The notes beneath the pieces are model-generated. The model had not been told where the DNA came from and did no database searches. It saw nothing but the letters and a program-made list of their open reading frames with translations. Below are positions 1 through 64,000 of a stretch of 64,000 nucleotides of DNA, one piece after another (the stretch's first letter is position 1; every line of letters begins with the position of its first letter). The stretch covers positions 124,001-188,000 of the forward strand of contig CP075495.1 in the NCBI GenBank assembly GCA_021613535.1, read 5' to 3'. The position numbers were made by a program, and so were the translations under genes. The stretch comes from Adineta vaga. Its lineage: Eukaryota > Animalia > Rotifera.

Positions 1-780
1 AAATCCATAGATTTGACTGCGATAAAAGTTGTAGAGATGAAAATTCTCTATCGAATGACGTATCTGATAAAAAAATTTGAATGGATCATAGTCCTCAAAA
101 CACGAATACTAGAAGAATTTTGAAGCTTACATGCTTGGTATGATTTCGCTAAAAATAGCTCGTAGAGTGTTGTAAATCTATCCGGCGATAATCTTAGTCA
201 TCTAGAAAACACTTTATGGTCACTAAATAGCCTTTTTCTCAGAAGAAAATCGAAAAAAAATTGAAAAACCGGTTTGAGACCCATCACTTGAGAGCCGACG
301 TTCGGGCAGTTCCAGCACTTTGTTTTTAATTTAAAGTATACCATTCAATGTAGAATGAGTCACTCTACTTATTGAATACTAACTTACTCAGGAAAACCGC
401 TTGTAAGATACTAAAAACAAAAAATCACTGAAAAAAAAAGCATTTTTGAAAACCTTTTTTTTCTGGTATTTTGGGTCTAGGGAAGTCAATTCAAGTTAGA
501 TCAAGATGAATTTTATAGCTATTGTACACTCACAAAATCTCTTCAAAATGAGATGCTCCCCAGCCCTCCAGGATTAAAAATGATAAAATGCGAGCATAAA
601 CTCGAAAAACGGTAAAAAATGACCATTTTTGGTCAAGTTTTTAGTTTTGGACCTGGATCTCCACTAGAGAAGCAATTTAAACAAAAATAAACTACCATTT
701 TGCTATCAACTCGATGCGCTCTTTCCAACGAGGGCATCAAAATCGAAATCCAAAAATTATGAGGTGCCAGCTATACCGAG
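1..780. mobile_element. Right part of a probable non-autonomous DNA transposon inserted into the ATPase gene; left end outside the window
   Basis: The ATPase reading frame loses its plausible protein character near 780 (...KRGYIKN|). The junction reads ...ctataccgag|TA and upstream DNA is non-coding, with gatgcgctctttccaacgag-type motifs common in MITE arms. The second end is not visible. Confidence 0.45.
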
Positions 781-2527
781 TATTTTTGATGTAGCCTCTC
801 TTAATACATTCAGAACATAATTGAATGGCATATGACATTGCTTGACATAATCCAGCCAAACGAACTAATTTGTCGCTACTCTTTCGCTGGAATGCTCGCT
901 GTAAAGGTGTATACACTGGTTGTCCTTTTGCATCACGTTGTAATGATTTTTGATGTTCAGCATCAATAATACGACGAATACCATTGTAAGCAGATAATGT
1001 TGATCCATCTTGTTCAACATCAGCTTCTTTAATGTGAACAACAACACTCGGTTTTAAATTTGATATTGGCTCCGTTGCTGGAATTGGATTTGAAATCTTT
1101 TTTCTTGTTTCTTCTATATCCGGTGGAGCAGTAACTAAAAAAGACGAAAGATAAAAATATGGATGTGAATTAATAAAAACAATGAAAGAAACAATGCGAA
1201 GCTCGAACTCTTTCAAATACGAATCAAGCACTCGTCACATGCGACAGATTCGATGATTTTCTGTGACAATTCGATCTCAAGTTAAGTGTATTTACATAGC
1301 AGTTTGCAAAAGATATTAAACTACTCTCTCTCTCTCTAAACTAGCCAAAATTTTCATAGAGAATTATCGGATGACTGACACGCGATAAAAAACTCACTTA
1401 CTTTTGGTAAATCAGTTGGAGATTGATGTTCACCGAATACAAAAATTGGTTTGTATTCTGCTAATAAACGAAGTACGATCAGAATATGGACAATATTTGG
1501 TTGTACAGATAAAATTTCAGATGGTATCTTATTTGGAGTTTTATGAACCGATGTTGTTACAAATAAATATCGACTAATTGTACCGTCCGACATAATATCA
1601 CTATTGTATTGCCGACACACTGATGACAGCATGTTGCCAGTTGATGCTCCAAAGATATTTATGGAGCCACGTTTAATGAAAAACGATGATGATCCTGTTG
1701 TTCGAGATACATTTTTCATCACGTCATAACCTTGACATAATAGTTTAGATGCAACTGTTTTTACATCATTGTCAGTTGAACCAGCCATATAAACTCCAAA
1801 ACGTGTACTGATGACATCCAGTTCATCGCTTAAAATGAAAACGTTTTCCTAAAATAAAAAAAATAGAAAACTCTTAATGTATATCGTCCATGAATTTGAT
1901 ATCAACATTCTATAGAGTAATTAACTGTGAGGAGCTTCTACTAGTTTTATTTTCAATTTTTCACTAATCAAGTTCCATTTGCATCACTTACCCGTTTTGA
2001 AAGTCACTGGTATAATGATAGTTCGGTTTCGTTGTTGGCTATTAAATCGCTTGTACTTAAAATTTCTTTTCCATTGATAATGTCGACAATTGGTTTTGAA
2101 AAAAACGAAGGAAAGATTTTTTCTAACGTATTAATACTATTTTTGAAGACTCAGAATAAACCAGATTTATTTGTGCCTGAACAGTGAATAAGAATTAAAT
2201 AACGCATGAAACGAAAACGTAACCAAACTCACCAGGTTCACCGATCAAATGGGTAAATAAATTGATTGATGTAATATAGCTAGTACCATCGAGATTGTAA
2301 AGTTCCACTCCATCAAGCATCATAGCTGAATGTGCCAGCATACCAAATACAAATGGAGCAGTATCAACTCCTAATGCCTGATGTTGATCGAAAAAACGAA
2401 ATAATGCTGCTTGATTGAATAAACCAAAAACTGGCATGATTTCAAATGGAATTGGCTGAACATTGGTCAGTTTGACAATGTTTGAGCTGATTTGCACTGC
2501 ATATGGATCAGATTTCGTAGGTGGCAT
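781..2527 (-). pseudogene. Multi-exon P-loop AAA+ ATPase (DUF3987/MCM-like), copy 0, 3' part interrupted
   Basis: Spliced Walker A LIGEP-G|TNKS (intron 2177-2232, gtgag...ttcag), Walker B FILSDELD (~1820-1845), LLCQGYD..SRTTG, INIFGASTG, and arginine-finger-like DGTISRYLF. Collinear with the three other ATPase copies. Confidence 0.8.
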
Positions 2528-3774
2528 ATCTAAAAAATAGCAAATTTTAATTCATCATTCGTATATGAATAATTTGACAGAAAAAAGAATTAAATTAAAC
2601 TATACTCGACACATGTTCTACGAGAGACTCATTTCAGAGTACGTCACTTGATTCAAAGTGACTTGTTAAAGCGCTATCATACCGACAATTAAAATATTTA
2701 TACGTACTTTCAATAAAAATTTAGTTGAGAACACACAGTAAAAATATCAGCAAATTCACCGTTGTAATTTAGAACTCATTAGCCCAAGAGATAATCTACA
2801 AAATGAAAAGACGAATTGACTATTAGAAATTCACATTACTTACTTGCTGTTTTAATTAAAGATCAATAGATAATTTTCACTTTTTCAATGTTTAATTTTG
2901 TTATAAGTTTGATATTTTTTAACTTTAGTATTTATCGATTTAAGTAGTTTTTTCTATAAAGATCAAAATTTTTTGAAATCTAAAAAAGAAACTAAATGAA
3001 TATTTGTGTTTTTCGTTTGCTGCATATATGTGTATATAAATTGTTTTCGAAACAAAAAAAAAGTTGTTTTCTAAACGCAAAATACTGGAAAATTTCCTAC
3101 TGCAGTTCATCTTCAAGAAAATAATTTTACAAAAAGCTTATTCCTACTGACGTTTGAACTATTTGAAATTATCTGTCTTTACACTTATAGAATTGTGATA
3201 ATTAATTACATATACAATGAACGCCCGTCATGTATATTGAATGAACAGAACGAAAAGAAACTGAACGTCCATCACGTATACGTAAGGAACTGAATGAGAA
3301 AAGAAGGAGAACGAAAGAAAAGAAAAATGTCTTTACACATATCATTCGCTCTTTACTTATAATTGAAAGAAGAATATATCCAGGAAAAAGAATAACATTC
3401 TGATTTTTGTATCGTTTGGTATAATGTAATATAATGTGTTTTAACTTATTTTAATATGATATACTGCATTATTTTCAGTAATTAGTACAGAGGGGTATAA
3501 TTATATGAATTAAACAAGTCGGTAGGAAACCGACTTGAATTCAAACGAATTTATATGTTTTTCTTGTTTATTTTATTTTTAATAAAAAAAAAGAATGAAC
3601 AAATGAATGAATGAATGAAGAAAAAAATGTCATCATTGATAAAATTCAACATCTTTTGAGCTAATTTCAATAGAAGAATCCTAAAAGAACTACACAAATA
3701 TGAAAGAATAAATTTCTACGTTGATTTCGAAATATTCCATTGATCTCGTTGTTTAAAAAGACTTGTAAGTAACT

Positions 3775-3950
3775 AGGCATGCAACGGTGACGGTGACCGT
3801 TCATCGGTCCACCGGGATGAACGGTGCACCGGTCCACGGAGATCACCGCTGGACCGGTGAACGGTGAACGGAGGCCTAGTGGACCGGTGAGATCAGTGGA
3901 CCGGTGAGCCGATGAGAATGTGATACCGGTGGACCAGTGGACCGGCAAGA
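3775..3950. repeat. GC-rich cluster of (gg)accggtg motifs, probably the subterminal region of a DNA transposon disrupted by the LTR element
   Basis: Starts taggcatgcaacggtgacggtgaccg and contains several ggaccggtg/accggt copies in AT-rich surroundings. No matching other end found. Confidence 0.4.
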
Positions 3951-4142
3951 AAGTAAGAGCGGTGAATTGATAAGATGTGAGTCTTCATCAACATTAACAG
4001 TATATAATCATTATGTTTGTGATAATTTCTTCCAAGTGTCATGACGTTTTCATTATACTTGTACATTTAGTCATTTTTCTCCGATAGAAATCCTTAATAT
4101 TTTGTGTTATATTGAAAGACATGAGATTTATTTCCATACTGT

Positions 4143-4424
4143 TGTTACAGGCGACACCTATCTCTTCATATTCTAGTCTTCTCTTTCTTTTCATTGATCT
4201 CGTCTTTCATCTCTCTCTCGACCTAGATCCTTTCTTTTGATGATATCATCTCTTTCTTCTCTTTATTCGTGATATATGTGTATTCACTTTTCTTTGTGTG
4301 ATTATATATATATATATGTTTTTCTCAGTAAAGAAGAAAAAGAGAAGAGAGTGGTGTGACGTGTGTGTGTTTTTTACATTTTTCTAAATAAACTACGAAC
4401 AGAAACACATTTGTCTCTCTAATA
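4143..4424 (+). repeat. 5' LTR (~282 bp)
   Basis: Starts TG, matches 12036-12202, contains aataaa near 4387 and ends just before the PBS. Confidence 0.9.
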
Positions 4425-4426
4425 TT

Positions 4427-4444
4427 TGGTGCCGTGACCGGTTA
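4427..4444 (+). promoter_or_regulatory. Primer-binding site, tRNA-His type
   Basis: tggtgccgtgaccgg directly after the LTR. TGGTGCCGTGA is complementary to the 3' end of tRNA-His. Confidence 0.8.
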
Positions 4445-4718
4445 TTTTTATTATCCTCCGATAATAAAGATCTTACCGGAACTTAAATCATTCTTGAATA
4501 ACAACACGTTCAAGTAAGTCACATAATAACTTCTCTCCCGTTTGCCATTTCAGCAAGCCAAGAGGTATCCTTCGACGGAATAACCTGCTTCATTTACCAT
4601 TACAACGGCGTATAGTTTAAGAAGTTCACATCTTGATCCGGAATATACCGGCGACATACTGACCAGCACATCGGAACGTATCTTTAAGAAGGTAACGCTA
4701 CAATCACAAACAACTGAT

Positions 4719-5702
4719 ATGGGCGAATCAGAAGAACACGTACCAACTACACCTAGCAGTACATCAGGTTCAGCCATGATGATCTGCTATCGGGAATGTC
4801 TTTCAAATATGGTGAAATTCACCGGTAACGAAGAAGAAAAAATAACGAAATTCATTAGTAATATTGAACGAATCGGAAAAATGATAAACGCAAACGATGA
4901 TATCCTTTACTGCATGTGCACAGCTAAAATCGATGGCGAAGCCAAACGATGGTATGAAAACAACACGTCTCTGATCAATTGGGAACAATTAAAACCAGCA
5001 TTACTGGAACGATTTACAACACCCGATTCTTCGACGAAAATATTCGAACAACTGAAGGAACGCAAGCAAAGACCGGATGAATCAATCACATCATTCTATG
5101 ATACCATTACTAAATTATGTCATGATTATGATCCAGAAATGTCCGAAAAGATGAAGGTGTCATGGTTAGAGAATGGTGTGAAAGATTCATTGAAGATTCT
5201 AATCAAGCGTCAAATAAAATTACTAGCTGAACAAGCGCGCACAACAAAAGCATTTCTGAAAATCCCCAAGGGTGAACAGGAATTACAAGAGGAACGAGTG
5301 TCAGTTCCTGATCCTACACCATCGTACATGTCATACTTTACGAATACAGTCTCCAGAACAAAACCTCAAGCAGCAGAAGGACGACTCAATTTATCATCAT
5401 CGACACATACTAGCTTGCCGGACGGATCTAAGAATCAAATCCACAGTACTACACCACAATCGCGGTGGTCGGTACCTAAATCTCGATCGACAACATTTCA
5501 ACAATACGATCAATCAATGGCATCCAGAAACAACAAACCAAAAACAATAATGAAAAATTCCATGCGTCAAAGAAGCTCATGTCTCATATGCAAGCGCAAC
5601 AACCACCGATCAATCGATTGTTATTACAAAAAACCGACAGGATGTTACAAGTGCGGACAATCCGATCACCGAATTCGTGACTGTCCGACGGTTTTCTACT
5701 AG
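4719..5702 (+). CDS. gag: Gag with two CCHC zinc knuckles
   Basis: Capsid-like KF.G...AKRWY...WEQLK..LLERF...QRPDESITSF; knuckles CLICKRNNHRSIDC and CYKCGQSDHRIRDC. Confidence 0.95.
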   Translation: MGESEEHVPTTPSSTSGSAMMICYRECLSNMVKFTGNEEEKITKFISNIERIGKMINANDDILYCMCTAKIDGEAKRWYENNTSLINWEQLKPALLERFTTPDSSTKIFEQLKERKQRPDESITSFYDTITKLCHDYDPEMSEKMKVSWLENGVKDSLKILIKRQIKLLAEQARTTKAFLKIPKGEQELQEERVSVPDPTPSYMSYFTNTVSRTKPQAAEGRLNLSSSTHTSLPDGSKNQIHSTTPQSRWSVPKSRSTTFQQYDQSMASRNNKPKTIMKNSMRQRSSCLICKRNNHRSIDCYYKKPTGCYKCGQSDHRIRDCPTVFY

Positions 5703-5734
5703 CTGGAACCCATGATGGTGGTAATTCCAGTAAC

Positions 5735-8700
5735 ATGAAACGAAATCCATCAACACCCAACATTCTCTCTCCACGAATATCAAGTCCTATCTACATTAAC
5801 GTACAAGTAAATAACAAACAACAACATGCCATTATCGATACTGGATCCGCAGTCACCATCATTAATCAACAACTATTAAAAAACATCTATCATAAGAAAT
5901 TCATTCCCAAGGAAAAATCACACAAATCAGCGAATTGCACAGCGATCAGCATTATCGGTGAAATCGAACTCGAAATTAAAATACAAGGATACAAAACGTC
6001 AATCTTAGCTGATGTCGCAACAAACCTAATCACAGATTTATTACTTGGGAATGACTGGATCCAAGCGAACAACATCATTATTGACTGTCCGAAACAATGC
6101 ATTTTTCTTAGTGATCATTACCATCGAATAGTAGCAACAGCGTCATTTATCGAACCACCCGACATCCAACTGCCAGTATTCTTACTCAACGACGCTACTC
6201 TTCCACCGTACTCAGAAACATGCGTCAATGTGAAAGCGCAATTACCTGATAATCCGACAGCCGAAGTACTATTCGAACCCACTCCAACTTTCTCTCTCAA
6301 ACAGATATTATTAACACATGCATTACTTACAATGGAAAATAACATTAGTGCACTTACCATCATTAATGCGACCGAGCGTCCACGGAAATTATCAAGGAAT
6401 ACAAAACTAGCACATATTAGTTATCAAAATATGCCAGGCAACTATATCATCGTACCCGTTTTACCAAGCACAAAACCTATTCGACAACCTAATCCAAAAA
6501 CTATTCGATTTGAGAGGAACACCCATCATCAGGAGAGTTCCTGTTCATCATCATCAACAAATCGAAAGAGGAAAGTCAATTTTACAGACACTTCTTGGGA
6601 ATCGAAACAACCTGTCAAACAACATCAATGCTACGTTTGTGAAGAAATATTCCTTACCAGAAACGACTTACAAGAACATCTGCGACGAAAATGCTATCCA
6701 CAAGATATACGAGAACAAATCGAAGAATTAACATCACACATACAAAACAAAGATCACCAACAAGCAATACAAAAAATCTTATGGAAATATGGCAAATTAC
6801 TTGATCTTCGTAAATCATCTATTATCATAGGAACGGTTCGGCATGCACTAGAGACTGGTAATCATCCACCAGTCTTCACTCCACCATACCGTGTCTCGTA
6901 CAAGGACGAACGGATTCGACAAGAGGAAATAAATAAGTTATTAAAACAAGGTGTGATCGAAGAATCAACATCTCCTTGGTCTTCACCGATTGTTCTAGTA
7001 CGCAAGAAGGATGGTTCAGTTAGATTCTGTATCGATTATAGAAAACTGAATGCCATTACGACGAAGGATGCATTTCCAATACCTCGAATCGACGACATCT
7101 TTGACCATTTATCACAAACCGGTTATTATACAACGATTGACTTCAAATCCGGTTATTTTCAAGTTGGTTTAGATGCGAGAGATCGTCCAAAAACAGCATT
7201 TTCAACCCGAGATCAACATTATCAATTTACAGTGTTACCACAAGGAGTTACGAACGGTCCACCAGCATTTCAACGTATTGTTAGTCAAATTCTCGGACCT
7301 ACAAGATGGAAATACGCATTAGCATATTTAGACGATGTCATCATATATTCACCAACTTTCGATCAACACTTAGTTCACCTGGATGATATTCTGAATCGAT
7401 TACACGAAGCAAACTTTCGTCTCAACGTTGGAAAATGCCACATAGCTCAAACATCGATCGATTATCTAGGTCATCACATCGAACACGGGAATATCAAACC
7501 GAACGCTGACAATATTCGTGCTTTATTGGAAACTCCTCAACCAGCAACAGCAAAGGAAGCATTTCGATTCGTCAAGGCAGCAGAATATTATCGAAAGTTC
7601 ATACCAAAATTTTCTATGATAGTACAACCTCTGTACAAGTATGCGCCTACTACGAAAGAACAACGATCAAACAAAATGCCAGCTGTACCCATTCAACTAT
7701 TAGACGACGAACTTCATGCATTCCATGAATTGAAACAAATATTAACAAATGACCTAATATTACGCATACCCGACGAAAATCTACCATTTAAAATTCAAAC
7801 CGACGCATCAAAAATCGGAATAGGAGCTGTCCTGATGCAAACCCATTCGAATGGAGATTTACCGGTAGCATACTTATCAGAGAAATTTACAACAACACAA
7901 CTGAACTGGCCCGCAACGGAACAAGAATGTTATGCCATTATACATGCAATTGAAAAATGGCACAAATATTTAGATGGACGTGAATTTATAATCGAAACAG
8001 ACCACAAACCTCTGTTACCATTCAACTTAAAACAGCAACTGAATTCCAAATGCGAACGATGGCGTTTGAAGCTGCAACAGTACAAGTTCACTATTCGATA
8101 TATCAAAGGAAAACACAGTACAGTAGCAGACTATCTATCACGTTCACCTTCAGACAACGCATCCGGCGATCTAGACGATTATGTTCCTACGAGATCGCAA
8201 ACAACACAAACCGAAAGCTCGCTGGTAACATCTATCATAACATCCGTCACCACCCGAGCTCAAATGAAACGACAACAACAAAACCAGAAGAACAACGATC
8301 ATCCGATCGATCAATCCCACGATGGACAACCGAAGAGGAACGATGACTCACTAGAAGACAGTTCCTGCGTCCAGAAGCATATTCAACACCAACAGCCGGT
8401 GGAGGTCGACAATCGAATCATACCGTTCACCCACGAACAACTCAAAGAACTACAGCATCAAGACGAAGAAACGAAACATATTACGATGAACATTGACAAG
8501 TTCGACGAATACTTTGTACAAGATGATATGTTAATGAAAAATTCAACACCACCAGTACCTTACGTACCCAAAGGACGTATTCGATCAGACATTATAAAAA
8601 TTTATCATGATACACCAGCAAATGGAGCACATTTTGGTCGAGATCGAACAACCCATAGGATTCAACAACGATACTTCTGGCCTAATATGATATCCGACAT

Positions 8701-9643
8701 ACGCGACCATATTAAAAGTTGCATTCCTTGTTTACAAAACAACCACACACGACGAAAGCCACCAGGTCTATTAAAACCAATCAAACCACCAGAAGGAATA
8801 TGGCAACTACTTACCATGGATTTTCATGGACCAATAGTACCAACCACAAAAAATGGAAACAGATACATCATCTCATTAACCGATGTCCTGTCAAAATTCA
8901 TCATTACAAAAGCAGTACGTGATTGTACCGCATCTACAGCAGCAAAATCCGTTACTGAAGAGGTGATCCTTAAATATGGAACTCCTAAATGCATTCTCAC
9001 CGACAATGGTACACATTTTACCGCTTCGATGATGACTGAATTATTCAAGAAAATTGGTGTTACTCATTTATACTCCACACCTTATCATCCGATGACAAAC
9101 GGACAAATCGAACGATATAATGCAACAATGGATGCAAAAATAGCTGCACTATCAAATGAAAATCGAACGAACTGGGATGAACAATTGCCTTTCGTTACAT
9201 TCAACTACAATACTAGTATCCATTCAACAACCGGACAAGTTCCATTCGAAATGATGTACGGTCGCTCACCGACATTACCCTTCGATCAACAACAACCCGT
9301 CGTTTCACTCACACAAGATCCACAACACGCTTACAAACTACAACAATACCTGTCGACATTAGCCGAACAAGCAAAAGACAATATTTTATATCGTCAGATG
9401 AAATACAAACAACGATATGATCGATATCGAACGAATCCGACACACAAAATTAATGATTTAGTACTCATCAAAACACTCTACCGTCGAAGCAAATTTGACA
9501 TTCGATACGAAGGACCATTCCGCATTATAAGACAATTAGGTACAAAAACATTCATCGTTCAACATGTAAAAAAACCGACACTTATCAAACAAGTTACAAT
9601 AGATGTCATCATATCTCTGTTTGAACGGAAAAACATGGACTAA
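5735..9643 (+). CDS. pol: Pol polyprotein (protease, RT, RNase H, integrase), in the -1 frame relative to gag
   Basis: IIDTGS protease; RFCIDYRKLN and YLDD RT; TDAS/TDH RNase H; HHCC zinc finger; MDF, TDNG and IER integrase triad. Open over 1302 aa. Confidence 0.97.
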   Translation: MKRNPSTPNILSPRISSPIYINVQVNNKQQHAIIDTGSAVTIINQQLLKNIYHKKFIPKEKSHKSANCTAISIIGEIELEIKIQGYKTSILADVATNLITDLLLGNDWIQANNIIIDCPKQCIFLSDHYHRIVATASFIEPPDIQLPVFLLNDATLPPYSETCVNVKAQLPDNPTAEVLFEPTPTFSLKQILLTHALLTMENNISALTIINATERPRKLSRNTKLAHISYQNMPGNYIIVPVLPSTKPIRQPNPKTIRFERNTHHQESSCSSSSTNRKRKVNFTDTSWESKQPVKQHQCYVCEEIFLTRNDLQEHLRRKCYPQDIREQIEELTSHIQNKDHQQAIQKILWKYGKLLDLRKSSIIIGTVRHALETGNHPPVFTPPYRVSYKDERIRQEEINKLLKQGVIEESTSPWSSPIVLVRKKDGSVRFCIDYRKLNAITTKDAFPIPRIDDIFDHLSQTGYYTTIDFKSGYFQVGLDARDRPKTAFSTRDQHYQFTVLPQGVTNGPPAFQRIVSQILGPTRWKYALAYLDDVIIYSPTFDQHLVHLDDILNRLHEANFRLNVGKCHIAQTSIDYLGHHIEHGNIKPNADNIRALLETPQPATAKEAFRFVKAAEYYRKFIPKFSMIVQPLYKYAPTTKEQRSNKMPAVPIQLLDDELHAFHELKQILTNDLILRIPDENLPFKIQTDASKIGIGAVLMQTHSNGDLPVAYLSEKFTTTQLNWPATEQECYAIIHAIEKWHKYLDGREFIIETDHKPLLPFNLKQQLNSKCERWRLKLQQYKFTIRYIKGKHSTVADYLSRSPSDNASGDLDDYVPTRSQTTQTESSLVTSIITSVTTRAQMKRQQQNQKNNDHPIDQSHDGQPKRNDDSLEDSSCVQKHIQHQQPVEVDNRIIPFTHEQLKELQHQDEETKHITMNIDKFDEYFVQDDMLMKNSTPPVPYVPKGRIRSDIIKIYHDTPANGAHFGRDRTTHRIQQRYFWPNMISDIRDHIKSCIPCLQNNHTRRKPPGLLKPIKPPEGIWQLLTMDFHGPIVPTTKNGNRYIISLTDVLSKFIITKAVRDCTASTAAKSVTEEVILKYGTPKCILTDNGTHFTASMMTELFKKIGVTHLYSTPYHPMTNGQIERYNATMDAKIAALSNENRTNWDEQLPFVTFNYNTSIHSTTGQVPFEMMYGRSPTLPFDQQQPVVSLTQDPQHAYKLQQYLSTLAEQAKDNILYRQMKYKQRYDRYRTNPTHKINDLVLIKTLYRRSKFDIRYEGPFRIIRQLGTKTFIVQHVKKPTLIKQVTIDVIISLFERKNMD

Positions 9644-10218
9644 ATATATTTGGATTAATAAATCGAATTTTATATATATATATTAAACGTATGTATAACA
9701 CACGTGTTTACAAGCCATTCACAGTCTCTTCTTTTCTTTCCTTTCCTTTCCTTCCACTATGTATACATATATCTTCTTTCTTTCCTTACACCTATTCCAC
9801 CGTATACTTCTTCACTAGGATCTTTTATCTTTCCTGTCTATTCGAGTTCACCGCTTTACTACATATATAACAATTCTTTTATCTTCCAAATCGATCCATA
9901 TATTACGATCGAACATCTCACTTATCGAATCAGAATAACAAAGCGTTTTTCTTTTTATATGGAGGTATAGAGAATACCCATTTTATTATAGCCATTTTAC
10001 TCAAATGGGACGATGGCAGAGGGTTCATGTAAATCCTGAAGATATTCACTTACTTTTCACACTTTAGATATATTAGCTAATAATTGGACTCATTATATCA
10101 ACATACACCATCAACAAACACAATCAACAAACACCAACAAGGAAAGTTTTTTTTCTTCTCTCTCTCTTCTTCTTCGTTTTTCTTTGAATTTGTTTTATTT
10201 ATATTCAGCATAATCAGG

Positions 10219-11781
10219 ATGGACCGAAAGAGTTCATGCTCAAGAAAATATTATAATGATCGATATATTCCACCATTAGAAGAATTATTGCGACGAAATG
10301 AACGATGGAACCCGAAGAAAGCAAAAAAAGAACGTGAATTACAAGAATTATGTCGACAAGGAAAATTAAAACCATTCGAACAACCAAAAAATTATTCTCG
10401 TTATTATATTCATGAAAAAACCGACATGGAAACAATGGATAAATTAATCGATGAAGCAAAATTAACGTTTAATTATACATTGGATACAGAAGGCGATGCA
10501 TACAATCGAATCTCAGCAGCAACAATTCAAGTCGAATTCATTCGTCCAAATTCACCATCTATTGTTATAATAATAGAAGTGAATTATTTACCACCAATCA
10601 GCTCGCCGTTATTTACAAAAATTCGACAATTATATTCGATTATTTTCACATCGAACAATCGTATTTATGCTTGGGGTTACGTAGCTGACGAATTAAAATC
10701 ATTTATGAATTTGAATTTGTTTAGTGGTCAAATCAAAGCAGATGGCGTCAATGTTCAAAATGAATATGATCGATATGAACTATATGGTCTACAAGCTGTG
10801 ATCAAATCTACATTCGGCCAGTATTTAGATAAAACAGCTACACTAGCCAAATGGTCATGTGGTATCGATCGTTCTCTCGACACATATAAGCCGAAATACG
10901 TCCATGGTCGAGAATATGATTATCGTGTACAGGAAGAAACAAAATATCGACATATGTTAGAAGAATATGCGATTAATGATGTTTTCGCTGTTACAAAAGT
11001 CGCTTATGATATGAATTAAATTAAATTTGTATTAACACCACCAGCAACAGTCGAAAATGAAAAAGATGTTCCAGTCGAATCAACAACTCAACAAGAACCA
11101 TCAGTTGAATTAAAACCACCAAATCGAGATGAGCCTGAAGCTCATGCATATGTTGATTCAAAAGAAGAGGAACATCCAGGCCAACAAGAATCGATAAGTA
11201 TTGAACTTGAACTAACACCATCTGATCTTGATATAGGTATATTCGACCACGAAAATGAATCATCGCCCGTCGAAATGGAAGAAGAACCAATGGAATCACC
11301 ATCACAAAAAGTTCAACCAACACCACATGTATATGAACCAATAAGTGATGACGAATTTCCAGAAGTTATGAAACTTCATCGACCATTTCCACAACCTGAT
11401 CCAATACCAGAAGAAAGAAAGAGAATTCATGCTCTGGATGAATCACAAAAGGTAAGAAATTCTTATTATTTGGGTCCACAGTTATATTTACAGGAAAATC
11501 CAACACCAAATCAAATAAGTAATCGTCGACGCCGATCAAATCGTTATCGATCAGAAGTCATTTATCCTGTCCATCGATTATTCAAACATGCTCACATCAA
11601 ACAAATATTACGATCAAAGAACATCCAATTTTTGAACATCAACATCAAGCATGGAAAAGTATTTATTGGAGTGAAAAGTCCAACAGCAGCTGATCAACTC
11701 GAAGAACTTTTTCATAGTCGAAGTTTTGATGAAGATCATTATTATCGATTCAGCAAGAGGAAGAAGAGAAGAAATCATTAG
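10219..11781 (+). pseudogene. ORF3: DEDD(y)-type 3'-5' exonuclease with acidic/Pro-rich linker and basic C-terminus; one in-frame stop at 11017-11019
   Basis: YTLDTEGD (ExoI), YAWG..ADE, GLQ...LDKT..KWSCGID, YAINDV (ExoIII). The ORF at 11275-11781 is in the same frame and the intervening codons are open. Confidence 0.8.
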
Positions 11782-12035
11782 GTATATAGACATATTTTTT
11801 TTTTCCTTTCCTTCCATCGTTTGAAATGTATACGCGTGTTTCTTTTTTTATTTTCGTTATTTTTCTCGTTCTTCCTATATGAACATATATATATATACAT
11901 ATACACATATAGACATTTTTCTTTCCTTTCCTCGTTTGTTTTTTCGTTATTTTTGTCACGTTCATTGTTAAATTTTTTTCTTTCGTTCTGTCAGATATAT
12001 GTGTGCGGACACACATCGTTCTGCGTTGGGTCGAC

Positions 12036-12202
12036 TGTTACAGGCGTCACCTATCTCTTCATATTCTAGTCTTCTCTTTCTTTTCATTGATCTCGTCTTT
12101 CATCTCTCTCTCGACCTAGATCCTTTCTTTTGATGATATCATCTCTTTCTTCTCTTTATTCGTGATATATGTGTATTCACTTTTCTTTGTGTGATTATAT
12201 AT
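12036..12202 (+). repeat. 3' LTR, truncated at its internal (TA)n tract
   Basis: Matches 4143-4309 with one substitution seen (gcgAcacc vs gcgTcacc), then switches abruptly to cggcctttcc. Confidence 0.92.
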
Positions 12203-15200
12203 CGGCCTTTCCAAATATAACGCGATGACGTTTTGTCCGCAATTTCTCAAATTTTTCTTGGTTATTGTGATATGTAGGAAGGTCGTTCTTTCATTGGAAG
12301 ATACATCGCTTCGGCCCTCTATGCTACTGAAAGTACGAGCTAATTTGAATAAAGTATCTGAAAACTGCAAGGAAAATAGTTGAACAAACGCGATGATGGA
12401 ATAGGGACAAGAAATCGAGGGTGATCTCTTCACGCTTTATTTTTCTGCGCATGTGTACATTATTCAGGAAAATGTTTGTCAGACATTTAGTAGAGGACAC
12501 TTTAAGCTACTCGATAAAACAACCAAAATATCAAATCGAAGTACTACTAGTATTATAAACCGTTTTCATGAATGTAACGCGATGATGGTTTCGTTACGCG
12601 ATGACACTAGCTTTTATTAAAAAAGATTTTTTACCTTTTTGTCTCACTAAATAACTAAAAACTTAGAGACAGGATCATATTTAATTTTCATTAGTGATAG
12701 TTAGCAGATGTGAAGTCTTCTATTTATTAACTGTTTTCAATAATAAAACAAAAAAAACAAATCATGTTGAATTATATCGTGAGTAATAAGCATAAAAAAC
12801 TATAGAAGAAAGGAAAAGCTTTTCATTCTTTTAATAAACACAGCTATAATATATAATTCTTATTATCATCCATAGTAATAATGAATAAGATAAAATAGAA
12901 GAACAAAATATGGCATGATAACAATATAGTCTTACAATATAAATAAAATATTTCATAAAAAAGGAAAAGTTTTCATCTAATATACACAAGTACCAATTGT
13001 AGTTCTCAAAATCGATGAGCTTTTGTCGTTTTACTATTTGCATAATATTGATATTCAATTGAATTATTTGTAATCACTTTAACTGAATGTATTTTTTTCG
13101 TTTCTGGTACTGGTTTCAATGATTGAAATACTTGTTCCATTTGGGCCTTTGAATTATCAATACGATATTGTTCTACTTCAGCAAATTCGATTGTATCTGT
13201 TTTCGATCGAGCAATATTTATAAAGTCAGCAGCAGATTCACATTTTGTCCACTTAAAGTAGCACGATATACAAGACGTTTAGCCGAACCTTCTAATCCAT
13301 CTACAACCCCCTTTCCGTGGGAGGTTGCAAAATAATTCCAAGATAATCCAATCTAAAATAATCAAAGAATATTACGGTATAATATTTATTCAAAAAGTGA
13401 CTTCAGCACCTACTTGAAATTGTTCAGCTAAACGACAAGTTTCTAAACAAGAATTTTTGCTTGAACTGTTGTGCAGCTCCATCAGAAAACATATGAACTT
13501 GTTTCAAGTGTTGGAATTTGGCTTTAAGTTTGGTAAATAAAAGATCCATTGTTGCACTGATACAGTATTTATCATGTGACACATTATTTGAAATAAAAAC
13601 GAATGAAGAACCACCACCCGAATGCCATGCATAGCAGGTAAAAAGTGAAACAGCATGATTAGTATAAAAATATCCTTGTACTGCATCTTGAACATTAATC
13701 TTGAAATTCTCGCTATAATCAACTTGAATAGTAATAGATTCATCATCTGATTGTAATTTCAATGTTTCAAAATGTGCTGCTTGTCTTCTCTTGATGAAAA
13801 CATGAATCAAGAACGATGGTAATTGTTCTTTCAATGTTCTCAAGCATTTCTGTACAGTATCTTCAAATTCTTGTTTTTTCAAATATCCGTTAGAAGATAT
13901 CCATTGAAACCATTGAATTTTTTGTGTTAGATTATTCACGTTGTTCTGAATTTTAATATTAAAATTATTATTACACAGTAAACAATGACCAAACATACAA
14001 TCTTCATTTTCTTCATCACACACAAGTGCTGTCACAAATGCTTGAATTGTACTTAAATCAATAGAATTAACATATTTGACCAGTGTTTTCAGTAATAAAT
14101 TGATGTTCTCGTGATGGGAACAAACGCAGCTACGATGAGACATATGTGAATTGAATAAGACATTCAATGGACGTAAATTACCAAATGAATTTACTGATAA
14201 AGACGATCTTGTAATATTGTTGTCATGGCCTTCAGCCATGATAACACATGAGTCAAGGAATTCGTGAGTCATGTGTATATGGATCGGATGCTTTGAGTTA
14301 TGTACATGTGATCACAGATAGTATATAAAAGCAGTATCTTCTACTTGTTTGTGTGTGTTCCATCTCATTCTCATCATGCAATAAACTCACTCCTCTCACA
14401 ATTGTTATCAGATAAGAATAATTCGTATGTTTCTTGGGTGGTGTTTAATAGAATTCTTTTCTGTAATGTTAATTTTTCACCATTACCACCTTTCACTGTG
14501 ATGCAATCTCTTTTACCAGGCATCTGGTAGCTGATATCATCACGTCCATAAAATTCAATGATAGATTCTCTTAATTTAATTGGAAGTTGTCGTTGTGGAC
14601 GTTCATGTTGATTTCTTGTTTTAGGAATAATTTCAAGGGATTGTGCTAAATGACGAACTAAATCAATACGTTTATTTGTGTCTTTTGGTAATGGCTGTTC
14701 AACACGCTTAATTGCTTTGCCAAACGATTGACGACTTTTATAAGTTGATGATTGTCCATTATTTAAACGTTTTGATTTTAAACTATTACGATATTTTTTT
14801 GCTGCTCGTTTTTGTCGAAGGCGAAGTTCTTCTAATGCACCACCTTGTAAGTGTTTACGTCTCGCATTATCTCGTATATGAGATTTCTGTTTTGTTTGTT
14901 CGAATTTCACTTTATCTTTTGATAGGTTTGCACGATAAAGCTTTTGCCTTTCAGCATTAGATTTGGCCATTTCTTTCAACTTTTAGAGTTCTAATGAGCA
15001 AATACTTCGTGATAAATTTTAAATTAATAGTAATGGTTGTATGAAAACTACTTCCAGATGTTCGTTTTAGAAAGTATAGAGATTAAAATTATCTTTAGAA
15101 TAAAACGTGATCCGTTTTTAAAAAAATTGAATTTTGATTGGTAGCTATAGTTGTAATCGAGCTTTATTCGCCCAAACCAATCAAAAATTTTCTGATAAGA

Positions 15201-15519
15201 ATTTTAATCACAAGTATTTAATTATAAAAATCACCAACTTGAAGATTACGTCGAATTTAAGTGATAAACCATCGCTTAAAACCTGTTTTTTTATTACTAT
15301 GAAAAATTACGAAATCGATAAAAAACGTCATCGCGTTACATAAAATTATTTTATAAAGAAACTTTTTCTCATACAAATATGTGCATTAGATAGCCCATAA
15401 AAAATTAGCTTTAAACATTTTATTTTTGCGAAATATAGTCCACTAAGAAAGCTAGAAAAAAAACAATACTCAATTTTTGTTACGCGATGACGTTTACCAA
15501 CATGACAGTTTCATTCTCA
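12203..15519 (-). mobile_element. Sola-type (HGK motif, Sola2-like) DNA transposon, degenerate; right TIR not found
   Basis: Begins at the LTR breakpoint. Subterminal motif acgcgatga recurs at about 12220, 12388, 12577, 12596, 15482 and inverted at ~15328, bracketing a transposase. Confidence 0.65.
13075..14979 (-). pseudogene. Sola-type DDD transposase, frameshifted
   Basis: DISYQMPGKRD, CVCSHHENINL, VDYSENF, SDGAAQQFKQKF and, after an intron, FATSHGKGVVDGLEGSAKRL (~13275-13335). Confidence 0.8.
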
Positions 15520-16220
15520 CCCCGGTAGAAAAGTAAAAGACATACGAAATCAATCGTTTCGCTAACTGATACTCCTAATGTCACATACTTTTTTCGTCTT
15601 AGTCAGTATTGTATATATTGAGTTGCTAGGATACAACAGCCAGTTAATTATATGACTCGAATTGAGAAGTTTTCATCATCTACTAGCGACATCTCTATAG
15701 TAGTTTACCAAATGAGATTTAAATCGCATATTAATCGAACAGAATATGTTTTTGTACACTTCAAGATGTGCTCTACAAAATGAGAATAGTCAGTTGCGGA
15801 ATCGATGATATCAAACTTCCGGTCAGTCAGTTAACGCGTTACGTGGAAAAGCCGAGATACATATCCATATATAAGTATTTCTCCTTAGAATATAGTTCAT
15901 TATCATGTCTGCTATCCGAAAAACAACATCTCGATTCAATCAGAGACTAGCACAATCATATCGACGACATATAGCCTTAGAGTCAATAATAAATAATCTC
16001 ACGTAAGTTCTATATTGAAGCAAATAGTAAAATATTGTTTTCATTTTTAATTTCAAGTTATGCTGATGCTTCAATTTCAACATCTCCACCATGATCTCCA
16101 CCAACTTCTTTCCCTAATATCATTCCTTTATCAAATTCATTACCACTTGCAATAGAGAGCAATCGTTCATCTATTTCTAGAACACGTACTGATTCTATTT
16201 CATCTCATTCGTCATTACAA

Positions 16221-17054
16221 TTGCAATATTCTTCAAGCTCTGAAAATAACATTAATATTTATTCAACTGATGTCGAAGAATTCAATTCACTTCATATTGA
16301 TAGTGCAGGAGATGCAAATATTCAATTGCAAACCGCTGAAAAACTAGAAGATATTGAAATAGCTTTAACTTCAAAAGAAATATCCGTTTTACTTATTCGA
16401 TTACGTTATTGTCACTCTTTAACAAGAGTGTGTATTGATCATGTTTGTGAGTTGCTGCAATTATTAAAGGTACCAAATGCTCCACTTAGTTTTAAAAATA
16501 TTGAAACATTGACACTTTGTGCATATCGATCAACTACATTCCCTAATAAGGCAATCATATGTCCTTCCTGCTATAAACCATCATCAAATCTCAAAATGTG
16601 TACAAGTACGACCAATTGCGATTTACAATCGGTATTCGTTCGAGCACCAACAGTAAATTATACTTTTGCATCTTGAACCTCAAATTAGATCAGTAATGGA
16701 ACGAAATTCAATAGTTAAAAGAAAATCCAACATATGTTCTATCTCGGATAGTACCGATGGTCTAGTATATGAAGATATACTTAAAAAGGAATCTCAGCCA
16801 TTTGTAACTTTATTGATGAATTCTGATGGTGGTTTGACGAAAGTAAGTTCAACATCTGTTTGGTTGACTACTTTTATTATTAATGAATTGCCACGAAGAT
16901 TACGATTTCTACCTGAAAATATGATAATAGGTATGATCTCATGCGGAGGAATGAAACCAAAGAAAGAGGAAATGTCTGTATTGTTGTTTGACCTTGTAAA
17001 AGAACTTCATCGGCTTGAAGAAGGTATTTCTCTATGTCTTAATCACATTAATGA
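16221..17054 (+). pseudogene. EnSpm/CACTA(CMC)-type transposase, 5' fragment, cut by element A
   Basis: CPSC zinc motif, LEPQI, DSTDGLVY, LLMNSDGG..SVW....INELP..LRF..ENMI. The frame ends ...NHINE and resumes DNIEQ at 29775. Confidence 0.8.
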
Positions 17055-18836
17055 GAGTTCATGGGGAATTTGATTTTGTGGCAAATTCAAATTTGATCGA
17101 AAATTTCGAAAAAATCAAATCGTAAATTAAGTTTAGTAATGAAATAGGTAGGCGACTTAACATTTCTGTTAAGCAAAAGTTTATTTACAATCAATTGTGA
17201 TTAACTAGAGAAATCAATATCGGTATAGTTGTATTTGTGTTCTTTGTAAAATAGGTGGTATAGTGGTATAGGTGGTCTTAGCAATATTAATGTTACTTCG
17301 GTTTCAGAGGTATATAGTTAGAATGTTTTTTTAGCAGATTCTAGTGGTACACAATTTATATCCGTGATATTTTATTGAATATACGATTTTTAAGATAGCT
17401 ATGTAATTATAGACAGTAAAGCGTGAGTGAAAATGAGCTCCTTACTGAGGTTAGAGACGTTGTACGAATAATAATTATCTTGATGTATACGATGTCAATA
17501 GTTGAATTGCTTGTAAAGTGGAAAGTACATCACTAGGAAAAAATACTTGTTTTGTGAGAATGAAATGTTCTGATAGATCATGGTTGTGTTGATCGGATTT
17601 TAATAGTTGAATCGATTTAACCAAGTACATTATTAGTTTTATGTTTTTAACGTGGGTTTTGATTGAATTCAACGGTATTCTGCTCATCTGTATTCAAGAG
17701 GAAGTATTCGATTTAAATCGTACGCTTTGTCTTATTTTTCCTGCCGTATATAAATTTAAATGAAAATATCTACATAAGCGATAGATATAGAGAGTGATTC
17801 TATACGTGTCAGACAGAAACGTATTGCGGATTTTTTTGTATCAACGTTTCAATTCAGATGCCTTCTTATAGAAAGTTTTGCTCGTTGATGTAAGTGGTGA
17901 TGAAGCTAAACGATATACTCGAAATTATTTCACAAAGAAGCTTATACAAATATTTTAAAACGGATTATGGACACTTCAGTTAACGCTTTTCAGATGATTA
18001 TCGATTTTTGGATTGAAAATAAAAGAACTTCTACTATGATCATGTTGAGAACACAGTGTAAATGCCATTAGCTGTCATAATGACAGTTAATATATGAGGT
18101 TTTCGTATCATTTAGAATCCTCCAATAGTAAAATTGCAGATAGGTGAAAAGAATTATGAAAGATATCAATAGAAAGATTTTTATCAGCTCATATCATCTA
18201 ATAGATATTCAAATCTTCTTTATCGAACAATAAAACTAATAATTTAGATTGCATATTATGGCTCTTAAATGTATTTTTTGTAGTGACTACTTTTCATATA
18301 TAATACATATAATATACAATCAATACAATGATTTTATTATTTGTATTAAAATCAATTATAAAAGTATGATCTTTAATTGAAATTTCAGTTATTTCTTTAT
18401 TCGTTCGTTTATCGTACATATTATTATCATAACATCCATTAGGATACGTTACATAAGATAAAAAATTCCACGGCGTCATTTAATACTTATATGTTGATTT
18501 CCGGCGACATCTTTATACACATCAATTTTTGGTGCTAACGTTCAATGCATTAATAAAATTGTATTTTGAAAAGAAAAAATAATTTCTTGCTTTTTTCTAA
18601 ACAAATCTAGTCTTGAATAGATGCTTTTTTTTCCAACTTTTAGTTGGCTGGACTAGTAGAAGAGAGATACGTTCTTTGTTACGAACATTTTCTTTATTTC
18701 TATTGCCGTAATAAATAGTCCGTCGATTTCAATCCATTTTGTACATTATAATAAGAATACATTTGTCCAGGTCATTTCCATTATTCAGATAAAATTTCTT
18801 TGTTTTATTCGATCTATATAAATACCACAATTTTAA

Positions 18837-20405
18837 GAGACAGTCCATGACTGGATCGAGCACTGCCGTCATACAAAAATTTTTGACCCCCCTTTTTAAG
18901 TATCGCAAATGAAAGAGCATGAAAAAATATACATAAATCCAAAGTTTCAGCTTTTTTGAAGTTACCTTTATATGGATTTAAAGGTCAGCTTCTTCAGTAG
19001 GTCGATTTGATTATTTTTTATTTTTTTATTCTATGGCGGCTTAGTATTTGATTAATTTCTCATTCAAAAATTATTCAATTAATTTGAGCAATATGTCAAA
19101 CGATAGAGCGAATTGAGCTCTACAAAACTACATATTTAGAATATCTTCAAATTAGTTTAAAATATGACTATAAGTGAAAAACTGCCAAAAAACCACCAAA
19201 TTTTTTTTCAAAATTTGGAGTGGTTTTTTAGTGTTTTTACGATAAATTGGGCGGAAAAAAGTTCAGGCCGACAAAGATTTTTTATGGATTCGATAGAGCA
19301 AAAGAAACTGCACAAGATAGACCTAAAAAAGAACCCCAAAAACATGCGCATAGTACCTTAATTTAGCCCAAAAGATTAACAAAAATCATTATTTTTTAGC
19401 ATTTTTTAAGGATTTTCAGAGAAATATCTAGGATTTTGACTTTTTCCATCTTCAAGTACCTAAAACTTTATATACCATTAGATGCAGAATTAAAAACTGA
19501 ATCGTTTAGTGGTGGTGTGAAATCATTTTGTGAACTCTTTTTTTTCGTCAAAAATTTGCCTGAGGTATCCTCCCACCCAGGAGTGACGCAAAAAATGAAG
19601 TTCGGGATGAACCTTGTTTTACCACCGGCAAACAGCTCTAAGATGGTAAAACGATAGAAAGAAAGAAAATGACACACAGCTAAACAAATTTTTGACGAAA
19701 AAAAAGAGTTCACAAAATGATTTCACACCACCACTAAACGATTCAGTTTTTAATTCTGCATCTAATGGTATATAAAGTTTTAGGTACTTGAAGATGGAAA
19801 AAGTCAAAATCCTAGATATTTCTCTGAAAATCCTTAAAAAATGCTAAAAAATAATGATTTTTGTTAATCTTTTGGGCTAAATTAAGGTACTATGCGCATG
19901 TTTTTGGGGTTCTTTTTTAGGTCTATCTTGTGCAGTTTCTTTTGCTCTATCGAATCCATAAAAAATCTTTGTCGGCCTGAACTTTTTTCCGCCAATTTAT
20001 CGTAAAAACACTAAAAAACCACTCCAAATTTTGAAAAAAAATTTGGTGGTTTTTTGGCAGTTTTTCACTTATAGTCATATTTTAAACTAATTTGAAGATA
20101 TTCTAAATATGTAGTTTTGTAGAGCTCAATTCGCTCTATCGTTTGACATATTGCTCAAATTAATTGAATAATTTTTGAATGAGAAATTAATCAAATACTA
20201 AGCCGCCATAGAATAAAAAAATAAAAAATAATCAAATCGACCTACTGAAGAAGCTGACCTTTAAATCCATATAAAGGTAACTTCAAAAAAGCTGAAACTT
20301 TGGATTTATGTATATTTTTTCATGCTCTTTCATTTGCGATACTTAAAAAGGGGGGTCAAAAATTTTTGTATGACGGCAGTGCTCGATCCAGTCATGGACC
20401 GTCTC
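18837..20405. mobile_element. Non-autonomous foldback element with ~720-bp TIRs (Sola3- or Kolobok-like)
   Basis: 18837-~19558 is the near-perfect reverse complement of ~19686-20405. Ends are GAGAC...GTCTC, flanked by ttaa / tcaa. Confidence 0.85.
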
Positions 20406-20523
20406 TCAAATAATTCAAATGCATTTACAAGAATTAGTCTGTCTGGAAGATGTATTTCTATCTTTAAATTTCTAATTGTTTTTTTACTATTTAGATAAAA
20501 CAAATCTGATTTTATGATATTTT

Positions 20524-23500
20524 ATGGCAAACAATCGAGCATCATTCCATGCAATTCCTAATGATTTTGCATCAATTCTTGATACAAACTTCCAACAATT
20601 AAATTCATTATCGAATTTTGATGTTGAATTTCTTGATAAAGAGGATGATTGGTATCTACTGTGTTTTTTAAAAGAACAACAAAGTAATGGTCATCCTTAT
20701 GAAGTAACATTTGCTGGTTTGAATTCCATCATTGGTACATTATCTGATGAATCGTGTTTTTATAATCCAGTTAATAACAGTATTGGTTTCTAGAATCAAA
20801 ATCACCATTTGTTAGGTGAAAGTGGTATGTGTAATTTTCCTTCAAAATTCAACTAGACGTGTATATTTCTAATGACTTCTAAAAACTCTGCATAACTTCG
20901 AATAGAAATCATATGTTGAGAAATAAAATTAGATATTTCTACATTATTCGTCTTGAATGATATTCTGTTAATAACAAATAATTCAGTGATGACTTTTTTT
21001 CACGAAAAATCTTGCCGAAAGTTATCTTTTGATTGATTATATTTTAGTACTAACAATCATTCTTTACTTTAGCGTCCAACAAAAGTTCAATCTGCCAAGA
21101 AGTGTCAGCTGCTTTACAAAGTGTTATTAACTCATTTCCCGATCGATATTCGTCTGCAAAACAAAATTTAAACAATGAAAATGATGATAATGATCGCAAC
21201 ATTCATCTGGAGAAAAATAAAAACAAATCACAAGAATTAGAATATTCGTTGGTGGTTTCCAATACAACAGAAGTAGCATTACTTACAAATTTAGCAAAAA
21301 TTAATACTATCCTGTTACATTCGGATGGAGATGTTGCACTTGGTAAACTAGGTTACTATGAACAAGGTAAAAATGAAACATCCGATGGTGTAAGTTTATT
21401 TTGTGACGCTTCCGACGGTATTCGTGGTGGTTTTATTCGAGGAACAGGTGTATCACAAATAAAAATCAACCGACCAGTAGCACTTTTTAATATGTTTGTT
21501 GCAAGTACTGGTACAAAATTAACTTCAATGCTTCAACGTTTTCATGAAACAAGAATTCAAGATGGTGTTTTTGCACGTGTCTTCTTTACATGGTGTCAGT
21601 CTATTAATGAATTACCAAAAATCAAATCAAAATCCTTTACACATATTCCTTCATTTTCTCATTTCGCACATTCAGTTGCTTATTTTTTTAACAATCAATT
21701 TCAATTTCGTTACATGGCAAATAAATCTGATGTTAGTGAAATCAATTCAGAGTGTGAATATCATTTCATATTTTGATCATAAGTATCAAACATAAGGATT
21801 CCATAACTTTTCAAATCTGTTGAGATTCCTTTTGAACAGCGTATGATATTCTTCACAATCTTCTTTCTATGAGTTAGTTGCTCATTTTTATCCACAAATA
21901 TGTGTTATTGAGTGTTTCGTTTTTTTTCACATATAGGTATCGATTATGAAGAACGTTTATTAGAAGAACTGAAAAAACAAAACGTTACAACACCAGCAAC
22001 ATATGCTGCTTCTTTGACCAGTAGTGATGTTCGAGAGGATGATTATTATGATAGTCAAAACCACAAACGTGATACTTCTTCTTTCAAGCTTCTGGCATCT
22101 TTAATCAATGATTGGTGCAAATCATCAAATTCTTCTGAAAAACATTTAAAATCAATTTATCGTAAAGTTGTGAACATGTTATCAAAATGCATTTGGTCAA
22201 TGAAAGTTATTCGTATTATATTTCGATTAATGAGCAAGAACTTGAAGTACATCGATCAAAAACAAGGTGATCGATCAGCATCCAATTTGGTTTCGATTCA
22301 TGTATCATTTCAACATGCTATGGAAAGAACAATAAACAATTTTTTATTGGCTGAGTGCCAGCGAATTGATCATTCTAAATGGATCATATGGTCAGATACC
22401 AATGACGTTACTGTGGGTTTTACTTGGTATCAACGTAAAATGCTAGTTGTTGAAAATTTGCTCACACTGCAACCATTGAAAGATGTTATTAACGAACGAT
22501 TAGGGAAAAAAACAACTGAAAAGTTAGTTCATGTTATTCTACAGACTAATGAAGAAACAAATTCATACATTATTTTCATTTAGAAATCAAACGGATTATA
22601 AATTGGACAAGGCCAAAACAAAAATAATGAATTTTTCAGTTGTTTTTTTTACTTGAACATATTTAACCAATAAACGACAAGATGCAGGATCAGGACAGTT
22701 TTGCCACTCTTGTGATGTAAAGCCAGATGAAATCTTGACTGCTTTAATCGACGATGGTTTATTGATTGGTGGAAATTTTATTAAAAGTGGTCGTTCTAGC
22801 AAAGAAGGTTTACAGTATTCATCTTTCTGTAAACAGTTACCGTCAACAATTAAAAATAATCCTCGCATTCAACAAACGTTTGAAGTAAATATTACCAGAT
22901 TTCATTCTATTGAAACATCCGTAACCGAGAATAAATTCAAGACTAAAAAAATTCATTCTAATGTCTTTATATAATGAATACAATTCTATGGATATTTTCA
23001 TAATCGAGACTTAAAAATGAAAACTAAATCAGAGCACATTAACAGATAAAAATATATGAACGCATACCGATCATAATTAAAATAATGTTTCTTTTTGATT
23101 TAGCGATTAGGTTTGGACATGTCACGTTATGAAAAATCATTTGAACGTCAATATTTACCAATGGGTAACGAATTTACTAAAGAAGCTATTGAATTCATGA
23201 AAAACAATGATGGCTTTGTTCAATATTATCATAACTATTATAAAGAAGATCAATGTTTTCAATCATTCTGAGAAATGGTACACGAACGTGTCCGTCTGGG
23301 CGAAATCATACCAGATAAAAGTTCGTATAAATTTACATACATCATGAATTCTCATTTTCATCCGTGGATCTTTTTATTTTGTGTTTTCTCGTAGATAATT
23401 CATATTCAAGTGGTCATGTACTCGCCAATAACCAACAAAATGAACATATTCAAAAGGAGAGTATGATTGAATTGGACAATACTCCTTTAAATATCATGAA

Positions 23501-25581
23501 AAATACAACAAATATAATTAGTACTGCTTACTGTGCTGAAACCAACAATGGTATTACTTCATAATTTATGACAGGTAATAAACTACGATAATAATATTAT
23601 CTATATCCTTGTTTAGATCAACAAATCCAACCAAATGTTGAAGAACCTCATATTGATTATAATTCAGTTAATATTTATAATACAACAGGAAATGAACATC
23701 ATAGTTTAACATCGGCAAATTTGACAAAAAATATTGCTGGTTCCAATAAACAAATGCCGGCAGCAAATGATACATTAGATTCTGTTTATGACAATTCCAC
23801 AAACGAACCATCTATGGAATGTAAGTGAATAGGAAATATTTATTTCATTTGTTTATAAACTTAATTTGACAAAATAAATGATTTTCTTCTTTTCAAACTT
23901 TTGTATTTGCATAGATTCTTTTCAACATTGTTCGCTTTCTCCATTTACATCTAAAACAACAGCGTCATCGATTATCATTGGTGTTGCAGCAGCTTCAGGT
24001 GATTTTTCTGTTCTATTGTTTGAAATAATAAAAAGAACGTTCTGTTAAAATCAATCAGAGAATAGAATGATGAACTACATTGCTAGTGTTCATACAAAAG
24101 ATCAAAACTGTTTATAGTATTACTACTGTGGAACATATTCGTTTATCTTTTGATTCTTTAGTTGCAAAAAAAAATCAAATTACTACCAATGATGAACAGC
24201 TTGAATATGATGAGCCATTTGATTCAATTGCCATGGCTGATAAATCAAGTGAAAATGAATTCGTTAACAATTCAATATCAACCGGTGAGTTTTATTCTAC
24301 CATTTTTCAAAGAAACACTCTCTGTTTTTCTATTTTCTTATAGATGACCAAAATCCAACAGATCAACGCATGTTTCCGAATATAAATGTATTGGATAATA
24401 TTACAAATATTATGGGCACATCTTCAACAAGTATTTTACAACATCACACTGAACGCTTTTTGATTGAGATCTGGATATTTAGATTCTAACGATCAAGATA
24501 TTCCAAAAAGAAAAGGACGTGGTCGTCCAAGCTCAACAAATGTAACATCGAAGAAATGGTCCACAGAAGGTAAAAGGTTTTACTGTGAATTTATTGATGA
24601 GCGTCGATGAAGCGAAGTAATTCAAAACAATCGAATACACCTCTTCATTAATGATATTCTAAGAGAACTTCCATAAAAGTTCAATTAAAATTTTCCTATG
24701 AATAGAAGTAACGTAAGAAAAATTGTGTCAAATTTAGACAGCTACTGAAAATGATAAAGATATAGTTTTAATAAATGAATAAATGATTGAGAAAATTTTC
24801 ATTTGACTTTAGTTTGAGACACTCCTATATCCGTTATTATATAAACAAATGTTGCAAAATGTTATGTATCTTTAGAAGTCAACAATCTTATTATGAATCC
24901 AAAATCTTCTTCCATATGGAAATCGATTATTCTGAAACGACAGTTTATTGTTGGTACATCGACTGATTTGTTCAAAATGATTCCTGCCAGACTTTTTGAT
25001 GAAAAGTCTCGGTTTAAACTAATTGATTTTCTTGTACTGAAAAAAATATTAATCAAAGGTGATTGGTTTCGTGATGCAAAAGGTGCTTCGATTAATGGCT
25101 TTTTGAAAGGAAGTCCAATTGATGCTCAAGTGGCGATCAGTTTAGTCGATTTTGGTATTGATATTCAAGAGTATAAACTTTCTTTAAATCCAAATTCAGA
25201 TACCAAACGACATATTGATGGGAAAATGATCAATCAATCGTATTTATTTAGCAATGTATTTTAAGAACAAATAAACAATGACGAATGGCTTAAACAGAAT
25301 ATGGAAATCAACGAAAGATTTATTTACTTTACAAGTGAATTAACTCAAACCACCTCTAATTATTGTAAGTGACAAATGTTGTTTAATTCGAAATTTAACA
25401 TTTATATACTGTTCTCTCTATAGAAACTGATCGATTTCAACAACAACGAAAAGAAAAGGCTCGACGAACGCTAACAAATAAGAGAAAAAAAGCTGAGGAA
25501 TTGCAAGAAGAAACTACAAATATATGTGGCACCGATATGCCAGTCAAACGTCAACGAAAACCAAAACTACGTGATGATTAG
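20524..25581 (+). pseudogene. AAA+ ATPase gene of element A (multi-exon, premature stops)
   Basis: Walker A LLGES-A|SNKS (intron 20825-21072), ILLHSDGD, LFCDASDG..FIRGTG, FVASTG, DGVFARVFF; AT-hook KGRGRPS (~24510-24535); basic tail. Stop at 20791 and others. Confidence 0.8.
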
Positions 25582-26491
25582 GATATGTATTCTTTTGATC
25601 TGAAATCAGCATCATGCACTTTTTTCTCTTAGTACACAATCTTTATTTATTATTTGATGAGTTTTCATTACTAAGCTGTGAAAATTGTTTTTATGTGTAA
25701 ATCTGTTTTCTACGATGACACATTCTTTTGTTCCTTTCACATTCAACTGAGTTTAATAAAATTCGTTTTGTTTTCTTTTTCTTTTTCTTTTTCTTTTTCT
25801 CGTGTAATTATTTGTCTGCTACAGATACGTTTTCTTTTTCTTTCGTGAACAAGTTCAGTATCTTTTAGTCCATAACTTTTCCATTTCTAACTATAGATAA
25901 TTTGTTTTTCACCTTTTCTTTTCTGAATATACTGTACTTCTTTTTTTGTGAATTATCTTCCCGGAAGATATCGAAACTTCTTAATGAATTCATTTGTATA
26001 TTTTCTGTGGTTTAATTTTACCAACGCAATTTCATTTTCTGAAAACATATCTTATGTTATTGTTCTCACAAGATTTGTAATTAATCATGATCATAAGAAA
26101 AACATGTAAATTACAACAATAAACTTTATTCTCAAGAATTCAAACTTAGTTTCTTTTGTACTAATCGGATGAGAAAATCATTCATAACAACGATTAGAAT
26201 TTTTGAAGGGATTTTTAAAAAATGTCTCGTATTTTTCATTAAAAGAATGTTGGTAAAGAATATTCATATTTTATCATTGAAAACTACAATCTCCTTTATT
26301 CTTTAAATCTTTGTACAACATTGTATTTTCTAGAATCACCGATAAATTTGATCCTTAGTTGAAATTTATCTATCAAAATCTCATCTATCAATTTTTTATA
26401 TCAACAGCCATTTGAAAATTCGAAGTATAACATAGAAATAGGATAATTTTTTTGTCCACTTTTTGCAATATTTTTATTTATTTTATCTCAG

Positions 26492-28944
26492 ATGTCTATT
26501 AATGAAACTATATACCAACGTCTCGAATTAGCATTTCCAGAAGAAAATAAACGAACTCTCAAAGCCGCCACTATCATCATCAATGTTGGACATCTAATTC
26601 TAGCAAGTTATGTTTATCCATTACCACCTCCTTGCACGAACGAAGAACGACTCGACTTTATATGTTTCATTTTAAAAAAAGAAACTGGTATCGATTATTC
26701 CAGTAATGATGTACTTATTGCTCATAATATCTTGATGGGTAATGAAAATGTACAACAAGAATTGAATTTTGATTGTAGCATTGAGACAATAGAACATTAT
26801 TTGAACCAATACAAGCATTCTCAACCTCAATCTGCATTTGCAAGAAATTTTACTCCTCTTCTTCTGTTACTGCGTCGAACCATATGTAGTATATGTAATG
26901 CATAATTGAAAATAATTTTCCAATCATGTGGTCATGTCGTTTACTGTACAAAAGTTCAATCGTGTCTTCTTTATAAAACCGACTGTCATCCATGTCGTCG
27001 ATCGAATCGTATATCATCTATTTACTTGATAGATCAAAAGAAAACACTCGTCACTGCTAAATCACAACAATCTGATTTTATACATTTTTCTGGTTTAACT
27101 GTCTTTTCGAAAGAAATTCTCATTTCTTTTTCTTCGCAATTAATTGATGATTATGCCACTTTTGAAGGTTTTTCTTCTGCTACGATAAAAGTCTTCAATA
27201 GACTTCATCCCAAAAGGGAAGATAATGTTACAGCAGAGAATCTTGCTCAGAATTTAGAAGCTGTTTGGCTATATCATGAATTAACAAATTTTATATTAAT
27301 GACGAGTAAATCAACAGATATTCGTTTTCCATATGCTATGAGTGAAGGTCGAACAAGAATCAAAGGTCAACAATCATTTAGAGCAATATTTATTGAAAGA
27401 AACTTGAACTGGATTTACCACGTATTTACTACTTTCTGATCAAATCATGAAATTGTTTTTGGTACCTGTAAATGTGGCAATTGCTCGAAAGTTGTACTTA
27501 TTGATGGTCATGAAAAACCGTATGTTTTTTTCTAGAAACTAGTTTTCTTTTAACTTTGTTTAGAATCAAAGATGGAATCATAGAAAACTATGCTTTTGAA
27601 CGATCCATTTGTTTTCCATAGATTTAGATTTCATCACTTAGAATAAAATAATGACTTAGTTATTTAATCTTTGAAGAATGATTTACTAATTCATCATGAG
27701 CTTTTTATTTAGAATGTTTAAAAATACTCAATATTTCTCTTATTAAATAAAAAGAATGTTCTTTTACCTGATTTAGACTTCGTTTAGTGTGCAGATATGA
27801 TAATGTTACCAGTATTATTAATGCTGCCGAACTTGGACCAATAAACAAAGGTTGTCCATATATGCCAAGAAGAAGCAAATCGGATAATCAAGGATTGGAT
27901 GGTATGCGTTTAATTTAGTCATTTGATTTAATATCATTCATCATTCTTTTCATATGGATTGTTGAGTTGATGGAAAATAGTCTTGAGCTATTTTCAACTG
28001 TTTTAACGGTATGAAAATTGAAAGAGAAAACATTAAATTCCTACATGAACTTTTCACTTAAAAACAACTTCTATGAATATTTTTTATGTTTAGATCATGT
28101 ATATCATTATTGTGATTATCATCGAAACAAACATGCTGAAGAATTGTCAATGGAAACGAAAATGTCAGATAATGAATTACAAAAATATTTGAAATATCTC
28201 AAAAAAATTGATCGTAAGGAATCTCAATGTAATGTTGGCCGAAATGATATGAAAGAACGTTTTGAATCAAAGAAACGATCCATGGGTTTTATTGCTTCAT
28301 TCTTAAACTGTGGAATTATTATTGGCTTTTCCAATTCAGTTAATCATGAAGGACCTCGTAAAATCACCGATCATCTTTTGACAATGTTAAAACTTGGAGC
28401 AAAATTACCATCGTTATTGGTCTATGATGCTGCATGTCAATTACATAAATTCTGGAGGTATAGATTTGGTACCGAATACATGCAAGAAACTAAATATTCA
28501 CAACAATTAATGGATATGACATTAGTAACAGATCGATTTCATAATACAGTACACATAGGTAATTTATGCAAGACTTTATTTAATCCTGACTCCGAACAAA
28601 ACAAAGCAAAGTTTATTGGTATCGATACAAGTATTGCTGAACAAGCATTTTCGTATCTCACCAATTTTAAAAGATCTCTACGAAGTTTTTCTTATCCTAC
28701 AGCAGCATTGTTTACAATTGTACTATTTCATTTAAAAAACTGTGATACAATTAATCAAGAGCCTGCTCGCCAATGTCTTATTATTAATACTCATCTTGAA
28801 AATGTGATTCAGAATCAACAATCTTATCAAAGTTATTGTGCATTTGAAACACTAATGATGGAAGATGAAGTGAATGAATATAATTCTAAGGTTGATGATG
28901 AAAACATAGATACTATGAATACTGGAAACGTTGAAAAGAAATAA
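26492..28944 (+). pseudogene. CxC-KDZ transposase of element A
   Basis: Cys cluster ICSIC..CHPC; CSKVVLIDGHEK (~27480-27520); GCPYMP..YCDYH; LVYDAACQL, VTDRFHNTVH, CK..FNPD, TSIAEQAFSYL. In-frame stops at 26903 and 27437. Confidence 0.88.
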
Positions 28945-29774
28945 AATTGACAGCTATCATAGTGAAATTCATTTTTTTTAATTTTCTATCAATTTGTTTT
29001 CGAAACATAAAAGACAGATGTAAAAGTTATTTGTTATCTATTCACATATGAAAAACTATGTAACTGCATTTTGACTTAACATCACATAAGATATAAAAAC
29101 AAATGAGCTAATACTCGCTTAAAATCCTTCACAGCGTATCGATGGAGAATTTTGATACATTTCTATTTTGAATGTATTCATGTCTTAAATTAGAATAAAA
29201 AAAAGATTTCGACATGATATTCAAGGTATATTGAAATATAAGTGTAATTAAATATAAGATCTGATAACAAAATTCTCCTTAGCCTTTCCTTCGGATTTAA
29301 TTACTCGTATTGTAGAGTAATGAACTTTTGCAATATAGTACAAAAAAGATAGACATAAGAAAGATCTATTTCAACAATACCATGTGTTTATACGACATGT
29401 AAGATTACCACATAATTGTCTTTTTTTATAAATGCATTTACATATTTCTTGCTACAGATTTTTCCTCTATACTGTTAACATTTCGCTGACAGTTAATGGT
29501 AACATGATGTATATTCAGACCCTATTTTCCATATACACAACACACAAGAATTTCTTAAACCACATATCAATGAATGTTAGATATTTCCAGTTAGATGGTA
29601 ATTCTTAATTTAAAAGTTTGCGTAAAAGTATTAACTGATCCATCCACAATACCACCTATACCGCTATACCACAACAGTGATAATGCCATTTGATATTTAT
29701 TTTTTACAAATTCATTTGCTTTTACAGTAAATGATTTTGCTACAAAATCATATTCCCCATCATATGACTAATGA

Positions 29775-29903
29775 AGATAATATTGAACAAATCTTTAAAA
29801 TATTTTTACTTGGTTGTGTCAATGATAAGCCTGCAACGTCGCTTCTATTAAATCACGACGAATCAATTGGTTTTTTTGGTTGTTCATATTGTACTATCAA
29901 AGG
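29775..29903 (+). pseudogene. EnSpm/CACTA-type transposase, middle fragment
   Basis: FLLGCVNDKPATSLLLNH...GFFGCSYCTIKG (D.PA...G..GC..C motif), followed by donor gtaatt. The next intron holds the hAT element. Confidence 0.8.
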
Positions 29904-30479
29904 TAATTTTTAACATATAGTACAATAGTTTCACATGTTTTTGTTCGTTTATATCAGGGTGGCCAGATCTTCTGAAAAGTCAGGAAAGTTTCTGAAATTT
30001 AAGTCTCTTTCTGATTTTTTCCTGATTTTGTCATTTTTTCTGATTTTTCTGATCTGGGAACTTTCTTTATTTTCATAGTATCATAAATTGTTCCATTTTA
30101 CAGTCTCAAGAATGCATAATATGTGTAATCCTTTACTATAAAAGATGCGAATGCTGCGCCATATTTTGTCTTTATTAATTATTGGTAGTTTCTCGAATAC
30201 AGGATCATCTACCATCTACCAGCTAAAGTTTTCAATGAAAATATTTCGCATTCGTATTCATGTTTCTTCCATATCGGTCTATTTTGATGGTCTCTATTTT
30301 ACATTTACATATAGTTAAACATCAGCAAATCGGCGACGAAAGATATGACTGAAAATATTAATGTACAGGAACCAGCAGTGTCACATATCCCGCGGATCGG
30401 AGATGCGGGAGATGCCTTTAGAGATGCGAGAGATGCATCTCCCGTTATAGTCTCAGCTCAATAATAATAAGAGAATTTT

Positions 30480-31120
30480 ATCATTTCAAGGTCTAGAGGG
30501 GGGCGGGATCTGCATATCCCTAGGGAGATGGTGCATCTCCCTAAGGAGATGACCCATATCCCGCATCTCCATCTCCCGTCTCCAAATGATGATATTTCTT
30601 TATATCATTTTCAGGGTCTAGGGGTGGTGGGATATGCATATCCCTAGGGAGGTGATGCATCTCCCTAAGGAGATGACCCATATCCCGCATCTCCATCTCC
30701 CGTCGCCAAATGATGATATTTCTTTATATCATTTTCAGGGTCTAGGGGTGGTGGGATATGCATATCCCTAGGGAGGTGATGCATCTCCCTAAGGAGATGA
30801 CCCATATCCCGCATCTCCATCTCCCGTCGCCAAATGATGATATTTTTTTATATCATTTTCAGGGTCTAGGGGTGGTGGGATATGCATATCCCTAGGGAGG
30901 TGATGCATCTCCCTAAGGAGATGACCCATATCCCGCATCTCCATCTCCCGTCGCCAAATGATGATATTTCTTTATATCATTTTCAGGGTCTAGGGGTGGT
31001 GGGATACGCATATCCCCAGGGAGGTGATGCATCTCCCTAAGGAGATGACCCATATCCCGCATCTCCATCTCCCGTCTCCAAATGATGATATTTCTTTGTA
31101 TCATTTTCAGGGTCTAGGAG
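30480..31120 (+). repeat. 124-bp tandem array (~5 copies), left subterminal repeat of element B
   Basis: The tatatcattt register recurs at 30601, 30725, 30849, 30973 and 31097. Confidence 0.95.
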
Positions 31121-31561
31121 TCGCGGAAGATGACGCGTATGAGTTCATGATGATTATCTGATAAATGAGGAAAGTACGAAATAGTAAAGTGAAATAAGCA
31201 ACATCATATTTTTCGTAATTAAGAAGGCTTGAAATCAGTGATTTCTATTATTTTATGTGTAACAATGAGCTGTTATTTGTATTTCATGAAGCTTTCTGAA
31301 GTTTTCAAGAGAAATAATAAGAATGTAATGTCTGGTTCAAATAAACCTCGAATACATGAAATTTTATTGCTTATTTGTTTGATTTGAAATTCGTAGATGA
31401 TACATTTTTATTCATCGTCAGTCCATTCATTTGAATTGTCCTCTTGATTGTCATTTTGCAATGATAGAAAATCACAACGACAGACAATACCATCTACTTC
31501 CATTGTGTTGGTGTCTAACTCATCGTGTTCGATGTCAATTTGAAAACTCTAAACAGAAATG

Positions 31562-33774
31562 TTAAAATGAGGAACAATTACAGTGGAACGTTACCATATT
31601 GAGGTCATATTTGAGTTTTAATTGACGGCAGTTATGATAGTGTGACAAGATCAAAAGTAGAAGTTTGTGTCGTACGTATGTTGTATTATTCAGTATTGGA
31701 GCTAAATATTTCAAATCTTTATTTATTTCTTCGCAGGCTTGCGTATTAATCCCAGACATATCTTCATAAGAATCAGGATTCAATTCTTTGTGGCACCGTC
31801 GCTGAAAGTGAAAAAATACTCATCAATGAAAGAAATATATTACTGAATGATCAACAAAACAAGATACAACTGATGTATCTTCATATCATAGGAATTGATT
31901 CAAGCGGAAAAGCTGAACATATATGCATGAAAAATTTTCAAAAGCGATCAAATATTAATTACCCTTTTATGATTGACCAAGTGGAAACGGTCAATCAAAT
32001 ATCGAGCATTGGCCACAATCATAGTTGCTGTTGATTGTTTCATTGAACCTTTAGCCCATTGATTGCGGACATACTGCTCCAGAAGACATCCTAAAATTCT
32101 CATGATACAAACAGCGTTGAGATCAGAACACCTTGAAAAATGTACTTTACCGGCATCATAAACTATTGTACGTGGAAGTTTTTCGTTACATTTATAAACA
32201 CGTGTTAAAATATCAATCACTTCTTTTTTGCTTTCTGTTCGAAGAAGTTCTTGAAAAGCAACAATAACATTTTTGTCTGTTGCCACAATCAATACACCTA
32301 ATGCTCGTTCTCTTAAATCAACTGATAAAATATCATCCTTTCTTACATTACACGACAACTAAGAAATCAAAACATGCAAGATAAAACGAAAGTTTATTTC
32401 ATGTGTCATATACTGACTTGTTGTAATGTTTTAAGAATCTTATTTCTTTGATGATCTCGATCAAGTCTTCTTTGCCTAGCCTTTGAAACCTTTGATATAG
32501 TTTTCGAAACATCTATAAACATAGGTTTACATTCGTCGCAATAAATACTTTTAAATGCAGCTACATATCAAACATGAATTAAACGAAATACAAATAAAAA
32601 ACAGGTTATCACACGAGTATTTGGACAACTAGATTCAATTGAACCAAATGCTAAGCTATGTTGAGAAACAGACTTGTTCGAACAAATTGCTCGTCGAAGT
32701 TTCCACGTACCATCGACAATTAAACATTTTGTGTTGGAAAAAACCATTTTGGACCAAAAACGTGTGAATTCATCATAAGAATTTTGGATAATTATTTTAA
32801 ATTGTTTATCAAACGATTTATTATCAAGTCCTCGAGAAAATCGAGGTGTAAAAACATATTGCTTTCCAATGAACAAGGAAAACTTAACCCATTCATATAC
32901 TAAAAAGTCGATTTCGAACTTTCGACGATCTAATTGACCATCACATTGATCACCTGGCATTAGATTATTCACCTTTGAAAAACCAAAAAACGATGTTCTT
33001 GATACGCTGAAAACAATTAAATGAGAATTATACCATATTATGAATTGAATGAATAAATATATTTACCTCAATAATAAACCAAATTGATTTAAAAGACTTT
33101 TTTCATATGCTGATTCACCACCATAATAATAATATAATGAATTGCTAAATGATTCCATATCACTGATACACACCTCATCGGTTCGATAGAAATTAGGGAA
33201 AACATCAATGATGCATTTTCCAGAATTACATCGATATGAAAGTACCGTTCCTTTTTTTGATGTTCCATTGTGTAGAAATACATTGATCTTTTTCCATTTC
33301 ATATTCGGAAGTTCAAAACGTCTATTGCAACTATAAATGAAATTAAATCAAACACCAATGAATTTTATTTTTCAACACAACCATATTTTACTTTGGACAG
33401 GTATCACGATAAGGTGACAGCAATATACATGAACACAGTTCGGAATATTTGTTTTCGTATGATTTGTGAAGGGAATACGAAGATAGGAGTAATTCAATAT
33501 TCACTTGATGGAAAAATTTAAAACAACCAATGTCCTGATTTTTTGAAGATGTTATAAATAATATGTTCTGAAGCGTCGATGGTGCTACAGTAATACCAAT
33601 GGATTGTTTTAGCATTGTCGCAATATGATGATATTTAAATGGTACACATTCCTGAATTTTAGCATCTAGTTCATGAGCTAAAGATAGACCTTCGAGAGAT
33701 ATTTCTTTGGTTATTTCATAAAACACTTCAGATATGTTGTCTTCTATAGCAGACTTTGTTGTAATTGGTAGCAT
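31562..33774 (-). CDS. CxC-KDZ transposase of element B (multi-exon; intactness uncertain; a further acidic exon may extend to ~31376)
   Basis: PYRDTCPK..SYRC..FPNFY; CLIVDGTWKL; SCNVRK; ESKKEV; IVYDAG|CLL; LIDRFHLVNH; CHKELNPD; INTQACEEIN. Confidence 0.85.
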
Positions 33775-36700
33775 GATCCTTTTAGAAAAGAAAATCTACA
33801 AATGAATTAATTAATAGATACTCTTTAATAGTGGGACACAATAAATCAAGCTGATTCATACAATTTATTTTCAGTTTATTTCCTTGTTATTCCTTATGAT
33901 ACAATATACAATATACAACAGGAAATATTATTAATAACCCTTTGTTTCAGAAAAGGGAGTAAGAGTAAAAGAATTTTACTATATTTATACATGTACAGAT
34001 GAGAAATTGAATTCATAATAAACAAATTACTGATACATTGTTTTCCAAAAAAAGAACACTAAATGACCTTATGTAATATGATAAGAGATGAACATCGTGT
34101 AATAAATAAAAATTAAGTACAAGGAATAATATATGAATATAAAATCATTATTTTTACAAAGTTTAATAACTAAAATTCATTTTTTACGTCTGTTTGAACT
34201 ACGTAATGTTCGTTTTGATACAACTTTACGTTTTAACGATGATTTTGATCCTTGTTCTCGAACAGATGCAACTTGAACTATTTCTTTTTCTACTATTGAT
34301 GATTCTGATGATGAACGTGAAAATGATGCAACAGGTGCAGCTATTGTTTCAGATGATATTGATTGATGGCGTTCTACCCGAGTAGTAGAAGTTGCTTTGT
34401 CGTATGGTCTTTGTTCAGTACCTACTGTTGATAATCGTGGTACATTATTATTAACGATAATCGACGAATGTGATGGTGGTGAAGTTGTCGTCAATGATGT
34501 TGAGATAGAATTTAATAGATCGTTAGATTCTAAATATATAAATGAATATCGTGTACAGGGTACGCCTCTAAATATGATATTCTTCAAATGAAAGAACATT
34601 TACATACCTGATGTTAATGCATTACGATCAACATTCAACGGTGGAAATATGGGTGGTATATGAATTATTGTTGATGGTGGACCTGTTGGCGATAGTTGAA
34701 TTATTGTTGATGGTGGACCTGTTGGTGATAATTGAATTATTGTTGATAGAACTGTTGATGGTAACTGAGTTGTTGTTGATGGAACTGTTGGTGCTGCTTT
34801 TGTTTTTGCTGGCAAATATTTAATTTCGAAATTGTATCTAAGTTAAAGTTAGTAATTTATTATTGAGGTAAAACATATCTGGTCGAACAGAATAGGTGTA
34901 TACAGATGTAATGTACGACGGATTCTGTCTTTCTTACAATGTTATATATATTTTGAATGCTATTTATGAGACTTCATCTATCTAACCAAAGCAATTCAAT
35001 TTCAATATATTCTTTTCAACTGAAACAGATTACATTAAAAAATGTCAATCAACATACTGATCATACGGTTTGTTCATCAATACGTGCAATACTTCATTTG
35101 AACAATGATTTCGATCAGGTAACCATATGGTGTTAAATGTTGAAATATATGTTGGATATTGAACATCAAGAGAATCCAATACTTTGGAAAAATCCAACAC
35201 CGTTTTCTGAGTATTATTTTTTGGTAATACTTTCATATAGCAAGCAAATGGTTTACCATCCGCAGATATCATTCCATCTTTATAGATATTTAAAAGTTTC
35301 ACATCATGTAAATATACCACTGCTTGATCAAAATATTTCAAATTTTTTTTCAACTGACTTTCTTTGTGAGTCTAAATAAAGAATTATAACCTGCTCATAA
35401 GAATATTTAAAAAAAGTATCTTACCGAACTTCTCGTAAACAAAATTGAATCAATCATCATCAAATTTTTACAGTACGTCCTAAACTCTTTATTATTATAG
35501 ATTGTTAGTGGTGGTGTATTAGGACGTTGTTGTTGTTGATCAGCAACTTCTTGTGTTGATGGAATGGGTTGCATACCAAATGCTGCCATAGACGTTGCTA
35601 GTGGACCAACAGGAACTTCTTCGATAGGTGAACTTAATGCAATATTAATTGACGTTAAATTCATATATTTCAAAATCATAATAAGCGTAGCTTTATGTGA
35701 ACTTTGAATAGTTTCTTCTGAAAAGAAAAGAACTTAAAGGTGTTATTATGCTACCCAAAATCGCATAATACCATTGATTAATAACGTGTCTGGAATATTT
35801 TTTCCATCAACAAATTGTTTTACATTTTTATATAGATCAATTGTCATTCGATCATAGCTGTTAAATGAAGCTGATTGATTCTATTAAATATACATATAAT
35901 GTTTAAATCATTTGATCTTTCATGTAAGACTTTATCAATTAGAATCAACACAATTCAAAGAAAACATAAAACAACTAGATTTGTTACTCACCAATACAAA
36001 TTCATGTGCTAATTCATAAGCAATCTTCATTATAGCCAAATATGCACACATTCGAAGTGAATATTCTCGTGATTTGCGAAATCGAACACTTAACCATGGA
36101 TCAAATCGTTCAAATCGTAATGCTATAACAAATATGAATTTCACACAACTGTGTATGTCTAATAAATTTAGAGAACGTACAACGAGCTGTTAGTTCATCA
36201 GTAAACTGTTTTTGACGGTATTGTGCTTCTTGATCAAAGATAAATTTCTTACCATTGATCATATGGACAAATAATAGAAGAAACTTAACACGAATTGAAT
36301 GTTGAGGCAATACTTGTAATCGATTAGCAACTAATGAACCAAATGAACGCAGAGACACGAAGTCAAATCTTTCAATCATAGCGTCAGCTATCATGGGATT
36401 GTTTAATTTTTTTCGGATGATTTCCATCAAGATAGACTAAACAGACAAAATGCAGAGGTTAATATAGAAATGTTTTATGTAAAAAAATCAAATGCTATTC
36501 AAATCTCATTCAATTCGCATGGAAAAATCAATCAGTTTCACTTGTCAAGCAAACACTACTCATCTATCTCATGCTCCCACAACATATTGTTTAATATCGT
36601 ATTGTTTAGCTACTTTTCAACGATTAATGTTGCTGGATCTAACAAAGCAAATCAAAAACGTTTTGTATGTGTACTTCAAGAGAAACTGATCAAATTTTCT

Positions 36701-36955
36701 TAATGAAAGAGGAGGACGTGGCAAATCTCAAATTGTAACCAGTTTTGAATAAATTTCTGCGCAGATTTCTGATTTTTAATCAGAAATTTACTCAAGCGCT
36801 CTTACAAAAAGCCACCAAGATCTATCAATGATCGATTATCTCTAGCGAGAAGCATGAGAGAACTCGTTGATTAATACTAAGACTATGCAATACATATTTT
36901 CTCACCTAAATACAAGCCTAAAGAGAGAGAACAGATAATATATCAAGTTTGATTT

Positions 36956-37645
36956 AAATTTTCAATTCTTTGTAAAATAATGATCATGAACTATATTATC
37001 AGTCGTCCACTACTATTAATAAACATAAGAAATCTAGAAATCAGAAATCTAGTATGGTCTAAAATTTTGAATTCTTCTTTGTAAAATAATGATCATGAAC
37101 TATATTATCAGTCGTCCACTACTATTAATAAACATAAGAGATCTAGAAATCAGAAATCTAGTATGGTCTAAAATTTTCAATTCTTCTTTGTAAAATAATG
37201 ATCATGAACTATATTATCAGTCGTCCACTACTATTAATAAACATAAGAGATCTAGAAATCAGAAATCTAGTATGGTCTAAAATTTTGAATTCTTCTTTGT
37301 AAAATAATGATCATGAACTATATTATCAGTCGTCCACTACTATTAATAAACATAAGAGATCTAGAAATCAGAAATCTAGTATGGTCTAAAATTTTGAATT
37401 CTTCTTTGTAAAATAATGATCATGAACTATATTATCAGTCGTCCACTACTATTAATAAACATAAGAGATCTAGAAATCAGAAATCTAGTATGGTCTAAAA
37501 TTTTCAATTCTTCTTTGTAAAATAATGATCATGAACTATATTATCAGTCGTCCACTACTATTAATAAACATAAGAAATCTAGAAATCAGAAATCTAGTAT
37601 GGTCTAAAATTTTGAATTCTTCTTTGTAAAATAATGATCATGAAT
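36956..37645 (+). repeat. 109-bp tandem array (~6.3 near-identical copies) in the left arm of element C
   Basis: gatcatgaa at 36982, 37091, 37200, 37309, 37418, 37527 and 37636. Confidence 0.97.
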
Positions 37646-38437
37646 CCTTACCAGTCGTCAAATAATATCAGTTTATTATAGAAAATATCGAGAAAAGGTA
37701 AGAAAGAATTCTTGCATGAATTAAATGGTCATTAGAGGGATCTTGTAGTCTGAATAATTGCAATTTATGGTAGAATTGTGTCATATCTTGAGAAATTTGA
37801 TATGTGCATTATGACCAAAAACATAAATAAAAGAATTTAGAAAATAATTTTTTATTGAGATTTATACAGCAATATACAAAACGAGATGGTATGGAAACAT
37901 CTTATACATATATCTAGATCGAATGACATAATGCATTCGATTCTTTTTCCAGGCATATAGTGCTGACGAATACATTCTTTATACATATGACTTTATCTGT
38001 TGCGTTCTTCTTATAAGCTATATATGATAACGTTAACAAATTTTCTTTTTCTTTCTGTAATCATATGGTATACCATATGGTGTATCATATGGTATGTCAT
38101 ATGATATCATATGTTTTCAGCTGAAATGAATTTTTCTTTCTTGTGAACTAGGTGTCGGTATTCGTTTGTGTATATTCGTATGATATCATCATCAAAGATG
38201 ATTTCTCTATTTGAATACTTGCCCATTAAAATGACTTGATTTCTTTGTATATATAATCTATTTAAACTGTTAATTTACTAAAAAAATATCATCTTTTTGT
38301 AAAACGATATCGTTCACTGCAAATTCAATTTTTTCCTTTATATTTTACACGGTTTTGTTAATAAACAGTCGAAAGAAATCGAGGTAATATTTTTTTTTAA
38401 TTCTTGGTACGATTGATTATTTGATCTTAGTAGTAGC

Positions 38438-41400
38438 ATGTCTAAGCGTTCATCAGTTATGGATGACAAAATTTTGTCGGAAATGTTATTGCGCAATATC
38501 AATGTGGCAACATCAATGAACATGAAAATGAGTGAAATTTTAAACGAACAACAAATGCTTTTGCTCGATACCTATAAGGAAACATACAATTACGATCCAT
38601 CTCTCTCGTTTTTTCTATCATTGGGAATGATTTCGCATTTCTCCCAATGTTCATACTATACACATTTCTCTAGTCCAGATCATCATCCCGTTCAACTATA
38701 CATGTGGTTGCTTGGTGCAAGCGGTAAGTTTAGCCAATATTTGACGAAGAATCATCACTAATATCAGAATCTAACTCTGAATGATAGAGCTCTGAAGAAT
38801 AAGATCTTTTCCATTTTGTATTCATATTCTACATGAATTAATAAGACATATTAAACAGAATAATTCAAAGAATATATATTGTATTGATATTTCATTTTCT
38901 TTCATCGATTTTTTTTCTTGAATTCTTTTTATGTTAAAGGTAGTGGTAAAACTCATGCTTTTCGCCAAGTTGAGAAAGCTATTCTAAAGACAGAAAAACA
39001 ATTTCCATCCACTTATTTGAAACCCGTAATGATAAACGGGAATTTGACAGAAGCAGGTTTGTCATCTGTAGTTACACATACAAATCATATCGGTTTACGA
39101 AACCATTTGTCATCGAACCATAAAATCTTTCTCAATGATGATGCTGACGTTTTTGCTGAAAATTATGGTTTATATAATGCCATTGATAGCTTGAAAGAAC
39201 ATGAAAGAAATTTAATTTTATGTGGATATGATGGGTAAATAAATGTATTTGAAGAAATATATCACATAACTAGATTATTTTGAAAGATTCTTAAATTCAA
39301 TTCGAACAACTGGGACGACTATCATTAACATTGGTGACAAGCGATTGACAATTCTTATTGCCGCTACAGGTGGAAAATTGATGAAAAATATGAGGAATTG
39401 GTGTAATTTCGCAGGTTTTGATGGAACCCATAATAGATTCATATATATGGCCATCCCAAAAGTGGCTTGTTCGAGACCACAGAAGTAAATGTTCTATAGA
39501 TAATTAGATGTATTATGAATCAGAATATTTATTTCTAGCTTTCACAAAAGAGTATATTCTAAAAATAATCCATCATTCAATCATTTATGTATTATTGTTC
39601 ATTTATTTGGAACAGTTCGATATGCATTTCAGATGAGCGAACATGAACGAACAGATATTTATGACGGTATGGATGAGTAACACATTGAGTAAACTATAAT
39701 GTTTCCATTCTGTGATACATTTGTAGCCACATTTAATCAACCATCGAATTTAGCAGCTGATGATGAACAGTCTCAATCACCAAACGATTTTTCAGCTATG
39801 TATACAGTATGGAATTTGATAGCAGATTTAATTGAAACAAATGATCAAAAACACGATCAACAGAGACAGATCAATGATTTTTATGGGAAACTTAAAAGCA
39901 CGTTTCCACGCATTGCTTGCTTGATGCAACTTTATTTTAATGCAATGGAAATTTTGAATGAAGTACGTGAAATTGTATTATATGCTGAGGGAGATAATAA
40001 TGATTTAATTATAAATGAGAGTTTTATTACGAATGTACAACATTTGATTAAAAGTAAATATTATGTTTATGATATGACGTATTTACCACGTGATACTATT
40101 GATCAAACAACAATAGAGCCGATGATAATCGTGCAAAAAGATGCTGTTTTAGCTGCCTGGAAGTGGTATGAGCATCATCTCGATGTCGTTACAACTTTAT
40201 TTACAATTGATTACTCTTTTTCCGCGAAACCTGTGACATCACATTCATCAAGTTTATCTTCACAGAAAACTTTAAAACAAATGATTATGCTTCTCGATTT
40301 CAACATTTTCCCCGTATCAGCACTAACTGATAAACATCCTGTTTCTGGACAAACGTGCGTACATAGATTTCAGTAACCTTTCAATTAAATTTTTATGCTA
40401 TATTTCTCATTTTTAGTGGTATCCTTAAAAACAAGCCGGCATTAGGTCAAGAAGCTATACGAGAGTTAATTAGTGATGGCTTGTTGAAGTTTAATTATTT
40501 CTTAGTTGATTCTCGAGGAAGGAATGTCAAGTCTTATTTGAAGGTACCAATAACAACAATACATGATCCATCTCAAGAGTTGTTGAAACAAAAATTAAGT
40601 AAACATAATATAAGCATAGATGAGTATTGTTCTGCTTATGATACATCTACAATTCCACCAAACAACAAACTTTCAACATTATCTGTATCAATATTTAAAT
40701 ATAGTTCATGTTTTTTATCATATTACCAATTATGCAAGGATCAGTTAGAAACAGTAATTCAAGAACATATTCAAAATGGTAACGTAAAGGAAGTTCAAAC
40801 TGGATGTTTTGTTATCGCGAATGAAAGTGTATTTTCGTGTAATTATGATAATATCGAAAATTTATCCTCAGTCAATCGGCAACGAAAACAGTTATGCGAT
40901 AAATCGAAATCAGTAAATATTGCAAGATCGACAACTGATTCTTCAATTCAATTTGAAAAAGCAACAACGTCAAGAATCAATGTTTTGCATGATGCCATCG
41001 AACAAGAATATGAAATACAGAATGAGAACTTATTAGAAGAAACTACCTTTGAACGGCATGTTGATGTGATTTCTAGTAATAGTTTTCCCACTAAACGATT
41101 ATTATCATTCTTATCTTCCATTTAGAAAAATTCGCACTTGAGAATTCTCAAACGTCAAATGATCTTGATAATTCTTTGATATCTATGTACGACTGTCAGA
41201 TTGAAGGTGAAGTATTGAATGAGAGTACCAATGAAACAAATTCATCATCATCAGTATCACATGTAAATAAAAAAGGTGTGAATAATTTCTTGCTTTCTTT
41301 TACATGAATTCATTTTTTGAATGATGATTTAGTGAACAATATAAATAGTGAATATACAGAACAAGCAGTGAAGAAAGTAATGAGTAACATCGTATGCGGA

Positions 41401-42210
41401 AGATCTGTTCTTTTCACGAAGACAGATCTTACTCAGATATGCAACAAACCAGGAGTACGGTTAGAAGCAGTGAACCGTCTAATTGCAGCTGAGTTACTTA
41501 TTCATGGAGACAACTATTGGTTGGAAACAACTCATTCTAGAAAGGCTGTTAAGAAAGATTCGAAGTATCTTTTACGAGAAGGATGGATGAAGTAATAACT
41601 TCAATAAAGTGCTTTTTCGCAAGCAAAGTAGATTTGATTTTTTTTCTTTGAAGGAAGGCTCCTGAATTACTATCGAATACATCCAAATTCAACTTCATTC
41701 AATCATTGCAACAAAATGTAATCGTTTATGTTCTTTGCACGAGTTTTGATCGATAATAAAATATCTGATTCGATTTTTTCATAGGCGAATACATCATTCG
41801 AAGATTACATGAAGAGCTTTTATCCGCATCAAGAAACTAATGTATTCACTAACAACAATTGGACATTATCAGATGAATGTGTCAAAATATTTCAATCAAA
41901 TGACTTTTACAAGCAACATGTTCGATGGGATATTGAGCGTTTTAGACCATCAGATGTACTGAACGACGCAAGTGTCGACAATGTCAAAGACTTACCATTG
42001 ACACAAGTTTCACATTCATTGCCATGTAATAGGAATGCAGCAGATGATATATCTCAAGTATTACCAGAAGAAGCATCTAATAATGCTGCAGAAACAAATG
42101 AAGTAATAAGCGCAATACCGATATCTACACGACCGAAGCGAAAAGTGCCGTCAACCGAAAACCAGGAAAATGAAGTGCGTACACAGCCAAGAAGAATGAA
42201 GAAAAAGTAG
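38438..42210 (+). CDS. AAA+ ATPase gene of element C (about 9-10 exons, open after splicing)
   Basis: Canonical Walker A LLGAS-G|SGKT (intron 38724-38939), IFLNDDAD, LILCGYDG|FLNSIRTTG, LIAATGG, DGTHNRFIY; basic tail RTQPRRMKKK. Confidence 0.88.
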
Positions 42211-42591
42211 CAACTGGTTACAATGATATTTCGAACTTTTTAATGATTCGATTTTTTTATTGATTTTTTTTATTCCATCGCATTTTATTCATCGAATGCT
42301 TTTAGATTTTTAGTTCTTCTTTTACTTTATGGACATACTACGCTTCTATGGGAAGTTGAAATAAAAAGGATACCATCATTATTTGAACAAAAACGAAATC
42401 TCGTTGGTTGTTAAGCTATCATGTAATTATGAAAAACTGTTTTTATTGCAATGCATATAAAACATTAAATGAGAAAATAAGGTTATTATTGCAATAGAAT
42501 AGTGATAATGCGCACATTACCCACATAAATTATAAATAAATGCTCTCTGAATATTATTTTTTTCCATATATTTTCAGATAAATATTTCAAT

Positions 42592-44641
42592 ATGAATACA
42601 AATTTGTCAACCCATACACTTGTTGAAATCACAGATGTAGAACATGCTCTGATATTAATGATGAGAACAATGCCTTTGGATGAAATAATGTGTGTGATGA
42701 ATTTGAATAGGTTTTTCCCACAAGAAGTACCTAACAAGTTTCATCATATCAGGAATATCATTAATTTACATTTTCATAAATCATATGAAATGTATCATAT
42801 ACGAATGATAATTGAATTTGTTTCAACGCAATCAGTGTATGACACAATGTTTCGCCAATATTCTGTACATGAAATGATTGAAAAATATCAGGCGAATAGT
42901 ATTGCTGAATCGGTTAATGCACATGAGTTGTATTTGCAACCATTTACTACCAACTGCATTCAATGCCAAACAGCATTGAAATTGGAATATACTCATCGTG
43001 CTAAAACAGTTATGTCATTAATACGAAATTATAAAGCTCGTAAGTGAATATATCATATTTATTGATTTGAAATAGATCATTTGTATTCATCTTAACAGTT
43101 ATTGCCACTTGTTATTGTGCAACTTGTGATATCGAAATATTTCCAAATTTTTTCATACATAAGAAAAAAAAATTTATTACATTAGAATCTATTAAAAATG
43201 ATGAATTTATTTACTTAAGTGGCAATCAGATACTTGATCAAAATTTGCTGATTGATTTTGATCAGCAACTAATTCAAAACACGGTGTCTTTTGAAGGATA
43301 TACCAATGCCTATAACTCCAAAATTGTATTAATCAACAGTAGACGAAGTCATAATGTTTCTCCTGTAAATGAAAATGATACTTCGTAAGATGCTAATAAT
43401 TTTATTTCAAATATAACCACACTGTGATTGTTTTTCTAAAGAGTTTTAAATGAAAAATATTTTCAAATGGCATGGATTCTAACTAATATTGCCAAGTTCA
43501 TTTTTATGGCTGGAAATGAAAAGATTATTCAAATACCAATGTCTGTACGAGATGCTGATGAATGCAACACATATTTTTTTAAAATCAAGGATGATCTTTA
43601 TAAAAATTTTGTTGCTTTTTGGACAAATCATCAACGCTTTTCAAAAAACTGCAATCCTGAAACATGTTCAAAAGTTTTCGTTGTTGATGGACATCAGAAA
43701 GCCAATAGATTAGTGTGTCAATATAAAAATGTGTTTGATTGCACTATATCAGAGCTAGGACCAGTCCAGATGGGATGTTTGTACTCACCGTTAAGAAAAG
43801 GTACGTGGCTAACTGTATGCCTAGATACTCATTTATATTTTTTCCATAGCTCCAGGTATTGATCATAGGTATTGTCAGAATCATCAACCAACACTATTGG
43901 CTTCAGAAGATCGAATAACAAGTGTGACGCATCAGGCAGTTAAAGAAGATAAAGAACACGTATTAGACAGATCAGCATTAAAGGATTACATAAAACCTGA
44001 TGGCCAATATGATGATAAACTTTGCAATGTATTTCGTTCTGGAGCAAATGTTGCATCGAAAGTCAGTACTTATGGATTTTTGGCTACATTTTTAAGTTGT
44101 GCTGTTGTAGTTGGTTTTACAGAGCAACCCTGTTCAGAAGGAAGTTAGTGCGAAAATTCAGCTTTTCTTCTTACCAGTAATTAATGTACCTCTTGATTTT
44201 TCTAATAACAAAATAGTGCGCCGAGTTCTTCATCATATTCTAACAATAAGACGGTTTGGTGAATTGCCAGCTGCCATGTGTTATGATTGTGCATGCACAT
44301 TGAAGTTATTCATAAAAAATCATTTCGGTACGGAAGATCTAAAGTCAACAAATTTTACAAAATTTCTTGAATCTTTAACTATGGCGATTGACCGTTTTCA
44401 TGTGAAGAATCATACAAGAGCAATGTGTAAAACGGTAATGAGACCTGATCATTCATCCCATAATGAGATTTTTACATCCATCAACACACAAGTTGCCGAA
44501 CAAATGTTCTCTTACTTTTCGCAATTTAAACATTCATTTCGAGGCTATAATTATCCCAAATCAACGATATTTTATACACTTCTTTTCCATTTAAAAAATT
44601 GCAAGACTACAGGTATTAGTTCTTTTTATCAAAGAGTTTGA
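42592..44641 (+). CDS. CxC-KDZ transposase of element C (5 exons, open after splicing)
   Basis: TNCIQC..CYCATC..FPNF; CSKVFVVDGHQK; GCLYSP..YCQNH; SEG|MRRV; CYDCACTL; AIDRFHVKNH; INTQVAEQMFSYF. Confidence 0.9.
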
Positions 44642-44845
44642 AATTTTTTACCAACTTTCTCACGATAAATTCTTACTCTGATTTTTTACTTAATTCTTAT
44701 AAATTTCCTTCGTAATCATTATTCGTTTTGTTGAAAAATATATTTTTTATCGAAAAAACTAATCAACATCATGAAATTATGAGCAATATATATAAATCAC
44801 AATATACTTTCCATTTCGAGATTTAATTTACAAGACGCAAAAATT

Positions 44846-44963
44846 AAATTTCTGATTTCTAATTGATTTCAAATGATGAGCAGAGTAAATTTCTGATTCC
44901 TGATTTCTAATGGATTTCAAATGATGAGCAGAGTAAATTTCTGATTCCTGATTTCTAATGGAT
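44846..44963 (+). repeat. 48-bp tandem repeat (~2.5 copies) in the right arm of element C
   Basis: gagtaaatttctgattcctgatttctaatgga at 44883 and 44931. Confidence 0.85.
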
Positions 44964-47277
44964 TGTTTTCAGTCATATAATTTGAAATAATAATTCATAC
45001 GTTAGCATAGGGCTCTGCATATTATTTCAGTTCGCAGTAACTCTACGAAATGTTAGAATTTCAAAATTTTCAAAATTTCAAAATTTTAAACTTTACAATT
45101 TTCAGAAATTTTGACATGTCATCTTCAAAATTTGTATTAGTTTTATATTTGCCATCCCATGTGAAAGAGAAGAATACTCTTTACGCTCATTTCTATAGAC
45201 ATCGATTGATTAATAATTTCCTATTTAAAGAATTAAAATGACTTACTCCATTCGAAGCACCAATAATAGAAAGACGTGGTTCAATCAGAATGGTTAAACG
45301 ATCAGCTGTTGCTTTTACATATTTTTTTGGACAACTGAAGACAGTTTGGACAAATGATTTACAATTAATCCTACAAGTAAATATAAAAGCAATTAAAAAA
45401 TTAAATCTGTTTTACTAACATCGTGTTGGTGGATTTGTCTTTAGATGGAAAGATGTTTGTCTTCTGACTGTCATCATCGAATTCATCAAATAAGCCTAAT
45501 ACGTTAGAATGTTCTGCTAATGCAGCAATACAACCTGGACCAGTAAACTAAAAAACATTATATATAAATATATATATACATCTATATAAAATGATTGATT
45601 ACTAATTGATATTACCTCATTAAGTACTTTTTCACAAACGTATACAGTATTTTCATTAGAATTTGTTTTCGATATTCTTTTCGATCGATTTTTTCCTAAA
45701 TTTTTAACCGATGTTTCGGAATCATGTGATTTCATTTCCGTTTCAAGTTCATCAATTTCATTACAAGCATTGGAAATTTCCAAGAATGTATCCGATTTAC
45801 TATAGCCTAACAAAGTACAAAGCAGAATTAACTTTTATCAATAATTGGTGCAGTATTTCATACCAGAACATGTGGTAATCAACGTATATGACGCCAAATT
45901 CTTTTCCATGTACGAACAATTATCGAGCAAAATAGTTGATTGATTAGAAAAGTATGCTATAGATGATGTTGTTGTCAAAGCAATGATACAAGAATCTTGA
46001 AGCAAAAATTTTGCTTGTGTATCAAAAACATTTGCTAAATTTTCACCATAAATTTCAATAAGGTCATAATTAATCGTGTTGGCAAAGTCGAAATTACGCC
46101 AAAAAAGATTTTCTGGCGTGACACCACTCGTCATCTAAATAAAAAATAAAATTCGCCAATTATCTACTCGTAATAAATAATGCACATTTCATATGAACAC
46201 AATTCATTCAGATAACTCAATCATTTTGTTACAAAATTTCAAGATAACGAAAAAAGATCAGTTAGATGCATCTAATAATCACAAGCAACATTATTGCAAC
46301 AAACATCAGGATAATCTTATCATAATTTCTTATTCGAGCAAGTTCACTGTTAAATTACAATCTTAATTAATGTTCACTTTTGTACATAAAAACATCATCC
46401 CTTGCAAAACTGTATCGACTCGACATCTATCGACTCAAAACATTTCGTAATTATACTTATTAGCACATGCTACGAACTACAACATTTTTTTCAACAACAT
46501 ACAAATATTCAATTACCGCAGAAACAATAATAACCCGTACTCACATTTACATCATTACTTCAACTCGATAAATATCACGAATAGAGATTTCAAATTTGAG
46601 CATTACTTCACAAAATATTTTATAACACATCAGCATAATTTTTTTTCGTACACAAAAACAGTAAAGAAAACTATTTTCAGTAGTTTTATATAAAACTGTC
46701 TCTTTCCACCTTTCATACTCATGTACACATACTAACTCCTAACTATTCCAGCTTAGTGTCACCTTCATCAACAGTCAATCGCCATATTCTGTCATAACTT
46801 CTAATTCATTTTACCAATACCCAGTTTATTCAAATGGTTTCGGAAAAAGTTACCATAGCTAGTTCATCTTTCACTAACCCGCATACCAACTGACAGAACC
46901 ATAGCAACACCTACAAAACAAGATCTATCACAGCAATAGTCGTTCGACTTAAAAAAATCCCACTCCTTACAGATGGTACTTGATTTAATTTATGACCAAA
47001 GAGCGCAACTCATTCTACCACCAACTCAAAACTTGACGCAATAGTCATCATCATAAATACTAAATTCAATCGACGAAGGCCGAACATACCTTCACCCTTT
47101 CTCATTCCCAAAATCAACAAACAGAACAATTATTTGAGGTGTAGTACGGCCGTTTCGGCCGTTTCGGCCGAATCGCGAGAAACCCATTTACACGCAACCC
47201 TCAATGCGCATATCTCTCATTGAGGGTGCTCGGAAATCGGGACCCACCTGAAAACAAAGATCCTTTGATTGCGGGAC

Positions 47278-47725
47278 GATGCATCTCCCAAGGGATATGC
47301 ATATCCCACCACCCCTAGACCCTGAAAGTGATTTAAAAAAATATCATCATTTGGAGACGGGAGATAGAGATGCGGGATATGGGTCATCTCCTTAGGGAGA
47401 TGCATCATCTCCCTAGGGATATGCATATCCCACCACCCCTAGACCCTGAAAGTGATTTAAAAAAATATCATCATTTGGAGACGGGAGATAGAGATGCGGG
47501 ATATTGGTCATCTCTCGTGGGATATGGGTCATCTCCTTAGGGAGATGCATCACCTCCCTAGGGATATGCATATCCCACCACCCCTAGACCCTGAAAGTGA
47601 TTTAAAAAAATATCATCATTTGGAGACGGGAGATGGAGATGCGGGATATGGGTCATCTCCTTAGGGAGATGCATCATCTCCCTAGGGATATGCATATCCC
47701 ACCACCCCTAGACCCTGAAAATGAT
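47278..47725 (-). repeat. Same 124-bp unit inverted (~3.5 copies, one with a 21-bp internal duplication), right subterminal repeat of element B
   Basis: gcatatcccacc at 47299, 47423, 47568 and 47692; reverse complement of the left array. Confidence 0.93.
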
Positions 47726-49409
47726 CAAGAAATATGAGATAACATTGTGTATGGTGCTCGGACAGCGTCTCTCGCATATCCACAGGCGTCTCACGCCATC
47801 CCCGATCTGCGGGATATGTGACACCACTCACAGGAACAGGTGGAAGTAACATCATCAACACCATCACCTCAAACATTGAAGAAAAAAAAGGAATTTTTCG
47901 TAAAGAGTGGTTGTCTATCACCGAATATTCCTCGTGGTTACAAGAATTAAAACATGATTTAACAAAAGCTCGATGTAAATCTTGTCTCAAAACCTTTTCT
48001 GTTCATTGTGATGAAAAATCAGCTGTAGAAAAACATATGCTTAGTAATGGACATAAAAATTCGATGAAATCATTCGAGAGTAAATCTTCATTGTCGCAAT
48101 TTATAACTCCAGAAAACGAATTAGATAAAATTTCAGCAGCTGAATGTGTGCTAGTTTTTCATGGAGTGAAGCATGGACACAGTTACAGATCTCAACAATG
48201 TACCACTGATTTAGCACGATCCATATTTTCATCTTCATCAGTTGCCAAGTCAATGTCACGTGGTAAAACTAAAGCTCGATCCATTGCGTGTAATGTTCTT
48301 GGTCCTTATTTTACAAAACAAATTGTTGATGATCTATTAAAAGCAAGATTTTACTCATTATCAGTTGATGCATCAAATAAAGGAAATTGTACAACATATC
48401 CTTTTGCAATTCAATACTTTTCTGAAACAGGTGTTAGTCAAGGTAAAAAATTATTAGTATTTGATATTTTGTATCTTTATTCAATATCTAAATAATTTTT
48501 CTTTAACATTTAGGGCTTATTGATTTTATTGAAGATCCTCATGAATCAGCTGATGATATATACAGGAATATTGTAATGATTATAAATAATCACAAATTAT
48601 ATCTTGAAAATTTAACTAGTTTTGGTGCTGACAACGCCAACGTTAATTTTGGTAAATATCATTCAGTATTTGAATTATTGAAAGGAAAAGCACCTCATCT
48701 TGTGAAGGATAAATATGAATGTTCTTCTATGACATTTTAATTGATTTTATTCGAACTATTCCTTTTGACTGTTCTATTTTAGGCAATTATCATTGCCATG
48801 TGTTGCACAGTGCTGTAAAAACTTCACACGATGATTTACCAATTGATATTGAAACAATTCTATGTAAATTATATTCTTATTTTTCAAGATCAGCAAAACG
48901 AGTTGAAAAATTAAAAGAATATTTTGATTTTGTACAAGATGATTTTCAAGTAAGTTATTCATCTCCATCTGCTGTGTAATATAATGAGTAAACCATCTAC
49001 AAGAATTTAATGTGTTTGTTTATTAAGGTTTTATTAAAACATGTAAACACCAGATGGTTAAGCTTGCTTCGATCGATTGAACGTTTACTTGATCAATATG
49101 AGCCGGTTAGGTTATATTTGTTGTACGAAGGAACAATGACAAAAGTACAACGACTTTTGAACTCTTTTTTTTCTGATTATGATGGTCAATGTACTTCGTA
49201 TTTTTTACAAAATGTTCTTTCTGAAAATCAAAAAGCTGAATTAAAATTGCAACGTACATATACAACAGCAATTGATCTTTATCCTATTATTACTAATTTA
49301 ATCAATAAATTGCAACAAAAGCTGTGCGACAAACATTATGGTCATAATACACAATTATTATTAGATCGTATAAAGAAAACTGATGAAATTAAACATGAAG
49401 AAATAATAA

Positions 49410-51629
49410 CCGAGGTGATTTGATCCGACCTGTAGATCGGACATCGGATTGCGTCGGAAACCGTCGGATTCACATACAAATCCGACCGGAACCCAACAGA
49501 CTTTCACCGGAATCCTAACCAACGGATTCCGATGCGGATTGCACCGAGAGGAATCCGACAGAAACCCGTCACAGAACAATATGTGGTTTCAGCAGAATTC
49601 CGATTGCAGAAAACATCGGATATTCACAGTATGCGACCGCTTCTTATCGGAAAAAAACAAGCAATTCCGGCGATCAGCAATTTCGCCCCAGATTTTACTT
49701 GGATTACAGTATATTCAACACAGAATACATCGGATTACACCTATATTACAGTATATTTCCCAGATTTCACCTAGATCATACCATATTAAGCCTTGATTAC
49801 ACCAGACTGCGCCTAGATTACAGTATATTTTTCAAGATTTCATGCAGATTATACCTATATTACACCAGATTACGCCTTGATTACAGTATATTACACCTAG
49901 ATTGCACCTATATCATAATGTGTTACTCACGAGTTTTCCCAGAATAAACCATATTCGTCGACAGCGTAATTGGGTTGTGGAATACTTCACAGACGCAGCG
50001 GCGTACTCTAGACTACGAGCAATAAATAAAATCTGTAATCTAGATTTCGGCGAAGTGAATAGATTACGCAAAACAGAGTGGTATATATAGGCGCGGAGGT
50101 GTAATCTAGGTTACACGCATTAAATATAATCTGTAAATGAATAATATACAAAAGTTATACAATGGATATTATAGCGGGCAAAAATAAAATCAAATATTTA
50201 CTGGAATATGATCAATATAGATATCGATTAGATTTTCTTTAAGTAAAGATCAATGCGCGATTCAGCATAGTCGTTTATAAGTAATTTTGCCAAAAAAATT
50301 ATTTTAGAATCGACTCTATGTTCAAAAAATGATTAGAAACTACCTTGTAGTTAATTCAAAAAAATATCGTTATGATCTGATATCTGTCTAATAGCTTAAG
50401 ATCACGGAGAGAATCTATCTCGTTTCTATTAGTATTACTCAATATTCGACGATTATTAATAATATTCAACCGAGATCCATTCTCAATAATCGGTTATAAT
50501 TAAACAATAGTTGTTCATCGTTTTTATATGGTCACTATGTTAAAGCAGAGTAACTGATTATACGCATTCCAATCGGTCTTGACTAATAGAGATTAGATTA
50601 TTTTGTGTCGATCAAAAATCAATGCAGACGGGTAAAAAGTATTAGCGTTTGATAAGAAGGATTGGATATACCGATAAATCCTAAGTAAATACTAGAATAT
50701 TAGATTCTCAAAAATTGGAAATTTTAGAAGATTCATTAGAAATCTGTAGATATGAAGATTTAATTACAACTTGAATATCAGTGATTTTATCACGATTTCG
50801 GATACTTTTCCGTAGTTTCTATCGAATTTTAGCTGTCTTTAATCATTCGTTTTCTATTTCTTTTTTAAAATGAAAAATCATAATCTGGAATCATTTCTAA
50901 TGATTTCTCTTTCAGAAATCATTTTTTCCCTCTACGTCAATGTATAATAGTATAATCAACATCAAAAATTACCTGTCATTTCTCAGGTATATTGTTTAAC
51001 ATTCAAACAATTATTTTCGCGATATATGATGACTATTTGTAATTACCAACATTTCAGAATTACTCTTGTATTTGGCACACATATAATCATAATCGTTATT
51101 AATTTTGATTTCGCTTGACAAAGCATATTGCACTAAGTTGCAAATGTAATTGAGAAATATTATTTCTTTCACTGAAGTCTAATCGTTATGCTAAATGACG
51201 TTTATAACTTTCCGATTATTTCCGATATGTACCTGTGACAAGTTCCTGGCGGATCTATATTGTCGGAGAGCGTTAAAACCCGATCAAAGGAACTCTTGTG
51301 TTCCTGTAGAATCCGACAAGTTCTGGTAGCAGGAAGTGAACGGTTTTATCTTGGAATCCGGTGTCATGTGAAACTGTAATTTCCGATAATTTCTTGACAC
51401 CGGATCACATCGGATCTGATCAGAAACAGTCGGATATGAGAATCGGATCTGATCAGTTTCGAATTTATGTATCTTGTCGGAAATTGCCGGATCCGATAAG
51501 CGGATATCAAGGGAAGTTAATAGATTGTATCGGGATCCGTTGACAAGTGGCCGACTGGATCCGATCATCCGTTTAACAACGGATTTGATAGGTCCCCGAC
51601 AGTATCCGATGGACACGTTTTGACCTGGG
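49410..51629. mobile_element. Non-autonomous CMC/CACTA-type element inserted in the hAT ORF
   Basis: Ends ccgaggt...acctggg with 2-bp TSD aa. Removal restores EEII-K-SIDAFV. Both arms are rich in tccga/tcgga subterminal motifs. Confidence 0.75.
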
Positions 51630-51828
51630 AAAATCAATTGATGCATTTGTTCAATCAGTCATAGACTATATTAAATCTTATTTCGATGAACAAAATGCAT
51701 TTTATAAAAAATTATCATTTTTCAATGTTCAGTCATTTCAATTTCTTACTTGGAAAAATGTTTTAGATATTGTCAATCTGATTCATGTGAACGACTTAGA
51801 TACGGATCAACTTTATAGTGAATTCAAT

Positions 51829-52419
51829 CATATGATGCGTTATAGCGATTGCCTGGAAATTGTATGTATTTTGGATATCAGATAAATTTCCGGAAATCCA
51901 AAAATTGAATTCCAAACAGCCTATTATAGAATTTAGTTCTCACTGCCATAATGGACATAATCGAGAATTTCCCAATTTCCATCATGGAAACTGCATATGA
52001 TGCGTTATAGCCATTCGCACGGTATCCTGTGTGTTTTGTATTCCAAAGCAATACCCGGAAACTGGGTTTATCTCGATGAGGGTGCTTTGAAACGTGATGA
52101 GGGTTTATCTCGATGAGGGTGCTTCGAAACGTGAGGAGGGTTTATGTGTTGTATCCCACTCACATTGATTTCTGAAACGAACTATAGGAACTTTTAGGAC
52201 ACTCCTTTTAACAACTGCGCCGTTCTTTCGTGAATAAAAATCTATCCAATATCATCTATTGGACATAATGGGCAGAATGGACATAATTGAGAAGTTGCGT
52301 ACAACGTACTGAAGCGTTGGATATTGTCGATTATGCCCAGCATAAACAAGTGTCCATAATGAACCTAATTTCCATGATGGAAATTGAGTTTCCCGGAAAA
52401 CACTATAACGCATCAAATC
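51829..52419 (-). mobile_element. 591-bp MITE with KDZ-element-like ends and 8-bp TSD
   Basis: TSD aattcaat (51821-51828, 52420-52427). Ends catatgatgcgttatag... and ...ctataacgcatcaaatc. Removal restores YSEFNHIKCL. Confidence 0.75.
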
Positions 52420-53253
52420 AATTCAATCATATTAAGTGTTTATATGATGACTTGAACAAGAAACATATAACGTTAAATGACCAGATTCAATCTTATATAT
52501 TGAATAAACAAATGCATTCTCTTACATCAAAAACGAATAATCATATTGTTGTATGTGATGAAGATGATACCAACATTGTTGACGAAATCATTTCGTTGTC
52601 CAACAATCGTGATGACAACTTGATTAGATCCGATCATTTATGGGCGTATTTATTAAATATTAATCCAACTGCAGCACCAAACTTGAAAAAAATTATTTGT
52701 TATATCTTTTCAATTCCTTGTTCGAATTCTCATGTGGAGTCCATTTTCAGTCATATGAAACAATTATGGTCAGATTATCGTAATCGAATGGACATAAAAC
52801 TAGTTCATGCTGAACTTTCAATAAGAATGAATTCTAACTATTTTTGTGAAGCATTTTATAAACATATTCTGTCTCAAACTGATTTGTTGAAACAAATGCG
52901 AAAAAATACAAAATATTAATAATTATATCGACATGATGTTTTGCGTTTTATTTATTTTTTCTTATAGAATCTCTTTTGACAAAATATTATGTTTTCTAGT
53001 TGGTTTGTTTTTCTCTTTGTGAATTACTTTCAAATTACGTGAAAGCGTTTGAAATTGCGAACATATTTCCATGTATTCTCTATTACCCATCGATACGTTT
53101 GACTTTTGTGTCTCTATATTGAACTGAAATTTCTTTATAAATAAATTATAAATGAACGAACAATATACCAATAAACTATTGAATGACAATATACAAGGAT
53201 AAATTGCATCAACTTACAAAAATCAATGTTTCTGATTTCTTTCTGATTTTGAG

Positions 53254-54438
53254 AAAACAAGTAATGCTCGTCGTGCCGACTCACATAACCCTCGACTGTG
53301 AAGGACGGGTATTTTCAGCTTGACTCAATACGGAGATGAATTGATCTGAAAACTTAAGATACGAGAAAACGGCTTTCATGTTCTTGTTAAAATATGTATC
53401 CACCTTCGAAAACAGAATGTTAACTTTTTTTCGTGAAATAAATTTCATCCAGCACCCTGCTCTATACCCCACCCACAGTTTCACCCAAGTCAAAACCCCC
53501 ACCCATGATTTCACCCACACACATGGTTTCACCCAACACCCAAGTCAACACCCCCACCAATGGTTTCACCCACCACCCCAATCAACATCCCTACCCATGG
53601 TTTCACCCATCGCCCAGCTCGACACCACCACCTATGATTTCATCCAATACCCAGGTCAATACCCGCTCACGATCAGGCGTCCCATCACAGATTTTTTTAT
53701 GTTGACCCTTGACCTTTGATCCTGACACAAACAAATTTACATACAACCTATTTTTTTTCATATGACCCTCCTTACAGTCGAGGGAACTTGCAGAAGTTTT
53801 ATTTCTTTGTCTTTGCAAAATTTCCAAAGATTTAATACGTTTCACTCATTGGATTAGGATTACATTTGACACATGTGAATTTAGCAAATGTATCAATGGG
53901 TATCTCTATTTTTCGCTTTCACTGCATTGAGCTAAGGTAATACATACAATTATTTGTTGTTCTTCTATTACTCCTAAGATCAGTTACAGTTGAATCAAGG
54001 TTGGAACACCCTAGCCACTCCAACTCCGTTCTAACACTACTCCTACCCTTCCGAACCCCACTGCAACTTCATATTCAAAAATAAAAACAAATCAACACCA
54101 ACTAAACACCAAATCTAACTGATATCCTCAACTCAGGGGGGCAAAGCTGCCGATCACCGATTCCATTCACCCACGTCCATACACCAACCCATAGTGTCAC
54201 CCAACACCCCCACTCACGTCCATACACCCTCCAACCCCACCTCGCCTATTCCCCCCACCTCACCCACTCCCCCCTTCACAACTCAGTCCCACTAGACCTA
54301 GACCCATCCTACTATCGGTTTTCAACGTTTGCGGTCATTTAAAAGAAATGTTTTTTTGATCTTTGACCTTTGACCCTGACACAAACAAATTTACATACAA
54401 CCTATTTTTTTTCATATGACCCTCCTTACAGTCGAGGG
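53254..54438 (-). mobile_element. Non-autonomous Helentron (HINE/DINE-1-like)
   Basis: SubTIRs ccctcgactgt (53289-53299) / acagtcgaggg (54428-54438); 3' hairpin gtcg-tgc-cgac (53270-53280); inserted in an A/T run; C/A-rich internal repeats; tgacctttgacc motif. Confidence 0.7.
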
Positions 54439-54646
54439 AAAAAATTCTGATCAATTCTGATTTTTAAAAAAAAAATTTCTGATTTTCAACTTTTTGATCT
54501 GGCCACCCTGGTTTATATATACCAAATAAAACTAATAAAGCATGATGGAGATTTTGTACATCTATAAAATAATCATTTATTCATGACTTCGAATTTTTAA
54601 CTTTTTAACTTTTAAATTATTTTAATATAATCTTTGGTAATTGCAG

Positions 54647-56598
54647 GTAAATCGATTCCAGCTGGTGAAACAACAGTTCGCTCTTTTGCTTATGATCCTA
54701 AGGAAAAATTGATCTTAAGGTCAAATAAAACATGATGAAGCAAATACTTTTTTTTGAAAACGTTAGTTTCATTTTATTTATAAAGTCTTCTATAATGCTA
54801 ATCGTTTAGGGAAATAAATCGGCAAATTCTAATCGAGTTTTTTCGAAAGAAGCCAGTATTGGGTATTTAAAAGGATTCAAAGGACCATGTTTATTTCGTC
54901 AATTAACTCATTTTGATGTATACAGATCTTTTTTATGTGATACTTTACATAACCTGTATCTTGGAATTATGGTAAGGCTCGTTTTGATATCTTATAAGAT
55001 TATCTTAAATTTCAATTAGGCTAAAATATTAAAATTACTTTTATCTAAACTATCACCAAAAGCTGGTATTGCCAATTTAATGAATGTTCGCGACCAAATA
55101 GATGTCATTGCCCAGCAATTTGATAAAATCTCATAACCATTTACAACTTATCGACAGCCAAGAGATATTCGGTTATTCAAAAAGTTCAATGGGAACGAGT
55201 CTAGAATATGTCTTCTTTTTGGTTACTCGTAAGTCTTTTACTTCATAACTTTGTTGTACTATCTATATCTGGTATAGAATATTTGAAAAAACACTTAGCA
55301 AAAAATGCTATACTCATTTGAAAGTTTTGGCTTTTCTAGCTCATATAGTGGAAAGTCAATACTTATCTTGTAAAACACATGAAGATATTCAGTTTCTGGC
55401 TGCATACTTTGACGAAAAATTGCCAATACTCTATAGTGTAAAACAAAGTGTTCTTATATTTCGCTTTAATTATTTATTTCAATATAGAAAAGGCATGTAG
55501 TAGTGATCTGCAAAATGGTCACGGTCACGGTTACGGTCACGCGTGACCGTGATCGTGACCATTTTTTTTATTTCAGTTGAATTATAAATCACTGATAGTA
55601 TTTATTGGATACTTGAAAATTACTATTAGTCAGGAAAAAGACGCCTATAGTAATATTCATTTGATAGATATCGCCACTTACCATCATTGTATTTTAAACT
55701 AAGACTGGGAGTTTTTAAAAACGTGTGATATCTTATAGTTAGTGTTTTGCATGATCCTGATCGTGACCGTGACCGTGACCGATTATATAAGACTGTCCGT
55801 GACCGTGACTGTGACCGTGACTAGATGTTTCGTGACCATATCGTGACCGTGACTAAAAATCGTAGTCACGCATATCTCTAGTACGTAGACATATTTTTTC
55901 AAACAAAATATTTTTGTTTTTTGAAAATAGCATCGTTTCTTCGAACAGTTCATGGAAAATCAACATCAACTGAAGAATTGATAAATAATATTGATTTATA
56001 TCGTCAATCATCACTTCATGCGTCTTCTTCAACTTTTTCAAGAAAAGCCAAAGAGTGCATTTGCCACATTTCTTCAAGGTTTAATTCAATGAGCTTTGTC
56101 GATCTTGATAGTGTGCCTCACATGAAATTTTATCAAACAATTCCGTTATCATCGAATGTCATTTCTTTATGGCCGAATTCAATGGTTTCTAACCGAACCC
56201 TTTATAAAACTCTGTTCCTGAACCAATTAAGATTCAGTGCTGACGATTTTCACACTGTTCGTCGTTCTAATGATGCCTGCATTTTGTATAAGTCAAGCGG
56301 TTATCAATATTCGATTGGTTTTATCATTTGTATTGGTCATTTAGTGACCAAAAATGAAGCATTTTTACTTGTAAACGAAGCGAAAATCTCGTCTAGTGCT
56401 GACACTTTAAGAATTCGAGGAAGAACTTTTAGATGCAGTAATATTATGCAAGGTGCTGTTCTTGCTAATTCAACAACGGTCATCGAGCTATCCCAAATTA
56501 TCCACAAATTAGCTTTCCAGCCAGTGTATGAAAATGATCACAGAACAACGAATTCGTTTATTTTTTTCCAATATCCTAACTTAAAAGAATGCTCCTAG
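54647..56598 (+). pseudogene. EnSpm/CACTA-type transposase, 3' exons, degenerate and MITE-interrupted
   Basis: Acceptor tgcag|GKS.., GFKGPC.F..L.HFD......DTLHNLYLG, PRDI..FKKF.GNE.R, and a 225-aa terminal ORF ending FFQYPNLKECS. Confidence 0.7.
55501..55880. mobile_element. 380-bp hAT-like MITE with (cgtgac)n subterminal repeats
   Basis: TIR tagtgatctgc / gcatatctcta; degenerate 8-bp TSD gcatgtag / gtacgtag. Confidence 0.7.
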
Positions 56599-56989
56599 CT
56601 CATTTATTATTAAAACAAATATTTTAAAGCTAGATTTTCGTTTGATAAGGTAACTTGAACGTTTATAACAAAAAGTTAAATTCCACATGTGATCAGCTTT
56701 TAAGCTGTTTTGGAAATATATACCTGTATGTTCGACTATTAAATAAAGTCAGTAGCTTTTCAGCATAATCTTCTATATGTATATATATATATAATCGAAC
56801 ACAAAAATGTATGTTTTATGATTATTATAATGGTCAAAATGGTTATCTTATGACCTAAATCCATTATAATGCCTTTATCTCTATTACTTAACTGAAAAGA
56901 AACATTTTAATGTTGCGAATGGTGTGCTTATAGAAAACAATGCATTTTAATTTCCATTTTTGCATTTTGAGGTTGATAGAGTGGTTGTC

Positions 56990-59002
56990 AATGAAAATAA
57001 CTTGTTCTAATAAAAATCGATACGATGATGTTCAATTTGAAAATTACCATCTCAGTCGTGATATTTGTTTTTTGACATACCAGAATTCATCAATAGTTTC
57101 AGCAACATACATCATATATTTATGACGAATACGATCTATTTCCACATTAGTTAATAATTTTGGTATTGCTCTACCAACACGAATCATTTGATCAGCTGAA
57201 TCTGGTTTTGTTCTCGATGAAGAATCAAGTACGTTTTAATCTTTCAATAATTTGTTTTTCAATGGAAGGTGTTTTTTCAAGTTATCAGCAATTACATGAT
57301 AGATCATCTTGACTTCATTGAAGAACGTTGTTCGTTCTGCAGCTGATATTTCCCCTAATAATTGGCGTGCTGCTTCTCCTAAATGAAAACTATATTTAAA
57401 AAAAAGAGGAATAAACATGTTGATTGCTTCGAACTCGAGGTCTTGTCAGCATTTCATTAGAGTTTTATTGCAGATTTAACTTATCAATTTGAATCTTTTT
57501 TGTTACTAATTGTATTTCAGCTAGTTTAAAGTCAATATCTAGCAGATCACCACCAATTGCAGATCCAACAGATTCAGCCGTTGAAAATGACAATAAAACA
57601 GTACGATATAAATCACTTAATTCAGAATGAAGTATATGAATAAGTGGTCCTTCCTTTTGAAACCAAGTTAAGAAGCGATCAAAGATCGTTTGACATGAAA
57701 ACAGGATGAAATTAAATCGAAGCTTTGATACTTTCGATGTCAAGACTTCCTTGATATAGTCATAACGAGAATTACTTTCTAAATTTTTTCGTTGTGTTGT
57801 TGGCAAATATACGAGAAAATATTCTTGTAGTACATCAAATTGTTCTAGTAAAAGAATAGAAGGAGTTTACAAAAGAAAAGAAGCTAAAATTCTTTTACTT
57901 ACTGAGAACGCGTTCAATTTCTTTTCCAAATAAAATCCATCTGGTACTTGAAAAATATAACATTGTTTTTTCGATTGTATCATTCAATTCACTAACAATA
58001 TTCTCAAAATCTTCTTGTCGAGCAGATGATTTTTGAAACCACGACCAGACATTCATACAAAAATTATCAATATGCCATTTGGATTCACTCGTACCTGAAA
58101 ATGGCACATAGCATCTTAGATTTTATTATTAATAATAACCATCGTACCTGCTTTAAATCCAATGTGAACAACATGTAAATTACAAGAACCGATATGTAAT
58201 AACTCACCATCAACTTTCTTCATTGCATCATTGATGATTTTTTCTATAGTTTTGTTAATATTTGGATTACCTCGTCCTAACATCAAGAGGTTTTTTATAT
58301 TGATACCATCAGTTGATAAAGCATCGAAAATTTCAGCAGCAACTAGAGTTGCTTGAGCGTGTCCTAGTAAAATTGATCGATAATATCTGGTAACTACAAG
58401 ACCTTTTTTCGGACACCAATATCGAAGCAGCAAATCCAATTGTTTCTTGTTTTGGTTATTTGTTTGTTCATCGAAACAAAGAACGAATCGTTGACAGCTT
58501 TTAACATCTTCAACTAATCGATCACGAAAATACGGCCCAAGACCATGTGAAATAACGTATGACATTTTTGAATGTTGAATTGAAAATTTATCAGCAATAT
58601 TCGAATCTGGAAACATTAATCGAAATAATTCACCGGTCTCGTCTAAATTTTTATAGCTAAATCCATGTTGCACCGACTTGAGAGCCCATAAAATTTCAGC
58701 TTTTGATACTTGATCATCAAACGTCAAAGATTTATTGTGATAATTTAAATGAACTATATCTGTAATTGTAGAAGGTGTTGAGGATGATGGTGATACTGAA
58801 ACATTAAATGTTGAATTATTTTTTAAAGAATTCAACTTTTTTTCCGCCCTTTGTTCGCACAGTCTAGATCGTCAGTATGACATACTGTACAAATAAATAA
58901 TGTTTCTTGTGATCCTTGTTTCAACCATGTTTTTACTAAAGCTCCATTACTATCAAATTTACTTAACCACGATCGATTGAACTTTGTTTTCTGAACAGGC
59001 AT
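56990..59002 (-). pseudogene. Second hAT-type transposase, degenerate; TIRs not found
   Basis: MPVQKTKFNRSWL..CTVC finger; KMSYVISHGLGPYF, CFDEQTN..KQLD, GSCNLHVVH, SSARQEDF, STRW. Confidence 0.8.
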
Positions 59003-59219
59003 TAAATGAATGATTTGATCTAAAAGTACACAAAGTTATCAGGTTGGTATGATATGTATATGATGAGATATGACAACAATACACGACTAAATATGATTAC
59101 ACTTGCTATTTCATATATCTATTGTTTCGTCGAAAGAAAGAAAAATAAAATGAATTATTGGTGATGGCAACGAACAACGATATTATCGTTAAAGAACTGG
59201 AAGTGTTCAATATTTTCTT

Positions 59220-59855
59220 TTTTCAGTTCAACTTCAGAAAAAAGAGGGTGAACTATGTTTCGTCTCAACCTTTCCTAACACCCGCACCCTCAATTACGAA
59301 CACCCTGTCGTTTCATTACAAGCATCCTGTCTTTTTTCTTCTGCTCGGAGTTCGTAATGAAAAGGTGAGACGAAACGTAGTTTCCCCACACAGATATGTC
59401 ACCACCTGTGATTGGTGAGAGATTTTCTCTCCTCACAATGAATTCCCGTCCATGGAACCTACTCCATTCGATGTAAAATTCGATTCTGCATCGATTAGAA
59501 GAAGTTTCGTGGACGGGAAAACGATCTTTCGATAAGATTCAGCCGACCCGATCTTTTTTTCTTTCATAGTCACACATGTGTCACCACCTATGATTGATAT
59601 GGCACTTGCTCTGTTTAGGATGAATTTGGGTGCAATGGGATTATGTGGATTGGGTGGAAAAGAGATGGTAGTAGGTTGGGGAAGGAAAGTTTTCGTGGAA
59701 AGCTTTTTTTTATTATGTTGGACAAAAATTAGGTTTTAGAACTCGAAATTGGTCGTTGGAGTATCATGGAAAGGCTTGATTTGAGTGTGAAATTTCGGAG
59801 CAGTGAAGATTTCTGTAGAAGGCGGTTCCGTTTCATATCGGTAATGTGTCACTAG
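59220..59855. repeat. Possible non-autonomous element
   Basis: Internal inverted pair aactatgtttcgtctca / tgagacgaaacgtagtt, duplicated atgt..caccacct.tgattg motif, ends ...gtgtcactag. Boundaries uncertain. Confidence 0.35.
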
Positions 59856-60051
59856 AAAATGGCGTTACTAAGGAGGTCATCATCCAATTCTTGGCCTTCA
59901 TAATGGTGTTTAATAATTTCGAATTTTTGATTTGTCAAGTTTTTGATCAATAGTATTCCGCTTTTCGTGGTGCTAGCGTTTCGTGGTGCTAGCTTTACAC
60001 TGACGTGTCGAAATTGACAAAAATGTGACACTGCAGTAACAGGAGTTTCTC

Positions 60052-61620
60052 CTAGAACCTTTTCCAATTTTTTGTAATTTCTTTCTCCTGACGCCAATAA
60101 TTTCCAATGCGCTTAATAAGGTCTTTTTCGTGAGGACTGATCGCGAAGACATTTCCTGCGCTACGTAAACAATATACAAAATCTGGGTATCCAGTGTAAT
60201 TACCAGGTTCACGCAGATAGTTTTCGAACCGCGCCAGAGTCGACGACGGCATGTTTTTATTAAGGAGTACGAATTGATTGAACCAAAGAATTTTTCCTGC
60301 TTCATCAAAGTGAACAATTTGTGTACCACAAATACTAGTAGCATCTTCTTTAGATTGCGGCTTGTTCTGGACTTCACCGATTATACCAGTTAACTGTGGA
60401 TCGAATACATAGTCATCACCAATCATTTCCTGGCCCAACCAAAATGTTTCTTTTTCGCCATAAAATATTTTATATGTAACGGACTCTCGCTCGATAAAAG
60501 AGTTCAATTTGCAAGTTAATAAGAGTCCGCAGAAACGTGCAACTTTATCTACAACTACCACCCCGGACTCTTGATTCTCGCGCGATAATCCTGCGAGAAT
60601 ACGGTTTGAATATGATAGGCGTTTGCCCCATGGTCTCGGAAAAAGGCTCGATAACCATTCGATCTTTCTATTATCGGGACCACCTATTGTTCTATCATAG
60701 TAGAAGAGAGCACGTGTTCTTTGATAATCAAGATTATTAAAAAGAATGCAAGGGTCTTGAAGGAAAACAACATCCGCATCCATTAATATAACTTCCGTAA
60801 AACGAGAAAACAGCAGTGCGAAGGGTTTTAGCGCCCAACCCTGTACTTTAACAGATGTATCATTGATTAATTCTTGGATATCTCGCGTCTGAACAGAAAA
60901 CATTTGCTGAAGTCGCTCACGATTTTTGAAGTTGAGGTCGTTCTCCCCATTGTAGAAAACTTCAATTGGGATGTTACAATTGAGAAATCTGAGGAGCCTA
61001 ATATTTGCGGCAGCCATTTCGACTTGTCGGTTTGCAACCGCAACTACTATTCCTTTTCCCTCGAAAGAATGCTTTAAGCTGAGAGCAGATTGATTATGAT
61101 ACAAGATAAAAGGAAATAAACTGCTTTCCAATTTAGAAGTTGCTACAAGAAATTGTTTTATAATTGAAAACATTGTCTTTTTGAGACTATTAGAAGTAGT
61201 TAAATATTCAGTAAGTTCGTGCATTTTCACAATATCGAAAGTCTCTATCAAATTGAATGCATCACGAAATATCCGTGCTTGCTGAAGCAATCTTCTAAAG
61301 TCTTGTGTGGAGGAGGGTGTAATATGCTGCAATAAGATCTTTACATATTCTTTAGTGAGGTTCATAGAGGCAAAGTTGGCCCATCTTGTTTTTAACGCCT
61401 TTGAGCTGTTTAGCATGGCGACTGAATTGGCTTTCAGTGATTTGAGACTAATATTTTTATCCTGATTTAAAATGGTTCCATCATTAAAAAGCAAATGTAT
61501 GGATTTTAAAACGCTGTGAATGCAAAGGAACATGATAAACACTACTATCGTTGTATACCACATGCGTCTGACAGGAATGAATCGAAATAAATTCAAAATT
61601 GAATTTTTAATCACGAACAT
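60052..61620 (-). CDS. Intronless type II membrane alpha-mannosyltransferase (GT71, MNN/MNT-like)
   Basis: N-terminal TM segment; KGIVV, LRFLNCNIPIEVFY, GWALKPFALLFSRF.EVILMDAD (DxD), LFYYDRT, QESGVVVVDK, YGEKETFWLG, CGTQIVH. Confidence 0.9.
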   Translation of the reverse strand: MFVIKNSILNLFRFIPVRRMWYTTIVVFIMFLCIHSVLKSIHLLFNDGTILNQDKNISLKSLKANSVAMLNSSKALKTRWANFASMNLTKEYVKILLQHITPSSTQDFRRLLQQARIFRDAFNLIETFDIVKMHELTEYLTTSNSLKKTMFSIIKQFLVATSKLESSLFPFILYHNQSALSLKHSFEGKGIVVAVANRQVEMAAANIRLLRFLNCNIPIEVFYNGENDLNFKNRERLQQMFSVQTRDIQELINDTSVKVQGWALKPFALLFSRFTEVILMDADVVFLQDPCILFNNLDYQRTRALFYYDRTIGGPDNRKIEWLSSLFPRPWGKRLSYSNRILAGLSRENQESGVVVVDKVARFCGLLLTCKLNSFIERESVTYKIFYGEKETFWLGQEMIGDDYVFDPQLTGIIGEVQNKPQSKEDATSICGTQIVHFDEAGKILWFNQFVLLNKNMPSSTLARFENYLREPGNYTGYPDFVYCLRSAGNVFAISPHEKDLIKRIGNYWRQEKEITKNWKRF

Positions 61621-62356
61621 TTTGTTAATTATTTGTTCATTATTTGTTCATTTCGGACGAATGGTGGACTAAAAACCTTTGTCAAGTAGAACCCAGGCTC
61701 TTCATCGGCACGAGGAGAAGTCTTCCAGCATGAGTGTCACTCTTAAATGGGTTATGCTGTACTTTGTAGAGTTGAACAAATTTTTTTCCGAATATGATTG
61801 TCCCTCAAACCGAACTTCGTTCCGAGCGTTGTAATATACCGTGTCTTCACTAAAGTAATCAAGACAGAACAACTAGATCGTGGACCTAACACTCTTGAAC
61901 TTGATAAATTACTTACAATCATCTTGTGTGTCTTGGAGAGAACGTGGCTGAAAGTTTCAAAATAATGTTCTACTTCTGACACGGGAACATTTTTGGGTGT
62001 ACCCACATAGAGATAGATTCGAATCGTGGTATCTTGTAGACTTATCCATCAATATCTCGGATATGAATATCTTAGCTGACCTCGTACAGATTTGAAAAAA
62101 AGAAAGACACAACTTTTCTGCCTTAGACCCTATTCCACTATTATGTATATGTACTATTCAAATAAGAAAATAAGAGAGTAGTGAGCTAATTTCTCAACTA
62201 TGAAAATAAATCAATTCTATTTATAATTAAGTAAGAAGATACTCGCTCAAAAGATACTATTTAAGTTACTTAATTGCTTAATTAATTAATCGGCGTTGAT
62301 AATTATAACTAGTAGAAGAAGAAGAAGAAGAAGAAGGTGTTTTTTTGTTATTTTTG

Positions 62357-62410
62357 TAGAGTTTATTGACCGGTTTCTGTTAAGTTATTACTTAACGTCA
62401 TCAGAATCTA
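62357..62410 (-). ncRNA. Type I hammerhead ribozyme of the Penelope-like/Athena kind
   Basis: The minus strand reads tagatt-CTGATGA-c-gttaagt(aata)acttaac-a-GAAA-ccg-GTC-aat: full core, 7-bp stem II, palindromic ACCGGT stem III and short stem I. Confidence 0.82.
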
Positions 62411-62578
62411 GAATAGAAAGAAGAATTTCTTTATAATTTATCTAAAACCTTAAACTAAAAAAAGAAACTGGAGGGCCAGAAGGGCCTCTGCCAGTAAGAA
62501 AGACTGAACGGGGACATTGACCTTAAGGACCTCATGTCTCTAAAGAGGCTCGTCGTCGGACAGGTCGAGTTCGGCCAT

Positions 62579-63346
62579 TTAAGTTGCTTCTTGGCCACCA
62601 CTGTTCGGACGGATGTTACTGTTGTAGATGATCATGGTGGATAGATGCTGGCGTGGTGAAGGGTTGATTGCTGCTCCACCATCCTCCTCTTCGATACTGT
62701 TATCCACCACCTCTGATGCTGCAGATGATGTTGATGGTGGTGTTATTGTTGGTGGTGTAGGTGCTAGAGGATGATGGAGTTCACGCACCCGCTCCCGTCT
62801 CTCTCGTCTATCAACCGTCCTCATACTACCGGCTCCAGCCACAGCTGGTTCTGTACGAACCAGAGGGTTGTGCCGGTGTAGTCGGGTTGTCTCCGGTCTC
62901 CTCATCACACTGGTATGCGTGCTCCTGGGTCGACGAATGTTCCCATTCTCGCTTGAAGCATTGCGACCAGAGTGATGATAGCCGTAGCCGATGGCTCCCA
63001 CCGCCTGTCTTCTCTCCGTCAGTAGGTAGTCCATAAGACTACCTCTTCCTTCCTGAACCCCTTGCGGCCTATTGGCCACAAAGAATTCACCATTAGGCAC
63101 CCACATCGCCTCTCCCGTCCTTTCACACATGTACCGGCAGTAGAACCCATCACTGTTCGAGTGGTTCATCGCAGCCCGTCGCCATATAGTTGATGGAGGA
63201 CCGCCAACACGAGGACCGGACAAACCACCTCGAACAGCCTCTGGTGAAAACGTTCCTGAGAAAGGGGTCAGAGTTCTAAAGACCACATCGCTCACTTCTC
63301 GATCACTACTTCGCACTGGAGTTGAACTGTTAGTTGTACTAGACAT
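62579..63346 (-). CDS. Unknown 255-aa R/S/P-rich protein, probably an accessory ORF of a Penelope-like/Terminon unit
   Basis: GC-rich ORF whose ATG directly follows a tttttttctag acceptor; hammerhead and AATAAA lie ~170-215 bp downstream. No recognisable domain. Confidence 0.55.
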   Translation of the reverse strand: MSSTTNSSTPVRSSDREVSDVVFRTLTPFSGTFSPEAVRGGLSGPRVGGPPSTIWRRAAMNHSNSDGFYCRYMCERTGEAMWVPNGEFFVANRPQGVQEGRGSLMDYLLTERRQAVGAIGYGYHHSGRNASSENGNIRRPRSTHTSVMRRPETTRLHRHNPLVRTEPAVAGAGSMRTVDRRERRERVRELHHPLAPTPPTITPPSTSSAASEVVDNSIEEEDGGAAINPSPRQHLSTMIIYNSNIRPNSGGQEAT

Positions 63347-63540
63347 CTAGAAAAAAATGAGAAATTATTAGTTTCACGAGTATATACAGCAACATTTAAA
63401 TAAACAGTTCAAAATCACAAAACAACCAAGCCCTTACACATAAGATCGGCTCACTTCAAAGAAGGAGACTTGGTATTGCTACCATGTTCTGTATACCAGA
63501 ACGATCTTATACCAACTGTCAAAAACGACAACTTTATATA
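63347..63540 (-). promoter_or_regulatory. Putative TATA box and 5'-UTR intron of the 255-aa ORF
   Basis: tatataaag on the minus strand (~63532-63540), donor gtaagg (~63437), acceptor ag at 63348-63347. Confidence 0.45.
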
Positions 63541-64000
63541 CCCCTTCAAACACAGTTCATTGGTCTGTTAAGAAATTTCTTAACCGTTCAATCACGAACG
63601 ATTTCTTATTTGACAAATCACATGTTTCTTTTCTTTTTTTAAAATTGACAAGCAAGTGAGATATACCACAAAAATCCATCTCATCATTAACTTCAATCTT
63701 CTATACACTCCGAATTATACTAGATGGTTGAACTGGTCAACGATGCATGACACACCCTCAAGTGAATTCGAATCTCACATCCAGTAACATATCTTTTTCT
63801 AACTTTTCTTTTCTTCCTTTCCCTTGTATCCATTTATCTATATATATATATCTTTTTTTCTTCCTCTCCTTTCATCTCGGTCCACTTGATGCCTATAGAA
63901 AAAAGCACAATTATATATGAATAAAACAAAAGCATATCAAGATTTGGGTCAAATCCACTTGAAATGTTAATTAAACAAACGAATAATTTTCTTTTTGGTT

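Follow-up and report, generated by a model that had tools for sequence, protein, structure and literature searches.

Asymmetric tips of two recurrent types in candidate KDZ-related transposons of the bdelloid rotifer Adineta vaga

The window analysed here, a stretch of 64,000 nucleotides from Adineta vaga (GenBank assembly GCA_021613535.1, contig CP075495.1, positions 124,001 to 188,000 of the forward strand), holds three large elements, A, B and C, the last nested in B, together with a gene-less MITE and a hAT element that hosts B (with C) and the MITE (Table 1). Read from their predicted genes, A, B and C would each code for a P-loop ATPase-like protein upstream and for a DDE-type transposase, in several exons, downstream, all between 8-bp TSDs.

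Table 1. Features of the elements, in window positions, and of one relative, in positions of its own contig
Feature	Position	Strand	Description
Element A, two-gene KDZ-like transposon	17055..29766	+	12,712 bp; tip scan, TSD and empty-site frame
A upstream tip	17055		GAGTTC, then ATGGGGAATTTG
A downstream tip	29766		reverse complement, inward: CATATG, then ATGGGGAATATG
A TSD	17047..17054 and 29767-29774		left copy ATTAATGA; right copy ACTAATGA
A ATPase-like gene	21102-21776 and 21912-22583 (span 21102..22583)	+	two ORFs; Pfam DUF3987, homologues
A transposase ORFs	26492-26905, 26906-27439, 28018-28944 (span 26492..28944)	+	VYDA and DRFH..H motifs
Element B	30373..47829	-	17,457 bp with nested C, ~9 kb without C
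B upstream tip	47829		reverse complement: GAGTG, then GTGTCACATATCCCGC
B downstream tip	30373		CAGCA, then GTGTCACATATCCCGC
B TSD	30365-30372 and 47830-47837		ACAGGAAC, perfect 8 bp
B subterminal tandem array	30476..31132; inverted counterpart 47282-47735		124-bp unit
B transposase ORF	31948..32358	-	DRFH motif
Element C, within B	36712..45161	+	8,450 bp
C upstream tip	36712		GAGGACG, then TGGCAAAT
C downstream tip	45161		reverse complement, inward: CATGGGA, then TGGCAAAT
C TSD	36704-36711 and 45162-45169		TGAAAGAG, perfect 8 bp
C ATPase-like ORFs	38438..40376	+	Walker A GSGKT in ORF 38918-39238
C transposase ORFs	42592-43047, 43467-43862, 44111-44641 (span 42592..44641)	+
MITE, gene-less	51829..52419		591 bp; tips and TSD
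MITE tip	51829		CATATG, then ATGCGTTATAG
MITE tip	52419		reverse complement, inward: GATTTG, then ATGCGTTATAG
MITE TSD	51821-51828 and 52420-52427		AATTCAAT, perfect 8 bp
Host hAT element	29955..54510	+	contains B (with C) and MITE; Pfam Dimer_Tnp_hAT
L017, complete relative	2818-11148		perfect TSD ATCGATTT; tips GAGGACG / CATGGGG

The original prediction for this DNA held that A, B, C and the MITE share ends that are least symmetric at the very tip, begin GA at one end and CA at the other (upstream and downstream of the genes in A, B and C), and would escape TIR finders. All termini that it quoted are present at their positions, and the span that it delimited (17047-52427) runs from the first base of the left TSD of A to the last base of the right TSD of the MITE. 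Its boundaries and 8-bp TSDs are correct, the two TSD copies being identical in B, C and the MITE and agreeing at 7 of 8 bases in A (ATTAATGA / ACTAATGA); none of the TSDs of A, B and C can be extended by even a single base. Measured in six complete elements, matching between the two ends is indeed lowest at the tip (2-5 of 7 bases at positions 1-7, as against 16-21 of 23 at positions 8-30). Terminal inverted repeats are present, with positions 8-30 paired in all complete elements and positions 1-7 mismatched. Comparison with empty sites, as the prediction had proposed, upheld the boundaries: when A and one copy of its TSD were excised in silico, a host frame of at least 95 aa ran open over the junction, and the same excision of the MITE left a host frame of at least 100 aa open. 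A blind scan for 8-bp direct repeats (at most one mismatch) around 30-nt inverted ends, in which pairs whose pairing continued outward were rejected to drop palindromic words in long inverted repeats, placed B (25/30), the MITE (24/30) and A (24/30) at the head of the non-artefact matches, and the same type of score is 18/30 for C. The combination of TSDs and inverted ends is not due to chance. The statement that TIR finders would miss such ends was only partly true, since this tolerant TSD-plus-TIR scan caught three of the four elements.

Relatives were found on related contigs by BLAST with the element ends of the window, and there similarity ends exactly at the tips; a TSD-plus-TIR scan of the related loci gave no convincing new elements by itself. 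GAG/GAC upstream or CAT downstream is kept in five further families, and the tip types recur among families whose coding DNA is only ~70% identical. The complete relative L017 matches C at 7 of 7 upstream and 6 of 7 downstream tip bases, compared with 17-18 of 23 at positions 8-30; L005, whose similarity to A ends at the tip, begins GACTTC upstream; CATACC is common to L008, L010 and L019, and GAGTTA to L024 and L026, both being sets of independent insertions with differing flanks. Overall, 7 families contributed 8 ends with GAG, and CAT was seen in the MITE and in 5 families. The tips start with G or C, have A in second place without exception and mostly carry G or T in third place, and both tip types fit a single pattern of S-A-K, N3 (N2 in B) and R-T-G. 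On this sequence comparison, the two tip types are inherited.

The proposed rule of GA upstream and CA downstream holds in A, B, C, L017 and L019. It fails in two A-like families, L024/L026 and L029, in which the end downstream of the transposase gene is GAG-type, so that gene polarity does not fix the type of tip. The asymmetry itself recurs in most relatives from other samples. All contigs of the L024 family begin inside a tandem array of 9-nt units, with only downstream ends observed, and L036 ends ~850 bp short of the upstream end of this family. No matching TSD was found for the two ends on the L019 contig. The genes of an Adineta steineri copy (L034 plus L035) are present and its ends are not recognisable; L033 is a remnant, and a search for ends in L001 and L002 from Rotaria found none. 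We attribute a 20-nt inverted match in L015 and L016 to chance. Neither the protein nor an A-type terminus turned up in the viral contigs or the bacterial and archaeal genomes that were scanned.

We also considered whether the boundaries might be mis-set, with each element in truth starting where pairing starts and the outer 5-7 bp belonging to the flank or to a longer, degenerate TSD. The sole argument for this is that TIRs are expected a priori to be symmetric at their tips. Against it, the 8-bp direct repeats enclose the outer bases, separate insertions into unrelated flanks have identical outer bases (L008, L010 and L019; L024 and L026; A and L005), and the host frames close correctly with these boundaries only; we regard it as vanishingly improbable and treat it as ruled out. 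The MITE calls for more care because a 13-bp direct repeat, AATTCAATCATAT (51821-33 and 52420-32), lies on either side of it, so that several registers within 5 bp are possible. The register originally chosen is the one that puts both arms in phase, and a second copy of CATATGATGCGTTATAG within the element, at 51994, is in accord with it. Its location within a hAT element, its 8-bp TSD, which hAT elements also make, and the CA at the start of one tip would fit a hAT-type non-autonomous element with no relation to A-C. This origin is unlikely, as the MITE tips differ from the host hAT tip (CAGGGTGGCC) and match those of A, with 9 of 9 bases common to its CATATG tip and the downstream tip of A (CATATGATG), 7 of 9 common to its other tip and the upstream tip of A, and a like asymmetry. 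Judged by these tips, the MITE is a non-autonomous element with ends resembling those of A.

Pfam searches with the predicted proteins, run on single exons, pointed consistently to the KDZ affinity that had been proposed, with all matches under the curated cutoff of the KDZ model (PF18758, 26.6 bits): C ORF 44111-44641 (E 2.9e-4, 21 bits), L024 ORF 9429-10217 (E 8.8e-5, 22.7 bits) and 4 of 16 homologues of the A transposase (best E 3.8e-5). The matches span only profile positions ~117-200, and no competing transposase family scored in the Pfam searches of these ORFs. The relationship of B to A and C is distant, and in tblastn its transposase ORF is only weakly similar to theirs (22-29% identity). 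The closest proteins of these elements are from bdelloid rotifers. On the upstream ORFs of A, B, C and L024, again as single exons, Pfam found no CxC zinc-chelating module; A ORF 26906-27439 has Cys-rich stretches with a weak RING-like match only, and no SWIM or TET/JBP module was detected in these elements. In the host hAT element, taken as an internal control, the 15-bp tip (CAGGGTGGCCAGATC) is perfectly symmetric and the TSD is GTTTATAT. Dimer_Tnp_hAT scored above its cutoff on ORF 52287-52919, whereas Pfam found hAT domains in no ORF of A, B or C.

Assignment of the neighbouring gene is weak. Pfam DUF3987 (PF13148), a type of P-loop ATPase regarded as a putative mobile-element helicase, matched A ORF 21102-21776 with E 7.6e-5 (22.5 bits, cutoff 27) and C ORF 39699-40376 with E 0.005, also under the cutoff; it did not match the L024 ORFs. 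The C ATPase-like sequence aligned with the A-type ATPase profile at E 3e-4 (hhalign). The A gene has homologues in Rotaria and Adineta. NCBIfam searches with the ATPase were blank, as were PDB sequence searches with the transposase and ATPase profiles, and the pLDDT of an AF2 model for the ATPase ORF, 36, was too low for use. These sub-threshold matches weakly suggest a P-loop, DUF3987-like ATPase. The gene, lying beside the transposase gene, may be cargo or a helper.

Taken together, the sequence data make it probable that A, B and C belong to a bdelloid lineage of cut-and-paste DNA transposons related to the KDZ class, tolerant of dissimilar tips and with inherited tip types. In such elements, the core match between the ends, from about position 7 (R-T-G) inward, would be the presumed transposase-binding part, to which subterminal repeat arrays add matching sequence in some families. 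The outermost bases follow only a loose S-A-K rule at positions 1-3, with an invariant A at position 2, giving GAG-type and CAT/CAG-type tips; most families have one GAG-type end, usually upstream of the genes, and one CAT-type end. The transposase would bind the subterminal repeat and tolerate either tip. The two tip types might conceivably be treated differently in cleavage or assembly.

How much function the asymmetry carries may be answered in several ways. The tips could be a neutral inherited relic, the transposase needing only the subterminal repeat and the A at position 2. The fixed second position next to a G/C first and a mostly G/T third, the acceptance of either tip type on the downstream side, the variety of published KDZ consensus starts and the lack of TIRs in Kyakuja and KDZx1 speak for such a relic, but GAG (8 ends, 7 families) and CAT (5 families plus the MITE) are better preserved than three neutrally drifting sites would lead one to expect, and we hold this reading to be a serious possibility that falls just short of even. 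Alternatively, the two ends could differ in function as the left and right ends of Tn7, Mu or Ac do, with the ATPase loaded or acting directionally from one of them, as the original prediction had suggested. A polarity of GAG upstream and CAT/CAG downstream in five elements that are complete or nearly so and represent three deep lineages (A, B, C, L017 and L019), the retention of the tip triplets between C and L017 while the inner TIR and coding DNA diverged, and the ATPase-like genes of A and C agree with non-equivalence. It is nonetheless quite unlikely, because the GAG-type end lies downstream in L024/L026 and L029, a polarity shared across three lineages has a chance probability of ~0.25, the class of the ATPase is uncertain (DUF3987 sub-threshold, AF2 pLDDT 36), and nothing connects the ATPase to the ends. 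These elements might even form a distinct KDZ-related lineage whose transposition needs one GAG-type and one CAT-type end, with the conserved upstream ATPase as a helper reading the asymmetry, which we consider very doubtful.

Few eukaryotic cut-and-paste transposons are as poorly understood as the KDZ elements, whose published families disagree even on the presence of inverted repeats; we know of no biochemical data or structure for any KDZ transposase. To these, the window and its relatives add nested, well-bounded copies that share the S-A-K, N3, R-T-G pattern and two inherited tip types, and the shared tip pattern offers concrete substrates for end-swap and cleavage assays. Tools that demand a perfect terminal match would mis-place boundaries of this kind. 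The recurrent ATPase-like gene beside the transposase merits further study, and a two-end rule with an ATPase helper, if true, would make these elements a eukaryotic counterpart of bacterial transposase-plus-ATPase systems.

That inverted repeats can be asymmetric or lacking in KDZ elements has been described before: Kyakuja has CA..TG termini and no TIRs (PMC12730594), Cryptococcus KDZx1 has no detectable TIR (bioRxiv 10.1101/2024.08.15.608186), and published consensus starts, compared at their 5' ends, vary between GAC, CAC, CAG, CGG and GGGG (PMC12730594). Because the ends of Kyakuja and KDZx1 are not mutual inverted repeats, KDZ transposases tolerate dissimilar ends. The rotifer elements are like Zisupton/Dileera (fish Zisupton, fungal Zisupton-1_PGr, Cryptococcus KDZ1-3) in their 8-bp TSDs, reported for Zisupton and Dileera (PMC12730594), and their size of 6-11 kb or more, KDZ1 being 10.9 kb long with several genes and an 8-bp TSD (bioRxiv 10.1101/2024.08.15.608186). 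Further likenesses are a transposase in several exons with similarity to the KDZ Pfam model (here sub-threshold, on single exons), extra ORFs of unknown function and TIRs of variable quality. Two Dileera consensus sequences from Puccinia, Zisupton-1_PGr and Zisupton-2_PGr, start GACC (PMC12730594) and hence 5'-GAC like rotifer upstream tips, a comparison of 5' ends only. Unlike Zisupton/Dileera, the rotifer elements are without detected CxC, SWIM or TET/JBP modules, and their upstream P-loop ATPase-like gene is not reported in the cited KDZ papers. They share with Kyakuja and KDZx1 ends that are not inverted repeats of each other, but keep a clear subterminal inverted repeat and have GA rather than CA at one end; Kyakuja also differs in its 7-bp TSD. 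Ac/Ds and other hAT elements have 8-bp TSDs as well, but belong to another transposase family, whose dimerisation domain Pfam did not find in A-C, and the hAT element in the window is tip-symmetric. In Ac itself, the two 11-bp TIRs have unlike outermost bases, and the ends are not regarded as interchangeable. Tn7, Mu and IS21-type elements combine a transposase with a helper ATPase and have distinct left and right ends; they have no sequence relationship to the rotifer elements, and the likeness is a functional analogy only, of a transposase gene with an adjacent P-loop ATPase gene between non-identical ends.

Across six complete elements, the two ends agree at 2-5 of the seven outermost positions (the tip, read inward) as against 16-21 of the 23 positions 8-30, so that symmetry within the repeat is lowest at the tip. 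This is what the original prediction had proposed for the large two-gene transposons A, B and C and for the gene-less MITE, and the tips that it quoted match the sequence in each case. An internal control from the same window, the tip of the hAT element, is symmetric over its full 15 bp. When the ends are set out in triplets, almost all read S-A-K, N-N-N, R-T-G (the middle part of B has two bases instead of three); position 2 is A in every end, position 1 is G or C, and the stretch symmetric between the ends begins at positions 7-9. Because both ends fit this pattern, the two tips are variants of it and not unrelated sequences. A motif near the upstream tips, TGGCAAAT(T/C)TCAAATT(T)G, is common to A (17079-17095) and C (36719-36735), although its distance from the tip is 24 nt in the former and 7 nt in the latter; it may represent a transposase-binding site.

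Mobile elements and the neighbouring ORF in the window, and ends of related elements in other loci (locus:position; downstream ends read inward)
Feature	Position	Strand	TSD	Tips, ends or other features
A	17055-29766	+	ATTAATGA / ACTAATGA	GAGTTC/CATATG
B	30373-47829	genes on minus strand	ACAGGAAC both sides	GAGTG/CAGCA
C (inside B)	36712-45161	+	TGAAAGAG both sides	GAGGACG/CATGGGA
Gene-less MITE, 591 bp	51829-52419		AATTCAAT both sides	GATTTG/CATATG
hAT element, complete	29955-54510		GTTTATAT (8 bp)	perfect 15-bp TIR CAGGGTGGCCAGATC
Ty3/gypsy-type LTR retrotransposon	4143-12202			167-bp LTRs, 4143-4309 and 12036-12202
522-aa ORF	60052-61620	-		strong mannosyltransferase match (PF11051)
Upstream end, A-like	L005:504			GACTTC-ATGGGGAATTTG
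Upstream end	L019:7754			GAGGTC-ATGACAAATCTC
Upstream end	L017:2818			GAGGACG-TGGCAAAAC
Downstream ends	L008:5111, L010:5067, L019:10772			all CATACC-ATGACAAATATC
Downstream end	L021:6268			CATGGAG-TGGCAAATCTC
Downstream end	L017:11148			CATGGGG-TGGCAGATT

The window is AT-rich (GC ~31%) and forms a stack of nested mobile elements, whose ORFs have their closest proteins in Rotaria, Didymodactylos and Adineta assemblies and in metagenome contigs (58-85% identity); on these grounds the DNA is considered to be that of a bdelloid rotifer. The hAT element, with ORFs at 47818-48495, 49010-49423 and 52287-52919 (a hAT dimerisation domain among them), is host to B, with C inside it, and to the MITE; the order of nesting is hAT, then B, then C. 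A blind scan across the window for 8-bp direct repeats around inverted 30-mers returned B, the MITE and A as its top real matches, with C lower in inverted-end match (18/30). The boundaries also hold against reconstructed empty sites: when A is taken out with a single copy of its TSD, a host frame is rejoined that is open through the junction for at least 95 aa, and the same operation on the MITE yields at least 100 aa. The host of A is an ORF weakly resembling Transposase_21 (Tnp2 / CACTA-like; 16666-17054 and 29775-29910), which reads ...LNHIN/EDNIEQIF... through the junction and into which the hAT element inserted slightly further along. The MITE is bordered by a 13-bp direct repeat, which leaves its register formally uncertain by as much as 5 bp, and the register originally chosen is the most parsimonious; its CATATGATGCGTTATAG end is also repeated in the interior (51994-52061, 72% identical over 68 nt) as a copy that lacks a TSD of its own, and the MITE has a 37-bp tandem repeat (52064-52137). 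These observations establish the boundaries, duplications and nesting of the elements. Elsewhere in the window, the LTRs of the Ty3/gypsy-type element, which encodes gag and, in an ORF of 1302 aa, a pol with protease, RT, RNase H and integrase domains, are 99% identical to each other, and the mannosyltransferase ORF is probably an ordinary host gene bordering the transposon cluster.

When the window's ends were compared by BLAST with 36 loci from a metagenome scan and contig look-ups, similarity ended exactly at the assigned boundaries; the outer bases are therefore part of the mobile unit, and the alignments establish that both tip types are inherited. The three CATACC ends lie in flanks unrelated to one another. 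The element in L017 is complete, spans 8.3 kb and is flanked by a perfect TSD (ATCGATTT); its coding DNA is ~70% identical to that of C, and the two agree at 7/7 and 6/7 tip positions, at 17-18/23 of positions 8-30 and at ~45% farther in. L019 is an internally deleted 3-kb copy whose GAGGTC and CATACC ends carry no matching TSD (CACATGTC vs ATTATTAT), which may reflect rearrangement or a chimeric contig. An A-like copy in Adineta steineri (L034 and L035, CAJNOI010000297.1) has ATPase and transposase homology over ~11 kb; no recognisable termini or TSD were found for it, and it is probably old and degraded.

In A and C, P-loop ATPase-like ORFs (with GSGKT in C) precede transposase ORFs bearing DGHQK, VYDA and DRFH..H motifs. 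The only transposase family to score on the latter is Kyakuja-Dileera-Zisupton (KDZ, PF18758), with E values of 2.9e-4 (C), 8.8e-5 (L024, an A-like relative) and 3.8e-5 (the best among 4/16 homologues), every match lying under the 26.6-bit cutoff and confined to the C-terminal half of the model. The ATPase-like ORFs match DUF3987, a family whose members are predicted to be helicases carried by mobile elements in prokaryotes (PMC5862659), at E values of 7.6e-5 (A) and 0.005 (C), both under the curated cutoff; this assignment is weak, and a structure model of the ATPase ORF has a pLDDT of 36. Searches were run exon by exon, which probably accounts for the sub-threshold scores; Pfam searches of the individual ORFs found no CxC module. 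B is a distant relative of A and C (22-29% identity around DRFH), with a faint resemblance in the Walker A region.

Tandem arrays are present in several elements, with a 109-bp unit upstream of the genes in C (36857-37810), 124-bp arrays at both ends of B, and short-unit arrays at both ends of L005 and L024 (~9 nt in the latter), at which assemblies break. A also contains a 1.58-kb foldback (~18829-20409; arms 99% complementary), both ends of which start GAGAC(A/G)GTCCATGAC; it is missing from the homologous position of the relative L036 and is thus an insertion into A, around which no clear TSD was found.

The original prediction had further noted that upstream tips begin GA and downstream tips CA, and had inferred that the two ends differ in function, which could fit directional loading of an ATPase. 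Tip polarity is consistent in five elements and the tip triplets are conserved, both of which are compatible with this proposal. However, two A-like families, one comprising L024 and L026, whose flanks differ, and the other L029 of Didymodactylos carnosus, carry GAGTTA-ATGGGGAATTT as their end on the downstream side of the transposase; over positions 7-40 this end matches the upstream end of A at 28/34 positions and its downstream end at 24/34. Their upstream ends are missing from the contigs because assemblies break in the subterminal array, and these families are either symmetric or opposite in polarity. In either case, a rule of GA upstream and CA downstream does not hold universally; such ends argue against a coupling of tip type with gene polarity, and no observation connects the ATPase with the ends. 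The observation is upheld, and its interpretation in part. The data best support ordinary cut-and-paste transposition, carried out by a DDE enzyme of KDZ type for which the subterminal repeat would be the recognition site and both tip types would be acceptable; the place of binding and any role of the tip types are inferred.

Dissimilar ends and a 5'-GA start have precedents in the KDZ class, since Kyakuja elements have 5'-CA..TG-3' ends with no inverted repeat and 7-bp TSDs (PMC12730594), the inverted repeat of KDZx1 from Cryptococcus deneoformans is undetectable (bioRxiv 10.1101/2024.08.15.608186), and, among the consensus sequences in PMC12730594 Table S1, the Dileera elements Zisupton-1_PGr and Zisupton-2_PGr begin GACC and others CAC, CAG, CGG or GGGG. 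Zisupton and Dileera have 8-bp TSDs (PMC12730594), and the rotifer elements resemble them and Cryptococcus KDZ1-3 in their length (8-13 kb here), several genes, multi-exon transposase and 8-bp TSD. What looks new is the combination, in a rotifer lineage, of a conserved GAG/CAT tip pair around a good subterminal repeat with an ATPase-like companion gene.

Follow-up and report, generated by a model that had tools for sequence, protein, structure and literature searches.

Diverged KDZ-superfamily transposons of the bdelloid rotifer Adineta vaga pair their transposase with a predicted MCM-like AAA+ ATPase

A 64-kb window of contig CP075495.1 (assembly GCA_021613535.1) from the bdelloid rotifer Adineta vaga, the whole stretch of DNA analysed here, contains three elements, A, B and C, that belong to three different KDZ-superfamily DNA transposon families, deeply diverged from one another. 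Exactly two genes lie inside the ends of each element: one encodes a transposase that sequence comparison assigns to the CxC-KDZ superfamily, and the other an ATPase that sequence and structural modelling place among MCM-clade AAA+ proteins of the DUF3987 family. The same pair recurs across the genome and in other bdelloids, and family and predicted fold suggest that the ATPase is probably an element-encoded helicase-type transposition factor, whose exact role we infer.

Element A occupies 17055-29766 (plus strand, 12.7 kb) and element B 30373-47829, with its genes on the minus strand and a length of ~9.0 kb without element C, which sits inside the ATPase gene of element B at 36712-45161 (plus strand, 8.45 kb). 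Perfect 8-bp target duplications flank element B (ACAGGAAC, 30365-30372 and 47830-47837) and element C (TGAAAGAG, 36704-36711 and 45162-45169); at the local base composition, all 8 of 8 positions would match by chance at a given junction with a calculated probability of ~5e-5. The flanks of element A, read directly, are ATTAATGA and ACTAATGA (17047-17054 and 29767-29774, 7/8 identical), and the element interrupts an ORF (16657-17070 and 29767-29910) whose reading continues past the insertion. Homology to a paralogue of element A on contig 6 (84% nucleotide identity) begins exactly at 17055 and ends exactly at 29766, so both ends placed by reading are independently confirmed. In gene orientation all three elements start with GAG and finish with (A/C)TG, and imperfect inverted repeats of ~15-28 nt lie directly inside the termini (~28 nt in element B). 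A search for tandem arrays, possible binding sites, found 124-nt subterminal arrays at each end of element B (30479-31118 and 47282-47735) and a 109-nt × 6.2 array upstream of the ATPase gene in element C (36966-37644), and none in element A. Element A holds a nested palindromic foldback insertion with no strand (18829-20412, 1.58 kb) from which the contig-6 copy is free. The inverted ends and 8-bp duplications that an earlier note had read for three divergent copies are thus borne out, to 8/8 in B and C and 7/8 in A, but the elements are different families and not copies; blastn among them returned one 26-nt match and no further DNA similarity, as that note had also proposed. Copy numbers are very low (1-3 per family), and the window is densely packed with nested transposons.

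The ATPase gene precedes the transposase gene on the same strand in 3/3 elements, an arrangement noticed earlier that needs correction in element B, where both genes lie on the minus strand and the ATPase gene is split by element C. The multi-exon ATPase gene of element A (20524-25578, plus strand) has mapped exons at 20518-20790, 21054-21773 (Walker B to arginine finger), 21912-22580, 22657-22971 and 23104-23268 (first winged-helix module), 24845-25261 (second winged-helix module) and 25399-25578 (basic tail). It is followed by the transposase gene (26492-28941, plus strand), with exons at 26447-26902, 26906-27436 (Cys cluster), 27440-27532 (DGHEK), 27772-27915 and 28015-28941 (YDAAC, DRFH, AEQ). 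In element B, the 5′ part of the ATPase gene (45196-46134, minus strand, start at 46134) includes the Walker B (45404-45547) and sensor (45196-45411) exons and is severed by the element C insertion from the 3′ part (34180-36436, minus strand), which runs from the arginine-finger exon (36113-36436) through further exons to the basic tail (34180-34599). The transposase gene of element B (31565-33795, minus strand) has exons at 33391-33795, 33066-33347, 32571-33062 (IVDGTWK), 31951-32358 (YDA, DRFH) and 31565-31819 (CEE). Element C carries a multi-exon ATPase gene (38438-42207, plus strand; exons 38417-38758, 38888-39235, 39270-39485, 39519-39677, 39693-40373, 40367-41122, 41308-41592 and 41785-42207) whose Walker A motif (GASG|SGKT) is divided by a GT-AG intron at 38724-38939, with more candidate GT-AG introns of 52-62 nt. 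Its transposase gene (42592-44638, plus strand) has exons at 42529-43044, 43071-43385, 43440-43859 (VVDGHQK), 43825-44145 and 44111-44638 (YDCAC, DRFH, AEQ); a search for RNA evidence of transcription or splicing of element C found none. A fourth ATPase gene, D, placed previously at 781-2527, is real and lies on the minus strand at ~740-2551, with exons at 2198-2551 (N-terminal), 1357-1848 (core) and 740-1234. No transposase partner was detected within 10 kb downstream of it or elsewhere at positions 1-17000 of the window, and ATPase D is therefore a relic.

Assignment of the three transposases to the KDZ superfamily (Kyakuja-Dileera-Zisupton; PF18758 plus CxC) rests on homologues, because the exons in the window score below the Pfam cut-offs (26.6 bits for KDZ PF18758 and 26.9 bits for CxC5). 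The element C exon reaches 21.0 bits against PF18758 (E 2.9e-4), and the element A exons give no match to this profile. However, paralogues in the same genome pass PF18758 with 41.3, 33.9 and 32.1 bits, and another with 38.6 bits; a paralogue of the E lineage passes CxC5 with 29.0 bits, and CxC5 is annotated on transposase genes of A. ricciae and D. carnosus. The transposases of A, B and C align end to end with the threshold-passing KDZ paralogues (element A against a copy at C3:18.36 Mb, E 6.8e-35), and the Cys-rich exons at 26906-27436 (A), 33066-33347 (B) and 43071-43385 (C) align to the E-lineage CxC5 region. All three keep the conserved catalytic D, D and E motifs: DGH(Q/E)K or DGTWK, YD(A/C)AC, D(R/K)(F/L)H..NH and (A/C)E(Q/E). 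These alignments agree with the CxC-KDZ identity read from the motifs at the outset. The rotifer elements further resemble the superfamily in their N-terminal CxC5 module, size (8-13 kb) and target duplications, 8 bp being the length reported for Zisupton and Dileera (PMC12730594), and they have extra ORFs as do the large Cryptococcus KDZ1-3 elements (PMC11343200). They differ in their asymmetric ends, GAG and (A/C)TG, and in a second gene for an MCM-like AAA+ ATPase in place of a TET/JBP dioxygenase or domainless ORF. The SWIM finger, a canonical Zisupton feature (PMC11343200), was absent from every transposase exon scanned by Pfam profile search; we therefore rejected Zisupton sensu stricto and file the elements under KDZ.

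Membership of the ATPases in DUF3987 (PF13148, cut-off 27 bits) likewise rests on homologues, because the window exons fall below the cut-off (22.5 bits in element A and 16.4 bits in element C); scores rise to 54.9, 40.9 and 32.4 bits in full-length bdelloid homologues and to 72.3 bits in the E-lineage ATPase of the same genome. Alignments reveal Walker A and B motifs, a sensor 1 of AAA(N/H)P or ATG type and an (S/N)RF arginine finger, resembling the AAANP and SRF motifs of MCM proteins. A helical region follows the AAA+ core, and after it come a pair of winged-helix-like modules and a basic tail. With an AF2 model of the ATPase (pLDDT 77, pTM 0.82), the best 50 Foldseek matches are all MCM, and VIA places MCM proteins at all of ranks 1-11 (Z 10.5-12.6 over 222-254 aligned residues, rmsd 3.9-4.6), ahead of RavA, BchI, BrxL, ComM and Cch; the C-terminal module matches winged-helix DNA binders only, and weakly (Z 5-5.8). 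The likeness to MCM and MCM-like island helicases (SCCmec Cch, ComM) thus covers ~250 residues of the AAA+ core, but the rotifer ATPase shares only 10-15% sequence identity with the MCM structures and was not found to have an N-terminal OB-fold domain of the MCM type. Family scores and fold matches together support the earlier suggestion of a DUF3987/MCM-clade protein. The nearest relatives outside rotifers are prokaryotic or phage DUF3987 proteins, a family that includes AgaPH, experimentally shown to be an oligomeric 5′-3′ helicase (PMC11724360). The rotifer and the bacterial or phage proteins have their motifs in common: Walker A closes with KS/KT, Walker B is of the DE form, and the arginine finger is of the RF(L)F type. 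Unlike these helicases, the rotifer ATPase comes from a spliced eukaryotic gene that is linked to a DDE-type transposase instead of a replication module; it has a basic tail and winged-helix modules in addition, and no PriCT domain or partner primase; no primase/polymerase domain such as PriCT/AEP occurs in any exon or full-length homologue scanned.

Manual merging of exon matches across the genome showed that ~24 of 34 KDZ loci have an ATPase gene upstream, in tandem or head-to-head, at a distance of no more than 8 kb, and conversely that ~24 of 31 ATPase loci have a KDZ partner. The paired loci are spread over five of the six contigs with fixed order and spacing; most lineages have the two genes in tandem, and the E lineage has them head-to-head. 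The pair is also present in Adineta ricciae, A. steineri, Rotaria socialis and Didymodactylos carnosus. Across these five species it persists down to 20-35% identity and through the change of gene orientation, extending to the whole genome and beyond it a conservation first proposed from the three elements. ATPase and transposase co-diverge (rho 0.68, Mantel p ~4e-4), and both are under purifying selection, with dN/dS at 0.18-0.28 in the ATPase and 0.09-0.22 in the transposase. Because both genes co-diverge under such selection, a core factor is favoured over cargo, in line with the earlier note. Five substantial KDZ loci have no detectable ATPase, so the protein may be dispensable or work in trans.

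This linkage bears on two explanations in which the ATPase has no part in transposition. That two separate repeat families merely cluster by accident in a transposon-rich subtelomeric region could draw on the dense nesting in the window, but we consider it next to impossible: in three elements a single set of ends and duplications encloses both genes, the genome-wide locus counts contradict it, and the calculated chance that an ATPase locus falls within 8 kb of any of the 34 KDZ loci in 100.8 Mb is ~0.5% per locus. A cargo or host-directed gene, for example for anti-silencing or defence, is very unlikely, since the linkage outlasts deep divergence and a change of orientation and the ATPase is constrained as much as the transposase; it would nevertheless fit the KDZ loci that lack an ATPase, the match to the phage-restriction AAA+ protein BrxL (Z 9.0), and the TET/JBP dioxygenases and extra ORFs of unknown function that recent papers describe in KDZ elements elsewhere (PMC11343200, PMC12730594).

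Among readings that give the ATPase a part in transposition, a DDE-type transposase beside an AAA+ gene within the same ends recalls the genetic logic of Mu A/B, Tn7 TnsB/TnsC and IS21 IstA/IstB. A target-capture and activation regulator of this kind would polymerise on target DNA and pass it to the transpososome without unwinding. We judge this unlikely: these systems use another AAA+ clade with no sequence relationship to the rotifer protein and no eukaryotic host, exons and full-length homologues scanned have no IstB or related Pfam match, and MuB appears among structural matches at the generic AAA+ level (Z 6.3), far under the values for the MCM/H2-insert clade, to which fold and motifs point. 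The sole characterised relative is, moreover, a helicase (PMC11724360), and fold and family, as modelled, speak for a helicase rather than a regulator of the IstB/MuB/TnsC type. An initiator-helicase serving an extrachromosomal replicative stage, which would melt an origin in the subterminal arrays and recruit the host replisome as Rep and Cch do in bacterial islands, seems rather improbable. Prokaryotic relatives that are replication helicases of mobile elements, structural matches to SCCmec Cch and SaPI Rep/primase-helicases (Z 8.5, 6.6 and 6.3), the winged-helix-like C-terminal module, and iteron-like arrays upstream of the element C ATPase gene and at both ends of B are all consistent with it. 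Against these stand the lack of a primase or polymerase gene, the array-free element A, the very low copy number, and target duplications and inverted ends that fit ordinary cut-and-paste.

We thus favour a helicase-type transposition factor. The KDZ transposase, with its D, D, E active site, would presumably bind the ends and perform staggered 8-bp integration, while the ATPase would form a ring helicase on element DNA, steered by winged-helix modules that presumably bind DNA, and would supply ATP-driven unwinding or remodelling required for element propagation. It could work on the ends as they undergo cleavage and strand transfer, or it could promote element replication or donor-site repair. 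Its helicase activity we infer from homology to AgaPH, and its role in transposition is likewise presumptive. Counted against the helicase model are the missing primase or polymerase, which accompany the helicase in prokaryotic mobile elements, the want in element A of arrays that could serve as binding sites, and the five substantial KDZ loci without ATPase. A bolder and doubtful proposal is that a bdelloid KDZ ancestor captured a replicative helicase of the bacterial or phage mobile-element kind that became obligatory, possibly with a replicative or episomal step.

Academ is a eukaryotic transposon with its own helicase. The rotifer elements resemble it and Helitrons as eukaryotic mobile elements with a putative helicase of their own, but those enzymes belong to superfamily 1 or 2 and accompany HUH or other nucleases, whereas the rotifer protein is an AAA+ ring-type ATPase beside a KDZ transposase. 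A helicase is also encoded by Helitrons (PMC12730594). The open literature searched yielded no published description of a KDZ transposase paired with an MCM-like ATPase. Few superfamilies of eukaryotic transposons are as poorly understood as KDZ, and one of the accessory ORFs of these elements can now be assigned, by homology and modelling, to MCM-like DUF3987 AAA+ ATPases and keeps the behaviour of a core gene between deeply diverged lineages. This turns an accessory ORF into a testable hypothesis, that of a eukaryotic DDE-type transposon needing its own ring ATPase, an arrangement that has so far characterised Mu, Tn7 and IS21 in bacteria or, where helicases are concerned, rolling-circle elements. 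Bdelloid rotifers also offer a candidate for the recruitment of a prokaryotic mobile-element gene by a eukaryotic transposon, and a captured helicase that became obligatory, if true, would represent a mode of transposition undescribed for any eukaryotic cut-and-paste superfamily.

Elements A, B and C, each of which carries an ATPase gene and a CxC-KDZ transposase gene, lie within a nest of transposons in an AT-rich region (about 30% GC) at 124-188 kb of contig 2. Reading the element boundaries directly from the sequence, we found perfect 8-bp duplications flanking B (30373-47829; ACAGGAAC) and C (36712-45161; TGAAAGAG), and flanking copies of A (17055-29766; ATTAATGA and ACTAATGA) that match at 7 of 8 positions. 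The earlier note had proposed three elements with terminal inverted repeats and 8-bp target site duplications, a description that is exact for B and C and requires one mismatch for A. The ends of A are independently supported by a paralogue on contig 6, as homology between the two copies spans exactly 17055 to exactly 29766 and diverges outside, with 84% nucleotide identity internally; no clean 8-bp duplication is left in the flanks of this old copy. Read in gene orientation, each of the three elements starts with GAG and ends with (A/C)TG, and imperfect inverted repeats lie immediately inside its termini. Tandem arrays occupy subterminal positions at both ends of B (124-nt unit) and a position near the 5′ end of C (109-nt unit, 6.2 copies). 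Also as first noticed, the elements share no DNA similarity detectable by blastn in comparisons of A, B and C for which, as in listing the ends, the two halves of B were abutted without the inserted C.

C is inserted into the ATPase gene of B, with the arginine-finger exon (36113-36436) on one side and the sensor exon (45196-45411) on the other, and A contains a 1.58-kb foldback insertion (18829-20412; arms 99% complementary) that is missing from the contig-6 copy and therefore inserted after the two copies diverged. A itself interrupts an open reading frame (16657-17070 and 29767-29910) that is in frame once A and one duplication copy are removed, and that has no Pfam match. The gap between A and B measures just 600 bp, so the two may share one older unit. 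Elsewhere in the window, an apparently intact Ty3/gypsy LTR retrotransposon (4143-12202) adjoins the ATPase gene relic D. It is bounded by 167-nt direct repeats with 99% identity (4143-4309 and 12036-12202) and has long open frames for gag (4719-5702; Retrotrans_gag and zf-CCHC) and pol (5735-9643; protease, reverse transcriptase, RNase H and integrase). Two further open reading frames flank the nest, at 47818-48495 (+), which has a weak C2H2 zinc-finger match, and at 58119-58871 (-); they are 29% identical across 100 residues and possibly represent another repeat family.

Stop-to-stop open reading frames, profile mapping and alignments resolve a collinear exon series for both genes in A, B and C, with the ATPase gene followed by the transposase gene on the same strand, as originally read. 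In C, every junction has a frame-compatible GT-AG intron with a good donor consensus; a 216-nt candidate intron interrupts the Walker A motif (GASG|SGKT), and the four other candidate introns are 52-62 nt long. No RNA-labelled run was found to contain element C, and four such runs searched against 38400-44390 of C returned only two spurious 18-19-nt matches, a result that does not prove the element silent. Searches were run exon by exon, and annotated full-length proteins of other bdelloids replaced spliced models for Pfam analysis and folding.

The transposases belong to the KDZ superfamily, as their motifs had indicated. Pfam matches KDZ weakly in the last exon of C (E = 2.9e-4) and does not match it in the last transposase exon of A. 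Paralogues in the same genome exceed the curated KDZ cut-offs (41.3, 33.9 and 32.1 bits), and a single 452-residue paralogue exon passes both the KDZ (38.6 bits) and CxC5 (29.0 bits) cut-offs. The transposases of A, B and C align at full length with these threshold-passing paralogues and keep the DGHQK-type, YDxAC, DRFH..NH and (A/C)EQ motifs. Duplications of 8 bp have been reported from Zisupton and Dileera, and of 7 bp from Kyakuja (PMC12730594). We saw no SWIM finger in the transposase exons scanned and therefore class the elements as KDZ rather than Zisupton proper.

The partner gene encodes an MCM-like AAA+ protein of the DUF3987 family, the relationship suggested by its motif order. The core exon of the ATPase of A scores 22.5 bits against DUF3987, under the cut-off of 27, and full-length bdelloid homologues reach 54.9, 40.9 and 32.4 bits, with 72.3 bits for the E lineage, a more canonical head-to-head ATPase/KDZ lineage elsewhere in the genome. 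Residues 1-413 of the Didymodactylos homologue were modelled with AlphaFold from a 28-row alignment (pLDDT 77, pTM 0.82). With this model, all top 50 Foldseek matches are MCM proteins, and an alignment-independent structure search places MCM chains at ranks 1-11 (Z 10.5-12.6 over 222-254 residues, rmsd 3.9-4.6), followed by RavA, BchI, BrxL, ComM and the SCCmec helicase Cch. When solved structures were searched by sequence with the ATPase profile, only P-loop-level matches emerged (best E 0.0036). Conserved motifs include a Walker A ending in KS or KT, a Walker B DE and an arginine finger (S/N)RF, with sensor 1 reading AAAHP in the E lineage and A(S/T)TG in other lineages; the MCM counterparts of sensor 1 and the arginine finger are AAANP and SRF. 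C-terminal of the AAA+ core, the rotifer ATPases have a helical region, a module present twice and a basic tail. The first module copy folds confidently (residues 60-220 mostly with pLDDT >90) and matches winged-helix DNA-binding domains only, weakly (Z 5.0-5.8).

To define linkage, we scanned the whole 100.8-Mb, six-contig assembly with improved profiles of both genes and grouped the exon hits into loci by visual inspection. Of 34 KDZ loci, about 24 have an ATPase gene upstream, no more than 8 kb from the transposase gene, with pairing at part of these loci called by hit coordinates alone; of 31 ATPase loci, about 24 have a KDZ partner. One more locus, C3:16.38-16.39 Mb, is ambiguous, its two genes lying 8 kb apart. 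ATPase loci outside these pairs consist of fragments, among them one on contig 5 and D, noticed earlier as a fourth ATPase gene at 781-2527. No ATPase was detected at five substantial KDZ loci (C2:4.8-7.0 kb, C2:246.8-249.1 kb, C2:16.24 Mb, C3:19.33 Mb and C3:20.00 Mb). Most lineages keep the tandem order of ATPase, then transposase, and the E lineage and a related lineage on contig 2 have the genes head-to-head, about 1 kb apart. Tandem pairs recur in Didymodactylos carnosus and Adineta ricciae and head-to-head pairs in A. ricciae, Rotaria socialis and A. steineri; the public A. ricciae annotation places a CxC5+KDZ gene next to a DUF3987 gene. Between families, identity falls to 20-37% for ATPases and 22-49% for transposases, and in a comparison of 12 elements, pairs that are more alike in one gene tend to be more alike in the other (Spearman 0.68, Mantel p ~4e-4, on pairwise identities). 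Both genes are under purifying selection between related copies (dN/dS 0.18-0.28 for the ATPase and 0.09-0.22 for the transposase). Together, linkage, recurrence in other species, co-divergence and purifying selection make chance adjacency untenable and carriage of the ATPase as cargo unlikely, and they favour a core factor, as the earlier note had proposed from conservation of the pairing across deep divergence.

Several further observations concern individual copies. Just right of the window (contig 2, 188001-198000), a C-family KDZ element begins about 400 bp past the window end and contains transposase exons and, from the ATPase gene, the 3′ exons alone, indicating a 5′-truncated or interrupted copy. 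KDZ-ATPase pairs with the same score occur in opposite orientation at 18.509-18.515 and 18.666-18.672 Mb of contig 3 and at 40.7-45.4 and 207.4-212.1 kb of contig 2, which suggests that the elements lie within large inverted duplications (palindromes). In the E lineage of A. vaga and A. ricciae, the transposase gene is followed by a further open reading frame (L020:4132-4941 and L025:3809-4555) that may be a third gene of this lineage; the A. ricciae copy has a faint GDSL/SGNH lipase-type match.

The KDZ superfamily and two-gene transposons are already known, and extra open reading frames lacking any recognisable domain occur in Cryptococcus KDZ elements (PMC11343200). The KDZ literature examined attributes no helicase or ATPase gene to any KDZ element, and in the searchable open literature DUF3987 appears in 13 papers, in prokaryotic or phage contexts only, and is not described together with KDZ, Zisupton, Kyakuja or Dileera. 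Consistent with the suspicion that the pairing was undescribed, we found no account in this literature of a eukaryotic DDE-type transposon in which an MCM-like AAA+ protein is the conserved partner.

All named relatives of the window genes are from bdelloid rotifers. A profile of the four window ATPases retrieved only 50 proteins at E <= 0.001 from 1.84 billion representatives, and all ten clusters inspected, including the six long proteins, were bdelloid by name or metagenome/Logan sequences. Word-based protein searches likewise yielded nothing beyond bdelloid proteins, sequences from metagenomes or read assemblies, and a small number of remote DUF3987 proteins (P0107 and P0109-P0111), at least one of them on a prokaryote-like contig. 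The nearest non-rotifer clusters are bacterial and phage DUF3987 proteins, and the closest placeable non-rotifer relative (23% identity) is encoded among small HTH genes in a compact, prokaryote-like array. An unrooted ATPase tree separates the prokaryotic proteins, the E lineage and the remaining bdelloid lineages into three groups, each well supported, that meet at one node. These relationships make capture from a prokaryotic mobile element plausible; the tree, which cannot be rooted, is compatible with a single bdelloid origin without proving it, and among eukaryotes the comparison covered bdelloid genomes. Within the E lineage, the DUF3987 core exon of A. ricciae (P0108) is 95% identical to that of A. 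vaga (L019:5658-6884), reflecting either unusually strong constraint or recent transfer between Adineta species; for the homologues in Rotaria and A. steineri the figure is 52-55%.

Element structure, the family and fold of both proteins, their linkage, co-divergence and selective constraint are shown by these data. As to function, a target regulator like MuB, TnsC or IstB ranks below a helicase-type role because the AAA+ clade and protein family of the ATPase favour a helicase; MuB reaches only Z 6.3 against the ATPase model. An earlier study had predicted that DUF3987 acts as a replicative helicase in mobile elements (PMC5862659), and AgaPH, a DUF3987 protein of a bacterial island, is an oligomeric 5′-3′ helicase dependent on Walker A and B (PMC11724360). 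Complex prediction with the ATPase core and transposase from E-lineage single exons scored 0.00, a result that bears on binding in neither direction. A replicative or episomal variant, kept as a separate rival, is suggested by the presence of island helicases in the list of structural matches and by the iteron-like arrays of B and C; it is weakened by the lack of a primase in the elements and of arrays in A. Under the favoured helicase-type role, the ATPase would assemble as a ring helicase, its winged-helix modules would steer it to element DNA, and it would supply unwinding or remodelling that the element requires for its propagation.
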